Positions 1 through 64,000 of a DNA stretch of 64,000 nucleotides are shown here, in pieces. Numbering within the stretch: position 1 is the stretch's first letter; the number at the start of each line of letters is the position of its first letter. Made by a program: the position numbers and the translations under genes. Below the pieces are notes generated by a model, which was not told the origin of the DNA, made no database searches, and was given only the letters and a program-made list of their open reading frames with translations. The stretch is taken from positions 1 to 64,000 of IMG/VR virus record IMGVR_UViG_3300032138_000004. The stretch is one strand, 5' to 3'. Origin of the DNA: a virus. Taxonomy: Duplodnaviria > Caudoviricetes.

Positions 1-5
1 TAGTA

Positions 6-395
6 ATGGCCGACGCGGAAAACGCTGGCGGGGTCCTCGGCCTTGCCGATCGGCTCCTGCATTCGGGCAAGGTGACGGCCACGACGGTCAGCCTTGCCGT
101 CCTCGTGCTGGGCGGACCCTACGGCATCGATCGCTGGATCCTCCAGAGCGAAGCGACGAAACGCTGGCTGGACATTCGTGAGGCGGAGACCGCGGCGGCT
201 GGGATGGAGCATGGCGCGCGGATTGCTCGGCTGGAAGCGCGGGTCGGTGCGGTAGAGGAGAACGTGAAGGATGCAACCGATCGCCTCGATTCCGTGAGGA
301 CCGTGGTGGGAGGCGTGGAGACGATCACCGTGTCCTTGTGCGTCGGACTCAATCAGCGACTCGAGCTCGGCGTAGACTGTACCCGCCGCGACTGA
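6..395 (+). CDS. membrane protein with coiled coil (holin/spanin-like, uncertain)
   Basis: Hydrophobic TATTVSLAVLVLGG segment followed by a heptad-like region (RIARLEARVGAVEENVKDA). Confidence 0.45.
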   Translation: MADAENAGGVLGLADRLLHSGKVTATTVSLAVLVLGGPYGIDRWILQSEATKRWLDIREAETAAAGMEHGARIARLEARVGAVEENVKDATDRLDSVRTVVGGVETITVSLCVGLNQRLELGVDCTRRD

Positions 396-410
396 CCAAA
401 GGAGCCCACG

Positions 411-737
411 ATGACAGGCCGGATCCTACTCGCTCTTGCCCTCATGGCCATCCCTGCCACCGCGGAGCCGGGGCCTACCGTCCACACCTCCGACGTGATG
501 GAGGATCAGACCCCGACCCCCGTGATGTCGGAGGTGGCCGGGGAGCTGGAGAAGCAGGCCGAGCGGCAGGCGGACTTGACCCTAGCGCTCTGCGAAGCCC
601 TCACGCCCGGCGACTGTGCCGCCACCGACACCGCTGGCGCCCTGGATGACACACTGCCCTTGCCGCACCCGCACCCGCACCCGCACCCGCACCCGCACCC
701 GCCGACACTAGTGTCGGCGGTGGAACCCACCCACTAG
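411..737 (+). CDS. secreted hypothetical protein with (PH)6 tract
   Basis: AAGGAG SD upstream; signal-peptide-like N-terminus (MTGRILLALALMAIPATA); two Cys. Confidence 0.55.
   Translation: MTGRILLALALMAIPATAEPGPTVHTSDVMEDQTPTPVMSEVAGELEKQAERQADLTLALCEALTPGDCAATDTAGALDDTLPLPHPHPHPHPHPHPPTLVSAVEPTH
663..701 (+). repeat. (CCGCAC)6 hexanucleotide microsatellite encoding Pro-His repeats
   Basis: Six perfect CCGCAC units plus CCG. Confidence 0.95.
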
Positions 738-1417
738 GCCGCGACACGGATGTCCAGCCGGCGAATCTCGGCGACGTCCGCCTCGATGACGGATGACTCG
801 CGCCGCTCTGGGCACCACGCGAAAGTGCGGAGGATACCGTCGTCGTCGCGCGGCCGGTTCTTGCGTTGGACGAACAATGCGTATTCGGTGGCGTCGGTGC
901 CATCGCCGTCGAAGCTCGGGCGGTCCTCGGGCGCGTAGTAGCGCCAGACGGGGAATTGTTTGAAGAGCGCCCGCCGCGCCTTCGGCACTCGGAACGGCAG
1001 GCGCAGCAGGAAGGCCAGGATGCCGCCGTCGCCCAGCATGAACATCGAATGACGGATGAAGTCGCTGGCGAACGTGTAGGGAGGGTTCCCGACGACGAGG
1101 TCAAAGCCGCCGCGCGGCCGGCTCATGAAGTCCTGGTAGCGGACCCCGGTGGTGACATCCCAAGCCTTGAACGGCGACACGCCCTCGACCAGCGTGTCGG
1201 CCATCGACTTCCGCAGCTCGAGGGCGTGGGCGTGAAAGTTGGGGCCGTGAAGCGCCCGAAGCTCGCGCAGCCACCGACCGTCGGCCGCGGACGGCTCCAG
1301 CACCTTCATCCCCGGCCGGATGTCCAGCAGCCTTAGACACGTGCGAGCGAGTGCCGGCGGCGTTGGGCAGACGTCCAGGTCGGGGCTGGAGCTCCCCGCG
1401 CGGTTCTTGGCGCTCAC
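734..1417 (-). CDS. orphan amino (N6-A/N4-C) DNA methyltransferase
   Basis: Motif I-like VLEPSAADG, then FDLVVGNPPY catalytic motif; GTG start overlaps the upstream TGA. Confidence 0.85.
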   Translation of the reverse strand: MSAKNRAGSSSPDLDVCPTPPALARTCLRLLDIRPGMKVLEPSAADGRWLRELRALHGPNFHAHALELRKSMADTLVEGVSPFKAWDVTTGVRYQDFMSRPRGGFDLVVGNPPYTFASDFIRHSMFMLGDGGILAFLLRLPFRVPKARRALFKQFPVWRYYAPEDRPSFDGDGTDATEYALFVQRKNRPRDDDGILRTFAWCPERRESSVIEADVAEIRRLDIRVAA

Positions 1418-2829
1418 CCGTTCGCCGCCGGTTCGCGGCCGGGGACGTAGCGGGCGCCGTGGTGGACCATCGCATCGAGGATCTGGTGGCGGGCCTCTTC
1501 CACCGAAAGGCCCGCCGCCCTGATTCGCGCGTAAACCTTCATGGTGTCAAGGTCGCGGGCGCAGGCGCGGACGTCGGGCGGGCGTAGTCCGTGGACCTCG
1601 ATCATCGCCTCGACGGCATCCTCGGCCTCCTTCAAAAGGTTCGCGGACGCGATGAAGTTGAGTCCCTGCTGGGAGTCGGTGCCCGGTGGTGCGTCGTCCT
1701 CGTCCACGATGGCATCGCTGGAGTGCCAGAAGGCCGCCGCTGTCGCTCCGCCTGGCCAGAGCATCGTCTGGGGCGCTTCATCGATCCAGTCTTGCATCGG
1801 CCCATAGTCGAAGGCCTGCATGAGCAGCCGGACGAGCTTGCTGGCCTGGAGGTAGTCGTCGCAACGGTCCAGGGTGGCCGATTCCAGGTTGTCGCTCTTC
1901 GCCCGGTACGTCTCGCCGGACACCAGTTCGACCCGCATGAGGCGGCCCTGGTGGTCGATGACGACGACGTAGGATCGAGCCCCTTTGACCTTGATCCGGA
2001 GTTTGAGGACAGCGACCCGCGTGTGGTTTTCCTCCTCCACGCGGCGCATCGCCACGTCCACCGCGTCGTCGCCGCGCACGCTGATCTCACCGCCGTCTGA
2101 CATCAGGCGCAGCTTGTCCTCCAGCGTCACGCGGAAAACGATCGGCTCCGACTTGTGGCGGCTGGGCACCTCCAGCCACTCTTGCCGGTGGCCGTGCTGG
2201 GCGAGCCAGCCGAGCCACTTGTGGTCGATCTCAGCGGGCAGTGCGGCACCTGGTCGCGAGCGGCTGAGGTAGTGGTCGAGCGTCCATTCCATGAAGTGCA
2301 GCCCCTTCCCCAGCATGGGCTCCAGAGTGCGTTGCAGCCGACTCACGATGGCCTGACGGGTGGCGGCGCCGGACGCGAATAGCAGGAGGTGATGGTTGAG
2401 GGTGTCGATGGCGATGGCGGCGTCGGAGATAGCCGGCGGCATCTTGATTGTGAGGTCACGCACCACGTCCTCCTTGATCTCGGCCCTCGCGTTCTTGGGG
2501 ATCTTGGCCGCGCTGTGCTCCTCACACCACGCGGCCTCGCGCACCTCGCAGAGGGCGGCGACCGTCGAGCCTGGCACCTTCTTCACCCAGGTCCGGCAGA
2601 GGAAGGCGATCCACCCGCCGGCCGACACGGGGTTTTCGGCGTCCAGCCACGCCCAGCGCCACACGTGCGACTCTGACATCGCCAGAGACTCGGGCAGCTT
2701 CGTCGTCGTCGTCTGCGAGTGCATGAGGTCGCGGAGGCGGGCGAGGTTGGCGGGTTGCGGCTTCTTGCCGCCTTCGATGCTGTATTTGTAGACGAACAGC
2801 GGCGAGGAGGTGCTGAATGGGAACGGCAC
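1414..2829 (-). CDS. RdgC-like recombination-associated protein with C-terminal extension
   Basis: WIAFLCRTWVKKVP...EEHSAAKIPKNARAEIKEDVVRDLTIKMPP resembles the RdgC core. Confidence 0.6.
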   Translation of the reverse strand: MPFPFSTSSPLFVYKYSIEGGKKPQPANLARLRDLMHSQTTTTKLPESLAMSESHVWRWAWLDAENPVSAGGWIAFLCRTWVKKVPGSTVAALCEVREAAWCEEHSAAKIPKNARAEIKEDVVRDLTIKMPPAISDAAIAIDTLNHHLLLFASGAATRQAIVSRLQRTLEPMLGKGLHFMEWTLDHYLSRSRPGAALPAEIDHKWLGWLAQHGHRQEWLEVPSRHKSEPIVFRVTLEDKLRLMSDGGEISVRGDDAVDVAMRRVEEENHTRVAVLKLRIKVKGARSYVVVIDHQGRLMRVELVSGETYRAKSDNLESATLDRCDDYLQASKLVRLLMQAFDYGPMQDWIDEAPQTMLWPGGATAAAFWHSSDAIVDEDDAPPGTDSQQGLNFIASANLLKEAEDAVEAMIEVHGLRPPDVRACARDLDTMKVYARIRAAGLSVEEARHQILDAMVHHGARYVPGREPAANG

Positions 2830-2832
2830 GGA

Positions 2833-3057
2833 CTACTCCTGAGAGTCTTCTGGGGTGAGGAGGGAGACGGCGCGGGTGAATGTCTTGCCGTTGTCGGTCT
2901 CGAGATGGGCGCGGTGGTGAGAGTGCGACGGCACGGGGCCGACGACTTCCGTGCCGTCGCGCGTCGTGAGGCTGGTGATTCGGCCGGTCATCCGGCCCTG
3001 TCCATGGCGCCACGAGACGCGGGCGTTGACGGTGAGAGTGCGAGGTTTGGGCATCAT
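2833..3057 (-). CDS. small SH3/Tudor-like hypothetical protein (74 aa)
   Basis: Start revised to ATG 3057 (ATGA overlap with upstream stop); RVSWRHGQGRMTGRIT beta pattern. Confidence 0.5.
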   Translation of the reverse strand: MMPKPRTLTVNARVSWRHGQGRMTGRITSLTTRDGTEVVGPVPSHSHHRAHLETDNGKTFTRAVSLLTPEDSQE

Positions 3058-3794
3058 CTTCTCCGGTTGTTGGCCGCGGACGCACTGGCATAGATCGTGT
3101 CGAAGCCCGATACGAAGCGGCGATCGGCGTTGCGCCCGGTGAGGCGGGACTGCCAGAAGGGATCGTGGGCGGCCCACCGAATGCAGGCCGCGATGTCGTC
3201 GACGGTGTGTTGTCGCTCGATGAGGTCGAGTATGGACCCGCACCAGCGGCGCCACGTTGCGTCGGTGAGGTCTTGCGTCGGGATGTTCGCGTGGGGCACC
3301 CGGTTCGCGATGGCGTGGATGCCGGCGGCGAGTGGCGGCACGTTGTCGGGGATGGTCCGCGACTTCTTCGGCGGATCCTTCGTACCCTTGCCCTTCTCGA
3401 AGGGGGCGAGCCTCACGCGGGCGTGCTCCAGCTCTTCGACCGTCCGCCACGGCCAGGTCTCCCAATCCTTATTCAGCTCGTAGCGGGTGGACCGCTCGGC
3501 GGTGTGCTGGGCGACGACGTGGACCAGCGCGTAGCCAGAGCGCTTCGGGTTGTCGGAGGTCGGGCGCGTGAGGCGGTGGAGTGCCTTGCGGATCGCGGCC
3601 TCCGATGTGCCGGGCAGCTTCGCCCGAAACTGAGCCATGCCGATCGACGCTTCCTTGCGGGAGAAGCCCCAGGTGTCGTGTGCGATGACCATGAGGACGG
3701 CCCACTCGCTGCCGTTGAGTCGGCCGAAGAGCATGACCGCCCGAAGCCACTCCTGCGAGATCCGGACAAAGGGGGTGGGTTGGGGGCTGGCCAC
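3054..3794 (-). CDS. phage replication initiator, lambda O-like N-terminal domain
   Basis: FVRISQEWLRAV...LNGSEWAVLMVIAHDTWGFSRK...I..AQF winged helix; C-terminal IRWAAHDPFW motif typical of initiators. Confidence 0.8.
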   Translation of the reverse strand: MASPQPTPFVRISQEWLRAVMLFGRLNGSEWAVLMVIAHDTWGFSRKEASIGMAQFRAKLPGTSEAAIRKALHRLTRPTSDNPKRSGYALVHVVAQHTAERSTRYELNKDWETWPWRTVEELEHARVRLAPFEKGKGTKDPPKKSRTIPDNVPPLAAGIHAIANRVPHANIPTQDLTDATWRRWCGSILDLIERQHTVDDIAACIRWAAHDPFWQSRLTGRNADRRFVSGFDTIYASASAANNRRR

Positions 3795-3800
3795 GTCTCG

Positions 3801-3818
3801 GCTCCTGCTCAGTCTGCT
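3801..3818 (-). promoter_or_regulatory. conserved 18-nt leader AGCAGACTGAGCAGGAGC (copy 1, before the initiator gene)
   Basis: Exact copy; contains AGGAG SD. Confidence 0.8.
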
Positions 3819-3860
3819 ACGGTACGTTACCGGTATAACATACCCCTCCTGCTCTGTCGT

Positions 3861-5696
3861 CTAGGACCCATTCGGTGTAGCTTCCCACCGAAACTCGACA
3901 CGGGCGCCGACCAGGAAGGGGCTGGGCCTGGTGTCGAGGGGCTTGCCGCTCCAGCCTGCGAAGTGCTCGGGGCAGGTGAGGAGGAGGTGGTCGCGGGCGC
4001 GGGTGACGGCGACGTACAGCACGCGCAGGTCTTCGTCCTTGTCCTCCTGCGTAGCGCTCTTGCGGGAGCTGGGGAACAGCCCGTCGCGGCAACCCATGAC
4101 GACCACGGCCGGAAACTCCAGCCCCTTCGAGGCGTGGATCGTCATCAGCGGCACCTCGTCGACGTCGAAGCGGACGCGGTCGACGGTGGCTCGGTCGGTC
4201 CACCAGTCGCGAAACGCGGCGGCGGAGGTGCCGCCGAGGTCGGCGAGGATGGCGCCGATGAGGTCGAGGCGGGCGGTGAGCGACCGCGACCGGTAGGCCT
4301 CGCGCACACCCAGATACCCGATGAAGGCGCGGGCGATCTCGGCGGCGCCGAGGTCGGTAGCGTCGGGCAAGCCTTCGACGACGCGGTAGATCGCGCCCCA
4401 CTCTTGATCGCCCTGGCCGGCGGCCATGGCCCTCAACAGGGTCCACCGCATCTTCGCGGCGAGGGCGCGGGTGGTCGCCCACTCCCTGAATCGCGGCGCG
4501 TCCCCCATGACGCCCCACTCGGCCAGCATCCGGGCGAGGTTGTCGTCGGCCGGGTTCGCGGCGAGCCGGATGGCGCGGGCGATGTTCCGGCCGTCCTCGG
4601 TCTCCCAGGGGTCGCCGGAGCCACCGCAGAAGCGGTGCGGCACCCCGCGGCGCTCCAACTCCGCGGCGAGCTCGCGGAGTGGCGCCCACGTGCGGCAGAG
4701 CACCGCGGCGTCCTTCCAGGCAACGCCCAGATCGTGCAGCCGGCTCAGCTTGGCCGCCACCAGTGCGGGTTCGTCGCTGTCGATGAAGGCGTGGACCCGG
4801 TTGGCCCCTTCGCCGATGTCGGGGTGTGGGGTCGCCGCGCGCTCGGCGGTCATCGGCTCCCATGTCAAGACGGCCGTCGGCCCCTTGACGAGCTTGTTGC
4901 CGAGGTCGACGATGGACTGGTCGCTGCGGTAGTTCGCGGTGAGCTGGATGACCTCGTAGTCGTGATCTGCCGCGAGGGCGATGATGGTGGCCGGGACGGC
5001 GCCGCGGAAGCGGTAGATGCTCTGGCGGGGGTCGCCGACGATGAAGATGCTGGCCGAGCCGAGGCCGTTGACGATCGCAACCTGCGCGAGGTTGGTGTCC
5101 TGGTACTCGTCGACGAGGACGTGCGCGTAGTGGCCGATGGCGGCCGTGCGGGCGGCCGGATCGTACTCCAGAAGCTCCAGCGTCATCGCCTCGATCTGGT
5201 CGAAGTCGACGGCGTTGCCGGCCTTGAGCATCGCCCGGTACTCCTCCATCACGGGCTCGCGACGGCGGAGAGTCGACGACCGCTTCGACGTCTCGCCCAC
5301 GGCCTCGGCGGCGGCCCTCAGCACCGACTCGCTGTCGGCCTCGTCGTAGATCGTGAAGTGGCGGGTGAGGCCGAAGCGGTCGGGGAACCGGCGGAGGAGC
5401 TGGGCGCCCCACGAGTGCATCGTCCGCACCGTGGGCATCCCGCCACGGTAGTCGGGCATCACGTCTTCGATGAGGCTGGACACGCGGCTCTTCATTTCGT
5501 CGGCCGCCTTCCGGGTGAAGGTGACGGCCAGGATTCTCTCGGCGGGCACGCCGCCGGTCATGAGGCGGGCGATGCGGCGGGTAAGGCACGCGGTCTTGCC
5601 CGACCCGGCCCCGGCGATAGCCAGGATCCTCGGGTGGTCGCTTTCGACGGCCTGTCGCTGCTGGGGGTTTAGGCCGGTGATGAGGCTTGTGGTCAT
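3861..5696 (-). CDS. UvrD/PcrA/Rep superfamily 1 helicase
   Basis: AGAGSGKT, LVDEYQD, VGDPRQSIYRFRGA, MTIHASKGLEF, YVAVTRA; start revised to ATG 5696 after the SD. Confidence 0.95.
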   Translation of the reverse strand: MTTSLITGLNPQQRQAVESDHPRILAIAGAGSGKTACLTRRIARLMTGGVPAERILAVTFTRKAADEMKSRVSSLIEDVMPDYRGGMPTVRTMHSWGAQLLRRFPDRFGLTRHFTIYDEADSESVLRAAAEAVGETSKRSSTLRRREPVMEEYRAMLKAGNAVDFDQIEAMTLELLEYDPAARTAAIGHYAHVLVDEYQDTNLAQVAIVNGLGSASIFIVGDPRQSIYRFRGAVPATIIALAADHDYEVIQLTANYRSDQSIVDLGNKLVKGPTAVLTWEPMTAERAATPHPDIGEGANRVHAFIDSDEPALVAAKLSRLHDLGVAWKDAAVLCRTWAPLRELAAELERRGVPHRFCGGSGDPWETEDGRNIARAIRLAANPADDNLARMLAEWGVMGDAPRFREWATTRALAAKMRWTLLRAMAAGQGDQEWGAIYRVVEGLPDATDLGAAEIARAFIGYLGVREAYRSRSLTARLDLIGAILADLGGTSAAAFRDWWTDRATVDRVRFDVDEVPLMTIHASKGLEFPAVVVMGCRDGLFPSSRKSATQEDKDEDLRVLYVAVTRARDHLLLTCPEHFAGWSGKPLDTRPSPFLVGARVEFRWEATPNGS

Positions 5697-5702
5697 GGTG
5701 GG

Positions 5703-5720
5703 GCTCCTGCTCAGTCTGCT
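5703..5720 (-). promoter_or_regulatory. conserved 18-nt leader (copy 2, before the helicase)
   Basis: Exact AGCAGACTGAGCAGGAGC. Confidence 0.8.
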
Positions 5721-5737
5721 CGCTGTGGTGATCTCTG

Positions 5738-6478
5738 CTATCGCTTCTTCTTCTTGTCGCGTCGTGCGCGGCGCCGCCTTGCGCGGCGCCCCTCGAGGGC
5801 GATGACGTCTCCACGTACAGCCGGCGGGAGAGGGCCGCGCCGAGCTCGGTCGACTTCGTCCTCGGACGGCATCGCTGAGGGGACCGACAGCGGGATCTGA
5901 TCGGTGGCCAGGTTGACCTCGTCGCGACTCCGGATCGGGTTGCCGTCTGGACCGAGAAGCGGCGCCCGACCGGTGTGCTGGCCGCGGTTCACGCCAGCGA
6001 TCCCGTCCGTCGTGTCGTGTCGCACGAGGTAATCGAAGGTCACCGGGTTCCGGAGCATTACCTGCCGGCCGCGGTGGACGGGCACCGCGTCGGAGACGCG
6101 CACGTTGGCGGCGATGGCGTCGTGGAAGGGGTAGACGGCGCGCACCACGGGCGTCATCAGGTCGAGAAAATACGCCTTGTTCGCGGCCAGTTGAGCCTTG
6201 AACGATCCCTCGCGCGACGGTGTCTCGACGCTGACCTGGAGCGACAGGTGCCGCCAACGCTCACCCGATGGGACGACGTCGACCGTGTACCAAAGCGTCA
6301 CCGCCGAGGTCCAGCCACTTAGCCGAATCTTGTGGCGGCAGTGGGGGCGTAGCCGGTCCATCGTCGCCTGCACGCGGGACGGCGTGCGGTAGTCGACGTG
6401 GTTGGCTTCGAGGTGGGCGATCCGCTTGGCGCCGGGCAACCACTCGGTCACCCAACTCCCCGCGAGGCCGGCACTCAT
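5738..6478 (-). CDS. hypothetical protein with basic C-terminal tail
   Basis: Fits the operon with ATGA overlap; protein-like composition. Confidence 0.6.
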   Translation of the reverse strand: MSAGLAGSWVTEWLPGAKRIAHLEANHVDYRTPSRVQATMDRLRPHCRHKIRLSGWTSAVTLWYTVDVVPSGERWRHLSLQVSVETPSREGSFKAQLAANKAYFLDLMTPVVRAVYPFHDAIAANVRVSDAVPVHRGRQVMLRNPVTFDYLVRHDTTDGIAGVNRGQHTGRAPLLGPDGNPIRSRDEVNLATDQIPLSVPSAMPSEDEVDRARRGPLPPAVRGDVIALEGRRARRRRARRDKKKKR

Positions 6479-6606
6479 GGCGACACCATCGCGAGGATCC
6501 CAGACTCATCGACGACGACGGCGACGACGTTGATCAGGAAGAGCCACCCACCGAGGGCGCCCCCCGTGAGGTAGAAGAGGGTGAGAATGTAGGCTGCTCG
6601 CTTCAT
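6475..6606 (-). CDS. small membrane protein (43 aa)
   Basis: AGCAGGAG SD, ATG 6606, MKRAAYILTLFYLTGGALGGWLFLINVVAVVV. Confidence 0.55.
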   Translation of the reverse strand: MKRAAYILTLFYLTGGALGGWLFLINVVAVVVDESGILAMVSP

Positions 6607-6628
6607 GGGCTGCTCCTGCTGCGGCCAA

Positions 6629-6862
6629 CTATCCGGCCTGGTTTCCATCGGTGACGGGGGTGGCCTCGTAGTAGCGGACGAGGACACGTTCACCCGTGTC
6701 CCCCATGACCCACCACCCGCCGGTGCCGCGTCGCTGGCTAGCCTTCGTGCCCTTCTGGCAGGTATCGAGGACGTCGTAAGTTCGGCCCTTCCGCATCCCG
6801 TGCTTCTCATCGACGGGGAGGTCTCTACTCAGCGTGATCTTCATGGGCTTGTCGGGGTTCAT
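6629..6862 (-). CDS. hypothetical protein (77 aa)
   Basis: ATGA overlap with the upstream ATPase gene. Confidence 0.55.
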   Translation of the reverse strand: MNPDKPMKITLSRDLPVDEKHGMRKGRTYDVLDTCQKGTKASQRRGTGGWWVMGDTGERVLVRYYEATPVTDGNQAG

Positions 6863-8946
6863 GGCAGCCGCACCACGCGGACACCGGCGGGAGGCTCCCA
6901 GCCGTCACCAGCGACACATGCGCCGAGGAAGTTGTCGAGCCGGCCGGCCGCGACCTCCTCCACCATCGCTTCGAGGAAGCGGGTGCGCCGCACGGGCTCC
7001 AGATTCTCCATGTCGTCCAGGCCGAGCATTCGCCAGCCGCCGAGCCGGGAGACGACAGCCGACCGTAGCGACATCATCGCGACGGCGTCCACCGACCGAC
7101 TCCCGTGGCCGAGCGAGCGCCCGTCGCGGTCGAGCCGGTAGCGGAAGCCGTTGGCGACGCGGGGGTGGAAGGTGGCGCCGTCGAGGACGCGGGAGGTGAT
7201 GGCGCTGACCGGCGCGGCCAGGGGCTCCATCATCTTCCCCAGGAAGGTCTCCATGACGCCGACGAGGGCGCGGTGGGCCGCGTGGGTGGCCTTCGCCGCC
7301 TTCTGCGTCTCCGCGAGCTGGGCGCGGGAGTTGTGCAGGTTGGCGATGGCCTCCGCGACGTCGCCGAGCCGGTCGATCTTGCCCTGCACCTCGGCACGCT
7401 CTTCGGTGAGGGTGGTGAGCAGTGTGGTCGCGGCGTCGACGTTGCTGCTGCCGAGATCGGCGAGCTTCATGGTGGCAGCGGTGACGGCCTCAGCCAGCCC
7501 GACCTCGGCTTGCTGGTCGGCCGTGATCGCAGCCACGCGGTCGACAGCCGTGGAGGCCTTGCGACCCGCGGCGGTGACGGCGGTACTGGCCGCCCGCTTC
7601 GCGGCGCGGGCGCGGTCGGCGCTACGCGAGGCGGCGCCGGCTCCGGTGCTGGCCGCGCGGCGGTGGGTGTCGGCCTTGTTGAAGGCCTCTTGCAGGCGGA
7701 GCACATCGGCGTCGGTCGGCGGGGTCCATGCCTCCAGCACCTCCCGCGCTACCGCCGCGCCCTCATGCGTAGCGCTCCGCGCGTGGTCGTCGCCTTCGAT
7801 TTGTTCCACAAGGACTTGGAGGGCGGTGACGACCTCGATGGCCGCGTCGGCTGCTTCACGGGTCGCCTCAGCGGCGGCGATGGCGGCGCGGGCGCCGCTG
7901 GCAGCGGCGGCGGCCTTCCGGTCGGCTGCTCGGGCGGCCTTGTCGCCGGCCTCCGCCTCGGGGACGGCCTTGCTTGCTGCGGTCTCGGCGGCGACGGCCT
8001 GGCCGACCGCGTCGTCGGCGGCCTTTCGCTGGGCGTTGGACTCGGCGATCTCCTTGTCCCACTCCCGCGAGCGGAAGCCGTCGAGGTCGCGCTGGGCGGC
8101 GTCGAGGTCGCGCTGGGCGGCGTCGACGGCGGTGGCGCGGCCCTTCTGGATGCCGATGGCCTCTCGCTGGGCGCCGATGCGCTGGTCTAGCTCGGCGCGC
8201 TTCGCCTCCCACTCGGCGACGGTGCCGCCGGGGAGGTCGCTGGCGTCACGGGTGGCCTTCGCCCGGTCGATGGCGCCACCCAGCGAGCGAGCGAGAGCCT
8301 GCTGGTTGTCGTAGCGGTCGCGGGTCGCCTGGATGAGCGCCATGAGGGCGGGCCGGCCGTCGCTGGCGGTGCAGACGGCCGCGGCCTCCTCGGTCGCCCA
8401 CCCCGGCACGTTGAGGTTGTCCAGCAGCTCGAAGAATTCGTTGTCGGTGGACGCGATGCCAGAGACCGCGGTGGCGACCTCGCCGGGATCCCAGGTGGTG
8501 CCGGCGAGCACCTTGTCCTCCAGAAAGCGGAGCGCCTTCTGCGGTGAGAGGTCCAGAAAGTCGCCGATGTCCCACACGCCGCCCTGCCCCACGGCCTTCT
8601 TGACAGCGGAGCCGGCGGCGCGCACGCCGGTCTTCACGTTCATCCCGCACCCGTAGACCAGCCCGTGCTCGAGACTGCGGGGCTTGTCGCGGTGCGACTT
8701 CCACTCCTGCGCGCGGGTGACGACGGTGGTGTCGTCGAAGCTAAGCTGGGCGGCCCATGCGTAGTCGGGCACGCCAAGGACGGGGAACCGCGACCCCTTC
8801 GGGCCGGCGACGACGAGGTCGATGGTGCGGAGTCGGGTGGACTTGCCGGACTCGTTCGCGCCGATGAAGACGGTGACGGGGTCGATGGCGTGGGTGAAGG
8901 TGAGCCGCCCGTGGAGGGTGGTGCCGGCGATTCGGGTGAGTTGCAT
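6859..8946 (-). CDS. Rad50/SbcC/SMC-like coiled-coil ATPase
   Basis: N-terminal Walker A GANESGKS, long Ala-rich coiled coil, C-terminal Walker B LGLDD; start revised to ATG 8946. Confidence 0.8.
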   Translation of the reverse strand: MQLTRIAGTTLHGRLTFTHAIDPVTVFIGANESGKSTRLRTIDLVVAGPKGSRFPVLGVPDYAWAAQLSFDDTTVVTRAQEWKSHRDKPRSLEHGLVYGCGMNVKTGVRAAGSAVKKAVGQGGVWDIGDFLDLSPQKALRFLEDKVLAGTTWDPGEVATAVSGIASTDNEFFELLDNLNVPGWATEEAAAVCTASDGRPALMALIQATRDRYDNQQALARSLGGAIDRAKATRDASDLPGGTVAEWEAKRAELDQRIGAQREAIGIQKGRATAVDAAQRDLDAAQRDLDGFRSREWDKEIAESNAQRKAADDAVGQAVAAETAASKAVPEAEAGDKAARAADRKAAAAASGARAAIAAAEATREAADAAIEVVTALQVLVEQIEGDDHARSATHEGAAVAREVLEAWTPPTDADVLRLQEAFNKADTHRRAASTGAGAASRSADRARAAKRAASTAVTAAGRKASTAVDRVAAITADQQAEVGLAEAVTAATMKLADLGSSNVDAATTLLTTLTEERAEVQGKIDRLGDVAEAIANLHNSRAQLAETQKAAKATHAAHRALVGVMETFLGKMMEPLAAPVSAITSRVLDGATFHPRVANGFRYRLDRDGRSLGHGSRSVDAVAMMSLRSAVVSRLGGWRMLGLDDMENLEPVRRTRFLEAMVEEVAAGRLDNFLGACVAGDGWEPPAGVRVVRLP
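8080..8121. repeat. perfect 21-bp tandem duplication (AAQRDLD x2, one heptad)
   Basis: gtcgaggtcgcgctgggcggc twice. Confidence 0.9.
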
Positions 8947-8951
8947 GTGGT

Positions 8952-8969
8952 GCTCCTGCTCAGTCTGCT
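8952..8969 (-). promoter_or_regulatory. conserved 18-nt leader (copy 3, before the SMC-like gene)
   Basis: Exact copy. Confidence 0.8.
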
Positions 8970-8990
8970 TGTCGTGGTTGAGGTATGGGC

Positions 8991-10409
8991 TCAGAGGCTC
9001 GCGTCCAGCATCGCGTCGAGGCGGACGCGGCAGGCTTGGAGTTCGTCGTCGGTCATCTCGGCGGGATCGTAGTTGAGCGATGCACTCTGGCGCGGCGTGA
9101 CCATGCCGAGCCCTTGGTCGATGTATTCGATGAGGGCGTTGCGGGCGGCGAGTTCCGGGTCGAGGCCGTCGTCGTCGTCGGTCGGGCGCAGCTCCGCTTC
9201 CACGTGCCCCTGCCCGGCGTCGGCTTCGGGGTCGTACACGTCGCCGATGTCGATGACCTCCACCTCTGGGAGGTCGAGGCCGCGCTGGAGGCGGGCGCTG
9301 ATCGATTGCCATTGGCGCATCGCGGCGTCGTCGCCAGCCCAGCCGGTGACGGCGAGGACCGCGGCGCCGTTCTGGATGCTGACGGTGTGCCAGCCCAGCG
9401 CGGGGTGCGCCTTCATCGCGTTCCGGCGGGCCACGGTGATCGCCTTCTTGAGGGCGTTGGCCTGGAGTTCGATGTAGGCCTGGAACGCTTGAGCGACGGC
9501 CCGACAGCGGAGGTTGAACGTGTAGCCGATGCCCGACCCGACGGGGATGTAGCCCCAGCCCTTCTCGGCCTCGTGGAAGGCCTCGTTGACGAGGTAGACG
9601 TCCTCCGCGTGCAAGAGGGTGTCGGACTCGTTGCCCCAGCCGGTCTTGTTGGCCAGGTTCGACAGCATGTTCGCCAGATCCTTCGTCGGCTCGTAGTCTA
9701 GCGTGTAGTTCACGATCACCGGGTTCCCGGTCATCGGGGCGGGGCCGACGACGACGATGGCGACCACGATGCGGAGCACGTCGCCCGGCCGCCCGTCCTT
9801 GCGCACGGCGCGCTGGACGTAGGGGTTGGTGCGCTCTTCGCCGTCCACCATCACGCGCGGCGGCTGGATGACGTTGCAGCCGGCGGTGGCGTTGATCCGG
9901 AGGTAGCCGGGGTATGTCACCGACGCCTTGTTCCGGTCGCCGATCACCACGTCCTTCCACTCGGTCTGTCCCTTGTGGCCGTTGCGCCCGCGCTCGCTGA
10001 CGGCGTTGCCGAAGCAGGCGCGTCCTTCGTGCTGGGGGTCGGTGCAGACGGGCCGGCGGCCCTTGATCTGCCATAGCGTGCCGTCTTCCATAGACAGCCG
10101 GACGGGGGCGAGGACCTGGTGCAGCGCCCCGGCGGTGGTGTGCCGGACGAAGGCCTCGTGGTTGCCCAGCACCGACACCTTCTGGCGGCGGACGTCCAGG
10201 GCGAGCTCGGCAAGCCGCTCGGCCACGACCATCGCGCGGGGGTCCAGTGCGGAGTCGTCGAGAAGTTCGGCGCCGACAGCGGCGACGAGGCCGCGGCGGT
10301 CGCCGGTCTTGAGGGCGGTGATGGCTGCGCGGTTCAGCTTGAGGCCGTCGTAGCGAAGTCGGGCGATGTCGGTGCTGGGCGATGCGCCCGTCTGCTCGGG
10401 GGTCGACAT
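8991..10409 (-). CDS. hypothetical protein, possibly a RecT/Rad52-like single-strand annealing protein
   Basis: Start revised to ATG 10409; TYPGYLRIN...KKAITVARRNAMK plus acidic tail; position next to the SMC-like gene. Confidence 0.4.
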   Translation of the reverse strand: MSTPEQTGASPSTDIARLRYDGLKLNRAAITALKTGDRRGLVAAVGAELLDDSALDPRAMVVAERLAELALDVRRQKVSVLGNHEAFVRHTTAGALHQVLAPVRLSMEDGTLWQIKGRRPVCTDPQHEGRACFGNAVSERGRNGHKGQTEWKDVVIGDRNKASVTYPGYLRINATAGCNVIQPPRVMVDGEERTNPYVQRAVRKDGRPGDVLRIVVAIVVVGPAPMTGNPVIVNYTLDYEPTKDLANMLSNLANKTGWGNESDTLLHAEDVYLVNEAFHEAEKGWGYIPVGSGIGYTFNLRCRAVAQAFQAYIELQANALKKAITVARRNAMKAHPALGWHTVSIQNGAAVLAVTGWAGDDAAMRQWQSISARLQRGLDLPEVEVIDIGDVYDPEADAGQGHVEAELRPTDDDDGLDPELAARNALIEYIDQGLGMVTPRQSASLNYDPAEMTDDELQACRVRLDAMLDASL

Positions 10410-10414
10410 AGTGC

Positions 10415-10972
10415 TCACTCTCCGGTGGCTGGTGAAAAGACGAGGTCGTTGGTGGTCACGCCGAAGTATTTGGCGAGTTGGCTGAGCCGGACGAGGTCGA
10501 TCCGGCGGTACTCGCCGGACTCCCAGCGGACAAGCGTGCTCTGCTGGCTGGCCTTGCCCCACGCATCGCGGGCGACCTGGGGGGTGCCGCGGACGCCGCG
10601 GAGCTGGCGAATCATCCGGCGGGTGTTGAGGTCGGCGGCCTCGAGGTCGGGCATGGCGCCGCGGAGGGTGGGAGGCTTCGCCGCCTCCACCTCCAGGGCG
10701 ATGGTCAAGCGTCGAGCGGCTTCAACCGTCTTGTCCCAGGCCCGCCAGCCGCCGATGAGGTGGCGTGGGTGGACGCGGCAGGCCTTCGCCACACCCCACA
10801 CGACGTCGAGGTAGACGTTGCGCCGCCCACCCGATTCCAAGAAGGTGATGGTGGACGTGGCCTGTCCAGCGCGCTCGGCGCACTTCGCGACCGATAGGCC
10901 GTTGCTCATGCGGGCGGCGCGGCATCGGAGCCGGATAGCCCACTCGTCGTTCAGGGGTGCGTCGTTTGTCAT
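10415..10972 (-). CDS. regulator with two XRE-type HTH domains
   Basis: GLSVAKCAERAGQATSTITFLESG and QQSTLVRWESGEYRRIDLVRLSQLAKYFGV. Confidence 0.8.
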   Translation of the reverse strand: MTNDAPLNDEWAIRLRCRAARMSNGLSVAKCAERAGQATSTITFLESGGRRNVYLDVVWGVAKACRVHPRHLIGGWRAWDKTVEAARRLTIALEVEAAKPPTLRGAMPDLEAADLNTRRMIRQLRGVRGTPQVARDAWGKASQQSTLVRWESGEYRRIDLVRLSQLAKYFGVTTNDLVFSPATGE

Positions 10973-11100
10973 GCCAACAGCATTACCACTACAGCATACC
11001 AGACGCAAGTACGGGGCCACTTTCCCCGCTTCTCCCCAGGTTTGTCCACATCGGGGATCGATCTATCTAGGAGGGGGTGATCCAGTCGTGTGGGAGGGGC

Positions 11101-11170
11101 CCTAGACGTTCCGCCCCCACCCACTCCTAGACGTTCCGGTAGGCCGTAGAAGAAGAGATAGAAGAAGAGA
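11101..11170. repeat. direct repeats in the divergent intergenic region
   Basis: CCTAGACGTTCCG at 11101 and 11126; TAGAAGAAGAGA in tandem at 11147 and 11159. Confidence 0.85.
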
Positions 11171-11227
11171 TCCATAAGGTCACCTCTCTCCCCCTTGAGC
11201 CTGTAGACATTGAGGGCCTTGGGTCTG

Positions 11228-11239
11228 GCGTGGTAGACC
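11228..11239 (+). promoter_or_regulatory. putative extended -10 promoter GCGTGGTAGACC
   Basis: Identical 12-mer at 22125, and CGTGGTAGA at 14146; all lie just upstream of + strand genes. Confidence 0.5.
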
Positions 11240-11266
11240 CTTCAACAGAGACGAAGCGAGCAGAGC

Positions 11267-11767
11267 GTGCATGAGCAGCGATGGCAGCCGGTGGTTCAGG
11301 ATGCCCTAGTGGCCGGCCTCGGCCTTGCCCGCTGGCGGATCCACGACGAGATCCCTACACGCGACGGCAGCCGGCTCGACCTCGTCCACGTTCACGACAC
11401 CAAGCTCACAGCTTTCGAGCTGAAGATGGCGGAGCCGGGCCAGGCCCTCGCGCCCCTCGATGCGCGGGCACTGCGCCAGCTCCGCCACTACTGCAAAGCG
11501 GCCGATCTCGTCTACGTCGTGACGGTCGCAGCCGCTCGACGTTTGACCATCGCCCACGACGGGCAGACGCTACACCTGGAGCCGCTTGAGCACATGGCTC
11601 TACCGGTAGGGGTTGGGTGGGTCGTCTTCGATCGTCTCACTCGTGACCTGACGGTGTTGGCGCCGGCAGAGCAGCAGGAACCAGACACCGAGGATCGCGC
11701 CTTCGTCCTCGACCAACTGGCCAACAGACTCGGAAAGGCACAAAGAGCGATCCGTCGATGTCGATGA
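11267..11767 (+). CDS. PD-(D/E)XK nuclease-like protein (MmcB-like)
   Basis: EIP...RLDLV...AFELK...QLRHYCKAADLVYVV. Confidence 0.65.
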   Translation: MHEQRWQPVVQDALVAGLGLARWRIHDEIPTRDGSRLDLVHVHDTKLTAFELKMAEPGQALAPLDARALRQLRHYCKAADLVYVVTVAAARRLTIAHDGQTLHLEPLEHMALPVGVGWVVFDRLTRDLTVLAPAEQQEPDTEDRAFVLDQLANRLGKAQRAIRRCR

Positions 11768-12057
11768 TGACCCCGCAAACTGTGGTCGATGCCACCCACT
11801 ACATCCAGGCGATAGCTAGCCCCCTGCTCGACGCGGCCGTCCGCGATGCACTGCGGATCGACTACCACGTCCTCCACGATGAACACATTTTCGTCGTACA
11901 GGTGCCGGAGTCGTCGGTGCGCTACCTCGTCGGCCGCCGTGGGGAGACGGCGAACGCGATGCGCAAGCTGCTCCGGTCCTGGTGCGGGGTCCGGCGGCTG
12001 CGGTCGCTGGTCGACGTGCGGGTGCGCCCGCTTGACGGTGCCACACACCCGCCATAG
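11758..12057 (+). CDS. KH-domain RNA-binding protein (KhpA-like)
   Basis: LVGRRGETANAMRKLL GxxG loop in a single ~95-aa domain. Confidence 0.75.
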   Translation: MSMMTPQTVVDATHYIQAIASPLLDAAVRDALRIDYHVLHDEHIFVVQVPESSVRYLVGRRGETANAMRKLLRSWCGVRRLRSLVDVRVRPLDGATHPP

Positions 12058-12075
12058 CATAGTGGGGACTCAACA

Positions 12076-12093
12076 AGCAGACTGAGCAGGAGC
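12076..12093 (+). promoter_or_regulatory. conserved 18-nt leader (copy 4)
   Basis: Exact copy, 6 nt before ATG 12100. Confidence 0.8.
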
Positions 12094-12099
12094 CCAACG

Positions 12100-12879
12100 A
12101 TGACAACGACACCCCAGACCCTCGAGGCCGTGATGCGCGACCTCGGACTCGACGGGGACGGCCTCGGCCGCCTCATGGCTGCCTACCGCCACAAGCAGGA
12201 CGGCGACCGAGCCAGCGGGACGACGACGACGTGCCCGATCTGCCGCAACCGGTCGAAGGCCAGGCCGCGGTCGCTGTCGGGCTCCGCGTGCCGGGGGCTG
12301 ATCTGGATGTACCAGCAGGACGCTCATCAGTGGCACCACGTCGATCGCATCATGTGCGGGACGAAGTCGGCGTCGGCGGTGGCGGGCGACTGGTCGCGCA
12401 CGGCCGGCGACGGGTGGGAGTTGACCGAGCGGGCGGAGCCGGATCCGGGGGACGACTCGAAGAGCTCGTCGGGCATGTACCGGCTCACCCAGATCGGCCG
12501 GGACTTCGTTCTTGGCCTGGTGACGGTGCCCTCGGCCTACGTCTGGCACCAGCGCCATCGGAGGCTGGCGCCCAACGCGCGCCAGATCGGCATCGAGACC
12601 GCGCTGGGGCAGCGCTTCGACTACGCTGAGGTGATGGGCGAGGCGGCAAGCTCGGAGGGGCTGCTGCGGCCGTATCGGCGCGAGTGGGTTGTGACCGCCT
12701 TTCGCGACAACGCTTCCGCGACCTCGATGCCGTGGCGGATCAACGCCTGGAAGTGCGGCGGCGAGCGCCAGCAGCAACTCCGGCCGATTGTTCCGCCCCG
12801 CGAGGCCGACGAGGTCCATTGGGGCAGCTCACGCATCGACGCGGCCCGCGCCTTCGTGCGCCGACGTCGGGGGCTGTGA
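12100..12879 (+). CDS. hypothetical protein (CPIC motif, possible winged helix)
   Basis: Strong SD; TCPIC and GMYRLTQIGRDFV. Confidence 0.6.
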   Translation: MTTTPQTLEAVMRDLGLDGDGLGRLMAAYRHKQDGDRASGTTTTCPICRNRSKARPRSLSGSACRGLIWMYQQDAHQWHHVDRIMCGTKSASAVAGDWSRTAGDGWELTERAEPDPGDDSKSSSGMYRLTQIGRDFVLGLVTVPSAYVWHQRHRRLAPNARQIGIETALGQRFDYAEVMGEAASSEGLLRPYRREWVVTAFRDNASATSMPWRINAWKCGGERQQQLRPIVPPREADEVHWGSSRIDAARAFVRRRRGL

Positions 12880-12896
12880 TGGGCGGGGGGGGAACG

Positions 12897-13859
12897 ATGA
12901 GCGACACGCTACTGCACAGATGGACGCAGCCCGATCCGGTGGGCGACCCCACGCGGTGGTCGTGCTCGTGTCTGATCGAGCACCGGGGCACACCCCCCGC
13001 CCTGCTGTGCCCCGATCGCGTGGCGCAACTACAGGCCGACCTCATCGACGCCCGCCGAAAGCTGGAGGCCGCGCGGGCGAAGGTGGCGGAGTTGGAGGAC
13101 GACATGCACCTCCGCATCCGTGAGGGCTACGACCGAACCGTGGCCGATGCGTGGCGCGCGGAGGTGGCCAGGGTGACAGCAGAGCGCGACGCCGAGCGGG
13201 CGAGGGTGGCGGAGTTGGAAGCCGCAGCGGAAGACGCCAGCCAGATTCCGCCCCTACCTGGAGACCCACAGGGCACCCGTGCCTTCGTCCGTTGGCTGCT
13301 GAGCAAGCCTCAGTTCCAGCAGCAGCGCATGCTGCTGGCCACGCAGGAGGGCCAGCGCCTCCAACAGCGCGCCGAAGCGGCAGAGCGGGCCCTCGCCGCC
13401 GAGCATGAGGCGCACGCCGCGTTGCGTGGGCGGATCGAGGGGCTCGTTGTCGAGTTTGACGGCATCGAGGAGGGGGCGGAGGGTGACCGCCTCCAGCACG
13501 AATGTAGACGGCGACCTCGATCGGCGTCCCAAGCGCAGGGCGTCGCCAGCGCCAGCAAGCACGCCGCCAGCCGCCTCCGCGCCCTCCTCACCCCAGGCCC
13601 CAAGCCCCGGATATGCCGCTGCGGCACGCCCGAATCCGACGAGGCGTGGGAGGAGGGGGTCCGAGGTTGCCCTAGGTGCGGTCGCCCCTGGCCCGAGTGT
13701 CTCACCGCCCCAGGCCCCGAGCCATCGACGGACGGAGAGCGTGAGCGCACTAATCGTCCGTGCCCGTGGCCCGGCGGCTACACCCTCTGTCGGCATCGGC
13801 TGACCCAGTGCTCGGATCGCTGCGCCCTCCTCACCCCAGAGACGGATGGCGGGTCGTGA
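12897..13859 (+). CDS. mosaic coiled-coil / Cys-rich hypothetical protein
   Basis: RAKVAELE/RARVAELE repeats and CxxC knuckles; start uncertain (12879 or 12897). Confidence 0.5.
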   Translation: MSDTLLHRWTQPDPVGDPTRWSCSCLIEHRGTPPALLCPDRVAQLQADLIDARRKLEAARAKVAELEDDMHLRIREGYDRTVADAWRAEVARVTAERDAERARVAELEAAAEDASQIPPLPGDPQGTRAFVRWLLSKPQFQQQRMLLATQEGQRLQQRAEAAERALAAEHEAHAALRGRIEGLVVEFDGIEEGAEGDRLQHECRRRPRSASQAQGVASASKHAASRLRALLTPGPKPRICRCGTPESDEAWEEGVRGCPRCGRPWPECLTAPGPEPSTDGERERTNRPCPWPGGYTLCRHRLTQCSDRCALLTPETDGGS

Positions 13860-13931
13860 CCGGTGCCGCGCGGGTTGCGGGGCTTGCCGCCATTTGAAAG
13901 CACCTCGATCGTCGCACTCCTGCACGAGTCG

Positions 13932-13980
13932 GCAGGACCCCCACATCCGGATCCCCCCTGCTGGATTGTGGGGGTCCTGC
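13932..13980. other. intergenic inverted repeat with a perfect 14-bp stem
   Basis: GCAGGACCCCCACA ... TGTGGGGGTCCTGC. Confidence 0.8.
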
Positions 13981-14167
13981 TGCTTTGTCAAGGAGGGGGT
14001 CGGGATGGAACCCCATGGGCTAGTGGATGCCGGGGATCCTCATGGGGTCCTGGTGCAAGTGGCCGGGCCTGGGGGTGGCGGCTATGCTATTTCGAGGCGT
14101 ACCAGCGGTGCGGCGAATGAGTCGGCAGGTGAGCCCGTCGCCGGACGTGGTAGAACGATCGGGCAGT

Positions 14168-14185
14168 AGCAGACCGCGCAGGAGT
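14168..14185 (+). promoter_or_regulatory. variant of the 18-nt leader (15/18 match)
   Basis: AGCAGACCGCGCAGGAGT before GTG 14191. Confidence 0.6.
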
Positions 14186-14190
14186 CACCA

Positions 14191-15237
14191 GTGAGCCTTG
14201 ACCTAGTGGTTGCCGTCTACGACATCGAGACGAAGTACGACCCGACGAAGGTGGGCGGCTGGAGTGAGCACGAGCGCATGGGCTTTGCGTGCGGGGTCGT
14301 CTCGTGGGTGCATTACCGGCAGAACGGCGCCGCGGTGAGTCGGGCGATTCTGGCCACGAACGTCTACTGGAGCCCGGTGGCGATGGCCGACGACCTTTTG
14401 CGGCCGTGGGCGCACGCCCTCTGCGCCTACAACGGGCACCGGTTCGACATCCCCCTCCTTGTCTCGCAGGCGATAGCGCCGATGGCCGGGCCGTACCTCG
14501 GACACCCCGACCCGAAGGCCGTGGCCGCGGTGGCTGGCCACCTCTGGACAGCGGGGATCCAACGGTTCCCGATCGTGCGCATGGAGCAGGAGATCCCGAA
14601 GTTCGCCCACCTCCCGAAGCTCTGGGATCGGTTCCGTGCGGCCCTCATGGCGCGGTGGATGACCAACGGGGGCCTCCCCCGCGCCATGGGGCACCGTCTC
14701 GGCGAGTGGATGCAGCGGGGGGCCGACTACTCCCGCCTCGTGCCGCCGGGTACAACGAACCTCGCGATGAGCCGGGCGGAGCTGGCCGCCGAGCTCCAGG
14801 CGCGGACCTTCGACCCGCTCGCGTGGCTGGGCGAGGAGTCGGGCAACCCGCACGTAGCGAAGTTGGACTATCTGCGGGAGGGGTTGGAGCGGGAGCCGTG
14901 GAAGCTCGACGGCGAGGTTGTCCACCACGGCGAGATCCCGCGCATGTGGCGCGAGGGCATGGTCTGGCAGGTGGTGGACTGCTGCCGCGACGACGTCGAT
15001 GCTCTGGCCGAGCTGCTACAGCAAGGGCTGAGTGGGGGGCGCAACGCCCACATCAACGCCAACCAGCTCAACAGCACCGCGCGAAACGCTGCTGGCCAGC
15101 GTGTCCCGATGGGCGCGACGGACCAGTGGATCTCGCCGCACCATGACGACGGTGGGCTCTGGAAGTATCGGATCCCGACGGCCGCCTGGTCGGGCATCCT
15201 AGAAGACATCAGGCGAACGAGGTTCACCCATGGCTGA
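14191..15237 (+). CDS. RNase H-like DEDD 3'-5' exonuclease
   Basis: YDIETK, AYNGHRFDIPLL, CCRDDV (Exo I/II/III-like). Confidence 0.75.
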   Translation: MSLDLVVAVYDIETKYDPTKVGGWSEHERMGFACGVVSWVHYRQNGAAVSRAILATNVYWSPVAMADDLLRPWAHALCAYNGHRFDIPLLVSQAIAPMAGPYLGHPDPKAVAAVAGHLWTAGIQRFPIVRMEQEIPKFAHLPKLWDRFRAALMARWMTNGGLPRAMGHRLGEWMQRGADYSRLVPPGTTNLAMSRAELAAELQARTFDPLAWLGEESGNPHVAKLDYLREGLEREPWKLDGEVVHHGEIPRMWREGMVWQVVDCCRDDVDALAELLQQGLSGGRNAHINANQLNSTARNAAGQRVPMGATDQWISPHHDDGGLWKYRIPTAAWSGILEDIRRTRFTHG

Positions 15238-16126
15238 CGCACTCACATCCATCGTCCCGCACCGGACGCTCCCCGCCCACCTTGCGACGTCCTACGGGCC
15301 GCGCGGTGCGACCATGGGTCGCGACGGCAGGCCGTGGCCGCACAGCAAGCTGACGACCGTGGGCCAGCTTGCACCTCGAGACCGAGATGGCGCGTGGAAG
15401 GCGCCCCCCGGCATGTGCCAGGGGCTCGAAGACCTCGACGCGGCGATGAAGGCGGCCGGGAGTGCCGGCGTGCGGCTGACCGAGGTGACGCGGCCGGTGG
15501 AGCGGGTGCGCACCGAGCGGGCCAAGTACGACACGTGGGTCGAGGCCGGGCGGCCGTCGCCGGGCACCCCTCGCTACCAGTCGCGGGCGATGCGCACGGT
15601 CTACATCGCACCTCCAAACTTCACGAACCACCAGTGGGGCGGCGCCGTCGACTTCCACGTCTACGCACTCGATTTTCCAGGGCTCAAGGGCAACGCGGCG
15701 CTGTCGAAGCTCTGGGATCTGGCGATACCGCTGGGCTTCACGCCGATCATCAAAAACCCGTCGCTGGAGCAGTCGGAGTGCTGGCACTTCGACCGGCTCG
15801 GCCCGTTGGCCGGCGTCCGCGCGGCCTTCGTGGCGCACCGGAACGAGTCGCCTGACTTCCGCAACGCCTACGGACTGACCGCGATGGTGGGCAACGTCCT
15901 CGTCGGCACGTTCACGGGGACGAAGAAGATGGAGCGATATGTGCAGTGTCGCCTCCTGCTGGCCGGGCACTGGCCGGGGCCGCCGGACGGTCAGATCGGC
16001 CCGAAGACACGCAAGGCACTCAAGGCGGCCGGTGTCGAGGGCGTCCGGACGCGCACGTCGGCGTCCGTCATCGTCGGACTCATGGACGAGGCTGGGGTCG
16101 GTCTGCCAGAGCTAGCCCTGCTGTGA
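15230..16126 (+). CDS. endolysin: M15-type Zn peptidase plus peptidoglycan-binding domain
   Basis: NHQWGGAVD, ECWHF; VQCRLLLAGHWPGPPDGQIGPKTRKAL. Confidence 0.8.
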   Translation: MADALTSIVPHRTLPAHLATSYGPRGATMGRDGRPWPHSKLTTVGQLAPRDRDGAWKAPPGMCQGLEDLDAAMKAAGSAGVRLTEVTRPVERVRTERAKYDTWVEAGRPSPGTPRYQSRAMRTVYIAPPNFTNHQWGGAVDFHVYALDFPGLKGNAALSKLWDLAIPLGFTPIIKNPSLEQSECWHFDRLGPLAGVRAAFVAHRNESPDFRNAYGLTAMVGNVLVGTFTGTKKMERYVQCRLLLAGHWPGPPDGQIGPKTRKALKAAGVEGVRTRTSASVIVGLMDEAGVGLPELALL

Positions 16127-16252
16127 GCGAGCGACCCAAGCAGACCCCTCGGTGTACTCCGGAGGTGCCGGAGTGCTGGGCTAGCATCGGGGGGCACCCC
16201 TGTACGTGCCCAACTGCGGACGGTGAACCATCACCGGCGCCGGGAGAAGTAG

Positions 16253-16888
16253 ATGGCCGACCAACGCCCGCCGAAGAAGAAGTGCAGCGCTACGAGCAGA
16301 CAGACCGGCAACCGGTGCGGTCAGTGGGCGCGTCCAGGGCACGACGTCTGCGTGTACCACGGAGCCGGCAAGCCGGGAGGCCGGCGGTCGGGGGCGCCGA
16401 TCAAGCACGGCCGATACTCGATCCGGCTGCGCAAGGGAAACAGCCCAACCGTCCAGCGGCGGATCGACGAGCTCATGGACGACGACGACCTCACCGACGC
16501 GCGGCGGGCGGTGGCGGTCTCTCAGGTCGCACTGGAGCAGACCTACCCGGCGCCGACGCTGGCAACGCTGAAGCGCTTTTGTGAGGGGGAGGGCATCACG
16601 AACCCAGCGCCGGGCGACCTCGAGACGATGGCCCAGGTCCTCATCGCACAAGCGGGGCGCCAGGCGGCCCAGCATGGCCGGCTACAGGTGGCCGCGGAGA
16701 AACAGCGGACGATGGCCGACGTGCTGGTGAGTCAGGCGATGCCGATCATGCGCCGGCACGCCATGAAGGTCACCGCCCTCATGCGCCGCTTCATTCCGGA
16801 GTCGCGAGCTGTCGAATTTGAAGGTGCGTTGCAGGCCCTCAATTTGGAAACGGCGGCCGAGTATCGAAACATGCAGGGTGAGGATTGA
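16253..16888 (+). CDS. terS: terminase small subunit (HGGxSTG-like N-terminus)
   Basis: CSATSRQTGNRC...CVYHGAG...KHGRYS; directly upstream of TerL. Confidence 0.65.
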   Translation: MADQRPPKKKCSATSRQTGNRCGQWARPGHDVCVYHGAGKPGGRRSGAPIKHGRYSIRLRKGNSPTVQRRIDELMDDDDLTDARRAVAVSQVALEQTYPAPTLATLKRFCEGEGITNPAPGDLETMAQVLIAQAGRQAAQHGRLQVAAEKQRTMADVLVSQAMPIMRRHAMKVTALMRRFIPESRAVEFEGALQALNLETAAEYRNMQGED

Positions 16889-18786
16889 ACCGACGCGGCC
16901 AGCGCGACATCGCCCGGCTCGGGCGGGCGATGTCGAAGGCCTTGACCGAGGCCGCGGGCGGCTCGGAGAGTCCGCTGGATCCGTGCTCGACGGCCTACGA
17001 CTTCATCGAGGAATACAACCCCCTCCTCGACGGCCGCGCATTCGACTGGATCAAGTACAAGCACCTCGTACCGGTGTATCGGGACGTCCACCCGCACGTG
17101 ACGCTCCAGGCCGGCGCCCAGACGGGGAAGACCGGCTATCTACTGGCTCGCCTCACCCGCGAGACGTTCCGCCAGTGGGGCGGGATGTTCGGCTACTACT
17201 TCCCCGATCTTCACCTTCCCCGCGCTTTCTCTACCCGCCGTTTCCGACCGTTCATGGGCAGCTCCGAGGATCTGAGATCGTGGGTCGGGGCGAGCTCGAA
17301 GCGGGGCAAGGGCACCGACGCGGTACTCACCCGCACGGTCGGGCCGTCCACGGTGTTCTTCCTGTCGGTGGGCGGGAAGTCGATGACCGAAGGGCTCCCC
17401 ATGCAGGGGATCTTCTTCGACGAGGTCCGGCGCATGGACGCGCACGACATCCAACTCGCCGAGGAGCGGACCAGCGCGCAAGCCAACCCGATCAACATCA
17501 AGGTCAGCACGGCGTTTTACCCTAAGCAGGACATAAACGCGGCCTTCCTTGCCGGAGACCAGCGCTACTTCCACACGATCTGCGGGTGCTCCGATGGGGT
17601 CGTGCTGGCGAAGCGGTGGCCCGACTGCGTGGCCGACCTCACGAAGGCAACGCCGGGGCTGCTGAACAAGGTGGCCCACGCCTACGAACACGCGGGAATG
17701 CCCTACCTGGGGCTCACCGGCGAGGAGCGTAGGCGGTGGGGAGACGCTTGCTACATTTGCCCCGACTGCGGCGAGATCATCGTCGATCCCCGCGAGGGCT
17801 ATTGGGAGCGGCACAATCCCCAGGCATGGGCGCATAGCTACCAGATGCCCCAACTCCTGAGCTGGACGTGGCCGGCATCGCGGACGTGGAAGGCCTTTTC
17901 GGATCCAGAGCAACCGCTGGACATCCAAGAGTTCCACAACAGCAAGCTCGGGCTGCCCTACCTCGACGCCGACAGCCAGCTCGTGCTCGACGAACACCTG
18001 GCATCGTGCGTAAACACGACGATCGTGTGGCCGGCGAACCAGTCGCGACGGTGGCGGAAGCGGCACTGCGTAAACACGGCCATGGGGGTCGATTGCCAGG
18101 CCGGGTACAACGTGTGCGTCATCAAGCAGCGGACAGAGTCGGGGAAGTACCGGACCATCCACCTCGCCGTGCCGCATGGTGATGACCCGTGGAAGGAGAC
18201 GGGGAAGCTCATGCACGAGTACGACGTGCGGTGTTGCGTGGTCGATGCGATGCCGCACTGGAACGAGTCGCGGCGCTTCGCTCGGCAGTGGTTGGGTCGG
18301 GTGTTCCTGGCCTTCTACGGCGACGAAGGCGGGAGCAAGGGAAAGACCGCGATGGTCTCGTGGAAGGACCGCGGGAAGAAGGCCGACCAGCGCGGCGACG
18401 TCGGCTTCAAATTCATCGTCAACATCAACCGCACGACGGGCCTGCACTGGTCGCTGTCAAGGTGGAGCCACCGCCTCAACGAGACACCGCACCCGGAGAA
18501 ATTGGTGGTGATGCTCCCCCAACAGAAGAGCCGGGTGATGCTGACGTCGGGGCTGCGGGTGGGCCGGATGACGCCCACGCCGATCTGCCGGGCGGTCTAC
18601 TGGCCCCACCAGCAATCGGTCGCGTTCCGAAAGGTCTACCTCAACGACGACGCAAAACGGCGCGACGACTTCAAGGTCATCGCGGAGCATGTGGGGGGTG
18701 TCGACCCTCACTTTGCTCATGCGAACCTGTATGCTGACGTGGCGCTCGCCAGGATCAGCCGGGCTACACGCCCTCGAGAGGTGTGA
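16885..18786 (+). CDS. terL: terminase large subunit (GpA-like)
   Basis: AGAQTGKT, IFFDE, VSTA, CPDC zinc finger, MGVD, VDAMP, DPHFAHA. Confidence 0.9.
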   Translation: MNRRGQRDIARLGRAMSKALTEAAGGSESPLDPCSTAYDFIEEYNPLLDGRAFDWIKYKHLVPVYRDVHPHVTLQAGAQTGKTGYLLARLTRETFRQWGGMFGYYFPDLHLPRAFSTRRFRPFMGSSEDLRSWVGASSKRGKGTDAVLTRTVGPSTVFFLSVGGKSMTEGLPMQGIFFDEVRRMDAHDIQLAEERTSAQANPINIKVSTAFYPKQDINAAFLAGDQRYFHTICGCSDGVVLAKRWPDCVADLTKATPGLLNKVAHAYEHAGMPYLGLTGEERRRWGDACYICPDCGEIIVDPREGYWERHNPQAWAHSYQMPQLLSWTWPASRTWKAFSDPEQPLDIQEFHNSKLGLPYLDADSQLVLDEHLASCVNTTIVWPANQSRRWRKRHCVNTAMGVDCQAGYNVCVIKQRTESGKYRTIHLAVPHGDDPWKETGKLMHEYDVRCCVVDAMPHWNESRRFARQWLGRVFLAFYGDEGGSKGKTAMVSWKDRGKKADQRGDVGFKFIVNINRTTGLHWSLSRWSHRLNETPHPEKLVVMLPQQKSRVMLTSGLRVGRMTPTPICRAVYWPHQQSVAFRKVYLNDDAKRRDDFKVIAEHVGGVDPHFAHANLYADVALARISRATRPREV

Positions 18787-19184
18787 TGGTGCGTAGTTTC
18801 GCGAACCAACGACTGCTGGATCGGATCACCGGGAAGACGGTGGAGCGGCAGATCAGCCGGGGCATGGAAGGGGTCAGTGCATCGCCGACCCTTGTGCTGC
18901 TTGAGGACCCCGTGGGCGACCTCGAGGAATTGGTCGAGGCGACCGCGATGGACGAGGGCAAGCGGCCCAGCGCGTTCCTACGGCGGCGCAAGGCCCGCCA
19001 GCTCGGTCTCGACGCATCCACCGGCGCGATGGTGCTGAATGGCCGCGAATGCTGTATGGACTTGGTGCGCGCACTCAACCGCCAACTCCACCGCTTGCGG
19101 CTTCCGGCGGAGCACGTGTGCGTGGGATGCGGCACGAGGTGGGGCGTCCAGAACCTCGTGAGAGAGGAGCGCCGGCATGGCTGA
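18786..19184 (+). CDS. hypothetical zinc-binding protein
   Basis: ECC...CVGC; overlaps both the terL stop and the portal start. Confidence 0.6.
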   Translation: MVRSFANQRLLDRITGKTVERQISRGMEGVSASPTLVLLEDPVGDLEELVEATAMDEGKRPSAFLRRRKARQLGLDASTGAMVLNGRECCMDLVRALNRQLHRLRLPAEHVCVGCGTRWGVQNLVREERRHG

Positions 19185-21063
19185 ACCAGGACTCGTCGAC
19201 CGCTTTGGGCGCCCATTGTCGAGTATGGCGAAGGGCAGCGGAGGCCTCCCGCACGGTGCGATCGATCGGCTGGTGAGCATGGGCGTAAAGGTCGGCGCTG
19301 ACGGCGCCATGACCTTCGACGCGAGTGCCGTGCGCAAAATGCGGTCGGAGCGGATCCGGCGGCACACCGTCAGTACGGTCCCCTCAACCCCACGGCACGT
19401 CGTCCGCGACGGTGGCGGGGTCGGTGTTCGCAAGGGCTTCGGCCGCTTCGAGACGCTGACTCTGGAGTCGCTGCGGGTGATTCGCGAGTCGAGCCCGATC
19501 CTCATGCCGATCCACTCGGCGCGGCACCACCAGGTCCGCGCCATGGGCCGGAAGTGGAGCGGGAAGCGCGGCGACATCGGCTGGCGGGTCGTCCATCGGG
19601 ACCACCACGCCTACAACGCCGAGGTCCCCGACTACATCGACCCCTACATCAAGCGCTTCGAGCGGACGCTGGAGTGCCCGTCTCCTCAGTATTGCGCGAC
19701 ACTCGGCGATCTCCTCGTGGGCTTGGAGGAGGACTATCTGACCATCAACCGGCCGGTCCTCGAGCTGCTGCGGTCGGCGTGGGACGACAAACGCATCATC
19801 GGCGGACGGCCCGTCGATGGTGCGTTGATCTGGCCGACGTTCGCGTGGCTCGAGAAGTGGTTGGCGGAGAACCCGACGTGGAACGTGGGCAACGAGGGCG
19901 GACTGACGGACGACGACGCCCTCAACCTCATCAGCAACATCGTCGGTTTCGACATCGGCGGGGCGCACTACTGTCTCGTCCGCGAGGGTGTACTGGAGGC
20001 GGTCTACACGCGCGACGATCTGGTGGTCGCGCCCCAGCAGAACCGCACCGACATCCGACACGCCGGCTATCCGCCGTCGCACGTGGAGCAGGCCATCGAG
20101 CTCGTGCTGGGCTTCATGAACGCCTACGAGTTCAACAGCATCTTCTTCACGCGCGGAATGGTCGCCGACAAGATCCTCGGCATCAGCGGCGACGTCCACG
20201 ACGACGACGTGGACGCCTTCGTCGATATGCTCCGCGAGGCCACCCAAGGGACGAAGCGGGCGCACTCGCTCCCGGTCATGCCGCTCCCGGTCGACGGAAC
20301 GCTCCAGGTCATCGACCTCAAGGCCCAGAGTCGCGAGACGGCGTGGGAAGGGTGGATGTCGATCCTCACGGCCCTCTGCACGGCCGTCTACAGGATGGAC
20401 CCCAGCGAGATCAACGCGAAGCCGTGGTCAGGCGGGTCGTCGCCTGGCCTCAGCGAGGCGAACCGGAGTGCAGAGCTCCAATACGCGAAAGCCGAAGGGC
20501 TCCAGGGCGACTTGCAGCACCTCGCAGAGAACGTGCTGACCCCGTGGGCGCGGACGTGCCACCCCGACCTCAGCGTGGTCTTCGAGTATGGAGGGTTTGA
20601 TCCTCAGAAGGAGGCGCAGACCTACGAGGTGAGCAGCCGCGTCTACCGCACCCGCAACGAGATCCGGCTGGAGGCCGGCGATGCGCCGGTGAAACCGTGG
20701 TGGCCGTTGAAGGAGCTGGACGACCTCAGCGACGAGGACCGCGAGAAGTACGACGCGAACCCGTGGAATTGGCCCACCGATCCGGGCTTCGCTCAAGCGA
20801 TGCAGATGCAGGCCATGGGCGGCGAAGAGGAGCAGCCGGAGGGCGGCGAGTTTCCGCCGGGCGAGGGCTCAGAGCAGCCACCGGACGACGGGTACGGCGA
20901 GCCTGCGAACGGCGCCGAGGATGGCTATGGCGGCGCACCGCCGGACTACCCTTACGGAGAGCCACCAGAGCAGGAGGGGGGGCCGTCCGCGCCCGCCCAG
21001 ATGCAGAAGGGTGGCAGACTCACGATCTATGTCGAAGAATGGCCGCGGCCCTTGAAGCTGTAG
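19177..21063 (+). CDS. portal protein
   Basis: RPVDGALI, NRTD..GYPPSHVE, FNSIFFTRG, AVYRMDPSEIN, TRNEIR; acidic Pro-rich tail; follows terL. Confidence 0.85.
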   Translation: MAEPGLVDRFGRPLSSMAKGSGGLPHGAIDRLVSMGVKVGADGAMTFDASAVRKMRSERIRRHTVSTVPSTPRHVVRDGGGVGVRKGFGRFETLTLESLRVIRESSPILMPIHSARHHQVRAMGRKWSGKRGDIGWRVVHRDHHAYNAEVPDYIDPYIKRFERTLECPSPQYCATLGDLLVGLEEDYLTINRPVLELLRSAWDDKRIIGGRPVDGALIWPTFAWLEKWLAENPTWNVGNEGGLTDDDALNLISNIVGFDIGGAHYCLVREGVLEAVYTRDDLVVAPQQNRTDIRHAGYPPSHVEQAIELVLGFMNAYEFNSIFFTRGMVADKILGISGDVHDDDVDAFVDMLREATQGTKRAHSLPVMPLPVDGTLQVIDLKAQSRETAWEGWMSILTALCTAVYRMDPSEINAKPWSGGSSPGLSEANRSAELQYAKAEGLQGDLQHLAENVLTPWARTCHPDLSVVFEYGGFDPQKEAQTYEVSSRVYRTRNEIRLEAGDAPVKPWWPLKELDDLSDEDREKYDANPWNWPTDPGFAQAMQMQAMGGEEEQPEGGEFPPGEGSEQPPDDGYGEPANGAEDGYGGAPPDYPYGEPPEQEGGPSAPAQMQKGGRLTIYVEEWPRPLKL

Positions 21064-21084
21064 GCGACCCCCTGGAGGCCACCG

Positions 21085-21489
21085 ATGTCAACCCCCCGTC
21101 AATACTCCCGCGCAGGCGGCCTACTCGCCACCGACACGAAGATCGTGCGGGAGGGCGTGGTAGCCGCCGAGTCGGCGCCGACGACCTACAACGACGGCAT
21201 CAAGCAACGGCTGGCGAAGGTCTCCGAGGTCCAGTGGGTGATCATCATGCCCGCCGGGATCACGAGCTTCGACGTCGCCTTTTATCGGTACGTCCGGACG
21301 CTGGACCGAGACGGAGAAGAGGTCTATGGCGCGTGGGTCAAGGACGAGACCACGGCGGGCGAGACCGAATCGCTGGTGTATTACCAGTATCTCGCGCAGC
21401 AGCCCGTCCAGTGTGCCATCACGGCCATGAGTGGAACGCCTGGGGATGGCTTCGTCATTCTCCGCACGGGCGTCCAGAAGGGGACGTAA
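21085..21489 (+). CDS. hypothetical protein
   Basis: GGAGG SD; beta-rich. Confidence 0.65.
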   Translation: MSTPRQYSRAGGLLATDTKIVREGVVAAESAPTTYNDGIKQRLAKVSEVQWVIIMPAGITSFDVAFYRYVRTLDRDGEEVYGAWVKDETTAGETESLVYYQYLAQQPVQCAITAMSGTPGDGFVILRTGVQKGT

Positions 21490-21492
21490 ACC

Positions 21493-22098
21493 ATGGCCAT
21501 CCGATCTCAGGGCCGCCGACCAGAGCAGCAGAGCGCCAGCGTCGACGAAAACGTAGTGAGAGGTGGCGCCGCCTCGGGGTGGAGCGTCTTGCCAGGCGGA
21601 TTAGCTGGGGGCCAGGACAATCGGCCCCTAGTGGGATCGCGCCCACTCGCCAGCAGCCCGAATTACAAGCCTCGATTCTGGTATTTCGGATATTCCGCCC
21701 TTGACATGCTGTGGTGGTCCCCCACGGACGACTACGGCGGCGGCGGTTGGCTACCGGAGGACTTGTCGACCCTCCGCGCCCGATGGAGCTGGGGGCCATA
21801 CTCCGGCGCCGGGAACGGCAACACGCGCTGGTTCCTTCGGGTCTTCCAGTTTGACGCCGACGCGGAGGTCGGGACCTCGCCCGTCTGGGACTACACGGCC
21901 TCGTCGACTATCAGCGACTCAAGTGCGTCCTCCAACTCCAACACCGAATCCACCATCGACCTCGACCTCACCCAGGGCGGAGGGTACGACCCCGACCGCC
22001 TCACGTGCATCACCTTCGGACGGGACGGGACGGACGGGGTCGAGGACACTTCGACGCGCTCCTCGTGGCTCTGGGCGGCACAGCTAGAGGTCTCATAG
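21493..22098 (+). CDS. hypothetical virion-like protein
   Basis: Ser/Thr/Gly/Trp-rich; co-oriented in the operon. Confidence 0.55.
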   Translation: MAIRSQGRRPEQQSASVDENVVRGGAASGWSVLPGGLAGGQDNRPLVGSRPLASSPNYKPRFWYFGYSALDMLWWSPTDDYGGGGWLPEDLSTLRARWSWGPYSGAGNGNTRWFLRVFQFDADAEVGTSPVWDYTASSTISDSSASSNSNTESTIDLDLTQGGGYDPDRLTCITFGRDGTDGVEDTSTRSSWLWAAQLEVS

Positions 22099-22124
22099 CC
22101 TCGGATCTTCCAGTGCGACCCCTC

Positions 22125-22136
22125 GCGTGGTAGACC
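22125..22136 (+). promoter_or_regulatory. putative extended -10 promoter GCGTGGTAGACC
   Basis: Identical to 11228-11239. Confidence 0.5.
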
Positions 22137-22164
22137 GGAAACAGCACTAAGTCAGGAGGACAAC

Positions 22165-22404
22165 ATGCCCCGCGTGAAGCTCGTTCGCATCACTACCAAC
22201 ACCCCCGACCTCGACCAACTCGCGGCGGCAATACTTGCCCAGGATGCCGATGCCGTGGGCAACATCCTCGACCATGTTTTCGAGTTCCGTGGTCCGGTCG
22301 GGGGATTTTTGGAGGGTATCGACGGTGTGGTGTGGGACGAATTGGCCATGTTTCTCATCTCCAATTTGCCAGGCCTCGCCGACCGGATGGCGGCGACCGA
22401 GTAG
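22165..22404 (+). CDS. hypothetical protein
   Basis: AGGAG SD before the ATG. Confidence 0.65.
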   Translation: MPRVKLVRITTNTPDLDQLAAAILAQDADAVGNILDHVFEFRGPVGGFLEGIDGVVWDELAMFLISNLPGLADRMAATE

Positions 22405-22416
22405 GCATCGCGCGCC

Positions 22417-22548
22417 ATGAAGCGCCTGGGGCCCCTGGCCGCCGCCGCACTTGTGCTGCTCCACGTCGCGTGCGGCTGGCTCACCCCGACCGAGGCGTGG
22501 CGGTGGGCGTGGCGGGCTATGCTCGAGGGACGAGGTGGCGATGAGTGA
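22417..22548 (+). CDS. small membrane or lipoprotein-like peptide (43 aa, not in the ORF track)
   Basis: MKRLGPLAAAALVLLHVACGW...; fills the gap and overlaps the next start. Confidence 0.4.
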   Translation: MKRLGPLAAAALVLLHVACGWLTPTEAWRWAWRAMLEGRGGDE

Positions 22549-22855
22549 CCCGGTGCTGACTGAGGTGACCTTGGTGCAGGTCGCGGCCCTCGTTGGTGTG
22601 GTGTCGGCGCTCACTGCTGGATTCGGGCAATTGCTGGCCCCGTGGCGGTCGTTGCAGAAGCTGGTCGAGGAGCACCACCGGTTGCTGGTCAAGCCCGATC
22701 ACGGCCACGTGTCGCTGGTGCAGCGGGTGCAGGATGCCGAGTCTGAGCTGACACGGCGACGGCAGGCCGACCGAGACATGCACGCCATCCTCGCCCGCAT
22801 CGACCAGCACGTCAGGCCTGTGGAGGAGGATACCGGTGGCACTCCCGGCGCGTAA
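22541..22855 (+). CDS. single-TM coiled-coil protein (holin-like)
   Basis: GAGGTGG SD, ATG 22541; LVQVAALVGVVSALTAGFGQLL. Confidence 0.5.
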   Translation: MSDPVLTEVTLVQVAALVGVVSALTAGFGQLLAPWRSLQKLVEEHHRLLVKPDHGHVSLVQRVQDAESELTRRRQADRDMHAILARIDQHVRPVEEDTGGTPGA

Positions 22856-23198
22856 GATCGCCGGCCTCCTTGAGGCCGCCATCGCCGTCCTCGACGCTGA
22901 GGAGGAGCGACACGTCGAGGGCCCCCAGCCCGCGCCACTGGGTGCGGTGGTCCCCGCCTGGATGCACGACCTGTGGGCAGGACAGGCTGGGGCGCTGCTC
23001 CCAGGGCGAACGTGCCTCGTCGAGCTACCCGACGGTCGACGGGTGAGGATGCGACTCCACGAGACCCCCGGCGGTGGGCTGGTCTGGAGGCGTGACCGTG
23101 AGGCCGAGGCCGCCTACCTCGCTGAGCGGCGGGCCCAGGCGGCCCTGCTGGGTGTCGAGTGGGACGAGGAAGACGGTGCAGAGGCGGCAGCAGGGTAG
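22836..23198 (+). CDS. hypothetical protein
   Basis: GGAGG SD; last gene of the rightward arm. Confidence 0.5.
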   Translation: MALPARKIAGLLEAAIAVLDAEEERHVEGPQPAPLGAVVPAWMHDLWAGQAGALLPGRTCLVELPDGRRVRMRLHETPGGGLVWRRDREAEAAYLAERRAQAALLGVEWDEEDGAEAAAG

Positions 23199-23201
23199 CC
23201 G

Positions 23202-23492
23202 TCAGCCGCCCTCAGACACTGGCTCTACCGCGGCGCGCGTGACGCACTCGTCACGCTCAGCCCGCAACCGGTCGACATCAGCGCGAGCCTCGGCCAGAGT
23301 CGCTTCTGCTGAGGCCTCTCGCTCCTCACAGACAGCCACCTGTGTCCGAGCCTCGGCGCACTCTTCGGGCTCGATTCGGAGGCCCATGTAGGTGCCACCG
23401 CCCGCCATCATCGCGAGCACAACCACGCCCAGCCCAGCCTGAGCTGCAGTGGACTGCGGCATGACCGCCCGGAACTTGTCGGTGGCAGACAT
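23202..23492 (-). CDS. TM plus coiled-coil protein (spanin-like)
   Basis: AGLGVVVLAMMAGG TM, periplasmic-type helix with 3 Cys; at the end of the lysis cassette. Confidence 0.5.
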   Translation of the reverse strand: MSATDKFRAVMPQSTAAQAGLGVVVLAMMAGGGTYMGLRIEPEECAEARTQVAVCEEREASAEATLAEARADVDRLRAERDECVTRAAVEPVSEGG

Positions 23493-23662
23493 CAGTCGAG
23501 AACATCGACGAGAAACGAGATTGAAAACTTCACGACCGACACCACCAGCTGTCGACGCTCCTTGATGGACAGCTTGCCGTCACGTAGAGCATCGACAACC
23601 TGGACCAGCAGCGCTTCGGCCTTCACCAGATGCTTGTCGCGCTCGCGCTTCGTCAGTGCCAT
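23492..23662 (-). CDS. small protein (56 aa, not in the ORF track), lysis-cassette member
   Basis: AGGAG SD; MALTKRERDKHLVKAEALL...SFLVDVLD; TGA overlaps the next ATG. Confidence 0.6.
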   Translation of the reverse strand: MALTKRERDKHLVKAEALLVQVVDALRDGKLSIKERRQLVVSVVKFSISFLVDVLD

Positions 23663-23670
23663 GTGATCTC

Positions 23671-24219
23671 CTAGGGGTTGTCCAGGTAGGCCTGGTAGAG
23701 GTCGGTTCGGTATTCCGGCTTGAGGCGGCCGACACAGATTCGGTCAGACCGGTAGTCGATGGGCATGATGCGAACGCAGGCCTTCGGGCTCTTGCCGTGC
23801 GTTTCCCGTCCACCGCCAGCCGCCTCCAGGATCATCACCCGAGAGTCGTCCTCGCCCAGCGCCTTCACGACAAGGCCGACGTGCCCAGGGTAGAGGACGT
23901 AGTCGCCAGGGCGGAGCTTGCGCAGGCTCGCGACATCCCGCTCCTTCAGGATGACCGGGTCGCAGATGTTCAGCAGCCCGGTGCTGTTGAGATCATCGAC
24001 GCCGGCATCGTGGAGCACCTGCAGGTCCAGGAACTTCCACGCGACACCGGACACCAGGATGAGCAGGCCGCCACAGTCGATGACTGGGATGCCGTCGCTA
24101 CTGCGCGTGACCTGGCCCAGCGGCCACTGGTCCTCGGCGCCGACGATGTCGACTCCGCCCCACCCATAGGGGCGGCCAAGAATGACGAAGATGGCAACGA
24201 AGAGTTCGGCGTCGGTCAT
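23671..24219 (-). CDS. NlpC/P60 cell-wall peptidase (endolysin candidate)
   Basis: GRPYGWGG, IDCGG catalytic Cys, GHVGLV His. Confidence 0.85.
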   Translation of the reverse strand: MTDAELFVAIFVILGRPYGWGGVDIVGAEDQWPLGQVTRSSDGIPVIDCGGLLILVSGVAWKFLDLQVLHDAGVDDLNSTGLLNICDPVILKERDVASLRKLRPGDYVLYPGHVGLVVKALGEDDSRVMILEAAGGGRETHGKSPKACVRIMPIDYRSDRICVGRLKPEYRTDLYQAYLDNP

Positions 24220-24488
24220 GCTGCACGCAGCATAGTCGAGGCTTCACCGAAGAACACGTCGTCATCGAGGGCTGCCATCACAACAGCCTCACCCAGCGTC
24301 GACAGTCCAGACATGCGGATCAGCTGAAGCTGCGAAGGGCTGCACAGGACCGCTGTGCTGCCGTCGGCCTGTGCCCCATAGCTCATGGTGCTGAACCCAT
24401 CGATCCGAGTCTTGATCGCAGACAGCGCCGCGTTCGCCGCAGCGTCTGCGGGGTCAGGTGCGTCGATGATCACGATGTAGTCTGACAT
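24216..24488 (-). CDS. small protein following a fibre-like gene (chaperone-like position)
   Basis: AGGAG SD, ATG 24488. Confidence 0.55.
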   Translation of the reverse strand: MSDYIVIIDAPDPADAAANAALSAIKTRIDGFSTMSYGAQADGSTAVLCSPSQLQLIRMSGLSTLGEAVVMAALDDDVFFGEASTMLRAA

Positions 24489-24496
24489 GACGACTC

Positions 24497-25264
24497 CTAC
24501 GAGGTCGGCGCGTCGATGACGACGTTCTGCAGTGAGCCGTGGAACTGGATCGTGTCGCTCGTGCTGTTCTTGTACGTGCCGACGAAGATGCACTCGTACA
24601 GCGTTCCGCTCGACGCGCTGCTCTCCGAGCCAGCCACGTTGCGTGTGCCCTCGCCTTGTTCCAGGACGAGATCGACCTGGACATCGTAGGTGTAGGCCCC
24701 CTCGCTGAGGCCTCGCACGATGCCCGACGAGCTGTTGAGTTCTCGGCCAACCATGGCAATCGCATCAACCGCGTCGGCATGAACCGCTGAGGAGGTAGCA
24801 ACTGACTGGCTGCCTCCATGAAGCAGGTTGCCCTTGCCTGCCTGCCCGTTGTCGAACTTCATTACATAGCCAATCCACTTCGGAGTCGTCGTGCCAACGC
24901 CCTCGTAGATGAACCCCCAGCCCAGCCCGATGCCACCGTTCTGCACCGTCGCGACGTTGTCGAAGTCGATGTGTGAGGTACCCACAATCCGCTTCGACTC
25001 GCCCCATGTGATGGCGTTGCCGTCCTGATCGAGCGCCTCTCGGTAGTAGACAGCTGAGTTGCTCGACGAGGTCCCCATTTCAGAGCCATCGTTTCCAGCC
25101 ACCGGCACCGACACCACGCCGCCCGACGATGTGGCTGATGAGCTGATCACCCCGTCTGGGTCGTGCAGGGTCCATGACCCATCAGCAAGATCGATTGTCC
25201 GTAGACCCTCTGTCACTGCGGCGGTGGTGGACTTCGCCACAGCCATCGACCCGTGCATGCCCAT
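24497..25264 (-). CDS. putative receptor-binding / fibre protein B
   Basis: S/T/G-rich beta protein; N-terminus MGMHGSMAVA shared with 25478-26563. Confidence 0.5.
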   Translation of the reverse strand: MGMHGSMAVAKSTTAAVTEGLRTIDLADGSWTLHDPDGVISSSATSSGGVVSVPVAGNDGSEMGTSSSNSAVYYREALDQDGNAITWGESKRIVGTSHIDFDNVATVQNGGIGLGWGFIYEGVGTTTPKWIGYVMKFDNGQAGKGNLLHGGSQSVATSSAVHADAVDAIAMVGRELNSSSGIVRGLSEGAYTYDVQVDLVLEQGEGTRNVAGSESSASSGTLYECIFVGTYKNSTSDTIQFHGSLQNVVIDAPTS

Positions 25265-25266
25265 GA

Positions 25267-25470
25267 CTACGCCTCGCCATCATGGATACATGCGAGCGCC
25301 CTCGCTTTGATTTGGTCGCAGATCACCTTCCGCTTGGCGTCGTTGCTGCCCCAGCCCCCTGTGGCGAGTTCGAGCTCAACCACCGGTATCTCGACGCACA
25401 GACGAACGACCTCCGTCACGGCGGCCTCGTCATTCGTTGACCGTGCGAGGTGAGGTGTGGCTATTTCCAT
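25267..25470 (-). CDS. small protein following a fibre-like gene (67 aa)
   Basis: Start revised to ATG 25470 (MEIATPH). Confidence 0.5.
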   Translation of the reverse strand: MEIATPHLARSTNDEAAVTEVVRLCVEIPVVELELATGGWGSNDAKRKVICDQIKARALACIHDGEA

Positions 25471-25477
25471 CGTGGCC

Positions 25478-26563
25478 TCACGCAAACGTCTGAAGGCGGC
25501 ACTTCTCGAATACGACGGTCGTGTTCGAGGTGTCCCTAGTGACAAGTTCAAGGGCGGCGCGCACTGTCGACCCGAAGTCAGCTCCCTCGGCTGTCGACTG
25601 CGCCAGGGCGTCCCGCCCAGCCTCGCCAACCAGTACACCTGAGCCTGACGGGATGCCTTCAAGGTAGCTGGACTGCTCTCGCCAATACGCAATAGCGGTG
25701 CGGCCCCCCCAGAGGATGACCCGCCACGCAATCGCGGTGGGCGCAGACGTGTCAGAGTTCTGGTCAGCGCCTGTGGTTCCCGCGCTTGCCTGACGCCGGT
25801 ATGCTGCTTGAACGTGGTTGGTTCCGTCGAAGTCGTAGCGTGCGCCGTAGTTGGTGCCCGAAACGGGGCTTGTGTCAGTGCTCAAGCCCAGCAGCATGGC
25901 GTCGTTGGTGTTGCCCATGCTGAAGCCGGATGTGATGAAGTCAACGGCTACAGCGCCAGCTGCATTCCAGTCAATGCTGGACGTGTCCAGGTTGACCGAG
26001 ACATAGCGCGAAGTCGATGTAGCAGACCCGCTCGCACACACAGCCTGGAGGCCGGTCCCGCTGATCACTTGGTAGGTGGATGTCGTCGTCCCCACCCTAT
26101 CGTTGGCGTTGACTGTGGCCTTTGCTGTGGTGCCGTCAGCCTCATAGACCGTCTGTCCGTCTGACTTCGAGAGAACCACGTTGGTGACATCAGCTGTGAA
26201 GTCGACTTCGCTCTGGGTGGTCCAGCCACCTGACACTGCTGCCGCGATGTTTACTGTGTGCTGCGCCGTCGAAACGATGTCACCGTCGGAGTTCTTGGCA
26301 TTCAAGTACAGCGTGTAGCTGTTGCCATTCGCAGAGCCTGTGACCGCGTAGGCGCCAAGCCCTGAGCCAGAGTTGATGCTCGTTGAGCCCACCGCGTTGC
26401 TGATGCCAGCGGTGTAGCTGGCAATCGCTCCGTCAGGATCGGTGAAGGCACCAAAGGTCTTGCCGGCAGGGCTGCCGCCTGCGGCTACGGACTCCGTGGT
26501 GGCTGACGGGGGCTGAACTGGCGCGGCCCCTTGCGCCACAGCCATTGAGCCGTGCATGCCCAT
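25478..26563 (-). CDS. putative receptor-binding / fibre protein A
   Basis: S/T/G/A-rich with an Ig-like N-terminal part; MGMHGSMAVA start. Confidence 0.5.
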   Translation of the reverse strand: MGMHGSMAVAQGAAPVQPPSATTESVAAGGSPAGKTFGAFTDPDGAIASYTAGISNAVGSTSINSGSGLGAYAVTGSANGNSYTLYLNAKNSDGDIVSTAQHTVNIAAAVSGGWTTQSEVDFTADVTNVVLSKSDGQTVYEADGTTAKATVNANDRVGTTTSTYQVISGTGLQAVCASGSATSTSRYVSVNLDTSSIDWNAAGAVAVDFITSGFSMGNTNDAMLLGLSTDTSPVSGTNYGARYDFDGTNHVQAAYRRQASAGTTGADQNSDTSAPTAIAWRVILWGGRTAIAYWREQSSYLEGIPSGSGVLVGEAGRDALAQSTAEGADFGSTVRAALELVTRDTSNTTVVFEKCRLQTFA

Positions 26564-26566
26564 GGG

Positions 26567-27031
26567 TCACGCCTGCCGTCGAACGCTGTTCCAGAAGAGC
26601 TTGGCGCCGGCGATGGGGACGGTCACCGTGCCAGCATCCACCGCCACCGACACGTAGACCTCGCCGGTTGCGGTCCTCTGGGCCGTGTCTGTCGGCACGA
26701 TGTCATCGAGCGGGATGACCACGCTGTAGGACGTGGTGGTGGTCAGGCCCGGGGCCAGGGTGAACGCCGACTGCGTGGGCCCAGCGACGAGGTCATCGCC
26801 AGTGGAGTCCTCGTAGATACGCGCCGTGCATGTGACGGGCGTGCCTGCCGTGCGATCAAGGCGCAGGGCAAGGTGCGACCACCGCGCGCCAGAAGCGGGC
26901 AGTTGGCCGTGCTCCGACTTCGCGTCGGCAGCCTTCAATGCCTCCAGCTTGACCAGCAGCCCCACCGTGTGGGCCTGCTGAATCGTAGTCACCGCCGTAG
27001 CGTTCGTGATGAATCCAGAGTCTGCGGCCAT
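26567..27031 (-). CDS. hypothetical virion protein
   Basis: GGAG SD; Thr/Val-rich beta protein. Confidence 0.6.
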   Translation of the reverse strand: MAADSGFITNATAVTTIQQAHTVGLLVKLEALKAADAKSEHGQLPASGARWSHLALRLDRTAGTPVTCTARIYEDSTGDDLVAGPTQSAFTLAPGLTTTTSYSVVIPLDDIVPTDTAQRTATGEVYVSVAVDAGTVTVPIAGAKLFWNSVRRQA

Positions 27032-27057
27032 GTTGGCTCCCTCCCAGGCTCAGGATC

Positions 27058-27888
27058 TCAGGAGATCCGGTAAGTGACCCAGGTGGTGGCCGCCGTCATC
27101 CGCGAGCGGAACGTCGCGGATGCGCCGTAGAGAGCGCCCGTCGTTGCGTGCTGCGACTGCACAACCATCCCGCCAACCACAGTGTGGGTAGCGCCAACGG
27201 CCACGGTGAGGGTGTCTGCGGCAGCAGCTGAAAGATTGATCAGGGTCCAGTCAAAGTAGTCGCCGACGCTCATCTCGGTCCCGCCCGACATCAGCGTGCC
27301 GGTGGGCAGCGTGTAGGTCTGGGTCCCACCGGCTGAGTGTGTGCCCGTGACGATTCCAGCAAGCAGCTGCGCGATGGTCAGCGTGGCGGAAGTCGTCAGT
27401 GCAGCCGGAGCGGCCTGGCGACCGACCTGAAGGCCGACCAGCCGGATGGCGCCATCGTTGCCCGAGGAGTCGCCCGCGCCCGAAGTGATGACGACGCTGC
27501 CGCCGGCCGCAGTGCTGCTCCCACCAGTAGAGGCGCCTGCGGCGCCTGCAGTGATTGTGACAGCGCCACCAGCGCCGCCCTCGCCGGTGCCCGCAGACGC
27601 GGCACCACCAGCGCCGCTGGTGATTGTGACAGCGCCACCAGCGCCACCAGCGTCAGAGCCCGTGTTGTTGGTGGCGCCGCCAGCGCCAAGGGCGATTGTG
27701 ACATCGCCACCCGCGCCTCCAGCACCAGTCGCGCCTCCGCCCGTGTTTGCGCCACCAGCGCCGGTCTGGAGGTTCGTGTCCTTCGCGTTGCTCGCAGCCG
27801 CAGTGGTGGAGGAGTCGCCCCCCTTGTCGGGGCGGATGTCGATCTCACCTTCGAGGTACTGACCGCCTTGGGTCCAGGGGGCACGCAT
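27058..27888 (-). CDS. Gly-rich repeat virion protein (spike/decoration-like)
   Basis: GGAGGxVTIxxGAGG repeats; C-terminal TYTLPTG...FDWTLIN...WVTYRI domain. Confidence 0.6.
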   Translation of the reverse strand: MRAPWTQGGQYLEGEIDIRPDKGGDSSTTAAASNAKDTNLQTGAGGANTGGGATGAGGAGGDVTIALGAGGATNNTGSDAGGAGGAVTITSGAGGAASAGTGEGGAGGAVTITAGAAGASTGGSSTAAGGSVVITSGAGDSSGNDGAIRLVGLQVGRQAAPAALTTSATLTIAQLLAGIVTGTHSAGGTQTYTLPTGTLMSGGTEMSVGDYFDWTLINLSAAAADTLTVAVGATHTVVGGMVVQSQHATTGALYGASATFRSRMTAATTWVTYRIS

Positions 27889-27931
27889 GAGGAACTCCTG
27901 TCAGAGGGCCCAGACGGGCCATTTGGGGGAA

Positions 27932-27942
27932 AGGGTAGCACG
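27932..27942 (-). promoter_or_regulatory. putative extended -10 CGTGCTACCCT
   Basis: Near-identical CGTGCTACCGT at 62230-62240; both intergenic and upstream of minus-strand genes. Confidence 0.4.
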
Positions 27943-27944
27943 GC

Positions 27945-29500
27945 TCATCGGTTCAAGCTCTGGTCGATTTGAGAGATGGTTTCGGTCTGCTCGGCGAGCT
28001 TCTCGGCGGTCATCCGGTCGAGAACCTCACCACGGGTGAAGATCTGCACTGGGCGGATGCCCAGAAGGCCGAGGCGCTCGGAGCCGACGGTCAGCCCAGC
28101 GCGGGGGTGAGCGGTGTCGCCCTCGCCCATGGCGATCGGGGCGACGAGCTCCTGATCGGCCCAGTGGTTGCGGGCCACGCGGCTCGACTGCACCAGCGCC
28201 TCGACAGGCCCGTAGTCCTCGAAGGACCGGTCGAGCGCCGTCACCGTCTGCATGCTGCGGCCGAAGCCCGGGGCGAAGGCGCCCAGGTTCTTGGCCGCCC
28301 ACCACCACTTCGCACCCGTCTTGTCGGTGATGCGGTAGACGTCGTGGTTCTCGGCCGTCCAGCGGCGTGCCGAGTCAGCCTCGGCCATGGGCGGGTCGAG
28401 GCGCATCAGGCCGTCGACCAGGGCGCCACCCGTCCAGGCCCGGTCGGTCTCAACGAACCACGGGGGCACGTCGTTGTAGGCCTCGAGGTCCCGGCCGTAG
28501 AAGATGTCCCGGTTCGTCGTCATCACGAAGGGAGCCTGGATCCAGGGGGCAGCCCGGGACACCGTCTCGCCCAGGGCCTTCTCGTCGCCCTTGGCCGCGT
28601 CCCAGATGTTGGCCCACAGGGAGAGCCCGTCGTTGATGGGCAGCGGCGGCGCCAGGTACAGGAAGCCGTCGATGCGAGCTATGGAGACGTGGCGCTGAGC
28701 CACCTCGTTGGCCGCGTTCGCGTCCTCGTAGAAGACGGCGAGGCGGCCCTCGTTCCACTCCTGCAGCACCAGGACGGGGTCCTCCTCGAGCTGCTCGCGG
28801 GTGAGGCCCTTCAGCGCCCGCAGCTGACCGAGCACCCGGTAGGGGTTCCGCAGCAGCGTGTGCCACATCAGCTCCTGGTTCAGCTTCAGGAAGCTGTAGA
28901 ACATGATGACGTTGCGGGCGATGGCCTTCTCGAAGGTCGACAGCTTCGAGTAGTCGAAGCCCACGAGCCGGGCGACCTTCGCCGCCTCAGCCGGCGACTT
29001 GCCCAGCTTGAGCTCGTCGATGAAGGTGCCGACGCGCATCCAGTTGTCGATGCCCGTCGCGGAGTCCATCAGGAACTGCTGCCAGCGGCCAGCCATGAAC
29101 GGGATGTTCGCGTAGCGCTCGTAGGCGCCCCGGTGCATGTCGCGCAGGTCATCGAGCAGTGACGGCGTCGCCTCGCTCTGGATGTAGCTCGAGGACAGAC
29201 CCTCGCTCTTCGCCATGTCCGCGATCATGTCGGCCGTGTAGACACGGCCGTCGGGGGTCACGATGACGCCCCCGCCCGGGTAGCTGTCGTAGTTGCCCCA
29301 CAGCCGCTTCACGACGGCCGCCGTCACCTTCGGGTGCCTACCCAGGGCTGCAGCCGCACCTCGAGCGCCACGGCCCATGTAGGCCTGCAGGAGGGCGCCG
29401 ATGGCGTTGGCCGTGAAGTAGGGCGGGTTCGGGATGAGCGGGCCCACCGTCAGGCCCATGCGGATCTTCGTGAAGATCATCGGGAACATGCCGAGCATGC
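27945..29500 (-). other. C-terminal LPD38-like region of the giant protein (approximate)
   Basis: DNWMRVGTF...AEAAKVAR...FDYS...MFYSF pattern typical of large phage internal proteins. Confidence 0.5.
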
Positions 29501-32500
29501 TGTCGATGGTCTCGCCGATGGTCATGGCGGCGTGGATCGACCACGGCCTGGAGATGTCATCGGCGCGGCCACTGGGTCGCAGTCGCTTGAGCCGGTCTGC
29601 GACTCGCTCACCCATCGGCTTCGTGGGGTCCATGGCCCTTCGGGTGGCCGGGTCAGCCACCTGTCGAGCGACGGGCAGCACACTGCGCACCCGAGGCGCC
29701 GCCACGCTGTCGAAGGCCCGGCCCACGTCGGCGGCCTGCTCGAGCGCCTGGTCGAGAGGCTCGCGCAGCATCGACGGCATGATGGTCTCGGACCCGTCGG
29801 GCAGCGTCACGCGCTCCCACCCGCCCTTGCCGCGCTTGTAGCCGAAGCGGGCGAGCAGACGCTGGGCCTCGGTGTAGGCCTCGATGTTGTGGACCTGCGC
29901 GTCCTGCTTGATGGTCTCCGGGTAGTGCTGCCTCGTCAGGCCCTCTTCGACAGGGCTGATCTTGCCGACCTCGGGGTAGTGGACCGTCAGGCCCTCTGGG
30001 TCGACGGCGTGCGTCAGCGACCAAGACATCTCGGCGTTCAGGTACTGGATCACGTCGTCCATGAAGGCGCCGCGATCCTTCGCGCCGGCGGGAGCCACGT
30101 CGGCCTTCGACGTCGGCATGCCCATCCGAGCGAGCGTCTCCGAGAACTCGCCCAGCACCTCGAGGGCCCGCATCCGCACCAGGATCTCCGTCCTGATGAC
30201 GTTCGGGTCCACCCGAGAGACCGTGCGCGGGTCGGCGCCGCTCTTGTGTCCTCGCAACTCGGTCCAGCTCTCGAGGGTCACCGGCCGCTTGGCGTTTGGT
30301 AGGTCGGGCGGCAGGTCGCTCTCGGCCCACCGGCCAGTGAAGAAGGCCTCGTACAGTTCGAGCTTCGAGCGGTCGGTCAGCGTCAGGATCGAGGATGCTC
30401 GTGCAGTGCTCCCGGAGCCGCTGATCTCCATCCCGGCCGTGCCAGTCAAGGCGGCAGCGATGTCGGCCGCACGCTCGCTGACGAGGCCCCACCGACGGTC
30501 GAGGGCTTCGCTGATCTCTGCCAGCGCCGCCTCGACGGCGGTGATCTCGTCGGGGGTAAGCAGGTTGTCGGGCGGGGGTGGCGGCAGCGGGTCAGCCTGC
30601 TGCAGCCCCTTCAAGCGCTGGTACTCGCGGACCCGAGGGTCGTGCGGCATGTCGCTGATGAGCTGGTTGACGGCGCGCAGGATGGGGCCCTGGTCGAGGG
30701 CGCGACCAGCCAGGGGGTCGTAGCCGAGCCGGGGGCGCAGGAGTTCGGCGAGGCCCGACTGCTCGATGGCCGACCGCATCGACGGGCGCCGACCAGCGGA
30801 GGGCGCCGCCTGCCGGCCACTGATGAGCCGCTGGTACTCCAGCACCCGGGGGTCGTTGGGGCGCTCACGGAGCAGCCGGTCAATGGCTCGGACGATGTGG
30901 ATCTGGTCGGCGCCCAAAGAGCTGCGAGGGTTGGTGCCCGTCCGCTCCCGAAGCAGTTCGTCGATGCCTGACTGGATCATGGCCTCGCGACGGCCCATGC
31001 GCGGCCCAGTGGGCCCCGCGGCTGGCGCTGGGGCTGGCGCCGGCGTGGGGGGCGCCTGGGTGATGCCGCCCGCATGGAAGTGCAGCAGCTGCATGGCAGC
31101 GGCCTCTTCGGGGGTCGCGCCGTGGGGCACGTCGTCGATGACGCCCTGGAGCATGCTCAGGTGGTCGGGGTCGAGCAGCCTGTCGATGCGCAGGGGGTCG
31201 GTGGTCGCCACCTCGTCGCGCACGCCGCGCAGCGCCCGCACGTTCGAGACCTCGTCGCGGCCGTTGAACCGGTCTCGCATGCGACCCAGCACCTGCACGT
31301 TCGCGATCGACACGGGCGTCGTCAGCTGCCTCATCACGCCCTTCAACGTGTCGACCAGGCCCGACTGGGGGTCGCCCTCGCGGATGTTCCGACCGGCCGT
31401 GCGAACCCAGTCCTGCGACCGGCCGACCTCGCGGGTGGCGCGGTCCCACGCCTCAGTCACGTGCGGATCGACGTACTTGTCGCCCGGGCGCGACGTGGTG
31501 AACATGTCCGAGAGCCGCCGCTTCCAGTTCTGCGTGCGGACCGAGCCCGTGCCCGTGTGCAGCTTGTCGGGGATCTCCCACAGCGCGCGGGCCAGGGCCA
31601 CACCCAGGGTCGGGGGGATGCGCTCAGCCCGAAGATCACGCCGCGCGCCGGGCCCGGCCATGACGTCGATCTGGGCCTCCTGAAGCGCGTTCAGTTCCTG
31701 GAAAGAGACGGTGCTCAGGTCCGACCGCGGGTTGATGAGCTTCTCGAAGCCCCTCGGGTCGACCACCGGGTTGTTGGCCACGCGGTTGGCCAGTGTGCGC
31801 AGGCCCGCCTGCTGGGCACGGTCGAGGGACACGGCGTCGTCGGCAGCTCGACCCTCGTCGACCAGTTCCATCACCGACATGCCGATGGCCGTCGACAGCG
31901 AGGCGTGCACCTCGCGCTGGAGACCCTCGGCCCGACCTGCGGGCACCACCGTCCGTGCCGTCATCGCCACGAGCTCGATGCCTCGAGCGTTGCGGCGGGC
32001 CTGTTCCGTGGCCACGTAGCGGATGGCCTTCGCCACGAGGTCGTGCAGCGGCACCTCCTCGCCAGCGCGGATGCCCATGTCCTGGAGCACCTCCTCACGG
32101 CGGAGGTTCACGCGGCCAGCCTCTCGAGCACGACCGGCCCGGCCGACGGCGTCGTCGAGGGGGCCCACCTCGGGCACCACGGCGTGCGGGAAGCGGGCGA
32201 GACCCTCGGCGGCCCCGATCTCCACAGCTACGGAGTCGGCGATGCGCTCGGGGCGGAGCCAGCGGTCCCAGACCGCCGCCACCGCAGGGTCGACCTCGAG
32301 GTCCCGGCCGCGAACCTGAGCCCACACGTCGGCGAGCCCCTGCTGGAGCTGCTGGAACTGCATCCGCAGCCAGCCGTTGGGGGCGGTGCGCCGCTCAAGC
32401 CACACCTCGAACATGCGGGCCATCTGCTCTCGGCCCTCGACCGTCCGCATCGGGCCGCTCTCGCCGTCCTGCACGTAGATCTGTGCGTTGATGGCGTCGG

Positions 32501-35500
32501 CCTTGTCGAGGCCCCGGGCGTCGGCAGCCTGCTTCGGGCCCACGCGGTGGGCCTCGGCAGCCAGCGCCCGCACCTCAGCCTCGGGCATCCGCTCGAAGGC
32601 AGCGTCCATCGCTTGGCGAACCTCGGGGGTACCAGTCACGAGGTCGATGAGGTGGCCCTTCTCGTGCCAGAGCGTGCGCAGCGTCGAGCCCTGGTACAGC
32701 GTGATGACCGCCGTCGTGGTGTCGAAGGTGCCGCGGGCACCGCCGTCGCCCGGCTGGTAGAGCGGCTCGCCGCCGGCGATGTCCCCGGGAAGCTGCTCGT
32801 CGGTCCACCCGAGACGGCGGAGCCGGGCCTCGGGGACCTTGGCCAGGCGCAGGAGGTCGAGGCGACGCTCGACGCGAGCGGGCTCGCCCGGGCGAACACC
32901 GCGGCTCTTGATTCGGCCACGCCGCGCGCCCTCGGCGCCTGCGATGTCCTTGGCGATGTCCTCGACCTCAGCGTCGGAGAGCCGCCGCTTCGGACGCTGG
33001 GCCCGGGTGAGGTCGTCGGTGGCCGAGCGGTAGTAGTGCTCGACGGCCATGCGCAGGCCTTCGCGCCAGTCGCCAAGCTCGACGTCGTCCCAGAAGCGCT
33101 TCTGGATCTCGAAGATGCGACGCACGTCTCGGAGTGACCGGGGGGTGGCCACGATCTCGCGCCAGTCGGGTCCGTACTCCTCGACGAGAGCGTCCTCGGC
33201 CACCCGGGCCGCGCGCACCTCGACATCACGTGGGGAGTACCGCCGTGCGTCGGGCCGCAGCGCGTTGTCGATGTGCTTGTCGAGCTGGCGCCCGAGCATG
33301 ACCATCGTCTGCGTGGGCGAGGTGTGGCCACGCTGTGCCTGCTGACGGGCGATCAGCGCCTCGGCCGACTCGATCTTGGGCCGGTTGGCTACAGTGCGAG
33401 CGATGCGGACATCCATCCCGCCCGACTCCTGCCAGCGGCCGATGTCGTCCTGCTCCGCGAAGTGGTCCTCGTAGCCGGCGAGCTGCTCCTGGATGGCCGC
33501 CGACTCCGCGAGGAGGTCTTCGTCGGGGTGCCGCCCTGCCTCTTCGGCCTCGGCCAGACGGTTCTCGATGATGTCCTGACGCTCGCGCAGGGCGTCGACC
33601 TCGGCGCGAGCGGCGGGCGTCAGGCCAGCCGACGATCCGCCCAGCATGCCACGGGCGCGGCGGGGAGCCTCGCGCCGAGGGGCGGTGTACTTGTCGCCCT
33701 GCACGCGCTCGATGGCGGCCACAACGTCGGCGTCCGACATGCGCCGGCTCGGCACGGGGCCCTCGGCCATCATCGGCTCGAGCAGAGGCTCGAACACCGC
33801 ACGCGACAGCGCCGGGGGCACGCCGTTGCCGATGATCGTCGTGGCCACGATGCGGCTACCGGGCAGCGGGTAGCTGTCGGGCAGGCCCGTCATGCGTGCC
33901 ATCACCCGAGGAGTGACCCGCTTCACCCGGCCATCGGGCATCACGATGCGGTGCAGCTCGCGGGGGGTGGCCTTGATCGTGGGGGCAGGCTCGCCACCGA
34001 AGGCGTGCGGGAGCGTCTTCCGGTTCGTGCTCCCACCCATCACGAGCAGCGGCTCGGTGATGTTGTCGACGTCGATGCCGTGGCGCTCGAGGCGCTTCCG
34101 CTGCCAGTCGCCCAGAGGCTGGTCGGGCAGGTCGTCGACGAGGTCGCTGACAGCGTCGAACCAGCCAGCGTGGGGCTGGTCTGCACCCGGCCCGTGGGTG
34201 GGCTCAGGCCGCGGAGGCAGCTCGCCTTGGTCGGGCCCCACCGCCCGCAGCAGCAGGCGCTTGCGGCGCGTCGGGGCGCCGTAGTCCGCTGCCTCGTAGA
34301 CGTGGGTGTCCCACTTGTAGCCGAGCTTGTCGAGCTCGTCGGTGATGACCCGCATCGCCTCGGTCTTGCCGTAGGCCGCCACGTTCTCGAGGGTGAAGAC
34401 AGGGGGCCTGATCGTGCGCAGCGCCTCGGCCGTCGACCGCGCCGTCTCGACGTCGAGCGGGGCCTCGTTGCGGCCGAGCTTCGCCAGGCTGGAGGTCTTG
34501 CAGACGGGGCTCGCGTGCAGGTAGTCGGCGTCGGACGCCTCGGTGAAGTCCTGGTTCTGCACCCGCCCGACACGGACGTGGTCCCCGTGCACGACGGCGT
34601 AGTGGGCAGCCACGTTCTCGTCGAACTCGACGGCGTAGATGGGCTTGATGGCCCCGCGAAGACCCTCTTCGACGAGGCCACCGCCGGAGAACAGAGTCGC
34701 AGTCGGGGCCCTACCAGGGCTAGCGACCTCCACGCTACCCGCTGCGGCTTCGCCGTCGCCCCGCTGGAAGAGCGGCCCGCGCTCCACACGACCCGTCCGC
34801 ATGTCGCGATACTCGCCGGAAGCTACGAGCCCACTGTCAAGAGCATGCTGGGCTTCGTGTTCGTACCGGAAACCCTCGGCGAGGTCAGCCTCGCCCATGT
34901 AGTCCTCGAAGATGCCGGCGCGGTCCACGAGCCGGTACCGGGGCTCGCCCCAGAAGTCGAACTCCTCGACCTCCCACTCGGCCTCTCGGGCGCCCTCCCG
35001 CTGGAACATCGGCATCGTGTCCGATGGCGCCGCGTCCTCCGTCGTGATCTCCGACCACGTCCGCTCTGCCCGGGGGCGGCTGACGTCGGGGATGTCGTCG
35101 ATGTGCGCCCGGCGGCGGGGCTTCGGCAGCGGCACCACGTCGTGCAGCCCGTAGGTCACGGGCGCGGGACCCACGGCCAGGCCACCGCCGATGGGCACGG
35201 GCTCGCCCGCCGCCACCCGGGCCTCGTTGCGCAGGGCAGCGATGGCCATGGCCCGCAGGTCCGCCTCGTTCAGCGTCAGCTTCAGGCCCTGGCGGAACAG
35301 CCAGGCCTTCAGGCGGGCGATGAGGTCGCGCACGATGCCGTTCTGGGGGTCGACCTCCACGAGGTAGGCCAGCGCCTCACGGCGGTACAACTCGCGGCCA
35401 CGGGCCGACTCAGGGTCGACGCCGCGCGCCTCGAGGTCCGCCATCGCCTTCGTGTGCGCCCGGGCGGCGGGGCCGTCGGTGGCGCTCCGGGCGAGCTCGG

Positions 35501-38500
35501 CAGCACGGTCCAGCAGCCGGGCCTCCTCAGACCCGAGCAGCCCGCGCATGCCCATGTGAGCACCGACCTCGTGGACCACCGCGCTCTGCAGCAGCTCGGG
35601 GGTCATCCGCGGCGCCAGGATGTAGGCCGTGCCCGGCCCACCCTCGCCGTCGGGCACCCACATCGCCGTCTGGCTGCCGTCGTCGAGGTCCGACCAGCGG
35701 CCGCCGTCGATGTCGTCGAAGCTCTCCACCACCCGCAGGCGCCCGTCGAGGAGGGGGCCAGCGAAGGGGAACTGCTCGAGGATGGCGTCCTCGGCCTGGG
35801 CGACGGTCAGGCCCTCGCCGGCCTCGGCGCGCTGACGGAGGATGCTGGGGTCGGCGGGGTCGAAGGTGCCCCGGTTGCCGGTCGCCGACTTGATCTGCTC
35901 TGGGCGGAACACAGCGTAGGAGTCGGCGGGCTCGCCCTCCACGCGGTTGCGGTAGACGATCCCATCGTAGCCAGCATCTTCCAGCGCTTCCTTGATCGCC
36001 TCCTGCGCGCGGAGCACGGTGGGAGGATCGCCAACGAGTTCGCCCCGAAGAAGTGCTTCGATGTCTGGGTCCTCTCTGAGCTGACGGAGAATGCGGGGCT
36101 CAAGTGCGCCCGCCTTCTCGATGTCTGCCAGCACCATGTCGGGCAGCCACGACAGCCGGTCTGGCATTCTGAATGGACTCTTGACGCTCAGGTACACGGG
36201 CACCAGCGACCCTGCGACATCACCGAGATCATCGTCCAGCGCGGCCCGCTCGATCGCGGCTCCCTCCTCCAGAGGGAGTCCCACCCTGGCGTTGGCGGCA
36301 GACGCCGTTCCGAAATGGGCCCCAAGGCCCTCTGTGTTGAAGACGTCGAAGCCTCGGCGGGTCCCGTGGTACACGACCAGCGGCTTCCCCTGCTCGTCGA
36401 CCACCTTGCTGTCACCGAACCACGCCTTGAACTCAGGCGTGTCCACCGGGTCGGCCCGCTGCATGAGCATCTGCTCGCGGCCCCAGCGCTGCGACCTGTC
36501 CGCCCACGCCAGCGGCGTCCCGCCACCCATGGCGTCCTGCGCTGCGCGCATCGTCCCGCCCGTCGCGATGACGTTGTCGACGATGAAGGCGTCGGGCAGC
36601 TGCTCCGAGGCCTCGATGCCGTGCTCGGCTGGCCGGCGCACGCGGCCACGCTCGCGCATCGCCCGGCTCGACTCCACAGGGGCCGCCCGTGAGAGCACGT
36701 CGCGCACCTCGCCACCGACACGCTCTGCGATGGCCTCGGCCAGCGCCAGGTTCCCCGCCGTGTTGCCCCTCGAGTCGGGGGCGGGCACCAGCACGGCGCC
36801 CTGGGGCACGCGCTGTGCGAGCTCGTCGGCAGCCGTGGCCACCGCCTCGGGGTCGCCGCGCTTCAGGGCGTAGGCCACGTCGCGCGTCTGCTTGTCGGCC
36901 GCCGACATGCGCACCTTGTCGCGCGGGGAGACGTAGTTGCGGGCCACCAGGGGAGGCCGCGTCGGCGCCCAGCCACGCTGGGCGAGGGGCTCGTCTACGC
37001 CTCCCGCTCCTCGGGCGCCTGGTACGTCGGCAGCGGGTCCTCGCTCTGCCACACCAGCCCGCCGCTCGGCAGCTGAATGGGGCCGGAACTCGAGTCGGGC
37101 GTCGCTTCCGAGAGTTCGTAGGGCGTCGTTGTACCCCTTGAGGAGGGCATCGCTGTAGAACCTGTTGAAGTCGGCATCGCTGTATCCCTTGGCTGTGGTG
37201 CTACCGGGGGCTCCGCCCGCGGCTCGGATCTGCGCGTCCATCTGCTCGCTGGCACGCCGGCTCGCGGCCCAGTGCGCCTCGCGCAGGCTGCGGTCGACGC
37301 CCTCTGCCCGCGTGAGGAACTGCCACTCCGCCGCGCCCTCGGGGCGGGCCAGGACGTAGACACCCTCGCTCGTCACCGCACGCATCTCGCGCAGGTTCAT
37401 GGTGAAAGTCACCTGCAGGTCTTGCAGGGACAGCGGCGCCCCGCTCGGGTGGTAGTGCGTGAAGACGAAGTCCCCGGCCTCCATCGCCGCCTTGCGCGTC
37501 CACTCGGGAACGTGAACGAGTGAGCCCAGCCTCGCCTCGCCGCGAGTGAGCCCCATGTTCGACAGCGCCCACTCCATCTTCTCCGTGTCGGCCTTGTCGA
37601 GCCCCCCCCAGAAGGAGTCGTCGGCCATGTTGGTGAAGCGGCCGACCTGCCGCCCCTCTGCGTCGAAGACCGCCGCGTGCTCGACGTCGGCTGCGTTGTC
37701 CCGCAGCGCCGACTCGGCACCCTCCAGGCTCATCCCGCGACGAAGCGGACCCACCGTGTCGGGGGTCACGTCGAGGGGGTTGCTCTCGAGTTCCTCGGCT
37801 GGCGCACCACGCTGGAATAGCGGCTCCTCGTCTACGCCGGGTCGAGCGCCCCGCTCTCCTCCAGCGAGTCCGCCATCCGCCCCAGCTCCGTCACCATCAC
37901 GCCCACGCCCTCGTCGAACGCCGCCTCGTCCTCCGAGTAGTTCGCCAAAGAGCGCATCGACCTCTTGAAGAAACCCGTGAACTCGTCCTGGCACAGGGTG
38001 TCCATCCGGCCCCAGATCGCCCTCACCTTCGACACCTCTTGCAAGTTCTGCACGGAGACGCTCCCTGAGCTGTTGGACACGATCAGCGTATCGCCTGGGG
38101 GTACGCCCCGTCACGTCGGAGGATTGCATCACCCGTTCGGTCGACTTGCCGAGGAAGCAGCCGAGGCCGCCGCGAGCATCGCACTTCGTGCAGTTGAAGG
38201 TGCGATCCAGGACGACGCTGTCCTCGCCACGGGCGAGCGCGCTGCGCACCTTCCGCAAGTCGCGTTCGTCGGCTCGCACCTTGAGGAGGCCCTTCTTCGG
38301 CTTGTCCTTCTTGGGCGACCCGCCGTACTCCCGGCGGAACCTGTGGAGGCCAGAGGTCTCCCCGTGAGCCTCGACTAGTTCGACGAGGCGCTCCATCACT
38401 GGGCGCGTGATGGTGGTCGCCACGCCGAGCCGCAGCACGCCTGAGTCGATCGGGCAGATCCGCTTCTTGGCAGCGGGCACCTGCTCCCGGAGCGCCCTCA

Positions 38501-41500
38501 CTGCGCGCTTCGCGGCAGCCTGCGCCTTGAAGGCCAGCGAGGCCTTCACTGGCAGAATGACGCCGATCTGGTCTCGCTCGAGCAGTGTCTGGATGAGCGG
38601 GATGTCCTCTTCGCCGCGGTAGACAACCGCCGTCGCCAAGTCGGGGTTGGCGTCCGCTGCGCCCACCCGGCCGTCGTCGATGGAGAGCAGGCGGACGTTC
38701 CGGTCGCTCACCTCGCGCAGGTTCTCAGGCCGCTTGCTGAAGACCTGCACCCGAACGTCCTGGCTGTTCAGCTCCTCGATGACGGGGAGCCACGCCTTGG
38801 AGAGGTCGCCCTTGTCGAAGAGGCGCAAGGCCTTACCTTCGCGGAACTCGGACGTCGCCCGGTATTCAGCGGCGATCTGGTTCGCGGCCCGGATGGGATC
38901 ATCCTCGATGGCGGCCGTGACGAGCTCCGCCTTCACCACCGACCCGAAGTAGCGGTAGTTCCCGTCGGTGGCGTAGCAGTAGGTCGCGCACGCCTTCGAC
39001 GGATTGCAGTCCAGGAAGCTGCCGTTGACGTTGTTGACCGGCTTCTCCGCGCCAGAAAGGAACTTCCCGGTGCTGTTGAAGTAGGCCCACACCCCGTCCC
39101 TGCTGGCGCCCTGGATGAGTCGCTTGGCGGTGACCGAGTAGTCCAGGGCGGAGACCACGCTGGACTCTCTGCCAGCGACAGCGTCCATGATCGAGGCCCG
39201 AACCATGGCCCCCTCGATGGCCTGGTGGGCCCACGGCGTGCCCTTGTGCAGCTTGAGCTGCGCCTCGACGCGGGCCCGGTCATCGCGCTGGGCCATGACC
39301 CGGTCCCAGGCGGCCTGCTCTGGGGCGGTGAGGCTGTCGAGGTCGCGCTTGAAGCGTACATCCTTCCAGTCGGGGGGGGGCTCCACCACGTGGCCGCTCG
39401 CCGCCGCCATGGCGAAGTGGCCGTCCTCGGCGTCGCTGGCCATGATGTCGTCGGCTTGCTCGATGGTGATGGAACCCTTCGCCCGGCCTGTCTTCTCCGA
39501 CTTCTGGGCGAGCCGCTGCGCCTTGTACATGCCCTTGTGGGTCGTCTCGACCCCCTTGGCCTTGTCCCAGATCCAGTGGTGCACGACGTGCCCGAACATC
39601 TCGCTTGGGATGTCGGTGCCGATGCCGCGCCGCTTCAGCCCTCGGATGGACTGGTTCACCCGGCGCGAAAGCTCCCGCGCTACCCGCTTGCTGCTCGTGT
39701 CCTTCACGAGGCGAGCAACCTCGGCTCGCTTCCCCTTCAGTCGCCCGATGTCGCCCCGGCCCGTCAGCCAGACGTTGATCTCAACGGCGTCAGCGGTTGC
39801 CCGGCTGCCCATGCCGAGCAGGTGCCCGATGAACGCCTTCTTGGCCTCCCCGATGCCGGCGAGACGCTGTGCGGCCTTGAACAGCGCGTCGGCGTCGGTG
39901 CCCGCCCTGTTGATGGCGTCGGTGGCCTCCTGCAGGTTCTGCATGGTGACCTGACGCTCCTTCACCTTCGGCTCGTTCAGCGAGCTGCTGTTGCGGACCC
40001 GATCGTCGCCGTAGGTCAACCGGACGTCAGCGCCCTTGCCCCAGGCGTCGGCGTCGAACTCGCCCCGCTCGATGGCGTTCAGCGCCCGCTGCCCGTCGTC
40101 GGTGAACAGCCAGGCGGCCGCCGCTTCCTCCGGGCGGACCATCCGGTCGCCCTTCTTGTTGTACGTGACGAAGTCCTCGGGGATGCGGAAGCCGGCCCTG
40201 CCCTCAACGAGCGAGGCGCGCACGGCGTCGGAGCCCATCGACGCCACCGTCATGAAGTAGGCCTTGGCCACGTCCCGGTTCGTCAGCTTGCCAGCCGCCA
40301 GCCTCTGTCGCTGCTCAGCCAGGAACTCGATGACGCCATCGAGGTACTCGGGTCGATCGCCCAGCATTTCCACGATCATGCGAGTCGGAACGAACGGTGT
40401 GCGGCGCAGGCGCTCCAGAGCCACCTTCGCCTTCGACACCTTGATGGAGCCCGCAGCCCGGCCGCCCTTCTCCTGGAACAGCGGCTGCCCCTTGAACCGC
40501 GCGAGGCGCTTCATCTTCGGGCTGAGCGTCATCATGTGGACGTTCGGGCTGTCGGGGTGATCGGGCAGCTCGGCCATGCCCACGCGGGCGCCCATCTTCT
40601 TGCCGAACTTCTTGGCCCAGCCCACGAGCTTGCCGTCGTAGAAGGCCTCCATGCCCTTCGTGCCGATCTTCAGTTCGCCAGCGCTGATCTCCCCCATCTT
40701 CATCTCGGCGTCCAGTCTCCCCCACACGATGTTGTCGCGCCGCGCCTTGTCCGCCTCAACCGGGTCATCGAAGACGGTGATGTCGCCGTAGACGCCGTCG
40801 TGCGGCTCGCCGTAGTAGCCGAGCAGCACATGCTGCCCGGGCACCGCCGCGCCTTCGAGATCCCACGCTTCGATGTCGGTCTCGGTCAGTTCGTGCACCG
40901 TGATCAGCTCAGACTCGTCGTGCCGCCAGCGGGCCGCCGTTGCCTTGGCGTCCTCCTTGAGGAGGCGCGCGGGCTCGTCACCAATGGCCTCCTCGAGATC
41001 GTCCCACCCGAAGTCCTCGGGGAGGTCGACCTCCTCGCCATCCTTGATGGCCACGAGGCGTCCGTCCTCGACATCGGCAGGGTCATCAAACTCCCACCGC
41101 AGCACGTCGACGTGCCCGCCGAGGTCGAACAGCTCGGCCTCCATCACACCCGTCGGCCAGGCGATGGCGTCGTAGTCGCCGTCGGCGGCGAGGCGTACCA
41201 TCCGCTTCATCGCCAGCGCGTGCCACGAGGTCTTCAGCGGGGCGTCGGGGACCCTCCCCTTTTCGTCCCAACCGATGAGTCTGTTCTCGTACTCGCGACG
41301 AGCAAGACCCTCAGCCTCATGCATCCGCTGCATTTCCGGCGAGTCGTTGTACTCAGCCAGCGCGTCCATGATGTCGGCGTTCTGGTAGAGAGTCCGACCG
41401 CGATACTGATCGCGGGTCAGCCCGCGCGCCTCAAGCTCCTTGTCAAGGAAGGCGTTTCTGGCAGTGCTCAGCTCGGTCTGCACGTCCGAGAGGCGCTTCT

Positions 41501-44500
41501 TCAGCAGGGCCCTCGTCGGGCCCGTCTCCGCGCCCTTGTCGAGGTACCCGCGCTTCAGGCCCTGCTGATGCCAGTCCGACTGCACCTCGTGGATGAAGAG
41601 GATGCGACGGCCCAGAGCGTCGATGCGCGTGTCGAAGCGGATGTGGGCCAGGACGTTCCGTTCGTCCCAGTGGTCGTAGGTAAAGACGCCGCCCTTCTGG
41701 TCGAAGTAGGCGCGAACCGCACCCTCCGGGGTCTCGCCACTTGAGATCCGCTCCCCGTCCTCGATGACGACGAAGTGACGGGTCCCGTGGCTCACGCGCT
41801 CGCGGACCTCCACCCCCGGGGGCAGGTCCGACTCGTCGAGCGCCATCGTCAGCAGCAGCTCCTGGTAGCCGCGGCCGCCGTCGTGTGACCAGTCCTTGTA
41901 GCGGGTGGGGTCGTCTACCGACTCTCGCTCCAGCTCCTGCAGGTGGCGCATGGCCATGCCGTGCTCGTTGTTCAGCGCCTGGTACTCGCGGGACCATTCG
42001 AGTGCCTCTTGCACCTGCGCCATCCGCTCCGGGCCGAGCGTCGTGACGTGCATCCGCATGTCCTTGAGCTCGCGCACGGTCCAAGCGTCGGGCTCCCCGA
42101 AGCCGCGAGCCGGCTTGGCGTCGTGGAAGAACAGCCGGCCCTGGAGATCTCCTCGCAGCGTGCCCGCCACCTCTTGTGGCCCTTCGCGGAACTCAATCAG
42201 CGGGGCCCGCTGCATCATCTGGCCGCGCTGCTGGTTCAGCCGCTCAACCTCAGAGGCCTGGGCCTCGACCTTCGGGTCCTTCCCGCCCTTCAGGACATCC
42301 CGAACCTCGAGCGCGTGCGCCGCCACGTGGGCCTTGGCCGCCTCGCGCGTCACGCGACCCTGGCCCTTCGCCCACTCCTCGAGGCCGAGGAAGTCGATCT
42401 CCTCCGCCTTCACGTCGGGCTGCTTCCGCACCATCGCCAGGAAGCTCTCTGCCTTGATGGACTTGGCCCCCTTGGCGAAGACCCGGTCGATGGCGTTGTC
42501 GACGGCGCTGTAGAACGTGGGCGCCAGGGGACCGCTCGTCTCGAGGGAGCCGCGGGCACCGTCGGCACCCTCCTGGAACAGGGGCAGGCCCCTCTCCACG
42601 ACCGACCGACGCATGTCGGGGGTGATGGGGAGGTAGGTCGACGGCGGCTTGCGCTCATCGTTGAGTTGAGCAGCTACCCGCTCCGCTTCCGCCCGACCGG
42701 CGCGAACGCCGCCGAAGCGGGCGCCATGTTCGTCCTCGACGACCCACCTCTCGGGTGCATCGGCAGGGCCCCCTGGCTCCTGCGCGTCAACCGCTGAGTA
42801 CGGCGAGTCGTGTGGGTCCAGGGATGGCGAGTAGATGCCGCCCTTACGCTCGGGCTTCACGCCCCACGGCTTCCCGATGTCGGCCAGGTACCGGGGCACG
42901 TTCACGTCGTAGAAGCGCTTCTGGCCCTCCAGTCCGCCGCCCACCACGCGCTGGATGTCCTCGCCACGGACCACGGCCACGCCGTCGTAGCCCTGCTCGG
43001 CGGCCATGCGGACCACGCGGCGGAGAGCGAGGCGGGCCCAGCGCTTGTCCTTGAAGGGGGCGTCGGGGACGACGCCATAGGCGTCCTCCGTGTTCCGCGC
43101 CAGGAGGGGGCTGACCTCCGCAAGCTCTCGCTCCGCGCGGGCGAGATCCGCCTCGTCACCCTCGGCGCGGGCTCGGCGCATCCGCCTGCGCAAATCAAGG
43201 CTGCGCGCCTCCAGCTTGTCGATCTCCGACCTTGGAAGCTGGTACCCCTTCTTGCGGCCCGCCTGGTGCCAGTCGCTTTGAATCTCCTCGATGAACAGGA
43301 GCCGCTCGCCGTCGGGGCTGATGCGCTCCGTCAGGCGGATGTGGGCGACGACATTGGCCTCGTCCCAGTGGGGGGAGGTGTACGTGTTCTGGGATCGAAA
43401 TCCGCGCTCGCCCCTGGCGCCGCCAGCTTTCTCAGCCGCGACACGGTGAGCATACGCAACTGCCCCCGCCCGTGTCTCGCCGCCAGCAAAGAACGCCCCA
43501 CCACCGTCCAGCACAGCCCAGTCGCCCGGCCCCCTTTCCACAACGCGATGCCCTGGTGGCAGTTTTGCCAAGGGCACAGGCAGCGTCAGCAGGATCTCCC
43601 GGTACCGCTCTCCGCCAGGCTGCTGGTACTCGGCCCAACGGGCGGCGTCGGCTTCATCGGGGCCCTCGTAGACCAGCGAGTCGACGACATCGTCGTAGGC
43701 CTCCGAGATGCGCTCCACGTGCATCGGATCGCCATCGGCGATGTCGTTGATTATGTGGCCAACCCTCGGGTTGTCCCCCTCCATTGTGCCGAATGGATGG
43801 TCCCCAGGACGAAGCGCGCTCTGCAGTTCGTGGAACAGGCCGGGCCCGCCGCCTGCATCCTCTACCGCCGTTCGCAGCTGGGCCATCGCTGCCTGCGTCT
43901 CGGGCCGCGCGAACATGTCGGGCCCGGCAACCTTCGTGACGTCCTTCACCTCGAGGCGCTGCGACCGCATCCACTCGCGGTACTCGTCGACCGACAGCTT
44001 CTGCCGCCCCTTCGACTCGAGCTCGGCAAGGTCGACCCACTCCAGTTCGTCGGCCAGGGCCGGGTCCTTCTTCGCCAGCGCCCTCATCTTCGTGGCGATG
44101 GCTTTCGCCCGCAGCTTGCCCGACGCCGGGAACTCCTCGAGCGTGCCCTCCTCGAGCCGCGAGTACCACATCGGCCCCGGGGTGAGGCCGGGCTCGGTGG
44201 CCACGGCGCCAGCGGCACGGCCCGCATCGTCCTGGAAGAGCGGCAAGCCGCGCTCGACCACCGCACGACGCATGTCGGGGGTGATGTCCAGGATGGTTGC
44301 GCTCAGCGCACCGGGCACATCGTGCGTCTCAAGGTCACCGAACTCGCCAGCCGTGAAGCGCTCGGGGTCGCCCTGCCGAGCCACGAACGCACGGGCCTCA
44401 TCCGCTGTGCCGAACATCTCGACCGGCGCACTGCCGCCGTCACGCTCCCACACGCCCCACCCGAGGGCCTCACCCATCCGGTCGACAGAACCTGCAGTCC

Positions 44501-47500
44501 CGCCGATCGTGGTGTCGCCCGGCCGCACCCCCCACGGCTTCCCGATGTCGGCCAGGTACCGGGGCACGTTCACGTCGTAGAAGCGCTTCTGGCCCTCCAG
44601 GCCGCCGCCCACCACGCGCTGGATGTCCTCGCCACGGACCACGGCCACGCCGTCGTAGCCTTCCTCGGCGGCCATGCGGACCACGCGGCGGAGGGCGAGG
44701 CGGGCCCAGCGCTTCTCCTTGAAGGGGGCGTCGGGGACTCGCGCATTCAGCGCGGACCGCAGCCTCTCCGCTTCCCCGGCGGCGGCGAGAATCTCGTCAG
44801 TGAGCGCCATCTTCCGAGCATCGGGTGCGTTCGTGGCCTCGGCATCCTTCAGGTCTGCGCGAAGCGCTTCCATGCTGGCGTGAAGGCCGGCCACCTCCTG
44901 CTCCCGCATGCGCGCATCGGGCGTGTCCTCCACGTAACCATGCTTCCGAGCGGCTTGGTGCCAGTCTGACTGGGCTTCTTCTACGAACAGCACGCGCTTG
45001 CCGTCCGCAGTCGTGCGGTCGCTCAGGCGGATGTGGGCGAGGACGTTGGGCTCGGACCAGTGGGCAGAATCGTAGACGCGGCCACGCCGACGCTCGGGTG
45101 CCTCAAGTTCGTACTGGTGTGCCCGTGAGATCGCGGCCTCAGCGGTTGGGGAGTTGAACCGCGCGACCCTCGTGCCAGAGGCGTCCATCACATCCCAGGT
45201 TCCTGGGCGGCCATCCACCTCGGTCGCGACCCATCCGCTGGAGCTGACGCTGTCGGGCAGCGTCAGCAGCACCTCGCGGTAGTTCTCGGCGCCGGGCTGG
45301 GTGTACTCGGACCAGCGGGTGGGGTCCTCCGATCCGCGGTCACTGTAGGCCGCGATGTAGTCAATGGCGGCGTTCTCCAACGGCTCCCTATTCGGGCCCT
45401 CAACGCCCAGATCGTCCAGCCGCTCGGCCAGTAGGCCGCCGTCAGGTTCTTCCCGCAGAAACGCCACCAGCGCGTGCAGGTCTCCCAAAGACAGGTCCGC
45501 ACGGCCAACGGCCCACTCCAGCGCGTTGCGCTCCGCCCGCATGGCGCCGTCTTCCAGGGCCACTCCTTCGACGCTACGCTTCTGGACCTCCCGCACCTCG
45601 ACACGCTGCCCACGCATGAACGCCCGAAACTCGTCGACCGTCATCTTCTTGCGGCCCAACTCCTCGATCTCGCTCAGGTCCATCCACTTCAGCTCTTCGG
45701 CCAGCGCGGGGTCCTTCTTGGCGAGGGCCTTCAGCTTCGTCACCACGCCCTTCGCCCGCATCGAGCCCGACGCAGGGAAGGCCTCGACGGCGCCCTCCTC
45801 GAGGCGGGAGAACCAGGCGGGGCCGGGGGTGGCCGGGGCGGCCGCGGGGGGCTCGACCTCGACGATGTCCTTCGCCCGCACCATCATCCGCGCGTTGCCG
45901 GCCTGCACCTTCAGTCGGTACCCAGCCTCATGTCGGGTCGAGCCAGGCTCGTACACCTCGACGACCTCGCCCTCGAACTCACGCATCGGGCGCCCACCAT
46001 CAGCGGAGGGCTCGACACGAACCCGGCTGCCAACGACAGCGGGGTGCCAGACGTGTGCACCTCCCATCTGGGTGCGCCACTCGTCCCACAGAGTCACCAG
46101 CTCGGGGCTGACGCCGCGCAGCGCTGTCCGCACCTCGTCGGGCTTCGGGTTGTTCAGCGCGGCGATGATCTCACCCTCGTGCATCCCGGCCCGCAGGGCG
46201 GCCTGCTCGAAGCGGGCCCGAGCCCGGGCAACCTTCGGCGGCTCGGGGACAAACTTGGCGACGTCGTCACCCTCGGCCAGCACGCCCGTCTTCGGCACCT
46301 CTGGCCCAGGGGCGTCCACCGACTTCAGCCGGAACTGCTCGAAGTACGTCTCGACCCGCGGCACCTTGCCGTCGATCACCGCCCGCATGGACTCCATCTC
46401 CGACACCGCCATGGCCCAGTCGGCACCGCCCTTCGGCAGTTGGCCTCGGGCCTCCGCCTGCTCGGCCGCCGCGCGCATCGCCTGGTAGTCGGGGGTCGCC
46501 CGCAGCGCCTGCTGCCGCGGGGTGTTGCTCTTCATCACCTTGCGAATGTTGTCGAGGTGGGCCAACCCGTTGAGTTCGGCCGTTTCGTCGTACTCGCCGA
46601 GCATGGCGTTCAGTTCTTCAGGGCTCTTCCCCGTCACCACCCGCAGCACCTCGCGCACCGCGTCGTGCTGGTCGCGGGCCACCTGCTCCTTGAAGCTGGC
46701 GCCGCGCACCGCGTTCCGGCGCACACCCGTCTCGACGACGCCGCCGTAGACGTCCCATGGGGTGCCCGTCCGCGCCTCGAAGCGGCCGGCGAACAACTCG
46801 GGGGCGGCGCCAGCGCCGAAGGCAAGGCCCACGTCGCCCTTCGTGGCCGCCGCTGCCCGGCTCATCTGCCGGGCGTAGCTGATGCCCGTCCCGCCGCGAG
46901 ACCAGGCCGCACCCACCGGCGCAGAGGGAATCTTCTCCCAGTCGATGAGGAAGTCAAAAGCCAGCCCGAGCTGGAGCGCTGTCTGGAAGGCCAGCGTGTC
47001 CTCGCCGTAGCCAAGGCTGTAGGCCATGTCGGGCAGGCTCAGCGCGAGGCCCTGCTGGTCCTCCTTGAGGTGCGTCGTCAGCCGGCCACCCCACGTGCTG
47101 TCGTCGGAGAACAGCCGGGTGTAGTCCTCAGTTCCGAGAATGCGGCTGATGGCCGGTGAACCGAGCATCTTGTCGACGCCGTAGAGCGAGGGGAACCGAA
47201 GCTCATCCTGGATCGCCCCGGCTGTGTCCTCGACACCGAGTACACGCTGGGCCAACGACCATGCCATCAGCGGCACGACGGGGGGGGCGTCGATGTCAGC
47301 CTGCAGAACCGCCGTCTGCGTAACGCCAGCCGGCACTCGCATCAGCCAGCCGAAGGTCGTCTCTGCCTTTAAGAATCCATCCTCCCCGATAGGAGTGGTA
47401 TCGCTCGATAGGCCCTCAAGAACCCCGCTCATCACGTCGACTGTGGCACCACCAGTGGCGGCCCTGGCCCGCTTCCGCTCGGCCACGCCCTTGCGCAGGC

Positions 47501-49121
47501 TGTCGATGCTGTAGAGCCGCTCCTGGATGGCGACCGGCATCTCGCCGATGAACATGTTCTCTAGGATGGACGGGTCTGGCTCGACGCCCTCGACCGCCGC
47601 CATGGGGTCGCCCCAGCCAGCCTCGCGCATGGCCTCGATCGTTGGATTGGTCACGCCCTCAGCGTCTGCAGCAGCAATCACCTCGTCGCCCGTCAACTCA
47701 CGCTGGAGCCGAGCCGACACGGGGAGGTCACGGTAGCGCAGGCTACGGACGTCGCCGAGCACCTCGTCGTCGGGGGCTCCCGCCTCGATGGCGTCCTCGA
47801 TGGGGATGAAGGACTCCTTCCGGCGGCCAGCACGTTTCGCCGCAGCGGTCCGTCGCCAGAGGTCGGCACCCTCTTCAGCGCCCGCCCACTCCGCCAGGGA
47901 GGCGAACTTGCCCGTCGGGCCCGCCTTGAAGGTTTGGTCGTAGAAGAACTGCGCCGTCTCGGCCGCTACGCGAGGCACGTAGATCGGGCTCGGGAGGCCT
48001 TCGATGACCGTGCCCTCCCCCATCACCTCGGCCTTCTCCTCGTCGGTCATCCCGGGCGCGGCAGGACTGAGCTCCACGAGGTCGACAGGCTCGAGGGCCA
48101 GAGCTAGTTCGTCAGAAGCCTCGGCCAGCTTGTCGGGCTCCATCGAATGGAGAACGGCTGAGCGGGCCCACGGCAGGGCGAAGGCGTGTGCGGCAAGCCA
48201 CTTCTCGCCCATGCCCTCGGCCTTTACTACGTCGCGGAGCGCAGCGAAGGGCGAGTGCTCGTACATGAGCTGGGCCGTCTGCGCACCAGGCAGCTCCTTC
48301 GGCGCATCCTTGAGAGTCTCGACCTTTCGCTTCACCGCCTCCGTGAGTTCCTTGGGCGCATCCTCGTCCTCAACAAAAGCATCGAACGCCTCGCCCATGC
48401 GGGTGACCGGGAAGAGCAGGCCAGAGACCGCCCTCGTTCCGCTCTCCAGATCGTCGACATCGGCGAAGTCCGCCACAGCCCCGACGGGCGACTGCGCCAC
48501 CAGGGCGCGGCCCACGGCCGGCAGAACGCCCTCGAAGGGGTCGCCAGCCTTCACGCCCTGCGCCTCGTACCCCTGCCACCGCTCTTTCCGGTCGGTCTTC
48601 CGGCGCGGCACCTGATAAAGCCGGGGGTACAGCGTGCGGATGGCCGCCTTCACAGCCGTGTCGGCCGCCTCGTTGCCCGGCTGCCCCGAGACGTGGGCGT
48701 CGATGACCTCCTGCGAGACGGGCTTGCCCTTCACGATCTCCAGGTGGTCGACGAACTCGAGGGCCTCCTTGCGGGCCTGCTTGCCGGTGACCTCGGAGCC
48801 ACGGCCGAGCACCTCTTCCTCCTTCAGGTCGAGGAGCTTCTGCCGGTTGACCGCGAGTTTGGGGTACTCGTAGTCGAACTCGTGGGTGCGATGCGCGGGC
48901 TCCTCGTGTGCGCCGCCGCCGACCATCTGTGGCTCGCGCAGATGGCCATGAATCGGGTCGGGGCCCAGCGCGATGTCGAGCTCGTCCTGGTACTCCGTCT
49001 GAGGCTCGGGCTCCGGGGCCGACAGGCGCGGCTCCATCTGCTCGTACAGCAGCTCGGCCTCGCGCTGGCTGACGCCACGCTCTACCTGGCGCTCGATGAA
49101 TTCATCGCGGGTCGTAGGCAC
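27945..49121 (-). CDS. giant (7058 aa) polyvalent internal-virion / ejection protein
   Basis: Uninterrupted ORF, last in the ejection-gene cluster, with multiple recognisable enzyme motifs (see sub-features). Confidence 0.9.
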   Translation of the reverse strand: MPTTRDEFIERQVERGVSQREAELLYEQMEPRLSAPEPEPQTEYQDELDIALGPDPIHGHLREPQMVGGGAHEEPAHRTHEFDYEYPKLAVNRQKLLDLKEEEVLGRGSEVTGKQARKEALEFVDHLEIVKGKPVSQEVIDAHVSGQPGNEAADTAVKAAIRTLYPRLYQVPRRKTDRKERWQGYEAQGVKAGDPFEGVLPAVGRALVAQSPVGAVADFADVDDLESGTRAVSGLLFPVTRMGEAFDAFVEDEDAPKELTEAVKRKVETLKDAPKELPGAQTAQLMYEHSPFAALRDVVKAEGMGEKWLAAHAFALPWARSAVLHSMEPDKLAEASDELALALEPVDLVELSPAAPGMTDEEKAEVMGEGTVIEGLPSPIYVPRVAAETAQFFYDQTFKAGPTGKFASLAEWAGAEEGADLWRRTAAAKRAGRRKESFIPIEDAIEAGAPDDEVLGDVRSLRYRDLPVSARLQRELTGDEVIAAADAEGVTNPTIEAMREAGWGDPMAAVEGVEPDPSILENMFIGEMPVAIQERLYSIDSLRKGVAERKRARAATGGATVDVMSGVLEGLSSDTTPIGEDGFLKAETTFGWLMRVPAGVTQTAVLQADIDAPPVVPLMAWSLAQRVLGVEDTAGAIQDELRFPSLYGVDKMLGSPAISRILGTEDYTRLFSDDSTWGGRLTTHLKEDQQGLALSLPDMAYSLGYGEDTLAFQTALQLGLAFDFLIDWEKIPSAPVGAAWSRGGTGISYARQMSRAAAATKGDVGLAFGAGAAPELFAGRFEARTGTPWDVYGGVVETGVRRNAVRGASFKEQVARDQHDAVREVLRVVTGKSPEELNAMLGEYDETAELNGLAHLDNIRKVMKSNTPRQQALRATPDYQAMRAAAEQAEARGQLPKGGADWAMAVSEMESMRAVIDGKVPRVETYFEQFRLKSVDAPGPEVPKTGVLAEGDDVAKFVPEPPKVARARARFEQAALRAGMHEGEIIAALNNPKPDEVRTALRGVSPELVTLWDEWRTQMGGAHVWHPAVVGSRVRVEPSADGGRPMREFEGEVVEVYEPGSTRHEAGYRLKVQAGNARMMVRAKDIVEVEPPAAAPATPGPAWFSRLEEGAVEAFPASGSMRAKGVVTKLKALAKKDPALAEELKWMDLSEIEELGRKKMTVDEFRAFMRGQRVEVREVQKRSVEGVALEDGAMRAERNALEWAVGRADLSLGDLHALVAFLREEPDGGLLAERLDDLGVEGPNREPLENAAIDYIAAYSDRGSEDPTRWSEYTQPGAENYREVLLTLPDSVSSSGWVATEVDGRPGTWDVMDASGTRVARFNSPTAEAAISRAHQYELEAPERRRGRVYDSAHWSEPNVLAHIRLSDRTTADGKRVLFVEEAQSDWHQAARKHGYVEDTPDARMREQEVAGLHASMEALRADLKDAEATNAPDARKMALTDEILAAAGEAERLRSALNARVPDAPFKEKRWARLALRRVVRMAAEEGYDGVAVVRGEDIQRVVGGGLEGQKRFYDVNVPRYLADIGKPWGVRPGDTTIGGTAGSVDRMGEALGWGVWERDGGSAPVEMFGTADEARAFVARQGDPERFTAGEFGDLETHDVPGALSATILDITPDMRRAVVERGLPLFQDDAGRAAGAVATEPGLTPGPMWYSRLEEGTLEEFPASGKLRAKAIATKMRALAKKDPALADELEWVDLAELESKGRQKLSVDEYREWMRSQRLEVKDVTKVAGPDMFARPETQAAMAQLRTAVEDAGGGPGLFHELQSALRPGDHPFGTMEGDNPRVGHIINDIADGDPMHVERISEAYDDVVDSLVYEGPDEADAARWAEYQQPGGERYREILLTLPVPLAKLPPGHRVVERGPGDWAVLDGGGAFFAGGETRAGAVAYAHRVAAEKAGGARGERGFRSQNTYTSPHWDEANVVAHIRLTERISPDGERLLFIEEIQSDWHQAGRKKGYQLPRSEIDKLEARSLDLRRRMRRARAEGDEADLARAERELAEVSPLLARNTEDAYGVVPDAPFKDKRWARLALRRVVRMAAEQGYDGVAVVRGEDIQRVVGGGLEGQKRFYDVNVPRYLADIGKPWGVKPERKGGIYSPSLDPHDSPYSAVDAQEPGGPADAPERWVVEDEHGARFGGVRAGRAEAERVAAQLNDERKPPSTYLPITPDMRRSVVERGLPLFQEGADGARGSLETSGPLAPTFYSAVDNAIDRVFAKGAKSIKAESFLAMVRKQPDVKAEEIDFLGLEEWAKGQGRVTREAAKAHVAAHALEVRDVLKGGKDPKVEAQASEVERLNQQRGQMMQRAPLIEFREGPQEVAGTLRGDLQGRLFFHDAKPARGFGEPDAWTVRELKDMRMHVTTLGPERMAQVQEALEWSREYQALNNEHGMAMRHLQELERESVDDPTRYKDWSHDGGRGYQELLLTMALDESDLPPGVEVRERVSHGTRHFVVIEDGERISSGETPEGAVRAYFDQKGGVFTYDHWDERNVLAHIRFDTRIDALGRRILFIHEVQSDWHQQGLKRGYLDKGAETGPTRALLKKRLSDVQTELSTARNAFLDKELEARGLTRDQYRGRTLYQNADIMDALAEYNDSPEMQRMHEAEGLARREYENRLIGWDEKGRVPDAPLKTSWHALAMKRMVRLAADGDYDAIAWPTGVMEAELFDLGGHVDVLRWEFDDPADVEDGRLVAIKDGEEVDLPEDFGWDDLEEAIGDEPARLLKEDAKATAARWRHDESELITVHELTETDIEAWDLEGAAVPGQHVLLGYYGEPHDGVYGDITVFDDPVEADKARRDNIVWGRLDAEMKMGEISAGELKIGTKGMEAFYDGKLVGWAKKFGKKMGARVGMAELPDHPDSPNVHMMTLSPKMKRLARFKGQPLFQEKGGRAAGSIKVSKAKVALERLRRTPFVPTRMIVEMLGDRPEYLDGVIEFLAEQRQRLAAGKLTNRDVAKAYFMTVASMGSDAVRASLVEGRAGFRIPEDFVTYNKKGDRMVRPEEAAAAWLFTDDGQRALNAIERGEFDADAWGKGADVRLTYGDDRVRNSSSLNEPKVKERQVTMQNLQEATDAINRAGTDADALFKAAQRLAGIGEAKKAFIGHLLGMGSRATADAVEINVWLTGRGDIGRLKGKRAEVARLVKDTSSKRVARELSRRVNQSIRGLKRRGIGTDIPSEMFGHVVHHWIWDKAKGVETTHKGMYKAQRLAQKSEKTGRAKGSITIEQADDIMASDAEDGHFAMAAASGHVVEPPPDWKDVRFKRDLDSLTAPEQAAWDRVMAQRDDRARVEAQLKLHKGTPWAHQAIEGAMVRASIMDAVAGRESSVVSALDYSVTAKRLIQGASRDGVWAYFNSTGKFLSGAEKPVNNVNGSFLDCNPSKACATYCYATDGNYRYFGSVVKAELVTAAIEDDPIRAANQIAAEYRATSEFREGKALRLFDKGDLSKAWLPVIEELNSQDVRVQVFSKRPENLREVSDRNVRLLSIDDGRVGAADANPDLATAVVYRGEEDIPLIQTLLERDQIGVILPVKASLAFKAQAAAKRAVRALREQVPAAKKRICPIDSGVLRLGVATTITRPVMERLVELVEAHGETSGLHRFRREYGGSPKKDKPKKGLLKVRADERDLRKVRSALARGEDSVVLDRTFNCTKCDARGGLGCFLGKSTERVMQSSDVTGRTPRRYADRVQQLRERLRAELARGVEGEGDLGPDGHPVPGRVHGFLQEVDALFGELLGGRGGVRRGRGRDGDGAGADGGLAGGERGARPGVDEEPLFQRGAPAEELESNPLDVTPDTVGPLRRGMSLEGAESALRDNAADVEHAAVFDAEGRQVGRFTNMADDSFWGGLDKADTEKMEWALSNMGLTRGEARLGSLVHVPEWTRKAAMEAGDFVFTHYHPSGAPLSLQDLQVTFTMNLREMRAVTSEGVYVLARPEGAAEWQFLTRAEGVDRSLREAHWAASRRASEQMDAQIRAAGGAPGSTTAKGYSDADFNRFYSDALLKGYNDALRTLGSDARLEFRPHSAAERRAGVAERGPAADVPGARGAGGVDEPLAQRGWAPTRPPLVARNYVSPRDKVRMSAADKQTRDVAYALKRGDPEAVATAADELAQRVPQGAVLVPAPDSRGNTAGNLALAEAIAERVGGEVRDVLSRAAPVESSRAMRERGRVRRPAEHGIEASEQLPDAFIVDNVIATGGTMRAAQDAMGGGTPLAWADRSQRWGREQMLMQRADPVDTPEFKAWFGDSKVVDEQGKPLVVYHGTRRGFDVFNTEGLGAHFGTASAANARVGLPLEEGAAIERAALDDDLGDVAGSLVPVYLSVKSPFRMPDRLSWLPDMVLADIEKAGALEPRILRQLREDPDIEALLRGELVGDPPTVLRAQEAIKEALEDAGYDGIVYRNRVEGEPADSYAVFRPEQIKSATGNRGTFDPADPSILRQRAEAGEGLTVAQAEDAILEQFPFAGPLLDGRLRVVESFDDIDGGRWSDLDDGSQTAMWVPDGEGGPGTAYILAPRMTPELLQSAVVHEVGAHMGMRGLLGSEEARLLDRAAELARSATDGPAARAHTKAMADLEARGVDPESARGRELYRREALAYLVEVDPQNGIVRDLIARLKAWLFRQGLKLTLNEADLRAMAIAALRNEARVAAGEPVPIGGGLAVGPAPVTYGLHDVVPLPKPRRRAHIDDIPDVSRPRAERTWSEITTEDAAPSDTMPMFQREGAREAEWEVEEFDFWGEPRYRLVDRAGIFEDYMGEADLAEGFRYEHEAQHALDSGLVASGEYRDMRTGRVERGPLFQRGDGEAAAGSVEVASPGRAPTATLFSGGGLVEEGLRGAIKPIYAVEFDENVAAHYAVVHGDHVRVGRVQNQDFTEASDADYLHASPVCKTSSLAKLGRNEAPLDVETARSTAEALRTIRPPVFTLENVAAYGKTEAMRVITDELDKLGYKWDTHVYEAADYGAPTRRKRLLLRAVGPDQGELPPRPEPTHGPGADQPHAGWFDAVSDLVDDLPDQPLGDWQRKRLERHGIDVDNITEPLLVMGGSTNRKTLPHAFGGEPAPTIKATPRELHRIVMPDGRVKRVTPRVMARMTGLPDSYPLPGSRIVATTIIGNGVPPALSRAVFEPLLEPMMAEGPVPSRRMSDADVVAAIERVQGDKYTAPRREAPRRARGMLGGSSAGLTPAARAEVDALRERQDIIENRLAEAEEAGRHPDEDLLAESAAIQEQLAGYEDHFAEQDDIGRWQESGGMDVRIARTVANRPKIESAEALIARQQAQRGHTSPTQTMVMLGRQLDKHIDNALRPDARRYSPRDVEVRAARVAEDALVEEYGPDWREIVATPRSLRDVRRIFEIQKRFWDDVELGDWREGLRMAVEHYYRSATDDLTRAQRPKRRLSDAEVEDIAKDIAGAEGARRGRIKSRGVRPGEPARVERRLDLLRLAKVPEARLRRLGWTDEQLPGDIAGGEPLYQPGDGGARGTFDTTTAVITLYQGSTLRTLWHEKGHLIDLVTGTPEVRQAMDAAFERMPEAEVRALAAEAHRVGPKQAADARGLDKADAINAQIYVQDGESGPMRTVEGREQMARMFEVWLERRTAPNGWLRMQFQQLQQGLADVWAQVRGRDLEVDPAVAAVWDRWLRPERIADSVAVEIGAAEGLARFPHAVVPEVGPLDDAVGRAGRAREAGRVNLRREEVLQDMGIRAGEEVPLHDLVAKAIRYVATEQARRNARGIELVAMTARTVVPAGRAEGLQREVHASLSTAIGMSVMELVDEGRAADDAVSLDRAQQAGLRTLANRVANNPVVDPRGFEKLINPRSDLSTVSFQELNALQEAQIDVMAGPGARRDLRAERIPPTLGVALARALWEIPDKLHTGTGSVRTQNWKRRLSDMFTTSRPGDKYVDPHVTEAWDRATREVGRSQDWVRTAGRNIREGDPQSGLVDTLKGVMRQLTTPVSIANVQVLGRMRDRFNGRDEVSNVRALRGVRDEVATTDPLRIDRLLDPDHLSMLQGVIDDVPHGATPEEAAAMQLLHFHAGGITQAPPTPAPAPAPAAGPTGPRMGRREAMIQSGIDELLRERTGTNPRSSLGADQIHIVRAIDRLLRERPNDPRVLEYQRLISGRQAAPSAGRRPSMRSAIEQSGLAELLRPRLGYDPLAGRALDQGPILRAVNQLISDMPHDPRVREYQRLKGLQQADPLPPPPPDNLLTPDEITAVEAALAEISEALDRRWGLVSERAADIAAALTGTAGMEISGSGSTARASSILTLTDRSKLELYEAFFTGRWAESDLPPDLPNAKRPVTLESWTELRGHKSGADPRTVSRVDPNVIRTEILVRMRALEVLGEFSETLARMGMPTSKADVAPAGAKDRGAFMDDVIQYLNAEMSWSLTHAVDPEGLTVHYPEVGKISPVEEGLTRQHYPETIKQDAQVHNIEAYTEAQRLLARFGYKRGKGGWERVTLPDGSETIMPSMLREPLDQALEQAADVGRAFDSVAAPRVRSVLPVARQVADPATRRAMDPTKPMGERVADRLKRLRPSGRADDISRPWSIHAAMTIGETIDSMLGMFPMIFTKIRMGLTVGPLIPNPPYFTANAIGALLQAYMGRGARGAAAALGRHPKVTAAVVKRLWGNYDSYPGGGVIVTPDGRVYTADMIADMAKSEGLSSSYIQSEATPSLLDDLRDMHRGAYERYANIPFMAGRWQQFLMDSATGIDNWMRVGTFIDELKLGKSPAEAAKVARLVGFDYSKLSTFEKAIARNVIMFYSFLKLNQELMWHTLLRNPYRVLGQLRALKGLTREQLEEDPVLVLQEWNEGRLAVFYEDANAANEVAQRHVSIARIDGFLYLAPPLPINDGLSLWANIWDAAKGDEKALGETVSRAAPWIQAPFVMTTNRDIFYGRDLEAYNDVPPWFVETDRAWTGGALVDGLMRLDPPMAEADSARRWTAENHDVYRITDKTGAKWWWAAKNLGAFAPGFGRSMQTVTALDRSFEDYGPVEALVQSSRVARNHWADQELVAPIAMGEGDTAHPRAGLTVGSERLGLLGIRPVQIFTRGEVLDRMTAEKLAEQTETISQIDQSLNR
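32250..32765 (-). other. zincin metallopeptidase-like domain 2 (approximate)
   Basis: ARGTF...ITLYQGSTLRTLWHEKGH...EQMARMFE. Confidence 0.65.
33780..34705 (-). other. C5-cytosine DNA methyltransferase domain
   Basis: LFSGGG (I), HASPVC (IV), LENV (VI), YGAPTRRKR (VIII), ARMTGLPD (IX), IGNGVPP (X). Confidence 0.9.
35200..35800 (-). other. zincin metallopeptidase-like domain 1 (approximate)
   Basis: VVHEVGAHMG...REALAY. Confidence 0.6.
35838..36443 (-). other. ADP-ribosyltransferase domain of polyvalent proteins (ART-PolyVal-like)
   Basis: FKAWFGDSKVVDEQGKPLVVYHGT...PVYL...GYDG...VFRPEQIKSATGNRGTFD. Confidence 0.85.
36500..36950 (-). other. phosphoribosyltransferase (ComF-like) domain
   Basis: VLVPAP; PRPP-loop-like IVDNVIATGGT. 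Confidence 0.75.
37100..37730 (-). other. JAB/MPN-like domain
   Basis: EHAAVFD...THYHPSGAPLSLQD (E..HxH..S..D). Confidence 0.7.
38150..39100 (-). other. GP88-like / radical-SAM-like Fe-S domain
   Basis: CNPSKACATYCYA, LRLFDKGD, FSKR, C-terminal ICP...CTKC...GC. Confidence 0.65.
39520..40430 (-). other. HhH DNA glycosylase-like domain
   Basis: LAGIGEAKKAFIGHLLG hairpin, downstream TAD Asp, HHWIWD. Confidence 0.5.
42862..43070. repeat. 209-bp near-identical direct repeat, copy A
   Basis: 5 mismatches against 44530-44738 by manual alignment. Confidence 0.9.
44530..44738. repeat. 209-bp near-identical direct repeat, copy B
   Basis: See copy A. Confidence 0.9.
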
Positions 49122-49127
49122 TGTTCC

Positions 49128-51908
49128 TCACATGGCCGAGTTGAGGATGTCTTCGAGGCTCTCGTCCCGAGGGTCGGCAGAGGCCGGGTCCGCCCACTCG
49201 ATCTTCGTGTCCTTGAGCATCTGCTGGTGTTGCGCGGCCCGGGCGGCCTCGCGGGATCGCCATCGCTCACGGTGACGACGTGCGTCCGCAACCTCCTGCT
49301 CGAACAGGTCGAGGACGCGCCCCATGCCGTCGGGGTCGTCCTGCTCGAACTCACCCAGCGCGCCCTCGAGCTTGTCGTTCTGGGTCGTGAGCTCCTGCTT
49401 CCGGCCTTGCAGCAGACGGCCCTCCTCCGTCTGCAACTCGGGGTCGGTGGCGCGCAGAGCACGCTCCTGCTGCTCGACCTTGGTGAGTTGTTTGAGCACG
49501 TCGCGCTGCGTCCACAGCATGCCCAGGGTGGCCGTTGTCGGGTCGAGGTCGAACATGTCCTTGCCCGTCGCCGGGTCCACGAGGGCCCCAGCCTGGGCGG
49601 GCGCGGGCGGGCGGGCCACGGGCTCCGCCTTACCCACGCCTGCGCCAGCCTGCAGCGGCTGCTCGGGCTCCCGGGGGGCACGGCCCACGACGTCGGGCTC
49701 GATGTCATTGACGGTGGCCGCCCCTCCCACCGGGCCCGCCTTGTTCCAATCCAGTTGCTGCTTCGCGGACGCGATCCGCTCATCGTCACCCGATTCACGA
49801 GCCTCATTCAGTTGACTCTCCAGATCCGGGCGGCGGGCCGCATTCTCTTCGGGAGTCGTCCCACGCGCGGCCGCCTCGGCAGCAGCATCCGCCGCCATCT
49901 TGTCGCCGCGACTCTCGTTCCGCACGTCTTGCCGGTTCCTCCAGGCCTCAGCGTCGGGGCCCTCGGTCTTCTCCCGCTCGCCAGCGATGCGCGTCGCGTG
50001 GTCGCGGATGCCCTTGCTGCCGGTGAAGAGCGCCCGGCCGTCGCCCGTCTTGACCGCCTCGTCGACCAGTTCGGAGAAGGAGGACGCCACCTCGCCCCCG
50101 AGGTCGTCGGGCACGACGTCGGTGAAGGCCGACAGCGCGCGAAGACCCTCCAACTGGGCTCGGCTGTCGGGGTGGGAGAGCGCCACGTCGATCTCGTCAG
50201 CCACCAGATCGGCCAGGAGGATGTCGTCCTCCATCGCCCACAGATCGGGCTGAGCCTGGGGCAGCACGGCCGCGATGCTGGCCGCCGCCTCCGCTGCTCC
50301 CGCCGCCTTCATCACCTCGGCATCGGCCTCGACGAAGGCCTGGATGAGCGGCGTCGCCCGGCGAACGGCCGACTCTGGCAGCGCGGCAACCACGTTGCGC
50401 ACGCTCTGGTACCGCTCGAAGCCCTGCCGCTGGCTGCCATCGGTGGCCAACTCCTGTGCCGCGAGCGTCAGCTGCGACGCCATCCACTGGTAGAGGCGCT
50501 CGCCGGCCTGGTCCTCGAACCAGTTGTCGTAGTGCGAGCCAGGGTCGGCCTCGAGGAGCCGCGCGTCGCCGACGGCCTCCACGCCCTCGCGCTCGACCCG
50601 ACGCAGGTGGGGGCGGACCCTGCCGCCCTCGGTCACGATCTCGTTCAGGAAGGCCGAGCGCGTCTTCGGGTCCATCGCCGCCAGACGGTCGAGCACCGCC
50701 TGACCCTTGTGCTGGCCACGGAACGGAGAACTGAGCAGGTAGTTCGGGCCGCTCCCGAAGAAGGCCTCGTCGAGGCTCGAGCTCGCTGCCGTCTCGCGCT
50801 TGTCGAGCAGCCGCTTCAGGCGCTCCTGGCCAGCTGCGATGTCGGCGTCGATGTCAGAGACCACGGGGTTCACCGCCGCGTCGAGCATGCCCATGATTCC
50901 GCCAGCGCCACCGCCGCCCTGCTCCTGAGCAGCGCGTCGCTGGGCAGGGGTGTTCGCCGGCGGCGCCGCACCAGCCGGGCCCGCCTGAGCGGGTGCCGGG
51001 GCCGTACCGGGCGTCGCAGCGGGCGCCGGGACCGTGCCCGTCCCGCCGAACATGGTGCCGGCCGCCTCGTGGAAGGTCGCCATGGGGTCCTGCGGCGGGC
51101 CGACGCCCGCCTTGACCTTGGCCTCGCGCTTCCGCGTCTCCGACTCCAGGAGGCTCGGATACTGCGTGTTCATGTGGGTGCTGGGCTCACCGTTCGGGAA
51201 CTTCCCGCGCATGTGCTCGATGGCCTCGACGTACTTGTTCGTTTCGGCCAGGTGCGCAGCGGCCGCGCCCGCATCGCCAGCCTTCTCGGCAGCGAGGTAC
51301 CGCGACTCCGCGTTGACCCGCTTCTCTTCGAGTTGCTGGTAGATCTCGTAGTTGACGGCGTCCCGCGCCGACGCGGTGCCGCCAGCCTTGCTGATGGCCC
51401 CCGATGCCACCGACTCCACCTCGGTGGCAAGGTCCGCGGGCTTCGTGGCGTCCATGTCGCCGACGCGATCGATGCCCTTCTGCATCCCAGCGGCTACATC
51501 AGCCGGGATGTTCAGCAGCTCAGCCCGGAACTTCCGCTCCTCGCTGAAGGTGCGGTCCAGGTCCGCCTGGGCCTCGATCTCCGCGACCTTGCGATTCGCG
51601 TAGGACGCCTCCTGCTGGGCCGCGTGCTGCCAGACGCCCTTCATCAGGTCCGAGCTGATGTCGGCGTAGCCCTGGATCTTGTTCTGCTGGATCTTCGCCT
51701 TCCGCTCCTGCAACTCGGCGATGGACCGCATCTCGATCTCGATCATCTTGTCGTACTGCGTCGGGTCCGCCCGCTTGAGGCGCTCCGCCCGCATCTGCTC
51801 GTTGATGCGACTTCGCTCACCCATGAAGGTAAGGGCAAAGGCTACGATCGCCGGCTGCCCCGGGTCGTAGCTCGGGTCGTACTGCGAGACGGCAGGAGAG
51901 GCGGCCAT
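49128..51908 (-). CDS. large helical internal-virion / ejection protein
   Basis: Start revised to ATG 51908 (overlaps upstream TGA); coiled-coil-rich; position in the cluster. Confidence 0.6.
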   Translation of the reverse strand: MAASPAVSQYDPSYDPGQPAIVAFALTFMGERSRINEQMRAERLKRADPTQYDKMIEIEMRSIAELQERKAKIQQNKIQGYADISSDLMKGVWQHAAQQEASYANRKVAEIEAQADLDRTFSEERKFRAELLNIPADVAAGMQKGIDRVGDMDATKPADLATEVESVASGAISKAGGTASARDAVNYEIYQQLEEKRVNAESRYLAAEKAGDAGAAAAHLAETNKYVEAIEHMRGKFPNGEPSTHMNTQYPSLLESETRKREAKVKAGVGPPQDPMATFHEAAGTMFGGTGTVPAPAATPGTAPAPAQAGPAGAAPPANTPAQRRAAQEQGGGGAGGIMGMLDAAVNPVVSDIDADIAAGQERLKRLLDKRETAASSSLDEAFFGSGPNYLLSSPFRGQHKGQAVLDRLAAMDPKTRSAFLNEIVTEGGRVRPHLRRVEREGVEAVGDARLLEADPGSHYDNWFEDQAGERLYQWMASQLTLAAQELATDGSQRQGFERYQSVRNVVAALPESAVRRATPLIQAFVEADAEVMKAAGAAEAAASIAAVLPQAQPDLWAMEDDILLADLVADEIDVALSHPDSRAQLEGLRALSAFTDVVPDDLGGEVASSFSELVDEAVKTGDGRALFTGSKGIRDHATRIAGEREKTEGPDAEAWRNRQDVRNESRGDKMAADAAAEAAARGTTPEENAARRPDLESQLNEARESGDDERIASAKQQLDWNKAGPVGGAATVNDIEPDVVGRAPREPEQPLQAGAGVGKAEPVARPPAPAQAGALVDPATGKDMFDLDPTTATLGMLWTQRDVLKQLTKVEQQERALRATDPELQTEEGRLLQGRKQELTTQNDKLEGALGEFEQDDPDGMGRVLDLFEQEVADARRHRERWRSREAARAAQHQQMLKDTKIEWADPASADPRDESLEDILNSAM

Positions 51909-52705
51909 CAGCGAAGCCCTGCCAGCATGAGCCACGAGAGCACCCGGTCAGGGTCGTTGCCGGCCATCTTCATGGCCATCTGCAGTTCGTTCGCGCTCAC
52001 GCCCTGCGCGGCCAGTGCAGACGGGTCGAGCTCGGCCACGCGCTGGGCGGCCCGCGCCTTCCCGGCGATCCCGGCCAACTGGGTGATGCCCTGCGACGTC
52101 GCCGCGCGCCGGCGCTTCTGGACCTCCGACTTGTACTTCGTGCGGTTCTCGATCTCCTGCAGCTGGTCGCTGGCTTCCTGGAGATGGGCCTGATTGATGG
52201 CATGGCCAGCCTGGAGCGCCGACTGCTGCACGTCCCGACGGTACTCCCGCTGCGCACGGTTCGCGTCAGCCGCAGACCGAGTGCCACCCATGGCCGCCTG
52301 CTGGGCCGCGCTCTGCTGAGCAGCCTGGGCAGCCTGGGCCCGCACGGGGTCCATCATCGTGCGCTCGAGGTGAGCCCGCTTCTTGCCCGTCAGCCCGAGG
52401 TCGTCTGCCTCCTCCAGCTGTTGGAGTTCCGCCAGCTTCTCCTTGTTGCGCTTGTCCTGGAGCGTGGGCGCGAGGTTCACCGCCGTCTGCCCCAGCTGCA
52501 GCGCGCCAGCCACCCCGAGATTGGAGTACAGGTTGCGCCGGTAGGCGGCCTGCGCGCCCGCGTAGGGGTCGGCGTAGCTCTGGTAGGTGGGCTGCTCCCC
52601 GTAGGTCGCGAGGATGTCGGCCCACGCATCATCGTCGTGAAGGACCGAGCGCTCGTCGATGCCTGTCCCGAAAGGGTTCTGCCGGGTGGTGAGACGGGGT
52701 GCCAT
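51908..52705 (-). CDS. Gln/Ala-rich ejection (pilot-like) protein
   Basis: GAGGAG SD, ATG 52705; AQAAQAAQQSAAQQAAMGG. Confidence 0.6.
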   Translation of the reverse strand: MAPRLTTRQNPFGTGIDERSVLHDDDAWADILATYGEQPTYQSYADPYAGAQAAYRRNLYSNLGVAGALQLGQTAVNLAPTLQDKRNKEKLAELQQLEEADDLGLTGKKRAHLERTMMDPVRAQAAQAAQQSAAQQAAMGGTRSAADANRAQREYRRDVQQSALQAGHAINQAHLQEASDQLQEIENRTKYKSEVQKRRRAATSQGITQLAGIAGKARAAQRVAELDPSALAAQGVSANELQMAMKMAGNDPDRVLSWLMLAGLR

Positions 52706-52716
52706 AGTCGTTCTCC

Positions 52717-53079
52717 TCAGCCGCCGAAGCGCTGTGCGCGCCAGGCGTCGAAGGTGGAGTTGTTGCCGGCGGCCCACGCAAGCTCATCGTCACCGACGTC
52801 ACGGGGTGCGGGGGGTCGCTGTGCGCGAGCCACTGCGGCCGCACGGTCCTGCGACGAGCGCCGCTCGGCGTCCGCCTGCTGCTTCTGCAGCTTCTCCTGC
52901 TGCTTCTCGAGCTGCTGTGCCTCCTTCTTCTGCTTCTTCGCGCTGATGGCGCCACCAGCGAGGCCCGTGAAGAAGCCGACAGCAGCACCAACACCGATGC
53001 CGATTGGGTTGGCCGTCAGCGAACCCGCCGCTGCGCCCGTCGCTGCGCCCTGCAGGGCCGATGTCAGGGCTTCCGACAC
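52717..53079 (-). CDS. glycine-zipper membrane-inserting ejection protein
   Basis: GAATGAAAG...GIGVGAAVGFFTGLAGG then a K/Q/E helix; GTG 53079 after GGAGG. Confidence 0.6.
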   Translation of the reverse strand: MSEALTSALQGAATGAAAGSLTANPIGIGVGAAVGFFTGLAGGAISAKKQKKEAQQLEKQQEKLQKQQADAERRSSQDRAAAVARAQRPPAPRDVGDDELAWAAGNNSTFDAWRAQRFGG

Positions 53080-53221
53080 GGGGCCTCCGCCGAGTGAACG
53101 GAGTAACCGTACCATGGCCCCGAAAGCCGCGCTATCGACGATGCCTCCGGCAGAACCGGGGCCCTCAGTGCAACAAGTGGGCTACGGGGGCCGTAGTCAC
53201 TTCGGACACAGGAGGGTCTCC

Positions 53222-53518
53222 ATGCGAACCAAAACCACCGTCGTCGCCACACTGCTGATGCTCGCCGCCATCCCATCGGGATGCGCGGGGGGGGACCCAT
53301 ACGAGCGCTGTGTCGACTTGGAGCGCGACCAGGACGACCTCGCCGACTGTTGTGAGGAAATCGGGACGGCTGATTGCGAGGACGGGCTTCTCCCGCTGGT
53401 GCCCGACGCAGACCCGGATGGCTCATGCCCCACCCACTACTGCTACGCCTACAACCAAGCCGGCTGCTACGCCATCGACACCCTCGACAAGCACGCGGAC
53501 CGGTCGTGGTGTACCTGA
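53222..53518 (+). CDS. Cys-rich lipoprotein, antisense moron
   Basis: AGGAGG SD; MRTKTTVVATLLMLAAIPSG-C lipobox-like; 8 further Cys. Confidence 0.7.
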   Translation: MRTKTTVVATLLMLAAIPSGCAGGDPYERCVDLERDQDDLADCCEEIGTADCEDGLLPLVPDADPDGSCPTHYCYAYNQAGCYAIDTLDKHADRSWCT

Positions 53519-54211
53519 TCACAGGTACTGAACCCTGACCCGAAGGAACCGAGAACGCGCGAAGATGTGGTTCCAGGCGCGGGTGCCGGTGGCAGCGTTG
53601 TCGTTGACCTTGATCCTCACCGAGATCTTGTTCTCACCAGACGCCACCCCGGCGACGACCTTCGACACCGTCGCGTTCTTCCGGGCGAAGTAGTATTCGG
53701 CGGTCTGCGTCGAAGCGTAGAGCCGTCGGTCGGTCACCGGATAGCCGGTTTCGTTCACGAACAGACGGAACTGGCAGGCCTCGTTGGTCTCCTCGGTTCC
53801 GCCAGCACCAGAGGTTGCGCCACTCTCCGCAGAGTAGAGCGTGTAGTTGACGTAGATCGTCGCCGTCGCCCCCGATCTCGGCGGGTTCACATAGATGGAC
53901 GTGGCCATCCCTGGGATGGTTGTCCACCGGCCAGAGCTAGCGTCGTCGCTGAAGTGCGCTGCGACTAGGTGCGACTGTCCCGTCCGCACCCAGTGCAAAT
54001 CACAACTCGCCATCACCGCCCGCGAGGCTCGCTGCCCCACAAAAAATCGGGGAGGGTCGATCATCGCCGGGTCGACCCACTTCGCCGAGGTCTTCAGGTC
54101 GCCAGCGATGACCCCACCGTTGATGTAGTCCTGCACCTCGTCGAGACGGCTGCGCAGATCTGCGGCTGCCACCACGGCGCCGTTCACGAAGTTCGTCAAG
54201 CTCGTTGGCAC
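53519..54211 (-). CDS. tail-associated protein (paralogue 3)
   Basis: Similar size and N-terminal pattern to the two upstream genes. Confidence 0.55.
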   Translation of the reverse strand: MPTSLTNFVNGAVVAAADLRSRLDEVQDYINGGVIAGDLKTSAKWVDPAMIDPPRFFVGQRASRAVMASCDLHWVRTGQSHLVAAHFSDDASSGRWTTIPGMATSIYVNPPRSGATATIYVNYTLYSAESGATSGAGGTEETNEACQFRLFVNETGYPVTDRRLYASTQTAEYYFARKNATVSKVVAGVASGENKISVRIKVNDNAATGTRAWNHIFARSRFLRVRVQYL

Positions 54212-54221
54212 ACTGCCTCCA

Positions 54222-54839
54222 TCACAGCTTCACCACTCGGGGGAACAGCGCACAGTTCGTCAAGATGACGTTGGCGCCATTCGTTTCCTGCTGCTGGAGA
54301 CGGACCCGAAAGTTCGAGCTGTTGACCGACTCCGTGACCCTCGCGACGATGTCCATGCTGCCATGCATGATGATCAACTCATTACCGTTGCTCTCACGTC
54401 GCGTCGATCGGGCGATGGTGTTCCATGTAGGAACGCCGTCGTCAGCGTACTGGAGCCGGAACTCGAAAATGTATTGCGGGTCGCCTGCCCCCGTGTTGTC
54501 GGAGGCCTCCCCCTCGTACTCGAAGGAGCAGTAGATGATCATCTCCTCGTTCGAGGAGTTGTAGGTCAGGTCGCCGATCTCGATGTTGGCGCCGCACACG
54601 GCCACCGCCCAGGCCGCGTTCGAGTTCGTAGTCGGCCCGACGTTCTCGAAGACGTCGGTACCTGTCGGGGTCTCTGAGGCCGTGTCGGCCGCGATGTTCC
54701 GCTGGTGGATCCCGCCGAGCCTGATGTTCTCCCCGTCAATGACCGCTGTCGCCACATCCCACGAGGCAAGCATCGTATTCGGCTTCGAGATCGTGACGTC
54801 GTCGCCGACGTCGATGGGGGTCACCGTGACGCGCGACAT
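54222..54839 (-). CDS. tail-associated protein (paralogue 2)
   Basis: As above. Confidence 0.55.
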   Translation of the reverse strand: MSRVTVTPIDVGDDVTISKPNTMLASWDVATAVIDGENIRLGGIHQRNIAADTASETPTGTDVFENVGPTTNSNAAWAVAVCGANIEIGDLTYNSSNEEMIIYCSFEYEGEASDNTGAGDPQYIFEFRLQYADDGVPTWNTIARSTRRESNGNELIIMHGSMDIVARVTESVNSSNFRVRLQQQETNGANVILTNCALFPRVVKL

Positions 54840-54841
54840 GG

Positions 54842-55441
54842 CTACCTCTTCAGGACTTCGACGATGAGTTCGCCGTAGTCGATCGAAACTGTCCGCTCTG
54901 CCCGGCCATTACCACTCGCCCGGTATGTTCGGAACTCCACCGTCACCACAGGGGAGCCCGGCCCGACAACAGTGTTGCCGTAAAGCGTCGTCGAGTCGTA
55001 ATCGCGTGAGTCCGAGTGCACGGGCGAACGGGCCACCTCCACACCATCAACCACCAGCCTGATGGCGAGCAACTCGCTCTCCCCAGCCAGAGGGTAGCCG
55101 CCACCAATGTTCCAGTTCCAGGTGCCCGACCAGACGATGTCGAGCACGCTGTCGACATCGATCGTGGGCGCCACCCTGCCGATCACCGTGGTCCCGTCGC
55201 CGTCGACCCACTCCGTGGTCTTCGTCGGCAGGTTCACGCTCGCCGTGAACAGCGGGTCGCTGAACACCTCCGCAACCGTCCCATCAGAGATGTGCGTGCC
55301 ATCCACCGCCGACTCAGGCAGGTTGTCCCTGTCCATGCCCCCGTTGAACTCGCCGGCCAGCTCGGCGTTGCTGTCGACCCAGTCCGACGGGTCGGCGATG
55401 TCGTCGTCGGAAGGAAAAGTTGTCTTGTAGCGGAACGACAT
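54842..55441 (-). CDS. tail-associated protein (paralogue 1)
   Basis: As above; abuts the nozzle gene. Confidence 0.55.
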   Translation of the reverse strand: MSFRYKTTFPSDDDIADPSDWVDSNAELAGEFNGGMDRDNLPESAVDGTHISDGTVAEVFSDPLFTASVNLPTKTTEWVDGDGTTVIGRVAPTIDVDSVLDIVWSGTWNWNIGGGYPLAGESELLAIRLVVDGVEVARSPVHSDSRDYDSTTLYGNTVVGPGSPVVTVEFRTYRASGNGRAERTVSIDYGELIVEVLKR

Positions 55442-57541
55442 CTACCCCTCCGTCCCGGAGAAGACCTCGGTGAGCGGCAGCGTCTTGCGGCGCTTGTCGA
55501 CCTGGATGACCCAGTCGTATCCGATGATCTCCCCCCGACCCGTCCAGGAGAAGGTCGCCTGGAGCTCGTGCACGGGGCCGTGCCCCATGCTGGTGACGTC
55601 CCAGCGAACCACGACAGGTCGATGGTCTCCCCACTTCGCGGCCCCGCCCCAGGTCATCGTGCCGTAGACGGGCAGCAGGTCGTTGTCGCTGCCATCCCGG
55701 GCCATGGCGTCCACCACGTAGCGCTGGTCCCTGCCCTGGTCGCTGTCGTAGATGGGCGCCATCGCCCGGCTCGGGGTCACGTTCAGGCTGATGTCGTTTT
55801 TGCCTAGGCCCACCACCGTGGCCAGCACCCGGAACTTCCCGAAGACCGCCTGGTAGATGCTGCCGAAGTCGACGTGCGCAGTCTCGTAGATCGAGGAGAG
55901 CGCCGTCCCGCCCTTGTCGCCGAAGCCGTGGCCGTAGACCCACACGCCGGGCTTGCTGCTGGCATCGTTCGACCCGAACATCAGGTAGCCCCGACGGTCC
56001 CCCGTCACGACCATGGCCCCGATGGGGTACTCCTGCCGCGTGCTCCAGGCTCCGATCTCGTAGTGGTACACGAGCACCAGATCGTTCTTGTGACTGCCCA
56101 CCGTGGGCACAGCCAGCCAGTATTCGCCGTCTGCGTGGTAGACGACACCCTCAGCAGCAGGCAGGGCGGAGCGGTTGATCCGCCTGAACAGGTCAGGGAT
56201 CTGCGTGTCGAGCTGCACCAGCTTCGTCGGCGTGCCAGTGTTCTCCAGCGCGCCCTCGAGGAGGTAGATCCCCGTGTCGCCGACGAAGACCAAGCCGAGG
56301 CCGGGAAGGAACCGCACCGCGTTGGGCGCCGTCGTCCCCACATCCCGGAACAGCGTCTGGGCATAGAAGCCCGAGGCCGGGTCCCCCTTGATCAGGTAGA
56401 TGCCGCGCGCCTTGAACACCACCAGCGCGTTGCGCGTCGAGTAGAGCGCTGTCGGGGGCCCGCCCTCACCGTCGCCGAGGTCGAAGAAGTTGTCGGGCGG
56501 GTACTCCTCGGGGAGGCCGGGCTTGCTGAAGTGCACGCCACGCTTCGTGGCCAGGAACATCGTGTCCTTGAACACTGCGATCAGGTGCGCGTCGGAAGGG
56601 AAGCCCCCGAAGTTCTCAGGGTCGGCGAGTTGCGCGAGTGATGTGTCTGGCAGCAGGTCCGCAAACAGCCGTGTTGAGTTGTCGGGGATCTCAGTCAGGA
56701 AGTAGTAGTTCTCGTTGGCCCCGCGACTCAGTGGCTCGCCGCTACTGTCGAGGACGTCGGCCGTGCGGTACAGGCGCGACGCCACCGCCCAGTCCGGGCC
56801 GGGCGCCAACTCACATGTGATGATCGTCGTGGACGTCGTATTCAGGAAAGTGATCAGCACCGATGGTTCTGACAACGCCGACTCCTGGCCCCGCTCGTTG
56901 ACAAATGAGCGCCGATATATGTAGCCGCAGGTCTTGCTGACCTCGCCCAGTCCGATTCGAGCGTCAGATATGAGATGGTCGGTGTTTGCTGCGTCCTTGT
57001 TGGCCACGTAGACATCGGGCGGCGGCGGCGCGAGGCCGAACCCAGCCCGCATCGCCTTCACCCCATCGAACACCAGGGGCTCGTCGTAGCCGTTCACCAG
57101 GTAGAGGTAGTCCCCAAACACCGCCGACTGAGTCCGTGCCCAGGGCACCGTCTGCGTGGCCCGAGACCGCACCGTGCCGTCGAAGGCATCGAATGCCTCG
57201 TCCACGATGTTGTTGCTGTTGCCGGCCGGCGAGAGGCTGCCGTTGAAGTGCTTCAGCGCTCCAGTCGCCGTCTCCCAGATGAGCCACTGCCGGGTCCCGC
57301 CCTGCTGCGAGAACCAGTGCAAGCTGGTGATCTCCGCCGTGCTGTCGAAGGAGTTGTCCCCCTCGTCGTCGTTGGGGGTCAGTTGGCCGTAGCCACCCGC
57401 CGTGCGCCACCCCTCCTTGCGGTGCCACGTCATGTCCGTGATGCGGGCAGCCGCCGACGGCGACGCCTTCCACCGCTGGTCGATCCCGCGCAGGGGGTAG
57501 ACCTGCAGGTGCTGGCTCTGCCACTTTTCGTGCGTGCTCAC
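55442..57541 (-). CDS. podovirus tail nozzle / DNA-stabilisation protein (P22 gp10 / T7 gp12-like)
   Basis: Beta-propeller-like pattern (YLYLVNG, VHFSKPGLPE, LVVFK, DVGT..P, LVYHY..AWS); size and position. Confidence 0.7.
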   Translation of the reverse strand: MSTHEKWQSQHLQVYPLRGIDQRWKASPSAAARITDMTWHRKEGWRTAGGYGQLTPNDDEGDNSFDSTAEITSLHWFSQQGGTRQWLIWETATGALKHFNGSLSPAGNSNNIVDEAFDAFDGTVRSRATQTVPWARTQSAVFGDYLYLVNGYDEPLVFDGVKAMRAGFGLAPPPPDVYVANKDAANTDHLISDARIGLGEVSKTCGYIYRRSFVNERGQESALSEPSVLITFLNTTSTTIITCELAPGPDWAVASRLYRTADVLDSSGEPLSRGANENYYFLTEIPDNSTRLFADLLPDTSLAQLADPENFGGFPSDAHLIAVFKDTMFLATKRGVHFSKPGLPEEYPPDNFFDLGDGEGGPPTALYSTRNALVVFKARGIYLIKGDPASGFYAQTLFRDVGTTAPNAVRFLPGLGLVFVGDTGIYLLEGALENTGTPTKLVQLDTQIPDLFRRINRSALPAAEGVVYHADGEYWLAVPTVGSHKNDLVLVYHYEIGAWSTRQEYPIGAMVVTGDRRGYLMFGSNDASSKPGVWVYGHGFGDKGGTALSSIYETAHVDFGSIYQAVFGKFRVLATVVGLGKNDISLNVTPSRAMAPIYDSDQGRDQRYVVDAMARDGSDNDLLPVYGTMTWGGAAKWGDHRPVVVRWDVTSMGHGPVHELQATFSWTGRGEIIGYDWVIQVDKRRKTLPLTEVFSGTEG

Positions 57542-57545
57542 AGGC

Positions 57546-58862
57546 TCAGTCCACCCGGCGGGGGGCGGTCAGGCGGCGATAGTTGATGTCCCGGTTGGAC
57601 CCGTACTGCAGCTCAGCCTTCCAGTTCCGAGCCACGTAGCGCTCATCCTTCTTGGCTAGACTGCTCTCGAGTACCCGCAGCGACGTCGCTGCTCGCCGCT
57701 CGAACTTGTTCGACTCACCACCGCCGAGGATGTCCGACAGGACCATGTTCTTGATGTAGCTCTCGACAGCCGGGGGCCCGACGGGCTGGTCGGAGCCAGC
57801 GATGAGCTCGGGTGGCCGGTACCAGATCCGCGCTGTGATCGTGCGGTTCGAGCTGGCCGTCGCATACGCCCGAAACGTCTTCCGCTGACCGGCCGGGCCA
57901 GTGTAGTAGACGATGTCGTCACGGTCGACGGCATAGTTGGGCAGCAGGTTGTCGATAAGCAACGGGCTCGCGTTGTCCTCCATCTTCTCCCAGAGGTACC
58001 AGCGCCCGCCGTTGTCGACGTCACGCATATAGATCCACGCCTGCTTCCCCGCCCGCTGAATCGAGCCACCCGGCGGAAGCCATCGAAGTTCCTCGACGCC
58101 CGCGACCGTGATCTCCTTCACCGCTGTCGTGGTGACGCTGGCCACTGGGCTCGGGGCGCTCTCCTGGCCCTCGTAGTAGAGCGTGTAGCGGACCTCGTAC
58201 TTCGTCGAGGCCTTCAGGCCGTCGTCGCCCGAGGCAGACCCCGCGACTGACAGCGTCAGCTTCGCCTCGGGCTGGCGGATCTGCACATGATCATCCTCGA
58301 TGATGAACCCAGGCTGCCCCTCCTGAGCGCTGTCCAGGAAGAGCATTTCTTCCTGGCGGGCCGAAAGGCTGCCCATTCGACCGTAGCCGCCCGTTGTTTT
58401 GTCCATCCAACCAAGCGCCTGGATGGTGTCCACTGGCAGCCGGTAGCGGTCGAAGCGGATGCTCCAGTCGTCCGTGTTTCCACCCGTGATCGTCGCTGTC
58501 AGCGGCGTGGTCAGCCACAGCAGGTTCGCAGACGGCGTCGTGTCCACCCGGCCGATGATGTGCTCGTTGTTGTTGGGGTCGATGAAGACGTGCCCCTCCC
58601 ACCCCTGGACGTAGAAGTCCGACCCCGGGCTCACCTGGCGCAGGTTGCCGCTGAGCGACGTCACCGTCTGCGTCGCGGACCCCTCGACCTTCGCGTAGAG
58701 CTGGACGTCTACGTGCCTCTGGCAGAACAGCCACGGGCGCATCTGGCAAAGGTCCATGTAGACCTCGTTGATTCGACGCCGAAGGCTGTCACGGTACGCC
58801 GCGATCTTCGGGTCGAACGACTCCTCGTCCAGGATCTTCTGCATCATGCTGGACAGGGACAT
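57546..58862 (-). CDS. head-tail adaptor (tail tubular A-like) with inserted beta domains
   Basis: N-terminal INEVYMDLCQMRPWLF, YRLP, C-terminal helices; follows the capsid genes. Confidence 0.6.
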   Translation of the reverse strand: MSLSSMMQKILDEESFDPKIAAYRDSLRRRINEVYMDLCQMRPWLFCQRHVDVQLYAKVEGSATQTVTSLSGNLRQVSPGSDFYVQGWEGHVFIDPNNNEHIIGRVDTTPSANLLWLTTPLTATITGGNTDDWSIRFDRYRLPVDTIQALGWMDKTTGGYGRMGSLSARQEEMLFLDSAQEGQPGFIIEDDHVQIRQPEAKLTLSVAGSASGDDGLKASTKYEVRYTLYYEGQESAPSPVASVTTTAVKEITVAGVEELRWLPPGGSIQRAGKQAWIYMRDVDNGGRWYLWEKMEDNASPLLIDNLLPNYAVDRDDIVYYTGPAGQRKTFRAYATASSNRTITARIWYRPPELIAGSDQPVGPPAVESYIKNMVLSDILGGGESNKFERRAATSLRVLESSLAKKDERYVARNWKAELQYGSNRDINYRRLTAPRRVD

Positions 58863-58870
58863 CAGGGGCT

Positions 58871-58920
58871 CCAGAAACAGCCGCGCCCGGCGTAGTCAGG
58901 AGGGACCACACCGGGCGCGG
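58871..58920 (-). terminator. hairpin after the capsid/cement genes
   Basis: CCGCGCCCGG...CCGGGCGCGG stem followed by CTGTTTCT on the minus strand. Confidence 0.55.
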
Positions 58921-58952
58921 GAGGGGGTGGCCCCTGCTCTGTAGGCGTCAGA

Positions 58953-59408
58953 TCACGGCTTCTGGGCGAGACCCAGGGGGTCAAGCAGGATGCCGGTCGC
59001 CACGTTGGTCACCGCCGAATCGTCGGTCAGCGCCACGGCCACATGGGTGTAGCTCTCGGGGTCAGAGACAGCCGAGTTGGTGTAGTCGATCAGCTGAGCG
59101 TGAGCACTCGCCGAGCCGACAAGGATGTCGCCCGCGACCGTGTCCTCGTCCACCGGCAAGGCCGTGTTGTAGCCCTTGACCTGGACCTCGATGAAGCCGG
59201 CCTCTGTCCATGCCTCCATCGAAATCCCGCCGATGAGGGCGGGGGGATCGGTGGTCAGGTAGGACTTGAAGCTGTTGCCCAGACCGTGGGTGGTGTCTGT
59301 GGTGTTGATGACCACAGGTACGTTGGCCGAGCCCGTGCCCGTCACGTACAGCTGACGGAACGACTTCTCGTAGATGTCGGTGTTGAACACACCATCGACG
59401 CGACGCAT
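58953..59408 (-). CDS. capsid cement / decoration protein
   Basis: Directly after the MCP; GFIEVQVKG...VAGDIL pattern. Confidence 0.6.
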   Translation of the reverse strand: MRRVDGVFNTDIYEKSFRQLYVTGTGSANVPVVINTTDTTHGLGNSFKSYLTTDPPALIGGISMEAWTEAGFIEVQVKGYNTALPVDEDTVAGDILVGSASAHAQLIDYTNSAVSDPESYTHVAVALTDDSAVTNVATGILLDPLGLAQKP

Positions 59409-59449
59409 GGGAGTTCTCCTTGGCCGAGCTCAGCCGGCCGTCATGGGGT

Positions 59450-60511
59450 TCAGAAGGTCTCACCGGAGTGGATGAGGCCGGTGGAGTGGAACTTCTTCAC
59501 GCACCACTGACCGTTGCAGTCGATGAAGGCGACCACGCCACGGTGCCCGCCGCCGACTTCGCGGAAGTCGGTGATGCCGAAGTGACCGTCAGTGTCAGCG
59601 CGCAGCCACACGGGGTAGATCCCCTTGAGGTCGAGCAGGAGCAGCGACCACGGCGAGGCCGCGGTGTTGGTCCCGCTGATGGGCATGTCGCCGGTCTGGT
59701 GGATGGGTGCGCCCATGAGCATGACGTCGGGCGAGTACAGGTCGGGGTTGTCGCCCGGCTTGTACTGCATGTAAGGCTCCATCACGCGCTGGGCGTTCAG
59801 GAGACCCTGGCGACTGGCCAAGACAGTGAGGCCCTCGGCGTCGCCGTACTCGCGGACGTTGTTGATGATGGTCCGAACGCCCTCACGACCGTTGCTGCCG
59901 AACAGGTCCGACATGTCGTAGGACCAGTTGTTCATGCCGGGCACAGCGTTCAGGGTCGACTTGCTCAGGCCGCCGACGGTGTTGCCCTGGGTGCCGTGGG
60001 CATCCTCCTCGACGTAGCCAAGGGTGGCGTCGTCGGTGCCGTTGAGGTGGCTCCAGCCCGAGGCCAGGAAGCCAGCACCAGTGCCGGCCAGGCTGTAGAC
60101 GTGGAACCTCCGCTTCATCATGCGGGAGACGCCCTTGACCTTGTCGCCGACGTAGTCGTAGAAGGCGGCCTCACCCGTGTAGGTGTTCTTGTCCACCTGA
60201 GTGAAGACGATGGGTGCGCTGGCGTAGCCGGGCTCGAAGACGAAGGTACGGTCCGTGCCCTCGATGTCGAGGGTGACCTCCTCGTAGCCGGTGGGCATGC
60301 CAGTCACGTCGCTGTGCTCGATGACCTCGACGGGCTGCAGCCACTTGCGGCCGCCGTCCTTGGAGGGCTTGCCGACGCCGTTGATGCGGTCCGTCTCGAG
60401 GCAAAGCGGCAGCTTCTTGTCGAGGAGGTCTGGCTTTTCATCGCCCAGGACGGACATGGCGACGTTCGACAGCTCTTCGGTGTCGAAGGTGAGAGTGCGG
60501 CTGGAGGCCAT
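59450..60511 (-). CDS. major capsid protein
   Basis: 353 aa; DGGRKWLQPV, SAPIVF..VD...GE, TVGGLSK; strong SD; follows the scaffold-like gene. Confidence 0.75.
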   Translation of the reverse strand: MASSRTLTFDTEELSNVAMSVLGDEKPDLLDKKLPLCLETDRINGVGKPSKDGGRKWLQPVEVIEHSDVTGMPTGYEEVTLDIEGTDRTFVFEPGYASAPIVFTQVDKNTYTGEAAFYDYVGDKVKGVSRMMKRRFHVYSLAGTGAGFLASGWSHLNGTDDATLGYVEEDAHGTQGNTVGGLSKSTLNAVPGMNNWSYDMSDLFGSNGREGVRTIINNVREYGDAEGLTVLASRQGLLNAQRVMEPYMQYKPGDNPDLYSPDVMLMGAPIHQTGDMPISGTNTAASPWSLLLLDLKGIYPVWLRADTDGHFGITDFREVGGGHRGVVAFIDCNGQWCVKKFHSTGLIHSGETF

Positions 60512-60540
60512 GATGGTCTCTCCTCAGAGAGAGGGGGTGG

Positions 60541-61596
60541 TCAGGATGCGTGCCCGCGCATGCGGGCTCGGTAGGTCTTGGCGGCCTTGGGGTGCTTGCG
60601 GAACCAGTCCAGCTTTGCGGAGCCGGTGAGTCCTGCAGGCGGGCCGTCGGGGGTCTTGGGAGTCGGCCGGTCGGCTGTGTTCGTGGCGATGTGCGCAGCG
60701 GAGCGGGCGGCGCGAGCCTGTCGGGCCTTCCTCCGGTTCGCTTCAGCGGCGCGCAGCCGAGCGTTCTCCTCGGCGTTCACGAAGTCAGCGAGACGGTTGC
60801 GGACCGAGGCCTTGGCGATCTCGGTGGCCTTGGCCTCGTCTTTTCCGTCGGCGAGAGCAGCGGCCTTCGACGCATCCATGGCGGCGCGGACGCGGGCGCG
60901 GACAGCGTCCTGGCCCTCCTTTTCCGCGAACCACTTGTGGCTATCCTCGAGGTCCATGCGCGTCTCGCGACGCTTCAGAGCCTGAGCCTGGTCGTGGACC
61001 GGCGCGACGAACTCCTTCCACGTCTCGCCCGTCGTGTACTTGACGAAGTCGCGGGCCTGCTCGGGGTCGCTCATGTCCACGGTGGACATGTCCCCGTTGT
61101 ACTTGGCCTTCACCTTGTCGGCCTCGGCGATCTTCTTCAAGATCTCCGGGCTGCGCAGGGCGTCGGCGTATTGGCGTTGACCCTTGAGCAGGGCACGCTC
61201 GCGCTCTGCGATGGCGGTCTCGCGCGCCTCGACCCGGGCAGTCAGCTGGGCCTTGGCTGCGTCGTTCGCAGAGCTCCGCTTCCGCTCACGCTGGGCCATC
61301 CGGCGCAGCATCTGCCGAGCCTGCGGGGACATCCTCTCGATGTCCCTCTCGGTGAACTTCGCCAGCGTGTCGGCCGGGTCGGTGTCGTCATCGCTGATGT
61401 CGCCCACCAGTTCGAGCACCCGATCGTAGTGGTCGACTGAGGGCTCGGTTGACGCGGGAGTCGTGTCCGCTTTCAGGCTCTGTTCAGTTGCGTCACTCGT
61501 CGCGAGACTCGCGGCGGGATCGTCGGTGACAACGGGTTCGGGCGTCACATCCGGCGCTACCGGCGGGACCCCCTCAGTGCTCTGTACTTCGGACAT
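60541..61596 (-). CDS. capsid scaffolding protein (putative)
   Basis: Acidic disordered N-terminus and charged coiled coils; directly before the MCP. Confidence 0.6.
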   Translation of the reverse strand: MSEVQSTEGVPPVAPDVTPEPVVTDDPAASLATSDATEQSLKADTTPASTEPSVDHYDRVLELVGDISDDDTDPADTLAKFTERDIERMSPQARQMLRRMAQRERKRSSANDAAKAQLTARVEARETAIAERERALLKGQRQYADALRSPEILKKIAEADKVKAKYNGDMSTVDMSDPEQARDFVKYTTGETWKEFVAPVHDQAQALKRRETRMDLEDSHKWFAEKEGQDAVRARVRAAMDASKAAALADGKDEAKATEIAKASVRNRLADFVNAEENARLRAAEANRRKARQARAARSAAHIATNTADRPTPKTPDGPPAGLTGSAKLDWFRKHPKAAKTYRARMRGHAS

Positions 61597-61608
61597 GACC
61601 CCTCCTGG

Positions 61609-62205
61609 TCACATGGCGGCAGCCAGGGGGTCGTCCTCTGCGTACTCTGCAGGGGGCCCACTGGCCGGCGGCGCTTCGACCTCGGGAGGCGGAGCCTCCG
61701 TCGACACCAGCGCCTCGATGAACTTCTTGTCCTTCGCCATCCCATGCAGCTTGCCGCCGATCTTCTTGGCGGCGCCCGACGAGGTCAGGCTCTGCGGGTC
61801 GAAGGAGTGCTTGCCAAAGCCCAGGGCCTCGGCAGCCTGCGCCAGCATCGCCAGCGGCAGGAAGAGAGCGGGCGGGATTGGCTGGTCCCAGAACTTCACG
61901 CCCTCGGGCGCCGACCACTCGATGAGAGGCACCGGCTCCACCGGCACCTCGAGTTCCGCCTTGTCGAGCGCCTTGTTGGCAGCGTCGAGGACACCGTCCA
62001 GCTCCTTGCTCACCCGCTCGAGGTCAGCGACAGGGATCCCGTCACCCTCGGGCACGGGGGCGGCAGCGGCAAGGGTGTCGACACGGGCAGCATCCGACTG
62101 GTCCTGGGCGGCCGCGACATCCGCCGGGCCAGCACCACCGCCAGGAGGCGGGGGCATCGGAGCGTTGGAGGGCTCGGCGTAGGCGCCAGGGTTGCCAGCA
62201 GGCAT
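61609..62205 (-). CDS. hypothetical Pro/Ala-rich head-module protein
   Basis: GAGGT SD; position in the operon. Confidence 0.6.
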   Translation of the reverse strand: MPAGNPGAYAEPSNAPMPPPPGGGAGPADVAAAQDQSDAARVDTLAAAAPVPEGDGIPVADLERVSKELDGVLDAANKALDKAELEVPVEPVPLIEWSAPEGVKFWDQPIPPALFLPLAMLAQAAEALGFGKHSFDPQSLTSSGAAKKIGGKLHGMAKDKKFIEALVSTEAPPPEVEAPPASGPPAEYAEDDPLAAAM

Positions 62206-62310
62206 GGATGTACGACCTCGTTCGGTCGGACGGTAGCACGCACCATCTTTGACGGCAAAGCCTGTGATCTCACATAGTTACTGTACTTGTTGCAGGCACA
62301 ATCTATATGT

Positions 62311-62961
62311 CTACTTGATGCGTCGAGGCGCCATGACGTGAGGATTCTCGCGACGCAGGTGAGCCAGGATCCGCTTCTTCTCGTTGTCGTTCTCGAAGCG
62401 GTCGACGTAGTCGTTGTTCCACCAGTCCTTGAGCTTCTCATCTTCGCGGTCGGCCAGAGCGTGGAGCCGCTCGGCCTCGTTCGCCGCCTCGCCCTCGAGG
62501 CACACCCAGCCTCGCTTCTTCATCTCTGCGCGACGGTGGCCTGGGCTGCGCAGCATGATCCCCATGCCCTTGTCGAAGTAGGGGTAGCGCTCGCTCGCCC
62601 GATCGTAGGTGCCGCACACCTCGTAGATCGTGGCCTCCCCACACTCAGGGCACCCGCCCGGGGGCTCGGGGTCACCGTTGGCGTCGAGCCACACGTCGGT
62701 CGTCTCATCCTTCCACTCGCAGGTAGTCGAGGTGCACGACTGGTCCTTGAACATGTAGCGGCGCCCCGTCTCGGGACACAGGCGCCCCGCCGAGCGCTGG
62801 TTGAACTTGGCCCGCTCCTCCTTCGGGAACTCGACGCCGAAGTCGTTGCGCAGCATGGGCTCCCCGCACTCGACGCACTCGGCCGGGGTGTCGCGGCCGT
62901 TCATGGGGCGCTGCTCTGCGCGCGTGTGCTCGTTCGCGCACTTGTATCCGTAGCGGGGCAT
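62311..62961 (-). CDS. FmdB-like zinc-ribbon protein with two ribbons
   Basis: MPRYGYKCANEH...CVECG and CTSTTC...CPECG. Confidence 0.7.
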   Translation of the reverse strand: MPRYGYKCANEHTRAEQRPMNGRDTPAECVECGEPMLRNDFGVEFPKEERAKFNQRSAGRLCPETGRRYMFKDQSCTSTTCEWKDETTDVWLDANGDPEPPGGCPECGEATIYEVCGTYDRASERYPYFDKGMGIMLRSPGHRRAEMKKRGWVCLEGEAANEAERLHALADREDEKLKDWWNNDYVDRFENDNEKKRILAHLRRENPHVMAPRRIK

Positions 62962-62971
62962 GGCCGACTCC

Positions 62972-63172
62972 TCAGCAGGTCTCGGGGACGATGACGGAGC
63001 CCTCGGGGTGCGAGTCGAGCTCGCCCTCCGTCACGCGGCTCGTGATGAGCGGCTGCCGACCGGGGCGGTCAACAACCATGAGCACCAGGACGCCACCCGC
63101 CACGTGGGTGCCGTAGCTGGTGATCTGGGTGCCGTCAGGTGGGTGGCTGGTGCCGAGGTACTCGAAGTCCAT
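62972..63172 (-). CDS. hypothetical protein
   Basis: AGGAGGAG SD. Confidence 0.6.
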   Translation of the reverse strand: MDFEYLGTSHPPDGTQITSYGTHVAGGVLVLMVVDRPGRQPLITSRVTEGELDSHPEGSVIVPETC

Positions 63173-63184
63173 GTGGTTCTCCTC

Positions 63185-64000
63185 CTACGCAGCCATGGGC
63201 TGCATGGCCTTTGCGATGGTGCCGATGAGAGCCTGCACCCCTTCGGCGCGGCTCTCTGGTGGTAGCTGCATGACCTGCTCGAGGAGCTGGGCCACGCCGG
63301 GGTCGTTCCCGAACTGCTGAGCGATGACCTGCAGCGCCTGGTCGGGCGGCATGGCCTGCAGCTGCGCCAGGAACTGCTCGGCCTCCGAACCCGGCGGGCC
63401 AGCAGGGGGAGCACCAGGGGGAGGCGCAACCTCAGCGCCCGGGGGCGGCGGGCCAGCTGGCGGGGCATCGGCAGGTGCGGGCTCACCGGCGGGCGGCGTG
63501 TCACCACCCTCCTCGGCTGCCTCTTCCTCGGCCTGTGCCAGCTGCGACAGCAGGCGGTCGGGGTCGAGCTGCTCGGGCAGGGTGAAGTGCGACCACATGG
63601 CGCGCATCGAGGCCTCAGCCAGGATGCCCTCGGGTGTGCCCCGCTTCGCCACCGCCGTCAGGAACTCGACCTTGTAGGGCTCGAGCAGGTTCTTGAGGTT
63701 CGTCTGGATCTCCGCGTAGGTGCGCGGGCTCCGGCCCTCCTCGCTGAATCCGTAGGTGAACTCGCTGTCGATGTCCTCGATGGTGATCTCGACCCGTTCC
63801 TTGCGTGCGTTCTGCAGCACGATGACCTCGGCCATGTCGCGGGCGCCGTCGCCTTCGGGCGCCTCGAGGAGGCCGTCGTCGTCCGCCGTCGGCGTCGCCG
63901 CCTCACGAAGCTCGTGCATGAAGCCGAAGCCGTCGTCGACCTTTCCGTCGGGGCCCACGAGGTCGTCCTCGTCCTCGTCCTCCTGCTCGGTGTCCTCGTC
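63185..64000 (-). CDS. C-terminal part of a probable podovirus-type portal protein (runs off the window)
   Basis: ITIEDIDSEFTYGFSEEGRSP...helical region, Pro/Gln-rich tail; order portal-FmdB-scaffold-MCP; N-terminus not visible. Confidence 0.5.
   Translation of the reverse strand, partial: DEDTEQEDEDEDDLVGPDGKVDDGFGFMHELREAATPTADDDGLLEAPEGDGARDMAEVIVLQNARKERVEITIEDIDSEFTYGFSEEGRSPRTYAEIQTNLKNLLEPYKVEFLTAVAKRGTPEGILAEASMRAMWSHFTLPEQLDPDRLLSQLAQAEEEAAEEGGDTPPAGEPAPADAPPAGPPPPGAEVAPPPGAPPAGPPGSEAEQFLAQLQAMPPDQALQVIAQQFGNDPGVAQLLEQVMQLPPESRAEGVQALIGTIAKAMQPMAA

Follow-up and report, generated by a model that had tools for sequence, protein, structure and literature searches.

An 18-nucleotide start-associated element upstream of phage replication and recombination genes

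An 18-nt sequence, AGCAGACTGAGCAGGAGC, occurs in four exact copies and one close variant in a tailed-phage contig, each copy lying a few nucleotides before a start codon and each in the sense orientation, and it is thus a start-associated element that is strand-locked to the downstream gene. We give a probability of roughly 0.55 to the reading that it is a start-associated sequence operating at the level of the mRNA, namely a translation-initiation element whose 5′ part is recognized by a trans-acting factor. The window analysed here is a stretch of 64,000 nt (positions 1 to 64,000 of IMG/VR record IMGVR_UViG_3300032138_000004), and motif scans were extended to the whole 99,775-bp contig.

Copies and positions of the element

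Three of the exact copies are on the minus strand. The copy at 3801–3818(−) is located 6 nt 5′ of the GTG at 3794 that begins the gene for a RepO-like initiator, the copy at 5703–5720(−) begins 17 nt past the upstream stop codon and lies 6 nt 5′ of the ATG at 5696 of a UvrD helicase gene, and the copy at 8952–8969(−) is found 5 nt 5′ of the ATG at 8946 of the gene for a 695-aa Rad50/SbcC-like ATPase. The fourth, at 12076–12093(+), begins 18 nt past the stop codon of a KH gene and precedes by 6 nt the ATG at 12100 of a 259-aa gene. A variant that matches at 15 of 18 positions (AGCAGACCGCGCAGGAGT, 14168–14185(+)) is placed 5 nt 5′ of the GTG at 14191 that opens the gene for a 348-aa RNase H-fold exonuclease-like protein. 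The 5–6 nt spacers that separate these five copies from their start codons consist almost entirely of C and A.

Five matches with three or fewer mismatches were observed where 0.14 are expected, and none of 100 shuffles reached five; the copies, positions and orientation reported in the first-pass annotation are confirmed. The scan of the full contig that it had proposed adds a single degenerate copy matching at 14 of 18 positions (AGACGACAGAGCAGGAGG, 3845–3862(−)), which is followed after a 3-nt gap by a 4-codon mini-ORF (3827–3841(−)) and is possibly the relic of a lost gene start. Beyond these six there are no further copies in the contig, nor any antisense copy, and no other virus or genome in the collections searched carries the 18-mer in multiple copies. 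Apart from its own Shine–Dalgarno (SD)-end subword (AGCAGGAGC, CAGGAGCCC), it is the only word of at least 9 nt found in at least four upstream regions.

The source phage is uncultured, marine and high in GC, and it was found in no RNA run. That the right block of the contig lacks copies had been noted earlier, but this is a poor sign of regulation: the contig looks chimeric, so the block probably comes from a second phage that the assembler fused to the first. Two modules (13149–13871 and 22482–22796) are shared with the right end of the contig.

Genes behind the element

The evidence supports the view that the genes behind the element form a functionally coherent group, one devoted to replication and recombination; their individual labels differ in firmness. 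The UvrD/PcrA-type helicase (611 aa, 3861–5696(−)) is firmly identified (E = 9.5e-58). The replication initiator (246 aa, 3054–3794(−)) is O-like or DnaD-like by a weak match, at 25 bits against a Pfam cut-off of 28.7, with a PHROG E-value of 1e-7. The P-loop ATPase (695 aa, 6859–8946(−)) has one metagenome fragment as its sole sequence homologue and is called Rad50/SbcC-like from Atlas look-alikes only. The protein behind the variant motif (348 aa, 14191–15237(+)) is likewise named an RNase H-fold 3′–5′ exonuclease-like protein from Atlas look-alikes only. Thus, of the gene names first proposed, that of UvrD is secure, that of the initiator stands below the cut-off, and the SMC-like ATPase and exonuclease are structural leads. 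The 259-aa protein (12100–12879(+)) matches phrog_2693 and has no assigned function.

The start codons themselves are backed by N-terminal homology, which bears out the association of the element with starts at a distance of 5–6 nt. The UvrD domain begins at residue 9, the Phage_rep_O domain at residue 7 and the P-loop domain at residue 21, and structural alignments of the 348-aa protein with Atlas entries begin at residues 1–4.

Possession of the motif follows the spacing of genes. In the replication block, the motif precedes every gene that lies at least 41 nt from its upstream neighbour (gaps of 41–331 nt). In the leftward operon these are three genes with gaps of 41–66 nt, while the seven downstream genes, each overlapping its neighbour or following it by at most 23 nt, lack it; the probability of this arrangement is 1 in 120 by an exact test calculated by hand. 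In the rightward operon two genes have it, one after a gap of 42 nt and the other after a gap of about 330 nt. It is absent before coupled genes and before the packaging genes for TerL and portal.

A ribosome-binding part and an element-specific part

The 3′ tail of 16S rRNA contains a CCUCC core that is nearly universal. Measured against this core, which stands in for the host's own 16S sequence, pairing is possible only for AGGAG at positions 13–17 of the 18-mer, or 5 of 18 nt, and the 13 positions that do not pair are identical in all four exact copies. The hexamer CAGGAG is found 5–7 nt before 16 called starts over the whole contig, so the 3′ part of the element is a generic ribosome-binding site. 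Taken together, the restricted pairing and the general use of CAGGAG mean that the element-specific part is the 5′ 12 nt, AGCAGACUGAGC. This part is purine-rich, with two GCAG units 9 nt apart, and the 18-mer contains the direct repeat AGCAG-N4-AGCAG. Conservation 12 nt beyond the SD sequence, as claimed in the first-pass annotation, is borne out, and the explanation that it named as fatal to its own proposal, full complementarity to the 16S tail, fails because AGGAG alone can pair.

The leaders share no common RNA structure (fold z-scores of −0.03 to +1.56), and no Rfam family was matched at the motif sites, the sole match in 23 kb being a gyrA RNA located elsewhere (E = 0.73). The leaders are predicted to be unusually open: the modelled unpaired score at motif positions is 0.55–0.61 in the four exact copies compared with 0.41 ± 0.12 in other initiation regions (Mann–Whitney p = 0.026).

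In the reading that we prefer, the 18-mer would be a cis element of the mRNA that forms the initiation region of genes needing fresh ribosome recruitment. The CAGGAG of its 3′ third would serve as a strong ribosome-binding site in general use in this phage community, and the 5′ 12 nt would provide an unstructured, purine-rich platform that a trans-acting factor, of phage or host origin, recognizes sequence-specifically. Translation of the initiator, UvrD helicase, Rad50-like ATPase, 259-aa protein and exonuclease-like protein would in this way be set or switched together. We infer that the element acts on RNA rather than on DNA, that the motif genes are co-regulated and that a binder exists.

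A candidate RNA-binding protein

The gene that ends just before the 12076 copy encodes a KhpA-like type II KH-domain protein of 97 aa with a GRRG loop (11764–12057(+)), a candidate trans-acting RNA binder whose link to the motif is positional. An AlphaFold2 model (pLDDT 93) has the topology alpha-beta-beta-alpha-alpha-beta with the GRRG loop, and its best fold matches come from the KH domains of Era and uS3. The protein could bind the 18-mer in single-stranded form, probably by placing a dimer on the pair of GCAG units, and so switch translation of the replication and recombination set, a proposal that we regard as doubtful. A KhpA-like gene (PF13083) is absent from all three phages with start-associated repeats that were searched (Anaya, Pixie and Mordin), so the KH link does not hold generally, and the proximity seen here may be fortuitous.

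Phage T4 offers a precedent in RegA, an RNA-binding protein that targets initiation regions in several replication genes; its own gene belongs to the replication cluster. The 18-mer and the KH protein could work likewise, although RegA is not known to be a KH protein and its operators are AU-rich and poorly conserved. Were the proposal true, a trans-factor would for the first time be identified for a start-associated sequence, and a defined operator for a translational regulator of the KH-domain type in phages.

Alternative explanations

Exact identity across 18 nt is typical of protein–DNA sites and is equally expected of a DNA-binding site or a promoter, which counts against a reading at the RNA level. 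The element might be an asymmetric operator of the stoperator type, in which a phage regulator binds the double-stranded 18-mer as a monomer, one helix–turn–helix (HTH) per AGCAG unit 9 bp apart, and blocks elongating RNA polymerase at intergenic sites of both operons. A candidate for this role is the two-HTH regulator encoded by the first gene of the leftward operon (10415–10972(−)), and the direct repeat would suit it. The stoperators of mycobacteriophage L5 and Cluster A (Brown et al. 1997, as cited in PMC9283540), double-stranded DNA sites of a monomeric immunity repressor that are also present at the early lytic promoter, are a close parallel: they are asymmetric, occur in many copies within short intergenic spaces and point along the direction of transcription, and the sites here resemble them in all three respects in both divergent operons. 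That likeness, too, counts against the RNA reading. Stoperators have no fixed relation to a ribosome-binding site or start codon, however, whereas every copy here contains such a site and keeps the 5–6 nt spacing. The divergent control region carries a partial copy (14/18, 11259–11276(+)), but this best match there has four mismatches, a level at which about one match per contig is expected by chance (our estimate), and the two other four-mismatch matches lie beyond 22.8 kb in the part belonging to the other phage. The control region has distinct repeats of its own, CCTAGACGTTCCG and AGAAGAAGAGAT, each present twice. As the link with gaps of at least 41 nt and the open RNA context also fit translation better, a DNA operator seems to us improbable.

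The small number of copies, five or six, weighs against the RNA reading in another way, since recent copying of a good initiation cassette could account for it. The element would then be simply a good ribosome-binding site spread by short-homology recombination or gene conversion, a view that takes in the recombination linker suggested in the first-pass annotation. The phage is mosaic, the degenerate copy and mini-ORF at 3845–3827 resemble a gene-loss scar, and the 5703 and 12076 sites are alike over 37 nt at 86% identity, first codons and ATGACNAC included. In most pairs, however, similarity ends sharply at both edges of the 18-mer, and direct repeats such as the three that flank the initiator, helicase and ATPase genes invite deletion and should disappear unless selected. 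Cluster K phages and Mordin also evolved the same pattern independently, with many exact copies, and we consider cassette copying an unlikely account. The linker in particular is not supported by the mosaic breakpoints seen in relatives, namely the one in L028 and the modules at 13149–13871 and 22482–22796, which fall inside genes or elsewhere and away from the motif sites. In phage T4, PeSL cassettes consist of a promoter and a stem-loop at module boundaries; a linker of this type was rejected, there being no stem-loop and no breakpoint in relatives at the motif. Finally, phage-specific promoters are long and exact, and the 18-mer might act as a promoter recognized by a phage-specific sigma factor or polymerase; alternatively, an endonuclease might cut polycistronic RNA there into messages that are translated separately. 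Two copies do follow promoter-like sequences, as the SAS of Adephagia follow ESAS promoters (PMC11373665), and there the motif would come to lie at the very start of the message: a sigma-70-like match, TTGACG-17-TAGCAT (12032–12060(+)), the only one in 17 kb, ends 15 nt before the 12076 copy, and an extended −10-like repeat, CGTGGTAGAAC (14146–14156(+); the other two of its three copies are at 11229 and 22126), ends 11 nt before the variant. Yet a promoter ending 5–6 nt before the start codon would exclude the ribosome-binding site from the transcript, and three copies are intra-operonic, only 17–43 nt past the preceding stop codon. Conservation stops at the upstream edge of the 18-mer, which makes the element too short on that side for a T7-type promoter, and no RNA polymerase gene was seen in the 22.5-kb fragment. 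A transcription or processing signal is therefore very unlikely.

Comparison with known systems

The element has counterparts in two published systems, and the first-pass annotation, correct in seeing a start-associated element, missed that its anatomy had already been described. The start-associated sequence (SAS) of Cluster K mycobacteriophages (Pope et al. 2011) is asymmetric, contains AGGAG, and lies 3–9 bp from the start codon before non-structural genes with larger gaps (PMC3203893, PMC11373665). A 26-bp repeat of Citrobacter phage Mordin was called SAS-like by its authors (Guan et al. 2015, PMC4611695). By anatomy, though with unrelated sequence, the 18-mer can be viewed as an analogue of both.

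Like the SAS, it is a short asymmetric repeat in mostly exact copies, oriented with the gene a few nucleotides before the start codon, and its 5–6 nt spacers fall inside the SAS range. Both have an AGGAG core with conserved bases beyond 16S pairing, both precede only non-structural genes that are set apart from their upstream neighbour, and two copies here have AGGAGCCC in common with the SAS 3′ end. The differences are of length (18 nt as opposed to 13), of the conserved extension (12 nt 5′ of AGGAG here, on both sides in the SAS) and of number, with 5–6 copies in a 22.5-kb fragment compared with 11–19 per genome; our recount in Anaya gave 16 forward copies and one reverse. A true SAS sequence was considered and rejected: a scan for its definition (Pope et al. 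2011, PMC12699233), GGGATAGGAGCCC with up to two mismatches, finds nothing at a start codon, the one match in the window, at 56360, being below chance and off the motif sites, and when the two are aligned on AGGAG four of the five upstream positions differ. In Cluster K, 17-bp inverted repeats with a SigA-like promoter, termed ESAS, precede a subset of SAS (PMC11373665). No such inverted repeat is common to the regions upstream of the copies here, where promoter-like sequences are found before two copies only, and the phage is an unrelated, uncultured, marine one.

The Mordin repeat is also long and mostly exact, its conservation extending about 15 nt 5′ of GGAG, and serves 8–10 clustered genes on one strand; ten forward copies were recounted, each with GGAG 10–12 nt before ATG. 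In contrast to the 18-mer it has this wider spacing, an AT-rich and unrelated sequence and an enterobacterial host, and the genes downstream are small and hypothetical rather than replication enzymes.

The SAS has been known since 2011 and its mechanism is still lacking (PMC3203893, PMC11373665, PMC12699233); papers of 2024 and 2025 describe its role as ill-defined and as needing to be verified by experiment (PMC11373665, PMC12699233). The present system is compact, with five or six sites, one functional class of genes and an RNA-binding KH protein adjoining, and offers a small testable set of an 18-nt RNA, one 97-aa protein and reporter fusions. Were the element only an optimized initiation cassette, little would follow. 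As a third unrelated example beside the SAS and the Mordin repeat, it points to long exact leaders around the ribosome-binding site as a recurrent phage strategy rather than a peculiarity of mycobacteriophages.

Sequence and copies of the element

An 18-nt sequence, AGCAGACTGAGCAGGAGC, occurs exactly at 3801-3818(-), 5703-5720(-), 8952-8969(-) and 12076-12093(+), and as a 15/18 variant, AGCAGACCGCGCAGGAGT, at 14168-14185(+). These copies, described in the first-pass annotation, were all recovered: a search allowing up to three mismatches gives five matches where 0.14 are expected, and in 100 shuffles this count was never reached. The recurrence of the 18-mer is real and lies far above chance. 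In each of the five main copies the 3′ end lies 5-6 nt from a start codon, and the element is always in the sense orientation of the downstream gene. When four mismatches are allowed, one additional copy with the same context appears at 3845-3862(-), 26 nt upstream of the 3801 copy. All six preserve GAC-N-G-N-GCAGGAG, and the motif itself contains AGCAG twice, 9 nt apart. Among words of at least 9 nt found in at least four upstream regions of the contig, the full motif stands alone, besides its SD-end subword (AGCAGGAGC, CAGGAGCCC).

The degenerate copy belongs to a short stretch, 3827-3862(-), that is flanked by the UvrD stop and by the exact 3801 copy and in which the 14/18 leader is followed by a four-codon open reading frame (ATG TTA TAC CGG TAA). 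This stretch may be what is left of a motif-bearing gene that was deleted; alternatively, it may represent a very small upstream open reading frame.

The element can be divided into two parts. Its 3′ third is the generic ribosome-binding site of this phage community, since 16 called starts distributed over the entire contig have CAGGAG 5-7 nt ahead of them. Within the element, only AGGAG can pair with CCUCC, the near-universal core at the 16S 3′ end, and the flanking C on either side cannot lengthen the helix. Because CAGGAG is generic and AGGAG alone is able to pair, the element-specific part is the 5′ 12 nt, AGCAGACTGAGC, where 16S pairing is judged from the near-universal core and not from the host's own 16S. 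The earlier proposal of a start-associated element that extends beyond 16S pairing is thus upheld as a matter of anatomy.

Genes that carry the element

On the minus strand, the motif precedes a RepO/DnaD-like initiator (3054-3794; weak profile hits), a UvrD/PcrA helicase (3861-5696; E 9.5e-58) and a 695-aa ATPase whose nearest Atlas clusters are of Rad50/SbcC type (6859-8946; score 0.98). On the plus strand, it precedes a 259-aa protein that matches phrog_2693 (12100-12879) and a 348-aa protein whose nearest Atlas clusters are RNase H-fold 3′-5′ exonucleases (14191-15237; score 0.94). The gene labels originally assigned are reasonable, with the qualification that two of them, the ATPase and the exonuclease, come solely from Atlas look-alikes. 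The start codons are confirmed because homology begins at the N-terminus, at residue 9 for the UvrD domain, 7 for Phage_rep_O and 21 for the P-loop, while the Atlas structural alignments of the 348-aa protein start at residues 1-4. Searches of PDB sequences added nothing further.

Placement in operons and neighbouring signals

Two operons diverge from the interval 10972-11309. The leftward one carries the motif at exactly three genes, those separated from their upstream gene by a gap of 41-66 nt; seven more downstream genes, which have gaps of at most 23 nt or 4-nt overlaps, are motif-free, a division with a chance of 1 in 120 (exact test, calculated by hand). In the rightward operon it precedes genes with gaps of 42 and ~330 nt, and is absent from the subsequent rightward packaging genes (TerL, 16930-18786; portal, 19177-21063) despite some gaps of 41-216 nt. 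The distance from the preceding stop codon is 17-22 nt for three copies and 42 nt, measured from the UvrD stop, for the 3801 copy. The hexamer ATAGCA upstream of two copies is merely the stop-codon context of the preceding genes.

Several other signals are present around the rightward genes. The sole sigma-70-type match in 17 kb terminates 15 nt before the 12076 copy, and CGTGGTAGAAC terminates 11 nt before the 14168 variant, downstream of a terminator-like hairpin at 13910-14002. This hairpin is long and imperfect (36-nt arms, 75% complementary), is followed by TGCTTTGTC and closes the first rightward operon. Ahead of rightward genes of the left, motif-bearing fragment, three intergenic sites (11229-11239, 14146-14156 and 22126-22136, all plus strand) contain CGTGGTAGA(C/A)C, which reads as a putative extended -10 promoter element (TGnTAGAMC); CGTGGTAGAAC is the copy at 14146-14156. 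Outside this fragment, the CGTGGTAGA 9-mer recurs at 56134 and 91411, both times within coding regions.

The divergent control region (11102-11139 and 11148-11172) has repeats of its own: two copies of CCTAGACGTTCCG, 25 nt apart, and a tandem pair of AGAAGAAGAGAT. They are dissimilar to the 18-mer and may serve as operators for the neighbouring two-HTH regulator (10415-10972(-)). A 49-nt inverted repeat with 82% complementarity connects the two-HTH gene (10682-10730) to a divergently transcribed gene for a 152-aa protein (11521-11569), and the two proteins may have a segment in common.

Two classes of DNA signal were considered and rejected for the 18-mer. Replication iterons are clustered, whereas the copies here are spread over 10 kb and bound to start codons; Chi- or KOPS-like polar signals would have no fixed distance to a start codon.

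The source contig

The IMG/VR virus contig comes from a marine metagenome and measures 99,775 bp, of which the window covers the first 64 kb. The right end of this contig resembles its left part in two places: 98920-99357 matches 13149-13871 at 95% identity, and 99461-99775 matches 22482-22796 at 93%, with the contig end coinciding with the end of the repeat. Tetranucleotide z-score profiles form two blocks that split at ~22.5 kb, with correlations of 0.83-0.92 within 0.7-22.4 kb, 0.82-0.93 within 22.8-98.9 kb and 0.68-0.84 between the blocks. From these sequence features, the contig probably represents two phages with common modules, joined by the assembler at a suspected position of ~22.5-22.8 kb, so that the motif phage would be known only as a 22.5-kb fragment. 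By composition, the 14168 variant belongs with the exact copies in one block. The part of the contig that is probably the other phage includes a single open reading frame at 27945-49121(-), 7,058 codons long.

A motif scan of the whole contig, a check suggested in the first-pass annotation, found zero further copies in the remainder beyond the window; copies are confined to those in the left fragment. The right block, noted in the first-pass annotation as free of the motif, is likely another phage, and its lack of copies is then uninformative on regulation.

Distribution and relatives

Elsewhere, the exact 18-mer occurs in 22 IMG/VR contigs and 68 GTDB genomes, always as a single copy and taxonomically scattered; inspection of the context of the 22 IMG/VR matches places them in unrelated sequence families. 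The relaxed pattern AGCAGACNGNGCAGGAG gave single copies only and no multi-copy contig among the IMG/VR matches listed. Searches of GenBank phages by megablast, blastn and tblastn returned no match for the region, the ATPase or the KH protein (97 aa, 11764-12057(+)), and the UvrD and TerL homologues in those phages are all at most 30% identical. IMG/VR scans seeded with the ATPase, TerL, UvrD and an alignment of the KH protein revealed no relatives. The phage is without a close relative in GenBank phages or IMG/VR.

In a word-indexed protein search the ATPase retrieved itself alone, and the KH protein one 90% homologue, on a 2.4-kb contig. A metagenome scan identified a single mosaic relative of 1.7 kb (L028, Ga0209756_1062736), which spans no motif site. 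Aligned with the window at ~5700-7930, its first 480 nt are ~70-75% identical (alignment read by eye) and the rest 97-99%; the breakpoint lies inside the ATPase gene, and the N-terminus of a 77-aa gene is replaced too. Contigs from a second marine study cover four motif regions at ~2-5% divergence. No motif contains an indel in these contigs, and 2 nt are deleted from the spacer that precedes the 8952 copy. At this divergence only ~2 changes in 72 nt are expected, too few to be decisive. None of the sequencing runs listed with the phage is of RNA.

RNA properties and a candidate factor

The five leaders have no secondary structure in common, and shuffled sequences fold at least as well (z-scores -0.03 to +1.56); an Rfam scan found no family at the motif; a conserved RNA structure or known Rfam family is rejected. 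A complementary small RNA is rejected as well, with no antisense match to the 12-nt part within the fragment. The motif positions are predicted to be open: the unpaired score is 0.55-0.61 for the four exact copies versus 0.41 +/- 0.12 for the same positions in 108 other initiation regions (Mann-Whitney p 0.026, variant included). The spacers between motif and start codon consist almost exclusively of C and A.

The stop codon of the KH gene lies 18 nt before the 12076 copy. The KhpA/KhpB KH domain, PF13083, is matched by 12 of 14 family members (best E 2.9e-16), and by the 97-aa protein itself at E 7.6e-6, below the cut-off. The AlphaFold2 model of the protein (pLDDT 93) shows a GRRG loop and the topology of a type II KH domain; in the PDB it is matched best by the KH domains of Era and uS3. 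The family is small, with 18 cluster representatives among 1.8 billion, mostly of 80-120 aa, and searches of GenBank phages and IMG/VR found no members in either. A stand-alone KH protein carried by a phage is unusual in itself; it is a candidate trans-factor for the 18-mer, linked to it by position alone.

Function and alternative explanations

We favour, with a probability of roughly 0.55, an mRNA-level translation-initiation element serving genes that are translationally uncoupled from their upstream neighbour. The element would combine a strong ribosome-binding site with an open, purine-rich platform of 12 nt. Exact conservation of the platform implies that a factor would recognise it sequence-specifically, and such recognition would set the replication and recombination genes together. 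It is unlikely that the 18-mer is instead a DNA operator resembling a stoperator: the orientation rule, the exactness of the copies and the presence of a two-HTH regulator would fit, but a ribosome-binding site inside every copy at fixed spacing would be left unexplained, and the control region bears different repeats.

We consider it equally doubtful that a good initiation cassette was passively copied, or that the motif is a recombination linker, as previously suggested. Copy number is low, a relic copy is present and two sites are alike over 37 nt at 86%; however, the likeness breaks off abruptly on both sides of the 18-mer, the mosaic breakpoints observed are elsewhere, and direct repeats flanking replication genes would be a deletion hazard. 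The linker proposal thus finds no support. A promoter or RNA-processing signal is improbable to a still greater degree, because the transcript would exclude the ribosome-binding site and the bases upstream of the 18-mer are unconserved.

Comparison with start-associated sequences

In anatomy, the 18-mer matches elements of Cluster K mycobacteriophages that are termed start-associated sequences (SAS). These are 13-bp asymmetric repeats, GGGATAGGAGCCC, found at 11-19 non-structural genes, 3-9 bp ahead of the start codon, and mostly at genes set apart from their neighbours; their conservation goes further than 16S pairing accounts for, and no role is known for them (PMC3203893, PMC11373665, PMC12699233). 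In Citrobacter phage Mordin, a 26-bp repeat before eight genes was termed SAS-like by its authors (PMC4611695). On re-checking, the Cluster K phage Anaya has 16 forward and one reverse copies of the SAS, and Mordin has 10 forward copies of its repeat, each with GGAG 10-12 nt before the ATG. Anaya, Mordin and a further published phage of SAS type, Pixie, have no KH gene of the kind described here, so the KH protein is rejected as a general partner of SAS-type elements.

The 18-mer differs from the SAS in failing the sequence match, and no inverted repeat resembling the element found upstream of some SAS (ESAS) precedes it. It nevertheless has the anatomy of an SAS, being asymmetric, placed before start codons, associated with gaps and conserved beyond 16S pairing. 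Within this kind of element, already known and unexplained, the 18-mer is an independent example.

Follow-up and report, generated by a model that had tools for sequence, protein, structure and literature searches.

Two packaging gene sets on a metagenomic virus contig: a very probable assembly chimera of a complete podophage genome and a fragment of an unrelated phage

Chimeric contigs have been described in virome and metagenome assemblies, and MEGAHIT is reported to form fewer chimeras than metaSPAdes does (Roux et al. 2017, PeerJ, PMC5610896). In these cases, a highly similar region leads to a single contig for viruses that coexist. Two types of phages are of relevance for the contig described here. 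The phages PHB04 (Bordetella), Mecenats66 (Morganella) and Touem01/Dolphis (Pseudomonas) possess a gpA-type terminase and genomes of about 86–95 kb, and in SU10 (Kuravirus) and the P22-like podophages the order TerL, portal, scaffold, major capsid protein (MCP) is found. Capsid-forming PICIs (cf-PICIs) are islands integrated in the host genome that possess an integrase and also encode their capsid. According to the SatelliteFinder survey (PMC10085698), some satellites carry terminase and portal genes of their own.

The record IMGVR_UViG_3300032138_000004 is a metagenome contig of 99,775 bp, listed as a virus contig in IMG/VR; its positions 1 to 64,000 are the window analysed here.

This contig is very probably chimeric and consists of the complete circle of a podophage (phage B), onto which a fragment of an unrelated phage (phage A) was threaded. 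The double packaging set is in all likelihood an assembly artefact and belongs neither to a phage with two motors nor to a capsid-less satellite. The parts are:
1–22,669: fragment of phage A (100% identity to ENA contig k141_83275; synteny with contigs of A-type phages)
22,670–22,937: seam, DNA identical in A and B and the putative crossing point of the assembler
22,797–64,000 in the window and on to 99,775: genome of phage B (circular map of 76,979 bp)

As in the chimeras of Roux et al., coexisting viruses with a highly similar region were joined, and the tendency of MEGAHIT fits as well, as the MEGAHIT assembly separates A and B while the longer contig joins them. In contrast to those chimeras, the common stretch is very short (141 bp observed, probably about 268 bp) and lies in a horizontally exchanged cassette of two genes, and A and B are otherwise unrelated and not strain variants.

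A preliminary description of the window had proposed two packaging sets facing each other, and both sets do exist. Block A contains replication genes, a block in the order exo, 298-aa gene, TerS, TerL, 133-aa gene, portal, 134-aa gene, and small genes:
1,414–2,829: RdgC-like gene (Pfam match)
3,054–3,794: Rep-O-like gene (Pfam match)
3,861–5,696: UvrD gene (Pfam match)
15,230–16,126: candidate endolysin (sub-threshold PG_binding_1 match)
16,253–16,888, plus strand: candidate small terminase of A (TerS-A), 211 aa, directly upstream of TerL-A and overlapping it
16,885–18,786, plus strand: TerL-A of the lambda gpA type, 633 aa (phrog_675, PF05876)
19,177–21,063, plus strand: portal A, 628 aa (portal PHROGs)
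21,085–21,489, plus strand: 134-aa gene, the last one syntenic with the wider A-type family
21,493–22,548, plus strand: small genes of 201, 79 and 43 aa, close A lineage only, in a variable slot before the expected Mu-F gene

TerL-A matched phrog_675 (E = 1.2e-53, across residues 48–626) and PF05876 GpA_ATPase (42 bits, curated cut-off 25.6), which places it in the lambda gpA type. It is 50–56% identical to its closer homologues (wider range 42–56%), whose contigs reach 98 kb and in many cases measure 72–98 kb. Homologues of the candidate TerS-A occur at the same place in the related contigs L003, L033 and L035; the family search matched only phrog_3678, to which no function is assigned there. 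For the endolysin proposed upstream of it, only a PG_binding_1 match below the threshold was obtained, which does not confirm the assignment. Portal A matched the annotated portals of the phages PHB04, Mecenats66 and SP-10 (tblastn) and shows 50–56% identity to the gene which follows TerL in closer A-type relatives. PHB04, Mecenats66 and Touem01/Dolphis provide the best deposited matches to both TerL-A (27–30% identity) and portal A (about 25%) and share the Pfam family GpA_ATPase with phage A. However, they are only distant relatives; the true family of A is uncultured and possesses a terminase-portal-Mu-F module, and no deposited phage matched the left block at the nucleotide level.

The second set is located on the minus strand and extends beyond the right border of the window:
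59,450–60,511, minus strand: candidate MCP of phage B, 353 aa (look-alikes in the ESM Atlas and gene order)
63,185–65,575, minus strand, of which the C-terminal part (63,185–64,000) lies in the window: portal B, 796 aa (AlphaFold and Foldseek)
65,572–67,191, minus strand, outside the window: TerL-B, directly upstream of portal B (phrog_2, E = 7.5e-16)

The open reading frame starting at 63,185, for which a portal function had been postulated, indeed encodes a portal. Its AlphaFold (AF2) model (pLDDT 79.6) matched the portals of Pan3, SU10, P22, N4 and T7 in Foldseek with E values down to 1e-12 (1e-12 to 1e-9 for Pan3, SU10, P22 and N4) and with a probability of 1.00 for solved podophage portals. 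Among 52 homologues of portal B, eight showed PF23899 (SU10_portal), and 14 showed either PF23899 or PF16510 (P22_portal). Fold and position beside TerL assign the protein to the SU10/P22-type portals. By sequence, it resembles none of the deposited phage portals. The search for a second TerL in the flanks, as had been suggested, revealed TerL-B, whose stop is overlapped by the portal B gene; its nearest deposited match is Roseobacter phage CRP-7 with only 27% identity. The gene at 59,450–60,511 is a candidate for an HK97-fold MCP. In the ESM Atlas it had a feature score of 0.99 and resembled, with a TM of about 0.8, clusters that bear the name major capsid protein, and PF17236 (SU10_MCP) is present in some of these. 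The proposal of an MCP at this site is backed by these look-alikes and by gene order, but not at the sequence level, as Pfam, PHROG and PDB profile searches gave no match, and the AF2 model from ten sequences was too poor to be used (pLDDT 39.5). A postulated NlpC/P60 gene was not confirmed, as Pfam NLPC_P60 was detected in no frame of the genome.

Phage B is a complete SU10/P22-like podophage genome with a circular map. Its portal fold matches those of SU10, P22, Pan3 and N4, its capsid candidate resembles SU10_MCP clusters, and with this candidate as MCP the order TerL-portal-scaffold-MCP is likewise present. It differs from these phages in its 77 kb at 68% GC, in its distant TerL, and in an open reading frame of 7058 codons. 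Two further features on its minus strand are:
23,202–23,492, minus strand: 96-aa gene, the last gene of the late operon of B (conserved gene order)
27,945–49,121, minus strand: giant open reading frame of phage B, 7058 aa (ORF list)
For the giant open reading frame, precomputed Pfam matches to ART-PolyVal and DNA_methylase exist on the identical ENA gene. The order of genes for 96, 56, 182, 90 and 255 aa followed by the giant open reading frame is kept in the B relatives L017–L022 and L029–L032.

Beyond their different gene content, A and B belong to separate lineages, which were found together in none of the other genomes compared. Comparison of their proteins (blastp/tblastn) showed none in common outside the cassette, apart from one patch of 296 bp, and tblastx between A and B gave noise only. 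The tetranucleotide profiles, whose comparison on each side had been proposed, correlate with 0.90 within B versus 0.81 between A and B. An 18-nt leader is present in A only, with five copies at 3.8–14.2 kb. The promoter-like motif ascribed to each block was not confirmed: the two 9-mers occur only five and two times in 99.8 kb.

Every gene of block A that was tested maps to contiguous parts of phage genomes of 70–97 kb, and the block is syntenic with a family of phages of roughly 86–90 kb, one of which is closed at 86,223 bp. A-type genomes carry TerL-A only, and a search for TerL-B in five of them, with the contig itself as positive control, was negative. Conversely, TerS, TerL-A and portal A are missing in up to 10 kb upstream in the close relatives of B, and TerL-A is present in none of the distant B-type genomes, which are 100% complete according to CheckV at 68–75 kb. 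When IMG/VR was scanned with patterns of a single protein, TerL-A or TerL-B, nothing was obtained; relatives were found via alignments.

It had been stated correctly that no capsid gene follows portal A. Neither a capsid gene nor a Mu-F gene is located 3' of it, and no Mu-F-like homologue was found anywhere in the contig of 99.8 kb. In more than 15 A-type relatives, a conserved Mu-F-like gene (387 aa) lies 0–2.3 kb after the portal and 134-aa genes. Homologues of the 134-aa gene follow the portal in L003, L033, L034, L037, L042 and L055. The genes for 201, 79 and 43 aa show 79–94% identity in L092 and L132, which stem from other samples, and occur neither in the wider A-type family nor in the B relatives compared. 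L132, a contig of 5.3 kb from another JGI metagenome, is a variant of A with 92–95% identity (94–95% in the genes for the portal, 134 aa and 201 aa). The contig possesses the order portal, 134, 200, 79, 59, 104 and 120 aa, with its own alleles of the last two genes, followed by a Mu-F-like N-terminus (59% identity to r387, E = 3e-31). It neither shows similarity to B past position 23,164 nor runs into the tail genes of B. As far as gene order in a relative can tell, L132 is the decisive case for a continuation of A to Mu-F rather than to B. According to the preliminary description, its reading would be refuted if the capsid genes of the left block lay just outside the window. In spirit this is the case: the contig itself contains none of them, but they come directly next in L132, as in over 15 relatives.

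The region in which the two phages meet comprises the following features:
22,456–22,669: R1, the allele of A itself where the shared 43/104-aa gene region begins (about 91% identity to R2)
22,541–22,855, plus strand: 104-aa gene, a hybrid in the contig, with an N-terminal hydrophobic stretch and a helical rest
22,836–23,198, plus strand: 120-aa gene, B allele, the last gene of the plus-strand operon of B (on ENA contig B)

The block boundary had been placed at the convergence of both gene sets. The 3-bp gap between 23,198 and 23,202 is real, and no terminator-like site is present there, as had been noted; however, this convergence is native to phage B, and the 120-aa gene with the same 3-bp convergence was detected in at least eight other samples. 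The true seam lies at about 22,670–22,937, which is 260–530 bp further left and inside the 104-aa gene of both phages. The last 347 bp of the contig (99,429–99,775, R2) are a 91% copy of 22,456–22,796, and the final 127 bp are identical, which is the size of a SPAdes-style vertex at k = 127. The last mismatch between R1 and R2 is located at 22,669, and the next 141 bases are identical, as far as the two ENA contigs extend. The identity probably extends to 22,937, if one calculates with contig ends at k = 141 and with 22,797 as the first position of ENA contig B. This identity of A and B exists in this sample only.

In phage B, the 104-aa gene runs from 99,520 to 99,775 and continues at 22,797–22,855. 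The copies of A and B share 98% of their amino acids, and the identity to the gene of the B relatives is 95%. The cassette of the 104-aa and 120-aa genes is present in L132 of the A lineage as well as in B relatives. Allele R2 occurs in B relatives, and mostly R1 is found in the A variant L092, whose alleles are mosaic and change from R2 type to R1 type within 80 bp. For the cassette, the tail genes and the small genes, Pfam and PHROGs gave nothing usable.

Two other assemblies, ENA analysis ERZ27248688 and Logan run SRR9663140, split the record near 22.8 kb and do not differ from it in a single base over the 76.6 kb compared. With 100% identity, ENA contig k141_83275 (contig A, 23,072 bp) begins 261 bp to the left of position 1 and ends at 22,810. 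ENA contig k141_211543 (contig B, 76,993 bp) covers 22,797–99,775; its final 14 bases repeat its own beginning at 22,797, and it therefore closes on itself as a circle. The Logan contigs break at 22,554 and 23,035. The ENA, Logan and IMG assemblies probably go back to the same library and the same reads, given their 100% identity. Relatives of B from at least eight other samples pass through the same closure, with unbroken R2-type sequence leading into the 104-aa and 120-aa genes and on to the convergent tail genes. The join thus lies inside sequence common to both source genomes, it is missing in other assemblies, and each part continues differently elsewhere.

Out of the four readings listed in the preliminary description, misassembly is the one supported, and it probably occurred as follows. 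Phages A and B would have been present in the same sample, both with the cassette, of which about 268 bp (22,670–22,937) would be identical, so that the path of A merged into the circle of B in the assembly graph. The IMG assembler would have passed from A to B, gone round B and halted on meeting the shared stretch again. This stop on the second encounter would explain why the contig ends exactly 127 bases into the stretch. In the real genome of A, the cassette would be followed by the Mu-F-like head-morphogenesis gene on the same strand, as in L132 from the other sample, and the missing head genes of A would reside on other, unjoined contigs.

Two other explanations of the repeated sequences were considered and rejected. 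The overlap of 14 bp between the ENA contigs, GCATCGACCAGCAC, could represent filled-in cohesive (cos) ends. This was rejected because the left end of contig A starts without GCATCGACCAGCAC, because the 104-aa gene is intact across the site in B and its relatives, and because the number 14 also results if contigs at k = 141 enter a repeat of about 268 bp from both sides by 141 bases each. Two patches (13,149–13,444 with 98,920–99,197, and R1 with R2) suggested that block A is a diverged copy of the right arm of B with an insertion of 9 kb. This was rejected because no other protein is common to both and A corresponds to A-type phages over its whole length.

It is unlikely that some members of the population physically contain the junction of A to B, be it as a cassette recombinant or as an A-derived element riding in the capsid of B; if they did, two unrelated packaging motors would be encoded on the same DNA molecule. 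A real recombinant, in which homologous recombination in the 104/120-aa cassette joined the arm of A to B and which is perhaps rare or non-viable, seems quite improbable. The cassette is a proven exchange point with mosaic alleles, as the switch in L092 demonstrates, A and B are identical there in this sample only, and real spanning pairs could be behind the choice of the A-to-B path by an assembler that uses pairs. However, such a molecule, with two full packaging sets, would measure no less than 100 kb, compared to about 86–90 kb for A-type and 68–77 kb for B-type phages, so that either capsid would presumably be overfilled. Moreover, no assembly contains an exit from B to the left end of A, and the junction occurs in no relative of either lineage; the same applies to both sets together, which speaks against the earlier idea of one genome with two virion modules. 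An exact 32-mer of the seam had no match among JGI metagenome contigs.

It is very unlikely that A is a capsid-less, satellite-like element with its own replication genes, terminase and portal, which borrows capsid and tail of B and whose cassette marks this partnership, as had partly been suggested. Block A as seen does consist of replication genes, TerS, TerL and portal without a capsid gene, and like some capsid-forming PICIs and satellites it possesses its own terminase and portal. In addition, the lineages of A and B seem to occur together in at least two samples, since the contig L092 also breaks on entering the shared stretch. Nevertheless, L132 (92–95% identical) runs into the Mu-F head-morphogenesis gene like every full-size A-type phage, and the tested genes of A are all contiguous in phage genomes of 70–97 kb. 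ENA contig A shows neither closure nor an end signature, its left end matches nothing, and no integrase or att site was seen. Unlike the cf-PICIs, block A has no capsid and no integrase, and its near-identical relative belongs to a full-size phage; it thus falls into none of the satellite groups compared (P4-like, PICI, cf-PICI, PLE). Two prophages, side by side or nested in a bacterial chromosome, would explain two complete, differing packaging sets on one contig, but are practically out of the question, as the scanned ORFs drew attention to neither an integrase, an att site nor a bacterial gene and the circle of B, like those of its relatives, closes across an intact gene.

With the chimera as the preferred reading, the record has to be split at about 22.7–22.9 kb into a podophage genome of 77 kb and a fragment of another phage of 23 kb. 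The CheckV figure of 83% for the chimeric record is meaningless, and any inference on host, taxonomy or gene content from the whole record would blend two viruses. As an artefact, the double packaging set has no biological importance. The exchange of the two-gene cassette at 80–100% nucleotide identity between the unrelated A and B phages of one community suggests a common host.

One contig of 99,775 bp, with a GC content of about 68% along its whole length, supplies the window as its first 64 kb; it is entered in IMG/VR as a linear virus (CheckV completeness 83%). The ORF map of the whole contig showed the following arrangement:

0.7-10.6 kb, minus strand: early genes
11.7-23.2 kb, plus strand: operon
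23.2 to ~74.5 kb, minus strand: long late operon
~74.5 kb to contig end: early genes, mixed

The packaging genes were assigned as follows:

16885-18786, plus strand: large terminase of the gpA type, TerL-A (phrog_675, E 1e-53; PF05876, 42 bits, cut-off 25.6)
19177-21063, plus strand: portal A (portal PHROGs; annotated portals of Bordetella PHB04, Morganella Mecenats66 and Bacillus SP-10)
63185-65575, running off the window, minus strand: portal B, 796 aa (AlphaFold model and Foldseek; Pfam in homologues)
65572-67191, beyond the window and directly upstream of portal B, minus strand: large terminase, TerL-B (phrog_2, E 7.5e-16)

The left packaging set of the preliminary description is real, as phrog_675 and PF05876 identify the terminase, and PHROGs and annotated phage portals the portal. 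For the 'endolysin' of this set, the PG_binding_1 match stayed below the threshold. Downstream of portal A only small ORFs occur. More than 80 relatives of TerL-A (42-56% identity) were found, many of them on contigs of 72-98 kb, and the order exonuclease-298 aa-TerS-TerL-133 aa-portal-134 aa is syntenic in the related loci L003, L033, L034, L037/38, L052 and others. The UvrD, RdgC-like and Rep-O-like genes of block A (1-22,669) likewise have homologues on A-type contigs. In more than 15 A-type relatives, the 134-aa gene is followed by 0-2.3 kb of variable small genes and then by conserved 387-aa and 130-aa genes, the 387-aa protein being Mu-F-like (phrog_2468; Atlas clusters 71-91% PF04233). 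Neither these two genes nor the Pfam families Mu_F and Phage_capsid were detected anywhere in the 99.8 kb. TerL-B was absent from all five A-type records searched, among them a closed genome of 86,223 bp, with the 99,775-bp contig as positive control. Block A is a fragment of another phage with a larger genome (phage A).

The 86,223-bp A-type genome (G003, IMGVR_UViG_3300037493_006316; loci L094-L098) carries a 'direct terminal repeat' of exactly 127 bp. An overlap of 127 bp is left on a circular path by an assembler using k=127, so this repeat marks the closure of the assembly and no physical terminal repeat.

The right set is real as well. The sequence of portal B had no match among deposited phages or in the PDB; an exhaustive search yielded 148 relatives, and 14 of the 52 aligned ones contain the SU10_portal or P22_portal Pfam family. 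An AlphaFold model built from the alignment of these 52 (pLDDT 79.6) matched the solved portals of Pan3, SU10, P22, N4 and T7 (Foldseek E 1e-12 to 1e-8). TerL-B scored 21.9 bits against Terminase_6C, slightly under the cut-off. The major capsid protein proposed at 59450-60511 is a candidate suggested by ESM-Atlas look-alikes, and the proposed NlpC/P60 gene was not recovered when Pfam NLPC_P60 was searched in every frame.

A 7058-aa ORF of phage B (27945-49121) has ART-PolyVal and DNA_methylase Pfam matches, taken from the identical ENA gene, and an internal 213-bp repeat (42,858-43,070 and 44,526-44,738, 97% identity). ORFs of more than 5000 aa occupy this position in relatives from other samples.

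The convergence at 23198/23202 with its 3-bp gap is present, and no terminator-like hairpin was found there. The exact TerL-B protein also occurs on Logan contigs and in the ENA MEGAHIT assembly, there on a contig of 76,993 bp (contig B); for the proteins of the left block, ENA has another contig, 23,072 bp long (contig A). All ENA and Logan pieces compared are 100% identical to the IMG/VR contig, so the same reads were very probably assembled anew in them. Contig A of ENA spans -261 to 22,810. Contig B spans 22,797-99,775 and ends with 14 further bases identical to those at its start, so phage B closes into a circle of 76,979 bp. By itself, the segment 22,797-99,775 looks like a complete genome. 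The CheckV value of the IMG/VR record is a figure for a probable chimera.

In a self-comparison, the last 347 bp of the contig were a 91% copy of 22,456-22,796. The final difference between the two copies lies at 22,669, from where on they are identical. The IMG/VR contig ends exactly 127 bases into this identical stretch and both ENA contig ends lie exactly 141 bases into it; 127 and 141 are k-mer sizes of SPAdes-type and MEGAHIT assembly. With k=141, the start of contig B at 22,797 would put the right limit of the stretch, and with it the departure of a second branch, at about 22,937. In the Logan assembly the breaks fall at 22,554 and 23,035.

On contigs of at least eight other samples, the 120-aa gene converges with the same 3-bp gap on genes of 96, 56, 182, 90 and 255 aa and the giant ORF. 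Upstream of the 120-aa gene, these B relatives run straight through the right-end sequence of the present contig (L017 8850-9197 against 99,425-99,775: 95.7%) and continue with RusA- and DnaB-type genes; TerS, TerL-A and portal A are absent from the up to 10 kb covered upstream. They have the right-end allele at the positions where the two copies differ. More distant B-type IMG/VR genomes of 68-75 kb, rated 100% complete, lack TerL-A.

The A side of the junction is documented by two contigs, L092 from another Logan run and L132 from the JGI metagenome Ga0080013; they are 99.96% identical and represent one variant of the A lineage. Both share 94-95% identity with block A over the portal, 134-aa and 201-aa genes; L132 has its own versions of the 104-aa and 120-aa genes, which are more diverged (79-87%). 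About 100 bp after its 120-aa gene, L132 carries a Mu-F-like N-terminus on the same strand (59% identical to the protein in L033 over residues 14-113 of the latter, E 3e-31). L132 also matches 17 other A-type loci and has no similarity to phage B past position 23,164. Since L132 reads through these genes into MuF, the actual order in the A lineage is TerS-TerL-133-portal-134-201-79-43/59-104-120-MuF, and the cassette sits in the variable slot of phage A.

The composition also separates the two parts: tetranucleotide correlation was 0.90 within B and 0.81 between A and B, and every window sorted to its own side. The only protein common to both is the 104-aa gene product. The 18-nt leader AGCAGACTGAGCAGGAGC of the preliminary description, which precedes the early genes of A, occurs four times without mismatch and once with 15/18 identity (3801-14185), always in the phage A fragment; no exact copy occurs in B, nor any with up to 3 mismatches in its 77 kb.

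The contig is most probably the complete phage B and a fragment of phage A, joined via an identical stretch in the common gene, 141 bp of which were observed and whose deduced length is about 268 bp. Chimeric contigs from co-existing viruses with similar regions have been described, fewer with MEGAHIT than with metaSPAdes (PMC5610896). The rival readings (a genuine recombinant molecule, a satellite, prophages lying side by side) are, even taken together, rather improbable, as each is at odds with L132, the closure of B and capsid capacity.

The cassette (22456-23198; 99,429-99,775; L132:4090-4880; L017:8837-9600) consists of a 43-aa lipoprotein-like ORF, the 104-aa protein (an N-terminal hydrophobic stretch, then helical) and the 120-aa protein, for which no family matches were obtained. 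It is common to two otherwise unrelated phage lineages (79-100% nucleotide identity), and its alleles are mosaic, with a change from B-type to A-type within ~80 bp in L092. Possibly it serves in lysis or as an accessory module and has passed between phages in a host they share. A second patch of 296 bp (13,149-13,444 and 98,920-99,197, 89% identical) lies in the 326-aa gene of phage A and the 216-aa gene of phage B, and shorter parts recur in B relatives (L017 8468-8654). The plus-strand early arm of phage B (92,800-99,400: RecU-like, YAcAr-like, zinc-finger) is wholly unlike that of its 95%-identical relatives (RusA and DnaB in L017:1-8800), whereas the late genes are conserved, so the B lineage is strongly mosaic at the level of modules.

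Follow-up and report, generated by a model that had tools for sequence, protein, structure and literature searches.

A repeated Gln-containing peptide in a giant phage polyprotein matches the N-terminal junction of a CLCA_X-type zincin and may serve as its cleavage tag

The window analysed, a 64,000-nt stretch of a phage genome of 99,775 bp (99.8 kb), contains a giant ORF, P0001 (Table 1), along with terminase and portal genes at 16885–21063 and, near P0001, a gene at 55442–57541 with a PHROG match to 'internal virion protein'. P0001 is a polyvalent protein, probably of the internal-virion (IVP-D-like) kind, judging from its sequence and neighbours. Its Pfam matches are ART-PolyVal and C5 DNA methylase, and every cassette is placed after the first ExQSDWHQ domain and ahead of the second of two zincin domains (zincin 2). 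The C-terminal region that follows (aa 5631–7058) is common to all four giant relatives by BLAST. The closest of these, P0003, has 5,043 aa and ~45% identity to P0001; zincin 1 was seen only in these two proteins (65% identity) and has no match in Pfam or PDB. An AlphaFold model of ExQSDWHQ copy 2 (pTM 0.74) gave no clear match in a PDB fold search.

Table 1 Modules and tags of the giant ORF in the window
Feature	Position (nt)	Strand	Residues (aa)	Remarks
Giant ORF P0001	27945–49121	minus		7,058 aa; sole such ORF in the window; ORF call
Three ExQSDWHQ-domain copies	40473–45824	minus	~1100–1630, 1631–2183, 2184–2883	
Tag 1, PLFQ	44232–44243	minus	1627–1630	then DDAGRAAGAV; ends ExQSDWHQ copy 1; 14.9 bits
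Tag 2, PLFQ	42573–42584	minus	2180–2183	then EGADGARGSL; ends ExQSDWHQ copy 2; 13.6 bits
Tag 3, PLFQ	40473–40484	minus	2880–2883	then EKGGRAAGSI; ends ExQSDWHQ copy 3; 19.5 bits
Cargo cassettes, whole block	32754–40472	minus		HhH-like through C5 methylase
HhH-like module	39504–40472	minus		label from sequence motifs only
Tag 4, RLAQ	39504–39515	minus	3203–3206	then KSEKTGRAKGSI; weak variant after HhH-like module; 1.5 bits
GP88-like module	37812–39503	minus		Pfam GP88 E=5e-5, below curated cut-off
Tag 5, PLFQ-RG	37812–37823	minus	3767–3772	after GP88-like module and a Gly/Arg/Asp-rich stretch
JAB/RadC-like module	36978–37811	minus		JAB label from sequence motifs only
Tag 6, PLAQ-RG	36978–36989	minus	4045–4050	after JAB/RadC-like module
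PRTase-like module	36459–36977	minus		Pfam Pribosyltran E=0.005
Tag 7, MLMQ-RA	36459–36470	minus	4218–4223	PRTase-like module/ART junction
ART-PolyVal	35832–36458	minus		Pfam E=4.7e-20
Tag 8, ILRQ-RA	35832–35843	minus	4427–4432	C-terminal tail of ART-PolyVal
Zincin 1 cassette, HEVGAH	35001–35831	minus	4431–4707	lineage-specific
Tag 9, PMFQ-RE	35001–35012	minus	4704–4709	after zincin 1
79-aa module	34764–35000	minus		
Tag 10, PLFQ-RG	34764–34775	minus	4783–4788	then DGEAAAGSV; 79-aa module/methylase cassette junction; 15.3 bits
C5 methylase and ~340 aa	32754–34763	minus		Pfam DNA_methylase E=2.9e-26
Tag 11, PLYQ	32754–32765	minus	5453–5456	then PGDGGARGTF; precedes zincin 2; 17.4 bits
Zincin 2, CLCA_X-type, candidate tag reader	32232–32747	minus	5459–5630	HMM match
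Zincin 2 HEKGH	32652–32666	minus	5486–5490	
C-terminal region, conserved, tag-free	27948–32231	minus	5631–7058	BLAST blocks vs P0003, P0004, P0005

The 11 tag peptides listed in a preliminary description of this DNA are all present in P0001 at the coordinates given there, which coincide with the final base of the Gln codon in every case. PL[FY]Q occurs six times in P0001 against 0.05 expected (maximum of three in 2,000 shuffles), [LM]xQR[GAE] seven times against 0.80 (a count reached in 0 of 1,000 shuffles) and [PMI][LM]xQ[RK] six times against 0.36. Among ORFs in all six frames of the 99,775-bp genome, P0001 is almost the sole carrier of the tight motif; the single other PLFQ lies outside the window. 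The N-terminal ~1,100 aa and the C-terminal ~1,600 aa of P0001 contain no tags, and one extra [LM]xQR[GAE] match, at aa 2302, sits inside a domain insert. A scoring matrix built solely from other phages gave 13.6–19.5 bits to Q1630, Q2183, Q2883, Q4786 and Q5456; the other six of the 11 scored at most 5.5 bits, the common core being just [LM]-x-Q-[RK]. Tag 4 has only L-x-Q-K and a downstream [RK]G-S-I in common with other tags, while tags 5 and 6 share an extended GVDE-PL.QRG context.

The tags coincide with HMM-defined domain edges: ART-PolyVal fills the cassette at aa 4222–4430 (model residues 21–199 of 209 matched), and the C5 methylase model begins 23 residues past Q4786. Sequences flanking the 11 tags have a hydrophobic fraction of 0.167, compared with 0.279 for the whole of P0001 (p<1e-4), and the flank of tag 5 falls in the 1st percentile within the protein. 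In the model of ExQSDWHQ copy 2, AlphaFold confidence is 92–96 through G-L-P, then 58 and 30 past F-Q; the stretch of 11 residues that follows the preceding Gln scores 39. Moreover, the blocks shared with P0003 break at tags. Shared sequence begins at the tag 7 junction (EPLAQ-RV in P0003) and stops at aa 4692, close to tag 9 (IDLFQ-RD in P0003); tag 2 is kept as MPLFQ. All five junctions common to the two proteins retain hydrophobic-x-Gln (h-x-Q), although the surrounding linkers have diverged. The proposal that each tag falls between domains is thus borne out by Pfam edges, linkers and P0003 breakpoints, but some boundaries are untagged; no tag precedes the first ExQSDWHQ copy. At the DNA level the tag sites are 62–75% identical over 53 nt, with exact words in common of only 11–13 nt and varying synonymous codons. 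The differing codons imply selection on the peptide, and it is the peptide, rather than the DNA, that is conserved.

The last tag runs directly into an HExxH domain, as had been noted. This domain, zincin 2, is assigned to the CLCA_X family (12,462 clusters) of the Bordetella phage BPP-1 Bbp10 type: BLASTP against Bbp10 gave E=2e-13, the alignment begins at the tag (EPLYQ versus DKFYQ; further, DKFYQGG-GRARGTF in Bbp10), and the H, E, H and a downstream E are invariant among 69 aligned sequences. Approximately 94% of CLCA_X members carry hydrophobic-x-Gln, a spacer of 0–10 residues and then Arg/Lys-Gly. Three samples of zincin junctions, each fetched independently of the motif, showed this arrangement ahead of the zincin in 12/12 loci fetched by ExQ, 55/57 IMG/VR loci fetched by the zincin, and 146 of 156 domains of representatives at ≤50% identity, versus 36% of random 30-aa windows. 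Leu occupies P3 in 109 of those 156 domains, and Phe occupies P2 in 84. The junction is kept regardless of the type of domain upstream. The tag motif of P0001 is the conserved N-terminal junction of the CLCA_X zincin, which is the main new result, and tag 11 is the ancestral junction ahead of zincin 2. In the AlphaFold model of zincin 2, Leu-Tyr of PLYQ forms a beta-bridge (pLDDT ~75, upstream residues 42–47). Fold searches gave just weak hints of lethal factor and Spartan and left a protease fold for zincin 2 unconfirmed. LFQ is retained with little or nothing upstream in forms that are short overall or at the N terminus (P0006, P0014 and P0026). Two giant relatives, P0004 and P0005, carry the zincin but neither a clear L-x-Q junction nor repeated tags.

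In two cargo domain families a terminal Gln tracks the presence of the zincin in the same polyprotein, even at a distance, and is almost never seen otherwise. The ExQSDWHQ tail reads G.PLF-Q in 17/17 zincin-bearing cases, seven of them non-adjacent to the zincin, whereas it ends in A, T, S or E in ~13 zincin-less sequence groups with one exception (Fisher test for non-adjacent tails, 7/7 versus 1/13, p ~1e-4). The ART tail N.G.FDP..P.IL.Q likewise ends in Gln in 8/8 zincin-bearing proteins (six non-adjacent), compared with His, His and Glu in zincin-less ones. At the N-terminal edge of ExQ, h-x-Q precedes the domain in 9/11 zincin-bearing versus ~2/9 zincin-less proteins, and in 3/3 of a second sample. 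Junction-like sites outside the junction reach 2–2.6 times the level of shuffles and ~2 times the density of zincin-less polyproteins, and many of them directly precede ExQ or ART starts. Away from the junction, plain h-[FY]-Q shows no excess (115 versus 105 in the reversed control, 57 zincin-fetched polyproteins). Most relatives have only one or two sites each, and the many-site array is a peculiarity of the present phage.

The best-supported reading, one of two offered in the preliminary description, is that a resident protease may read the tags as sites for processing; nothing was found linking them to the JAB/RadC-like module, which had been named there with the zincin. In its specific form, that the tags are the recognition and cleavage signal by which CLCA_X-type zincin 2 frees the cargo modules, we give this reading about an even chance. 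The giant gene product would be a virion-internal, injected polyvalent protein with a central string of cargo modules at aa 1627–5456. Each module end would be marked by [P]-[LM]-x-Gln, followed either directly by Arg-Gly/Ala/Glu or by 5–9 Gly/Ala/Asp-rich residues and then [RKA]-G-[SAT]-hydrophobic. This pattern would be copied from the junction ahead of the CLCA_X-type zincin in Bbp10-like internal virion proteins. Zincin 2 may bind hydrophobic-x-Gln as a short added beta-strand, engaging its own upstream junction first, in cis, and later its copies at other points of the chain, and would cut within or beside the tag. The three ExQSDWHQ, HhH-like, GP88-like, JAB/RadC-like and PRTase-like modules, the ART, zincin 1 and the methylase would thereby be freed, leaving one piece of ~1,630 aa from the N-terminal end and one of ~1,600 aa (zincin and conserved region) from the C-terminal end.

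This reading draws on the occurrence of the tag far above chance in linkers at domain edges, the identical family-wide junction, the distant tracking of the zincin by Gln, the excess of junction-like sites away from the junction, the retention of h-x-Q at the five P0003 junctions and the predicted beta-bridge. It also draws on the placement of zincin 2 in CLCA_X, by analogy with its self-cleaving sister family CLCA, and on the zincin processing of polyvalent proteins predicted by Iyer et al. (2017). It is weakened by the absence of an excess of plain h-[FY]-Q, the one or two sites of most relatives, the poor matrix match of six of the 11 tags, the state of P0004 and P0005, and the fold searches. 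No report of Bbp10 processing was found in the literature examined. A site defined by Gln would be unusual for a zincin, as these enzymes mostly select for the residue that follows the cut. What is new is that the tag has a named candidate protease and that the site is amenable to testing in cultured phages.

Since short forms keep LFQ with almost nothing upstream and the AlphaFold model docks the Leu-Tyr strand on the zincin domain, h-x-Q may be a structural first strand. A possible but doubtful alternative follows: the tags are uncut, h-x-Q and RG-x-hydrophobic form a structural N-terminal element of the zincin, and the extra copies are inherited remnants of repeated duplication and in-frame recombination at this junction, kept as flexible linkers in a one-chain protein. 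Consistent with this, five sites that have no zincin next to them also carry a copy of the first zincin strand ([RKA]G[SAT]-hydrophobic), as expected of a duplicated junction; the junction is the top direct-repeat DNA family (D1, 4 copies of 53 nt); three tags derive from the triplicated ExQ domain; and phage N4 vRNAP and ArdC are, with their zincins retained, delivered in unprocessed form (Iyer et al. 2017, PMC5512222). However, the divergence and differing codons of the D1 copies point to an old origin, yet no site has lost its Gln, nor have the five P0003 junctions amid diverged linkers. Six tags flank unrelated modules without junction ancestry, and neither drift nor simple inheritance predicts that the distant ExQ and ART tail Gln should track the zincin across unrelated phages.

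The tags might instead be cut by another protease, be it zincin 1 (aa 4431–4707), one of the phage's own such as a prohead protease, or an enzyme of the host, which we consider unlikely. Zincin 1 is present and 65% conserved in the two most-tagged proteins, P0001 and P0003, but it is missing from every other phage with Gln-ending ExQ and ART tails. Other ORFs of this genome essentially lack the tag, which argues against a general head-maturation site; no protease family was detected among neighbouring genes; and in BPP-1, a cultured phage with a CLCA_X zincin, the capsid proteins are reported to be uncleaved (PMC3863775). Less probable still is that the peptide has no role and the tags are DNA-level recombination anchors of an in-frame, integron-like array within one ORF. 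Of this second reading in the preliminary description, cassette insertion at tags, the evolutionary pattern stood: all cassettes lie ahead of the zincin, other phages have tandem double tags there, and an indel bounded by tags (~760 extra residues in P0001) corresponds in P0003 to an empty site where two tags stand 9 residues from each other (IDLFQ-RDDGV-RLRQ). The DNA anchors did not stand, because the codons differ, exact words are short and identity is low, conservation being at the amino-acid level; in addition, no inverted-repeat structure was found at the boundaries, and homologous exchange between two tags is predicted to leave one tag, not two.

The sites of picornavirus 3C proteases are of the form ..LFQ/G (slash, cut), and 3C polyproteins resemble P0001 in joining many modules in one chain by a short peptide with an invariant residue per joint. 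The resemblance of the tag to the 3C site is one of letters only, and neither Pfam on P0001 nor the neighbouring genes revealed a chymotrypsin-like or prohead protease. T4 internal proteins and the phiKZ inner body are packaged in the head and trimmed by prohead proteases, a subject for which PMC4819975 cites Thomas (2012); P0001 differs in having a zincin as its candidate enzyme and a tag that other ORFs of the genome essentially lack. The sister family of CLCA_X is the characterised CLCA, whose members are described in passages of PMC10669480 and PMC6851300 as self-cleaving through the HExxH domain; it is to these CLCA_N metalloproteases that the candidate is likened. CLCA_X itself was seeded with BPP-1 Bbp10 aa 700–1000 (Lenart et al. 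2013, PMC3650047). The CLCA_X section of that paper makes no mention of the h-x-Q ... RG junction, and the consensus it gives, HExxHxxxD, is only partly matched by zincin 2 (HEKGHLID).

Bbp10 is listed in Table 2 of Hardies et al. (2016, PMC4819975), who describe internal virion protein D, the T7 gp16 analogue, of epsilon15/BPP-1-like podoviruses. Like the present phage, these have internal virion protein genes, a giant gene and then fibre genes. Bbp10 shares the zincin with P0001 but has 2,052 aa and a single junction tag (KFYQ-GGGRARG), whereas P0001 is 3.4 times longer and carries 11 tags. Polyvalent proteins of phages and conjugative elements were described by Iyer, Burroughs, Anand, de Souza and Aravind (2017, PMC5512222), who predicted their processing by zincin-like peptidases and, in contrast to the tags of P0001, named no cleavage motif. 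The Pfam MPTase-PolyVal model was not detected in P0001, the tag-linked zincin being CLCA_X instead. Like P0001, polyvalent proteins are giant multi-domain phage proteins with ART-PolyVal, DNA methylase, RadC/JAB-like and zincin domains, and P0001, with ~12 tagged modules and 7,058 aa, stands at the upper end of this class.

The phage is represented by a single contig of 99,775 bp whose first 64 kb form the window (G+C 62-72% within the window). [quoted passage not shown] Its product, P0001, combines at least ten distinct modules in one polypeptide, including PF18760 ART-PolyVal (Pfam E=4.7e-20; score 73 bits, cut-off 31) and a C5 DNA methylase (Pfam E=2.9e-26), together with weak Pfam signals for GP88 and a phosphoribosyltransferase. 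With ART-PolyVal and the C5 DNA methylase it qualifies as a polyvalent protein as defined by Iyer et al. 2017 (PMC5512222). Pfam searches of individual cassettes returned no match for zincin 1 (a lineage-specific HExxH cassette), zincin 2 (the HExxH domain after the last tag), JAB, HhH, the 79-aa module or the ExQSDWHQ domain, and no cassette matched MPTase-PolyVal at E<=1, two other HExxH domains being present. The GP88-like and methylase cassettes probably hold more than one domain each. Homologues of the Cys-rich GP88-like cassette (37812-39503, minus strand) were found inside two other zincin-bearing polyproteins (loci L095 and L157), and this cassette is therefore a recurrent cargo type.

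Annotated features of the window that frame the giant ORF
Feature	Position	Strand	Basis
Terminase	16885-18786		Gene annotation
Portal	19177-21063		Gene annotation
Giant ORF, 7,058 residues	27945-49121	minus	ORF call
Internal virion protein-like gene, two places upstream of the giant ORF	55442-57541		PHROG 'internal virion protein' match

The modules of P0001 are separated by short peptide tags of the Pro-Leu-Phe-Gln type, often followed by Arg-Gly. All 11 peptides listed in the preliminary description are present, the position assigned to each being exactly the last base of its Gln codon. PL[FY]Q occurs six times in the giant ORF against 0.05 expected (maximum of three in 2,000 shuffles), and [LM]xQR[GAE] occurs seven times against 0.8 expected, a count reached in 0 of 1,000 shuffles. 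Beyond this ORF, six-frame ORFs across the genome contain just one other PLFQ, located outside the window in a 231-aa ORF (..CWDPLFQEEPDG..) at 67197-67889 (minus strand) of the contig. A role as a general head-maturation site was rejected, the motif being essentially absent from the genome's other ORFs. The tags span aa 1627-5456; both long terminal regions and the stretch ahead of the first ExQSDWHQ copy are free of them. A twelfth match to [LM]xQR[GAE], MMQRA at aa 2302 (about 42207-42218, minus strand), lies in a variable insert of ExQSDWHQ copy 3 and not at a module boundary. The proposed placement of the tags between domains is supported by the linker-like composition of their flanks, in which the hydrophobic fraction is 0.167 compared with 0.279 for the whole protein (p<1e-4). 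ART-PolyVal fills its cassette, and the Pfam methylase model starts 23 residues past Q4786. In the AlphaFold model of ExQSDWHQ copy 2 (pTM 0.74), confidence is 92-96 up to G-L-P, then 58, and then 30 after F-Q, while the stretch that follows the preceding tag scores 39.

Only three giant relatives (P0003, P0004 and P0005) were found in a collection of 5.8 billion proteins, and neither closer relatives of this phage nor shorter forms were found in the phage collection, IMG/VR, metagenome contigs or genome contigs. P0003 (5,043 aa) is about 45% identical to P0001, and its aligned blocks break at tags (P0001/P0003 residues 2185/1811, 4219/3142, 4692/3595 and 5454/3606). Residues 4693-5453 of P0001, comprising the 79-aa module and the methylase cassette, are absent from P0003, which at that gap reads IDLFQ-RDDGV-RLRQ-PGPQGARGTFD, that is, two tags nine residues apart. 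Hydrophobic-x-Gln (h-x-Q) is kept in all five junctions common to the two proteins; P0004 and P0005 contain the zincin and no clear tags. Near the N-terminus of P0003 (aa 12-50) there are two tandem EDLLFQ-AA copies, 27 residues apart, a pair that might mark a short removable leader.

The last tag indeed runs directly into the HExxH zincin, and the site formed there, EPLYQ-PGDGGARGTF, is the family-wide zincin junction. A zincin profile was built and 80 further IMG/VR loci were then fetched by this domain alone. Whatever the upstream neighbour, the zincin is preceded in 55 of 57 non-redundant proteins by h-x-Q, a spacer of 0-10 residues rich in Gly/Asp/Glu/Ser/Pro, and [RK]-G-x-h-x-F, the last of these being the first strand of the zincin domain. 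A HMMER search of 1.84 billion representatives with the profile from 69 relatives returned 12,462 clusters (6,982 at E<=1e-30), the best matches being mostly proteins of 2,000-3,500 aa with the domain mid-protein. The junction was present in 146 of 156 domains among the best HMMER matches, compared with 36% of random 30-aa windows; of these 156 domains, 109 have Leu at P3 and 84 have Phe at P2. A degenerate HExxH was seen in one of the 156, too few to test its coupling with loss of the Gln.

Several individual sequences bear on the junction. The 2,496-aa protein P0035 has four matched zincin stretches with a junction devoid of h-x-Q, and since the sequence upstream of each is identical, the zincin module is duplicated within this protein. 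In P0023, RILFH precedes a zincin-like domain that lacks HExxH, and in a zincin-less polyprotein (L026:2375-14188, plus strand) two ART-like domains at aa ~1437-1632 end in IRFH and ILFH; these may represent a His variant of the tag whose reader is different or lost. At L088:9600-10140 (plus strand) the reading frame shifts between ..DSIILQNADQQFQ and the zincin (..LPRGGLTEGQTVINLF), exactly at the junction, reflecting either a frameshift or a sequencing error. The gene calls of P0019 and P0025 start at MTEIM.., four residues past the Gln of the tag in homologues that are otherwise fused (..EKYNQSING-MTEIM..), and this may be a natural gene split at the tag. A conserved h..h.h....YFQ-[SG]K site that scores as junction-like (aa ~435-500 of P0038, P0053, P0086, P0095, P0102, P0124 and P0125) occurs in the N-terminal region of many Bbp10-like proteins, about 1,000 residues ahead of the zincin.

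ExQSDWHQ is a widespread phage domain, with at least 597 confirmed stretches in IMG/VR, 80 of which were fetched. It is triplicated in the window (40473-45824, minus strand); elsewhere (loci L001-L080) it often forms a protein of about 750 aa on its own. Despite its confident AlphaFold model, the domain belongs to no Pfam family, and Foldseek gave no clear match to a PDB fold. Its tail reads ..ITPxMRxxhxxGxPLF, and the next residue is Gln only if a specific HExxH domain is present in the same ORF; in ORFs without the zincin, one group excepted, Ala, Thr, Ser or Glu takes its place. Tails not adjacent to the zincin carry Gln in seven of seven cases (L002, two in L048, three in P0001, and P0003) compared with one of about 13 zincin-less groups (Fisher test, p about 1e-4; four of the zincin-less ORFs run off the locus end, which makes their status less certain). 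The same holds for ART tails (N.G.FDP..P.IL.x), which end in Gln in all eight zincin-bearing proteins (in six of these, tail and zincin are far apart), and in His, His and Glu in the zincin-less ones. At the N-terminal edge of ExQSDWHQ, h-x-Q precedes the domain in 9 of 11 zincin-bearing cases (and in 3 of 3 more in a second sample) and in about 2 of 9 zincin-less ones.

A junction matrix built from the junctions of other phages only, in which true junctions have a median of 14.3 bits, assigns 13.6-19.5 bits to Q1630, Q2183, Q2883, Q4786 and Q5456 of P0001, and at most 5.5 bits to the remaining six sites. By this matrix, junction-like sites elsewhere in zincin proteins reach 2-2.6 times the shuffled count, many of them directly before ExQSDWHQ or ART starts; plain h-[FY]-Q was not enriched over the reversed motif in the zincin-fetched polyproteins. 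Strong extra sites (>=12 bits) number at most two per representative, and P0001, with four strong and six weaker ones, is therefore an extreme case.

Zincin 2 aligns with Bbp10 of Bordetella phage BPP-1 (BLASTP E=2e-13, 182 columns), with the last tag (Q5456) opposite DKFYQ-GG-GRARGTF; the candidate site in Bbp10 is KFYQ-GGGRARG at about aa 765-775. This homology places zincin 2 with the CLCA_X zincins, for which Lenart et al. 2013 (PMC3650047) give Bbp10 residues 700-1000 as one family seed. All 69 sequences compared retain its HExxH and a Glu lying about 75 residues further on. The AlphaFold model from these 69 aligned sequences (mean pLDDT 67) has strands at RGTF and VITL followed by the HEKGH helix, and the Leu-Tyr of PLYQ forms a beta-bridge on the domain (block pLDDT about 75, 42-47 upstream). 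PDB fold and sequence searches gave weak zincin hints only, to anthrax lethal factor (Z 4.2) and Spartan (E 0.2), with no convincing fold match for the model in Foldseek or VIA-align and nothing significant in the PDB sequence searches.

Most economically, the tag would be the signal that the CLCA_X zincin recognises and cuts, a reading of the sequences that we consider about evenly balanced between right and wrong. The ancestral site would be the zincin's own upstream junction, which would have been reused to bracket cargo modules and, in the window phage, multiplied to about eleven joints; the ejected cargo would be released as separate enzymes. The weak matrix scores of six sites and the lack of enrichment in the plain-motif count argue against cleavage, as does the retention of LFQ by short forms with little or nothing upstream. 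The last observation would suit tags that stay uncut, as a structural element or inherited linker, and the docking of the tag strand in the AlphaFold model is equally consistent with a purely structural first strand; we regard this alternative as rather unlikely. It is improbable that the tags are read by another protease. No Pfam or PHROG match to a chymotrypsin-like protease was found in the polyprotein, whose first ~1,100 aa and last ~1,400 aa are without an assigned fold. A head protease is not evident in BPP-1, because its capsid proteins are reported to be uncleaved (PMC3863775).

The preliminary description had also proposed homology anchors, through which cassettes would be inserted in frame as an integron-like array. 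At the DNA level, tag codons differ, exact words common to different sites measure 11-13 nt (21 nt within the two closest ExQSDWHQ copies), the best direct-repeat family comprises four tags with 62-75% identity over 53 nt, and no inverted-repeat structure was found at cassette boundaries. The tags are thus conserved at the peptide level and provide no usable DNA recombination anchors today, so this proposal was not upheld and a role as DNA anchors is very unlikely.

The cleavage reading can tentatively be extended to the family, in that the CLCA_X zincins of phage internal virion proteins may be sequence-specific processing enzymes reading h-x-Q and then Arg/Lys-Gly. Any domain between two tags ahead of the zincin would then be cargo that is injected and subsequently released, and a single gene of the window phage would encode about ten such effectors. 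Polyvalent phage proteins are regarded as vehicles for counter-defence enzymes that enter alongside DNA, and if the reading is correct, the limits of each cargo could be predicted from the sequences of such proteins, and tag and zincin together could serve as a small self-processing module. CLCA_X zincins fall into more than 10,000 sequence clusters, and the cultured phages that carry them include BPP-1, Xanthomonas CP2, Pseudomonas AF and Caulobacter phages; because the site and zincin pair is common to thousands of phage proteins, laboratory-grown phages among them, the prediction is directly testable.

Among known systems, Bbp10 is listed as an internal virion protein D, the analogue of T7 gp16 (Hardies et al. 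2016, PMC4819975). This listing and the internal virion protein-like gene near the giant ORF are the context for a possible delivery of P0001 into the host along with the DNA. Compared with the published CLCA_X consensus HExxHxxxD, zincin 2 (HEKGHLID) has its Asp one position early. Zincin processing of polyvalent proteins was predicted in 2017 with no site given (Iyer et al.), and the tag and zincin 2 now supply both a specific candidate site and an enzyme that might cut it. For the CLCA proteins, a sister family that has been characterised, self-cleavage via the HExxH domain is described (PMC10669480, PMC6851300); this self-cleavage, the prediction of Iyer et al. and the uncleaved BPP-1 capsid all fit a tag that is cut by its own zincin.
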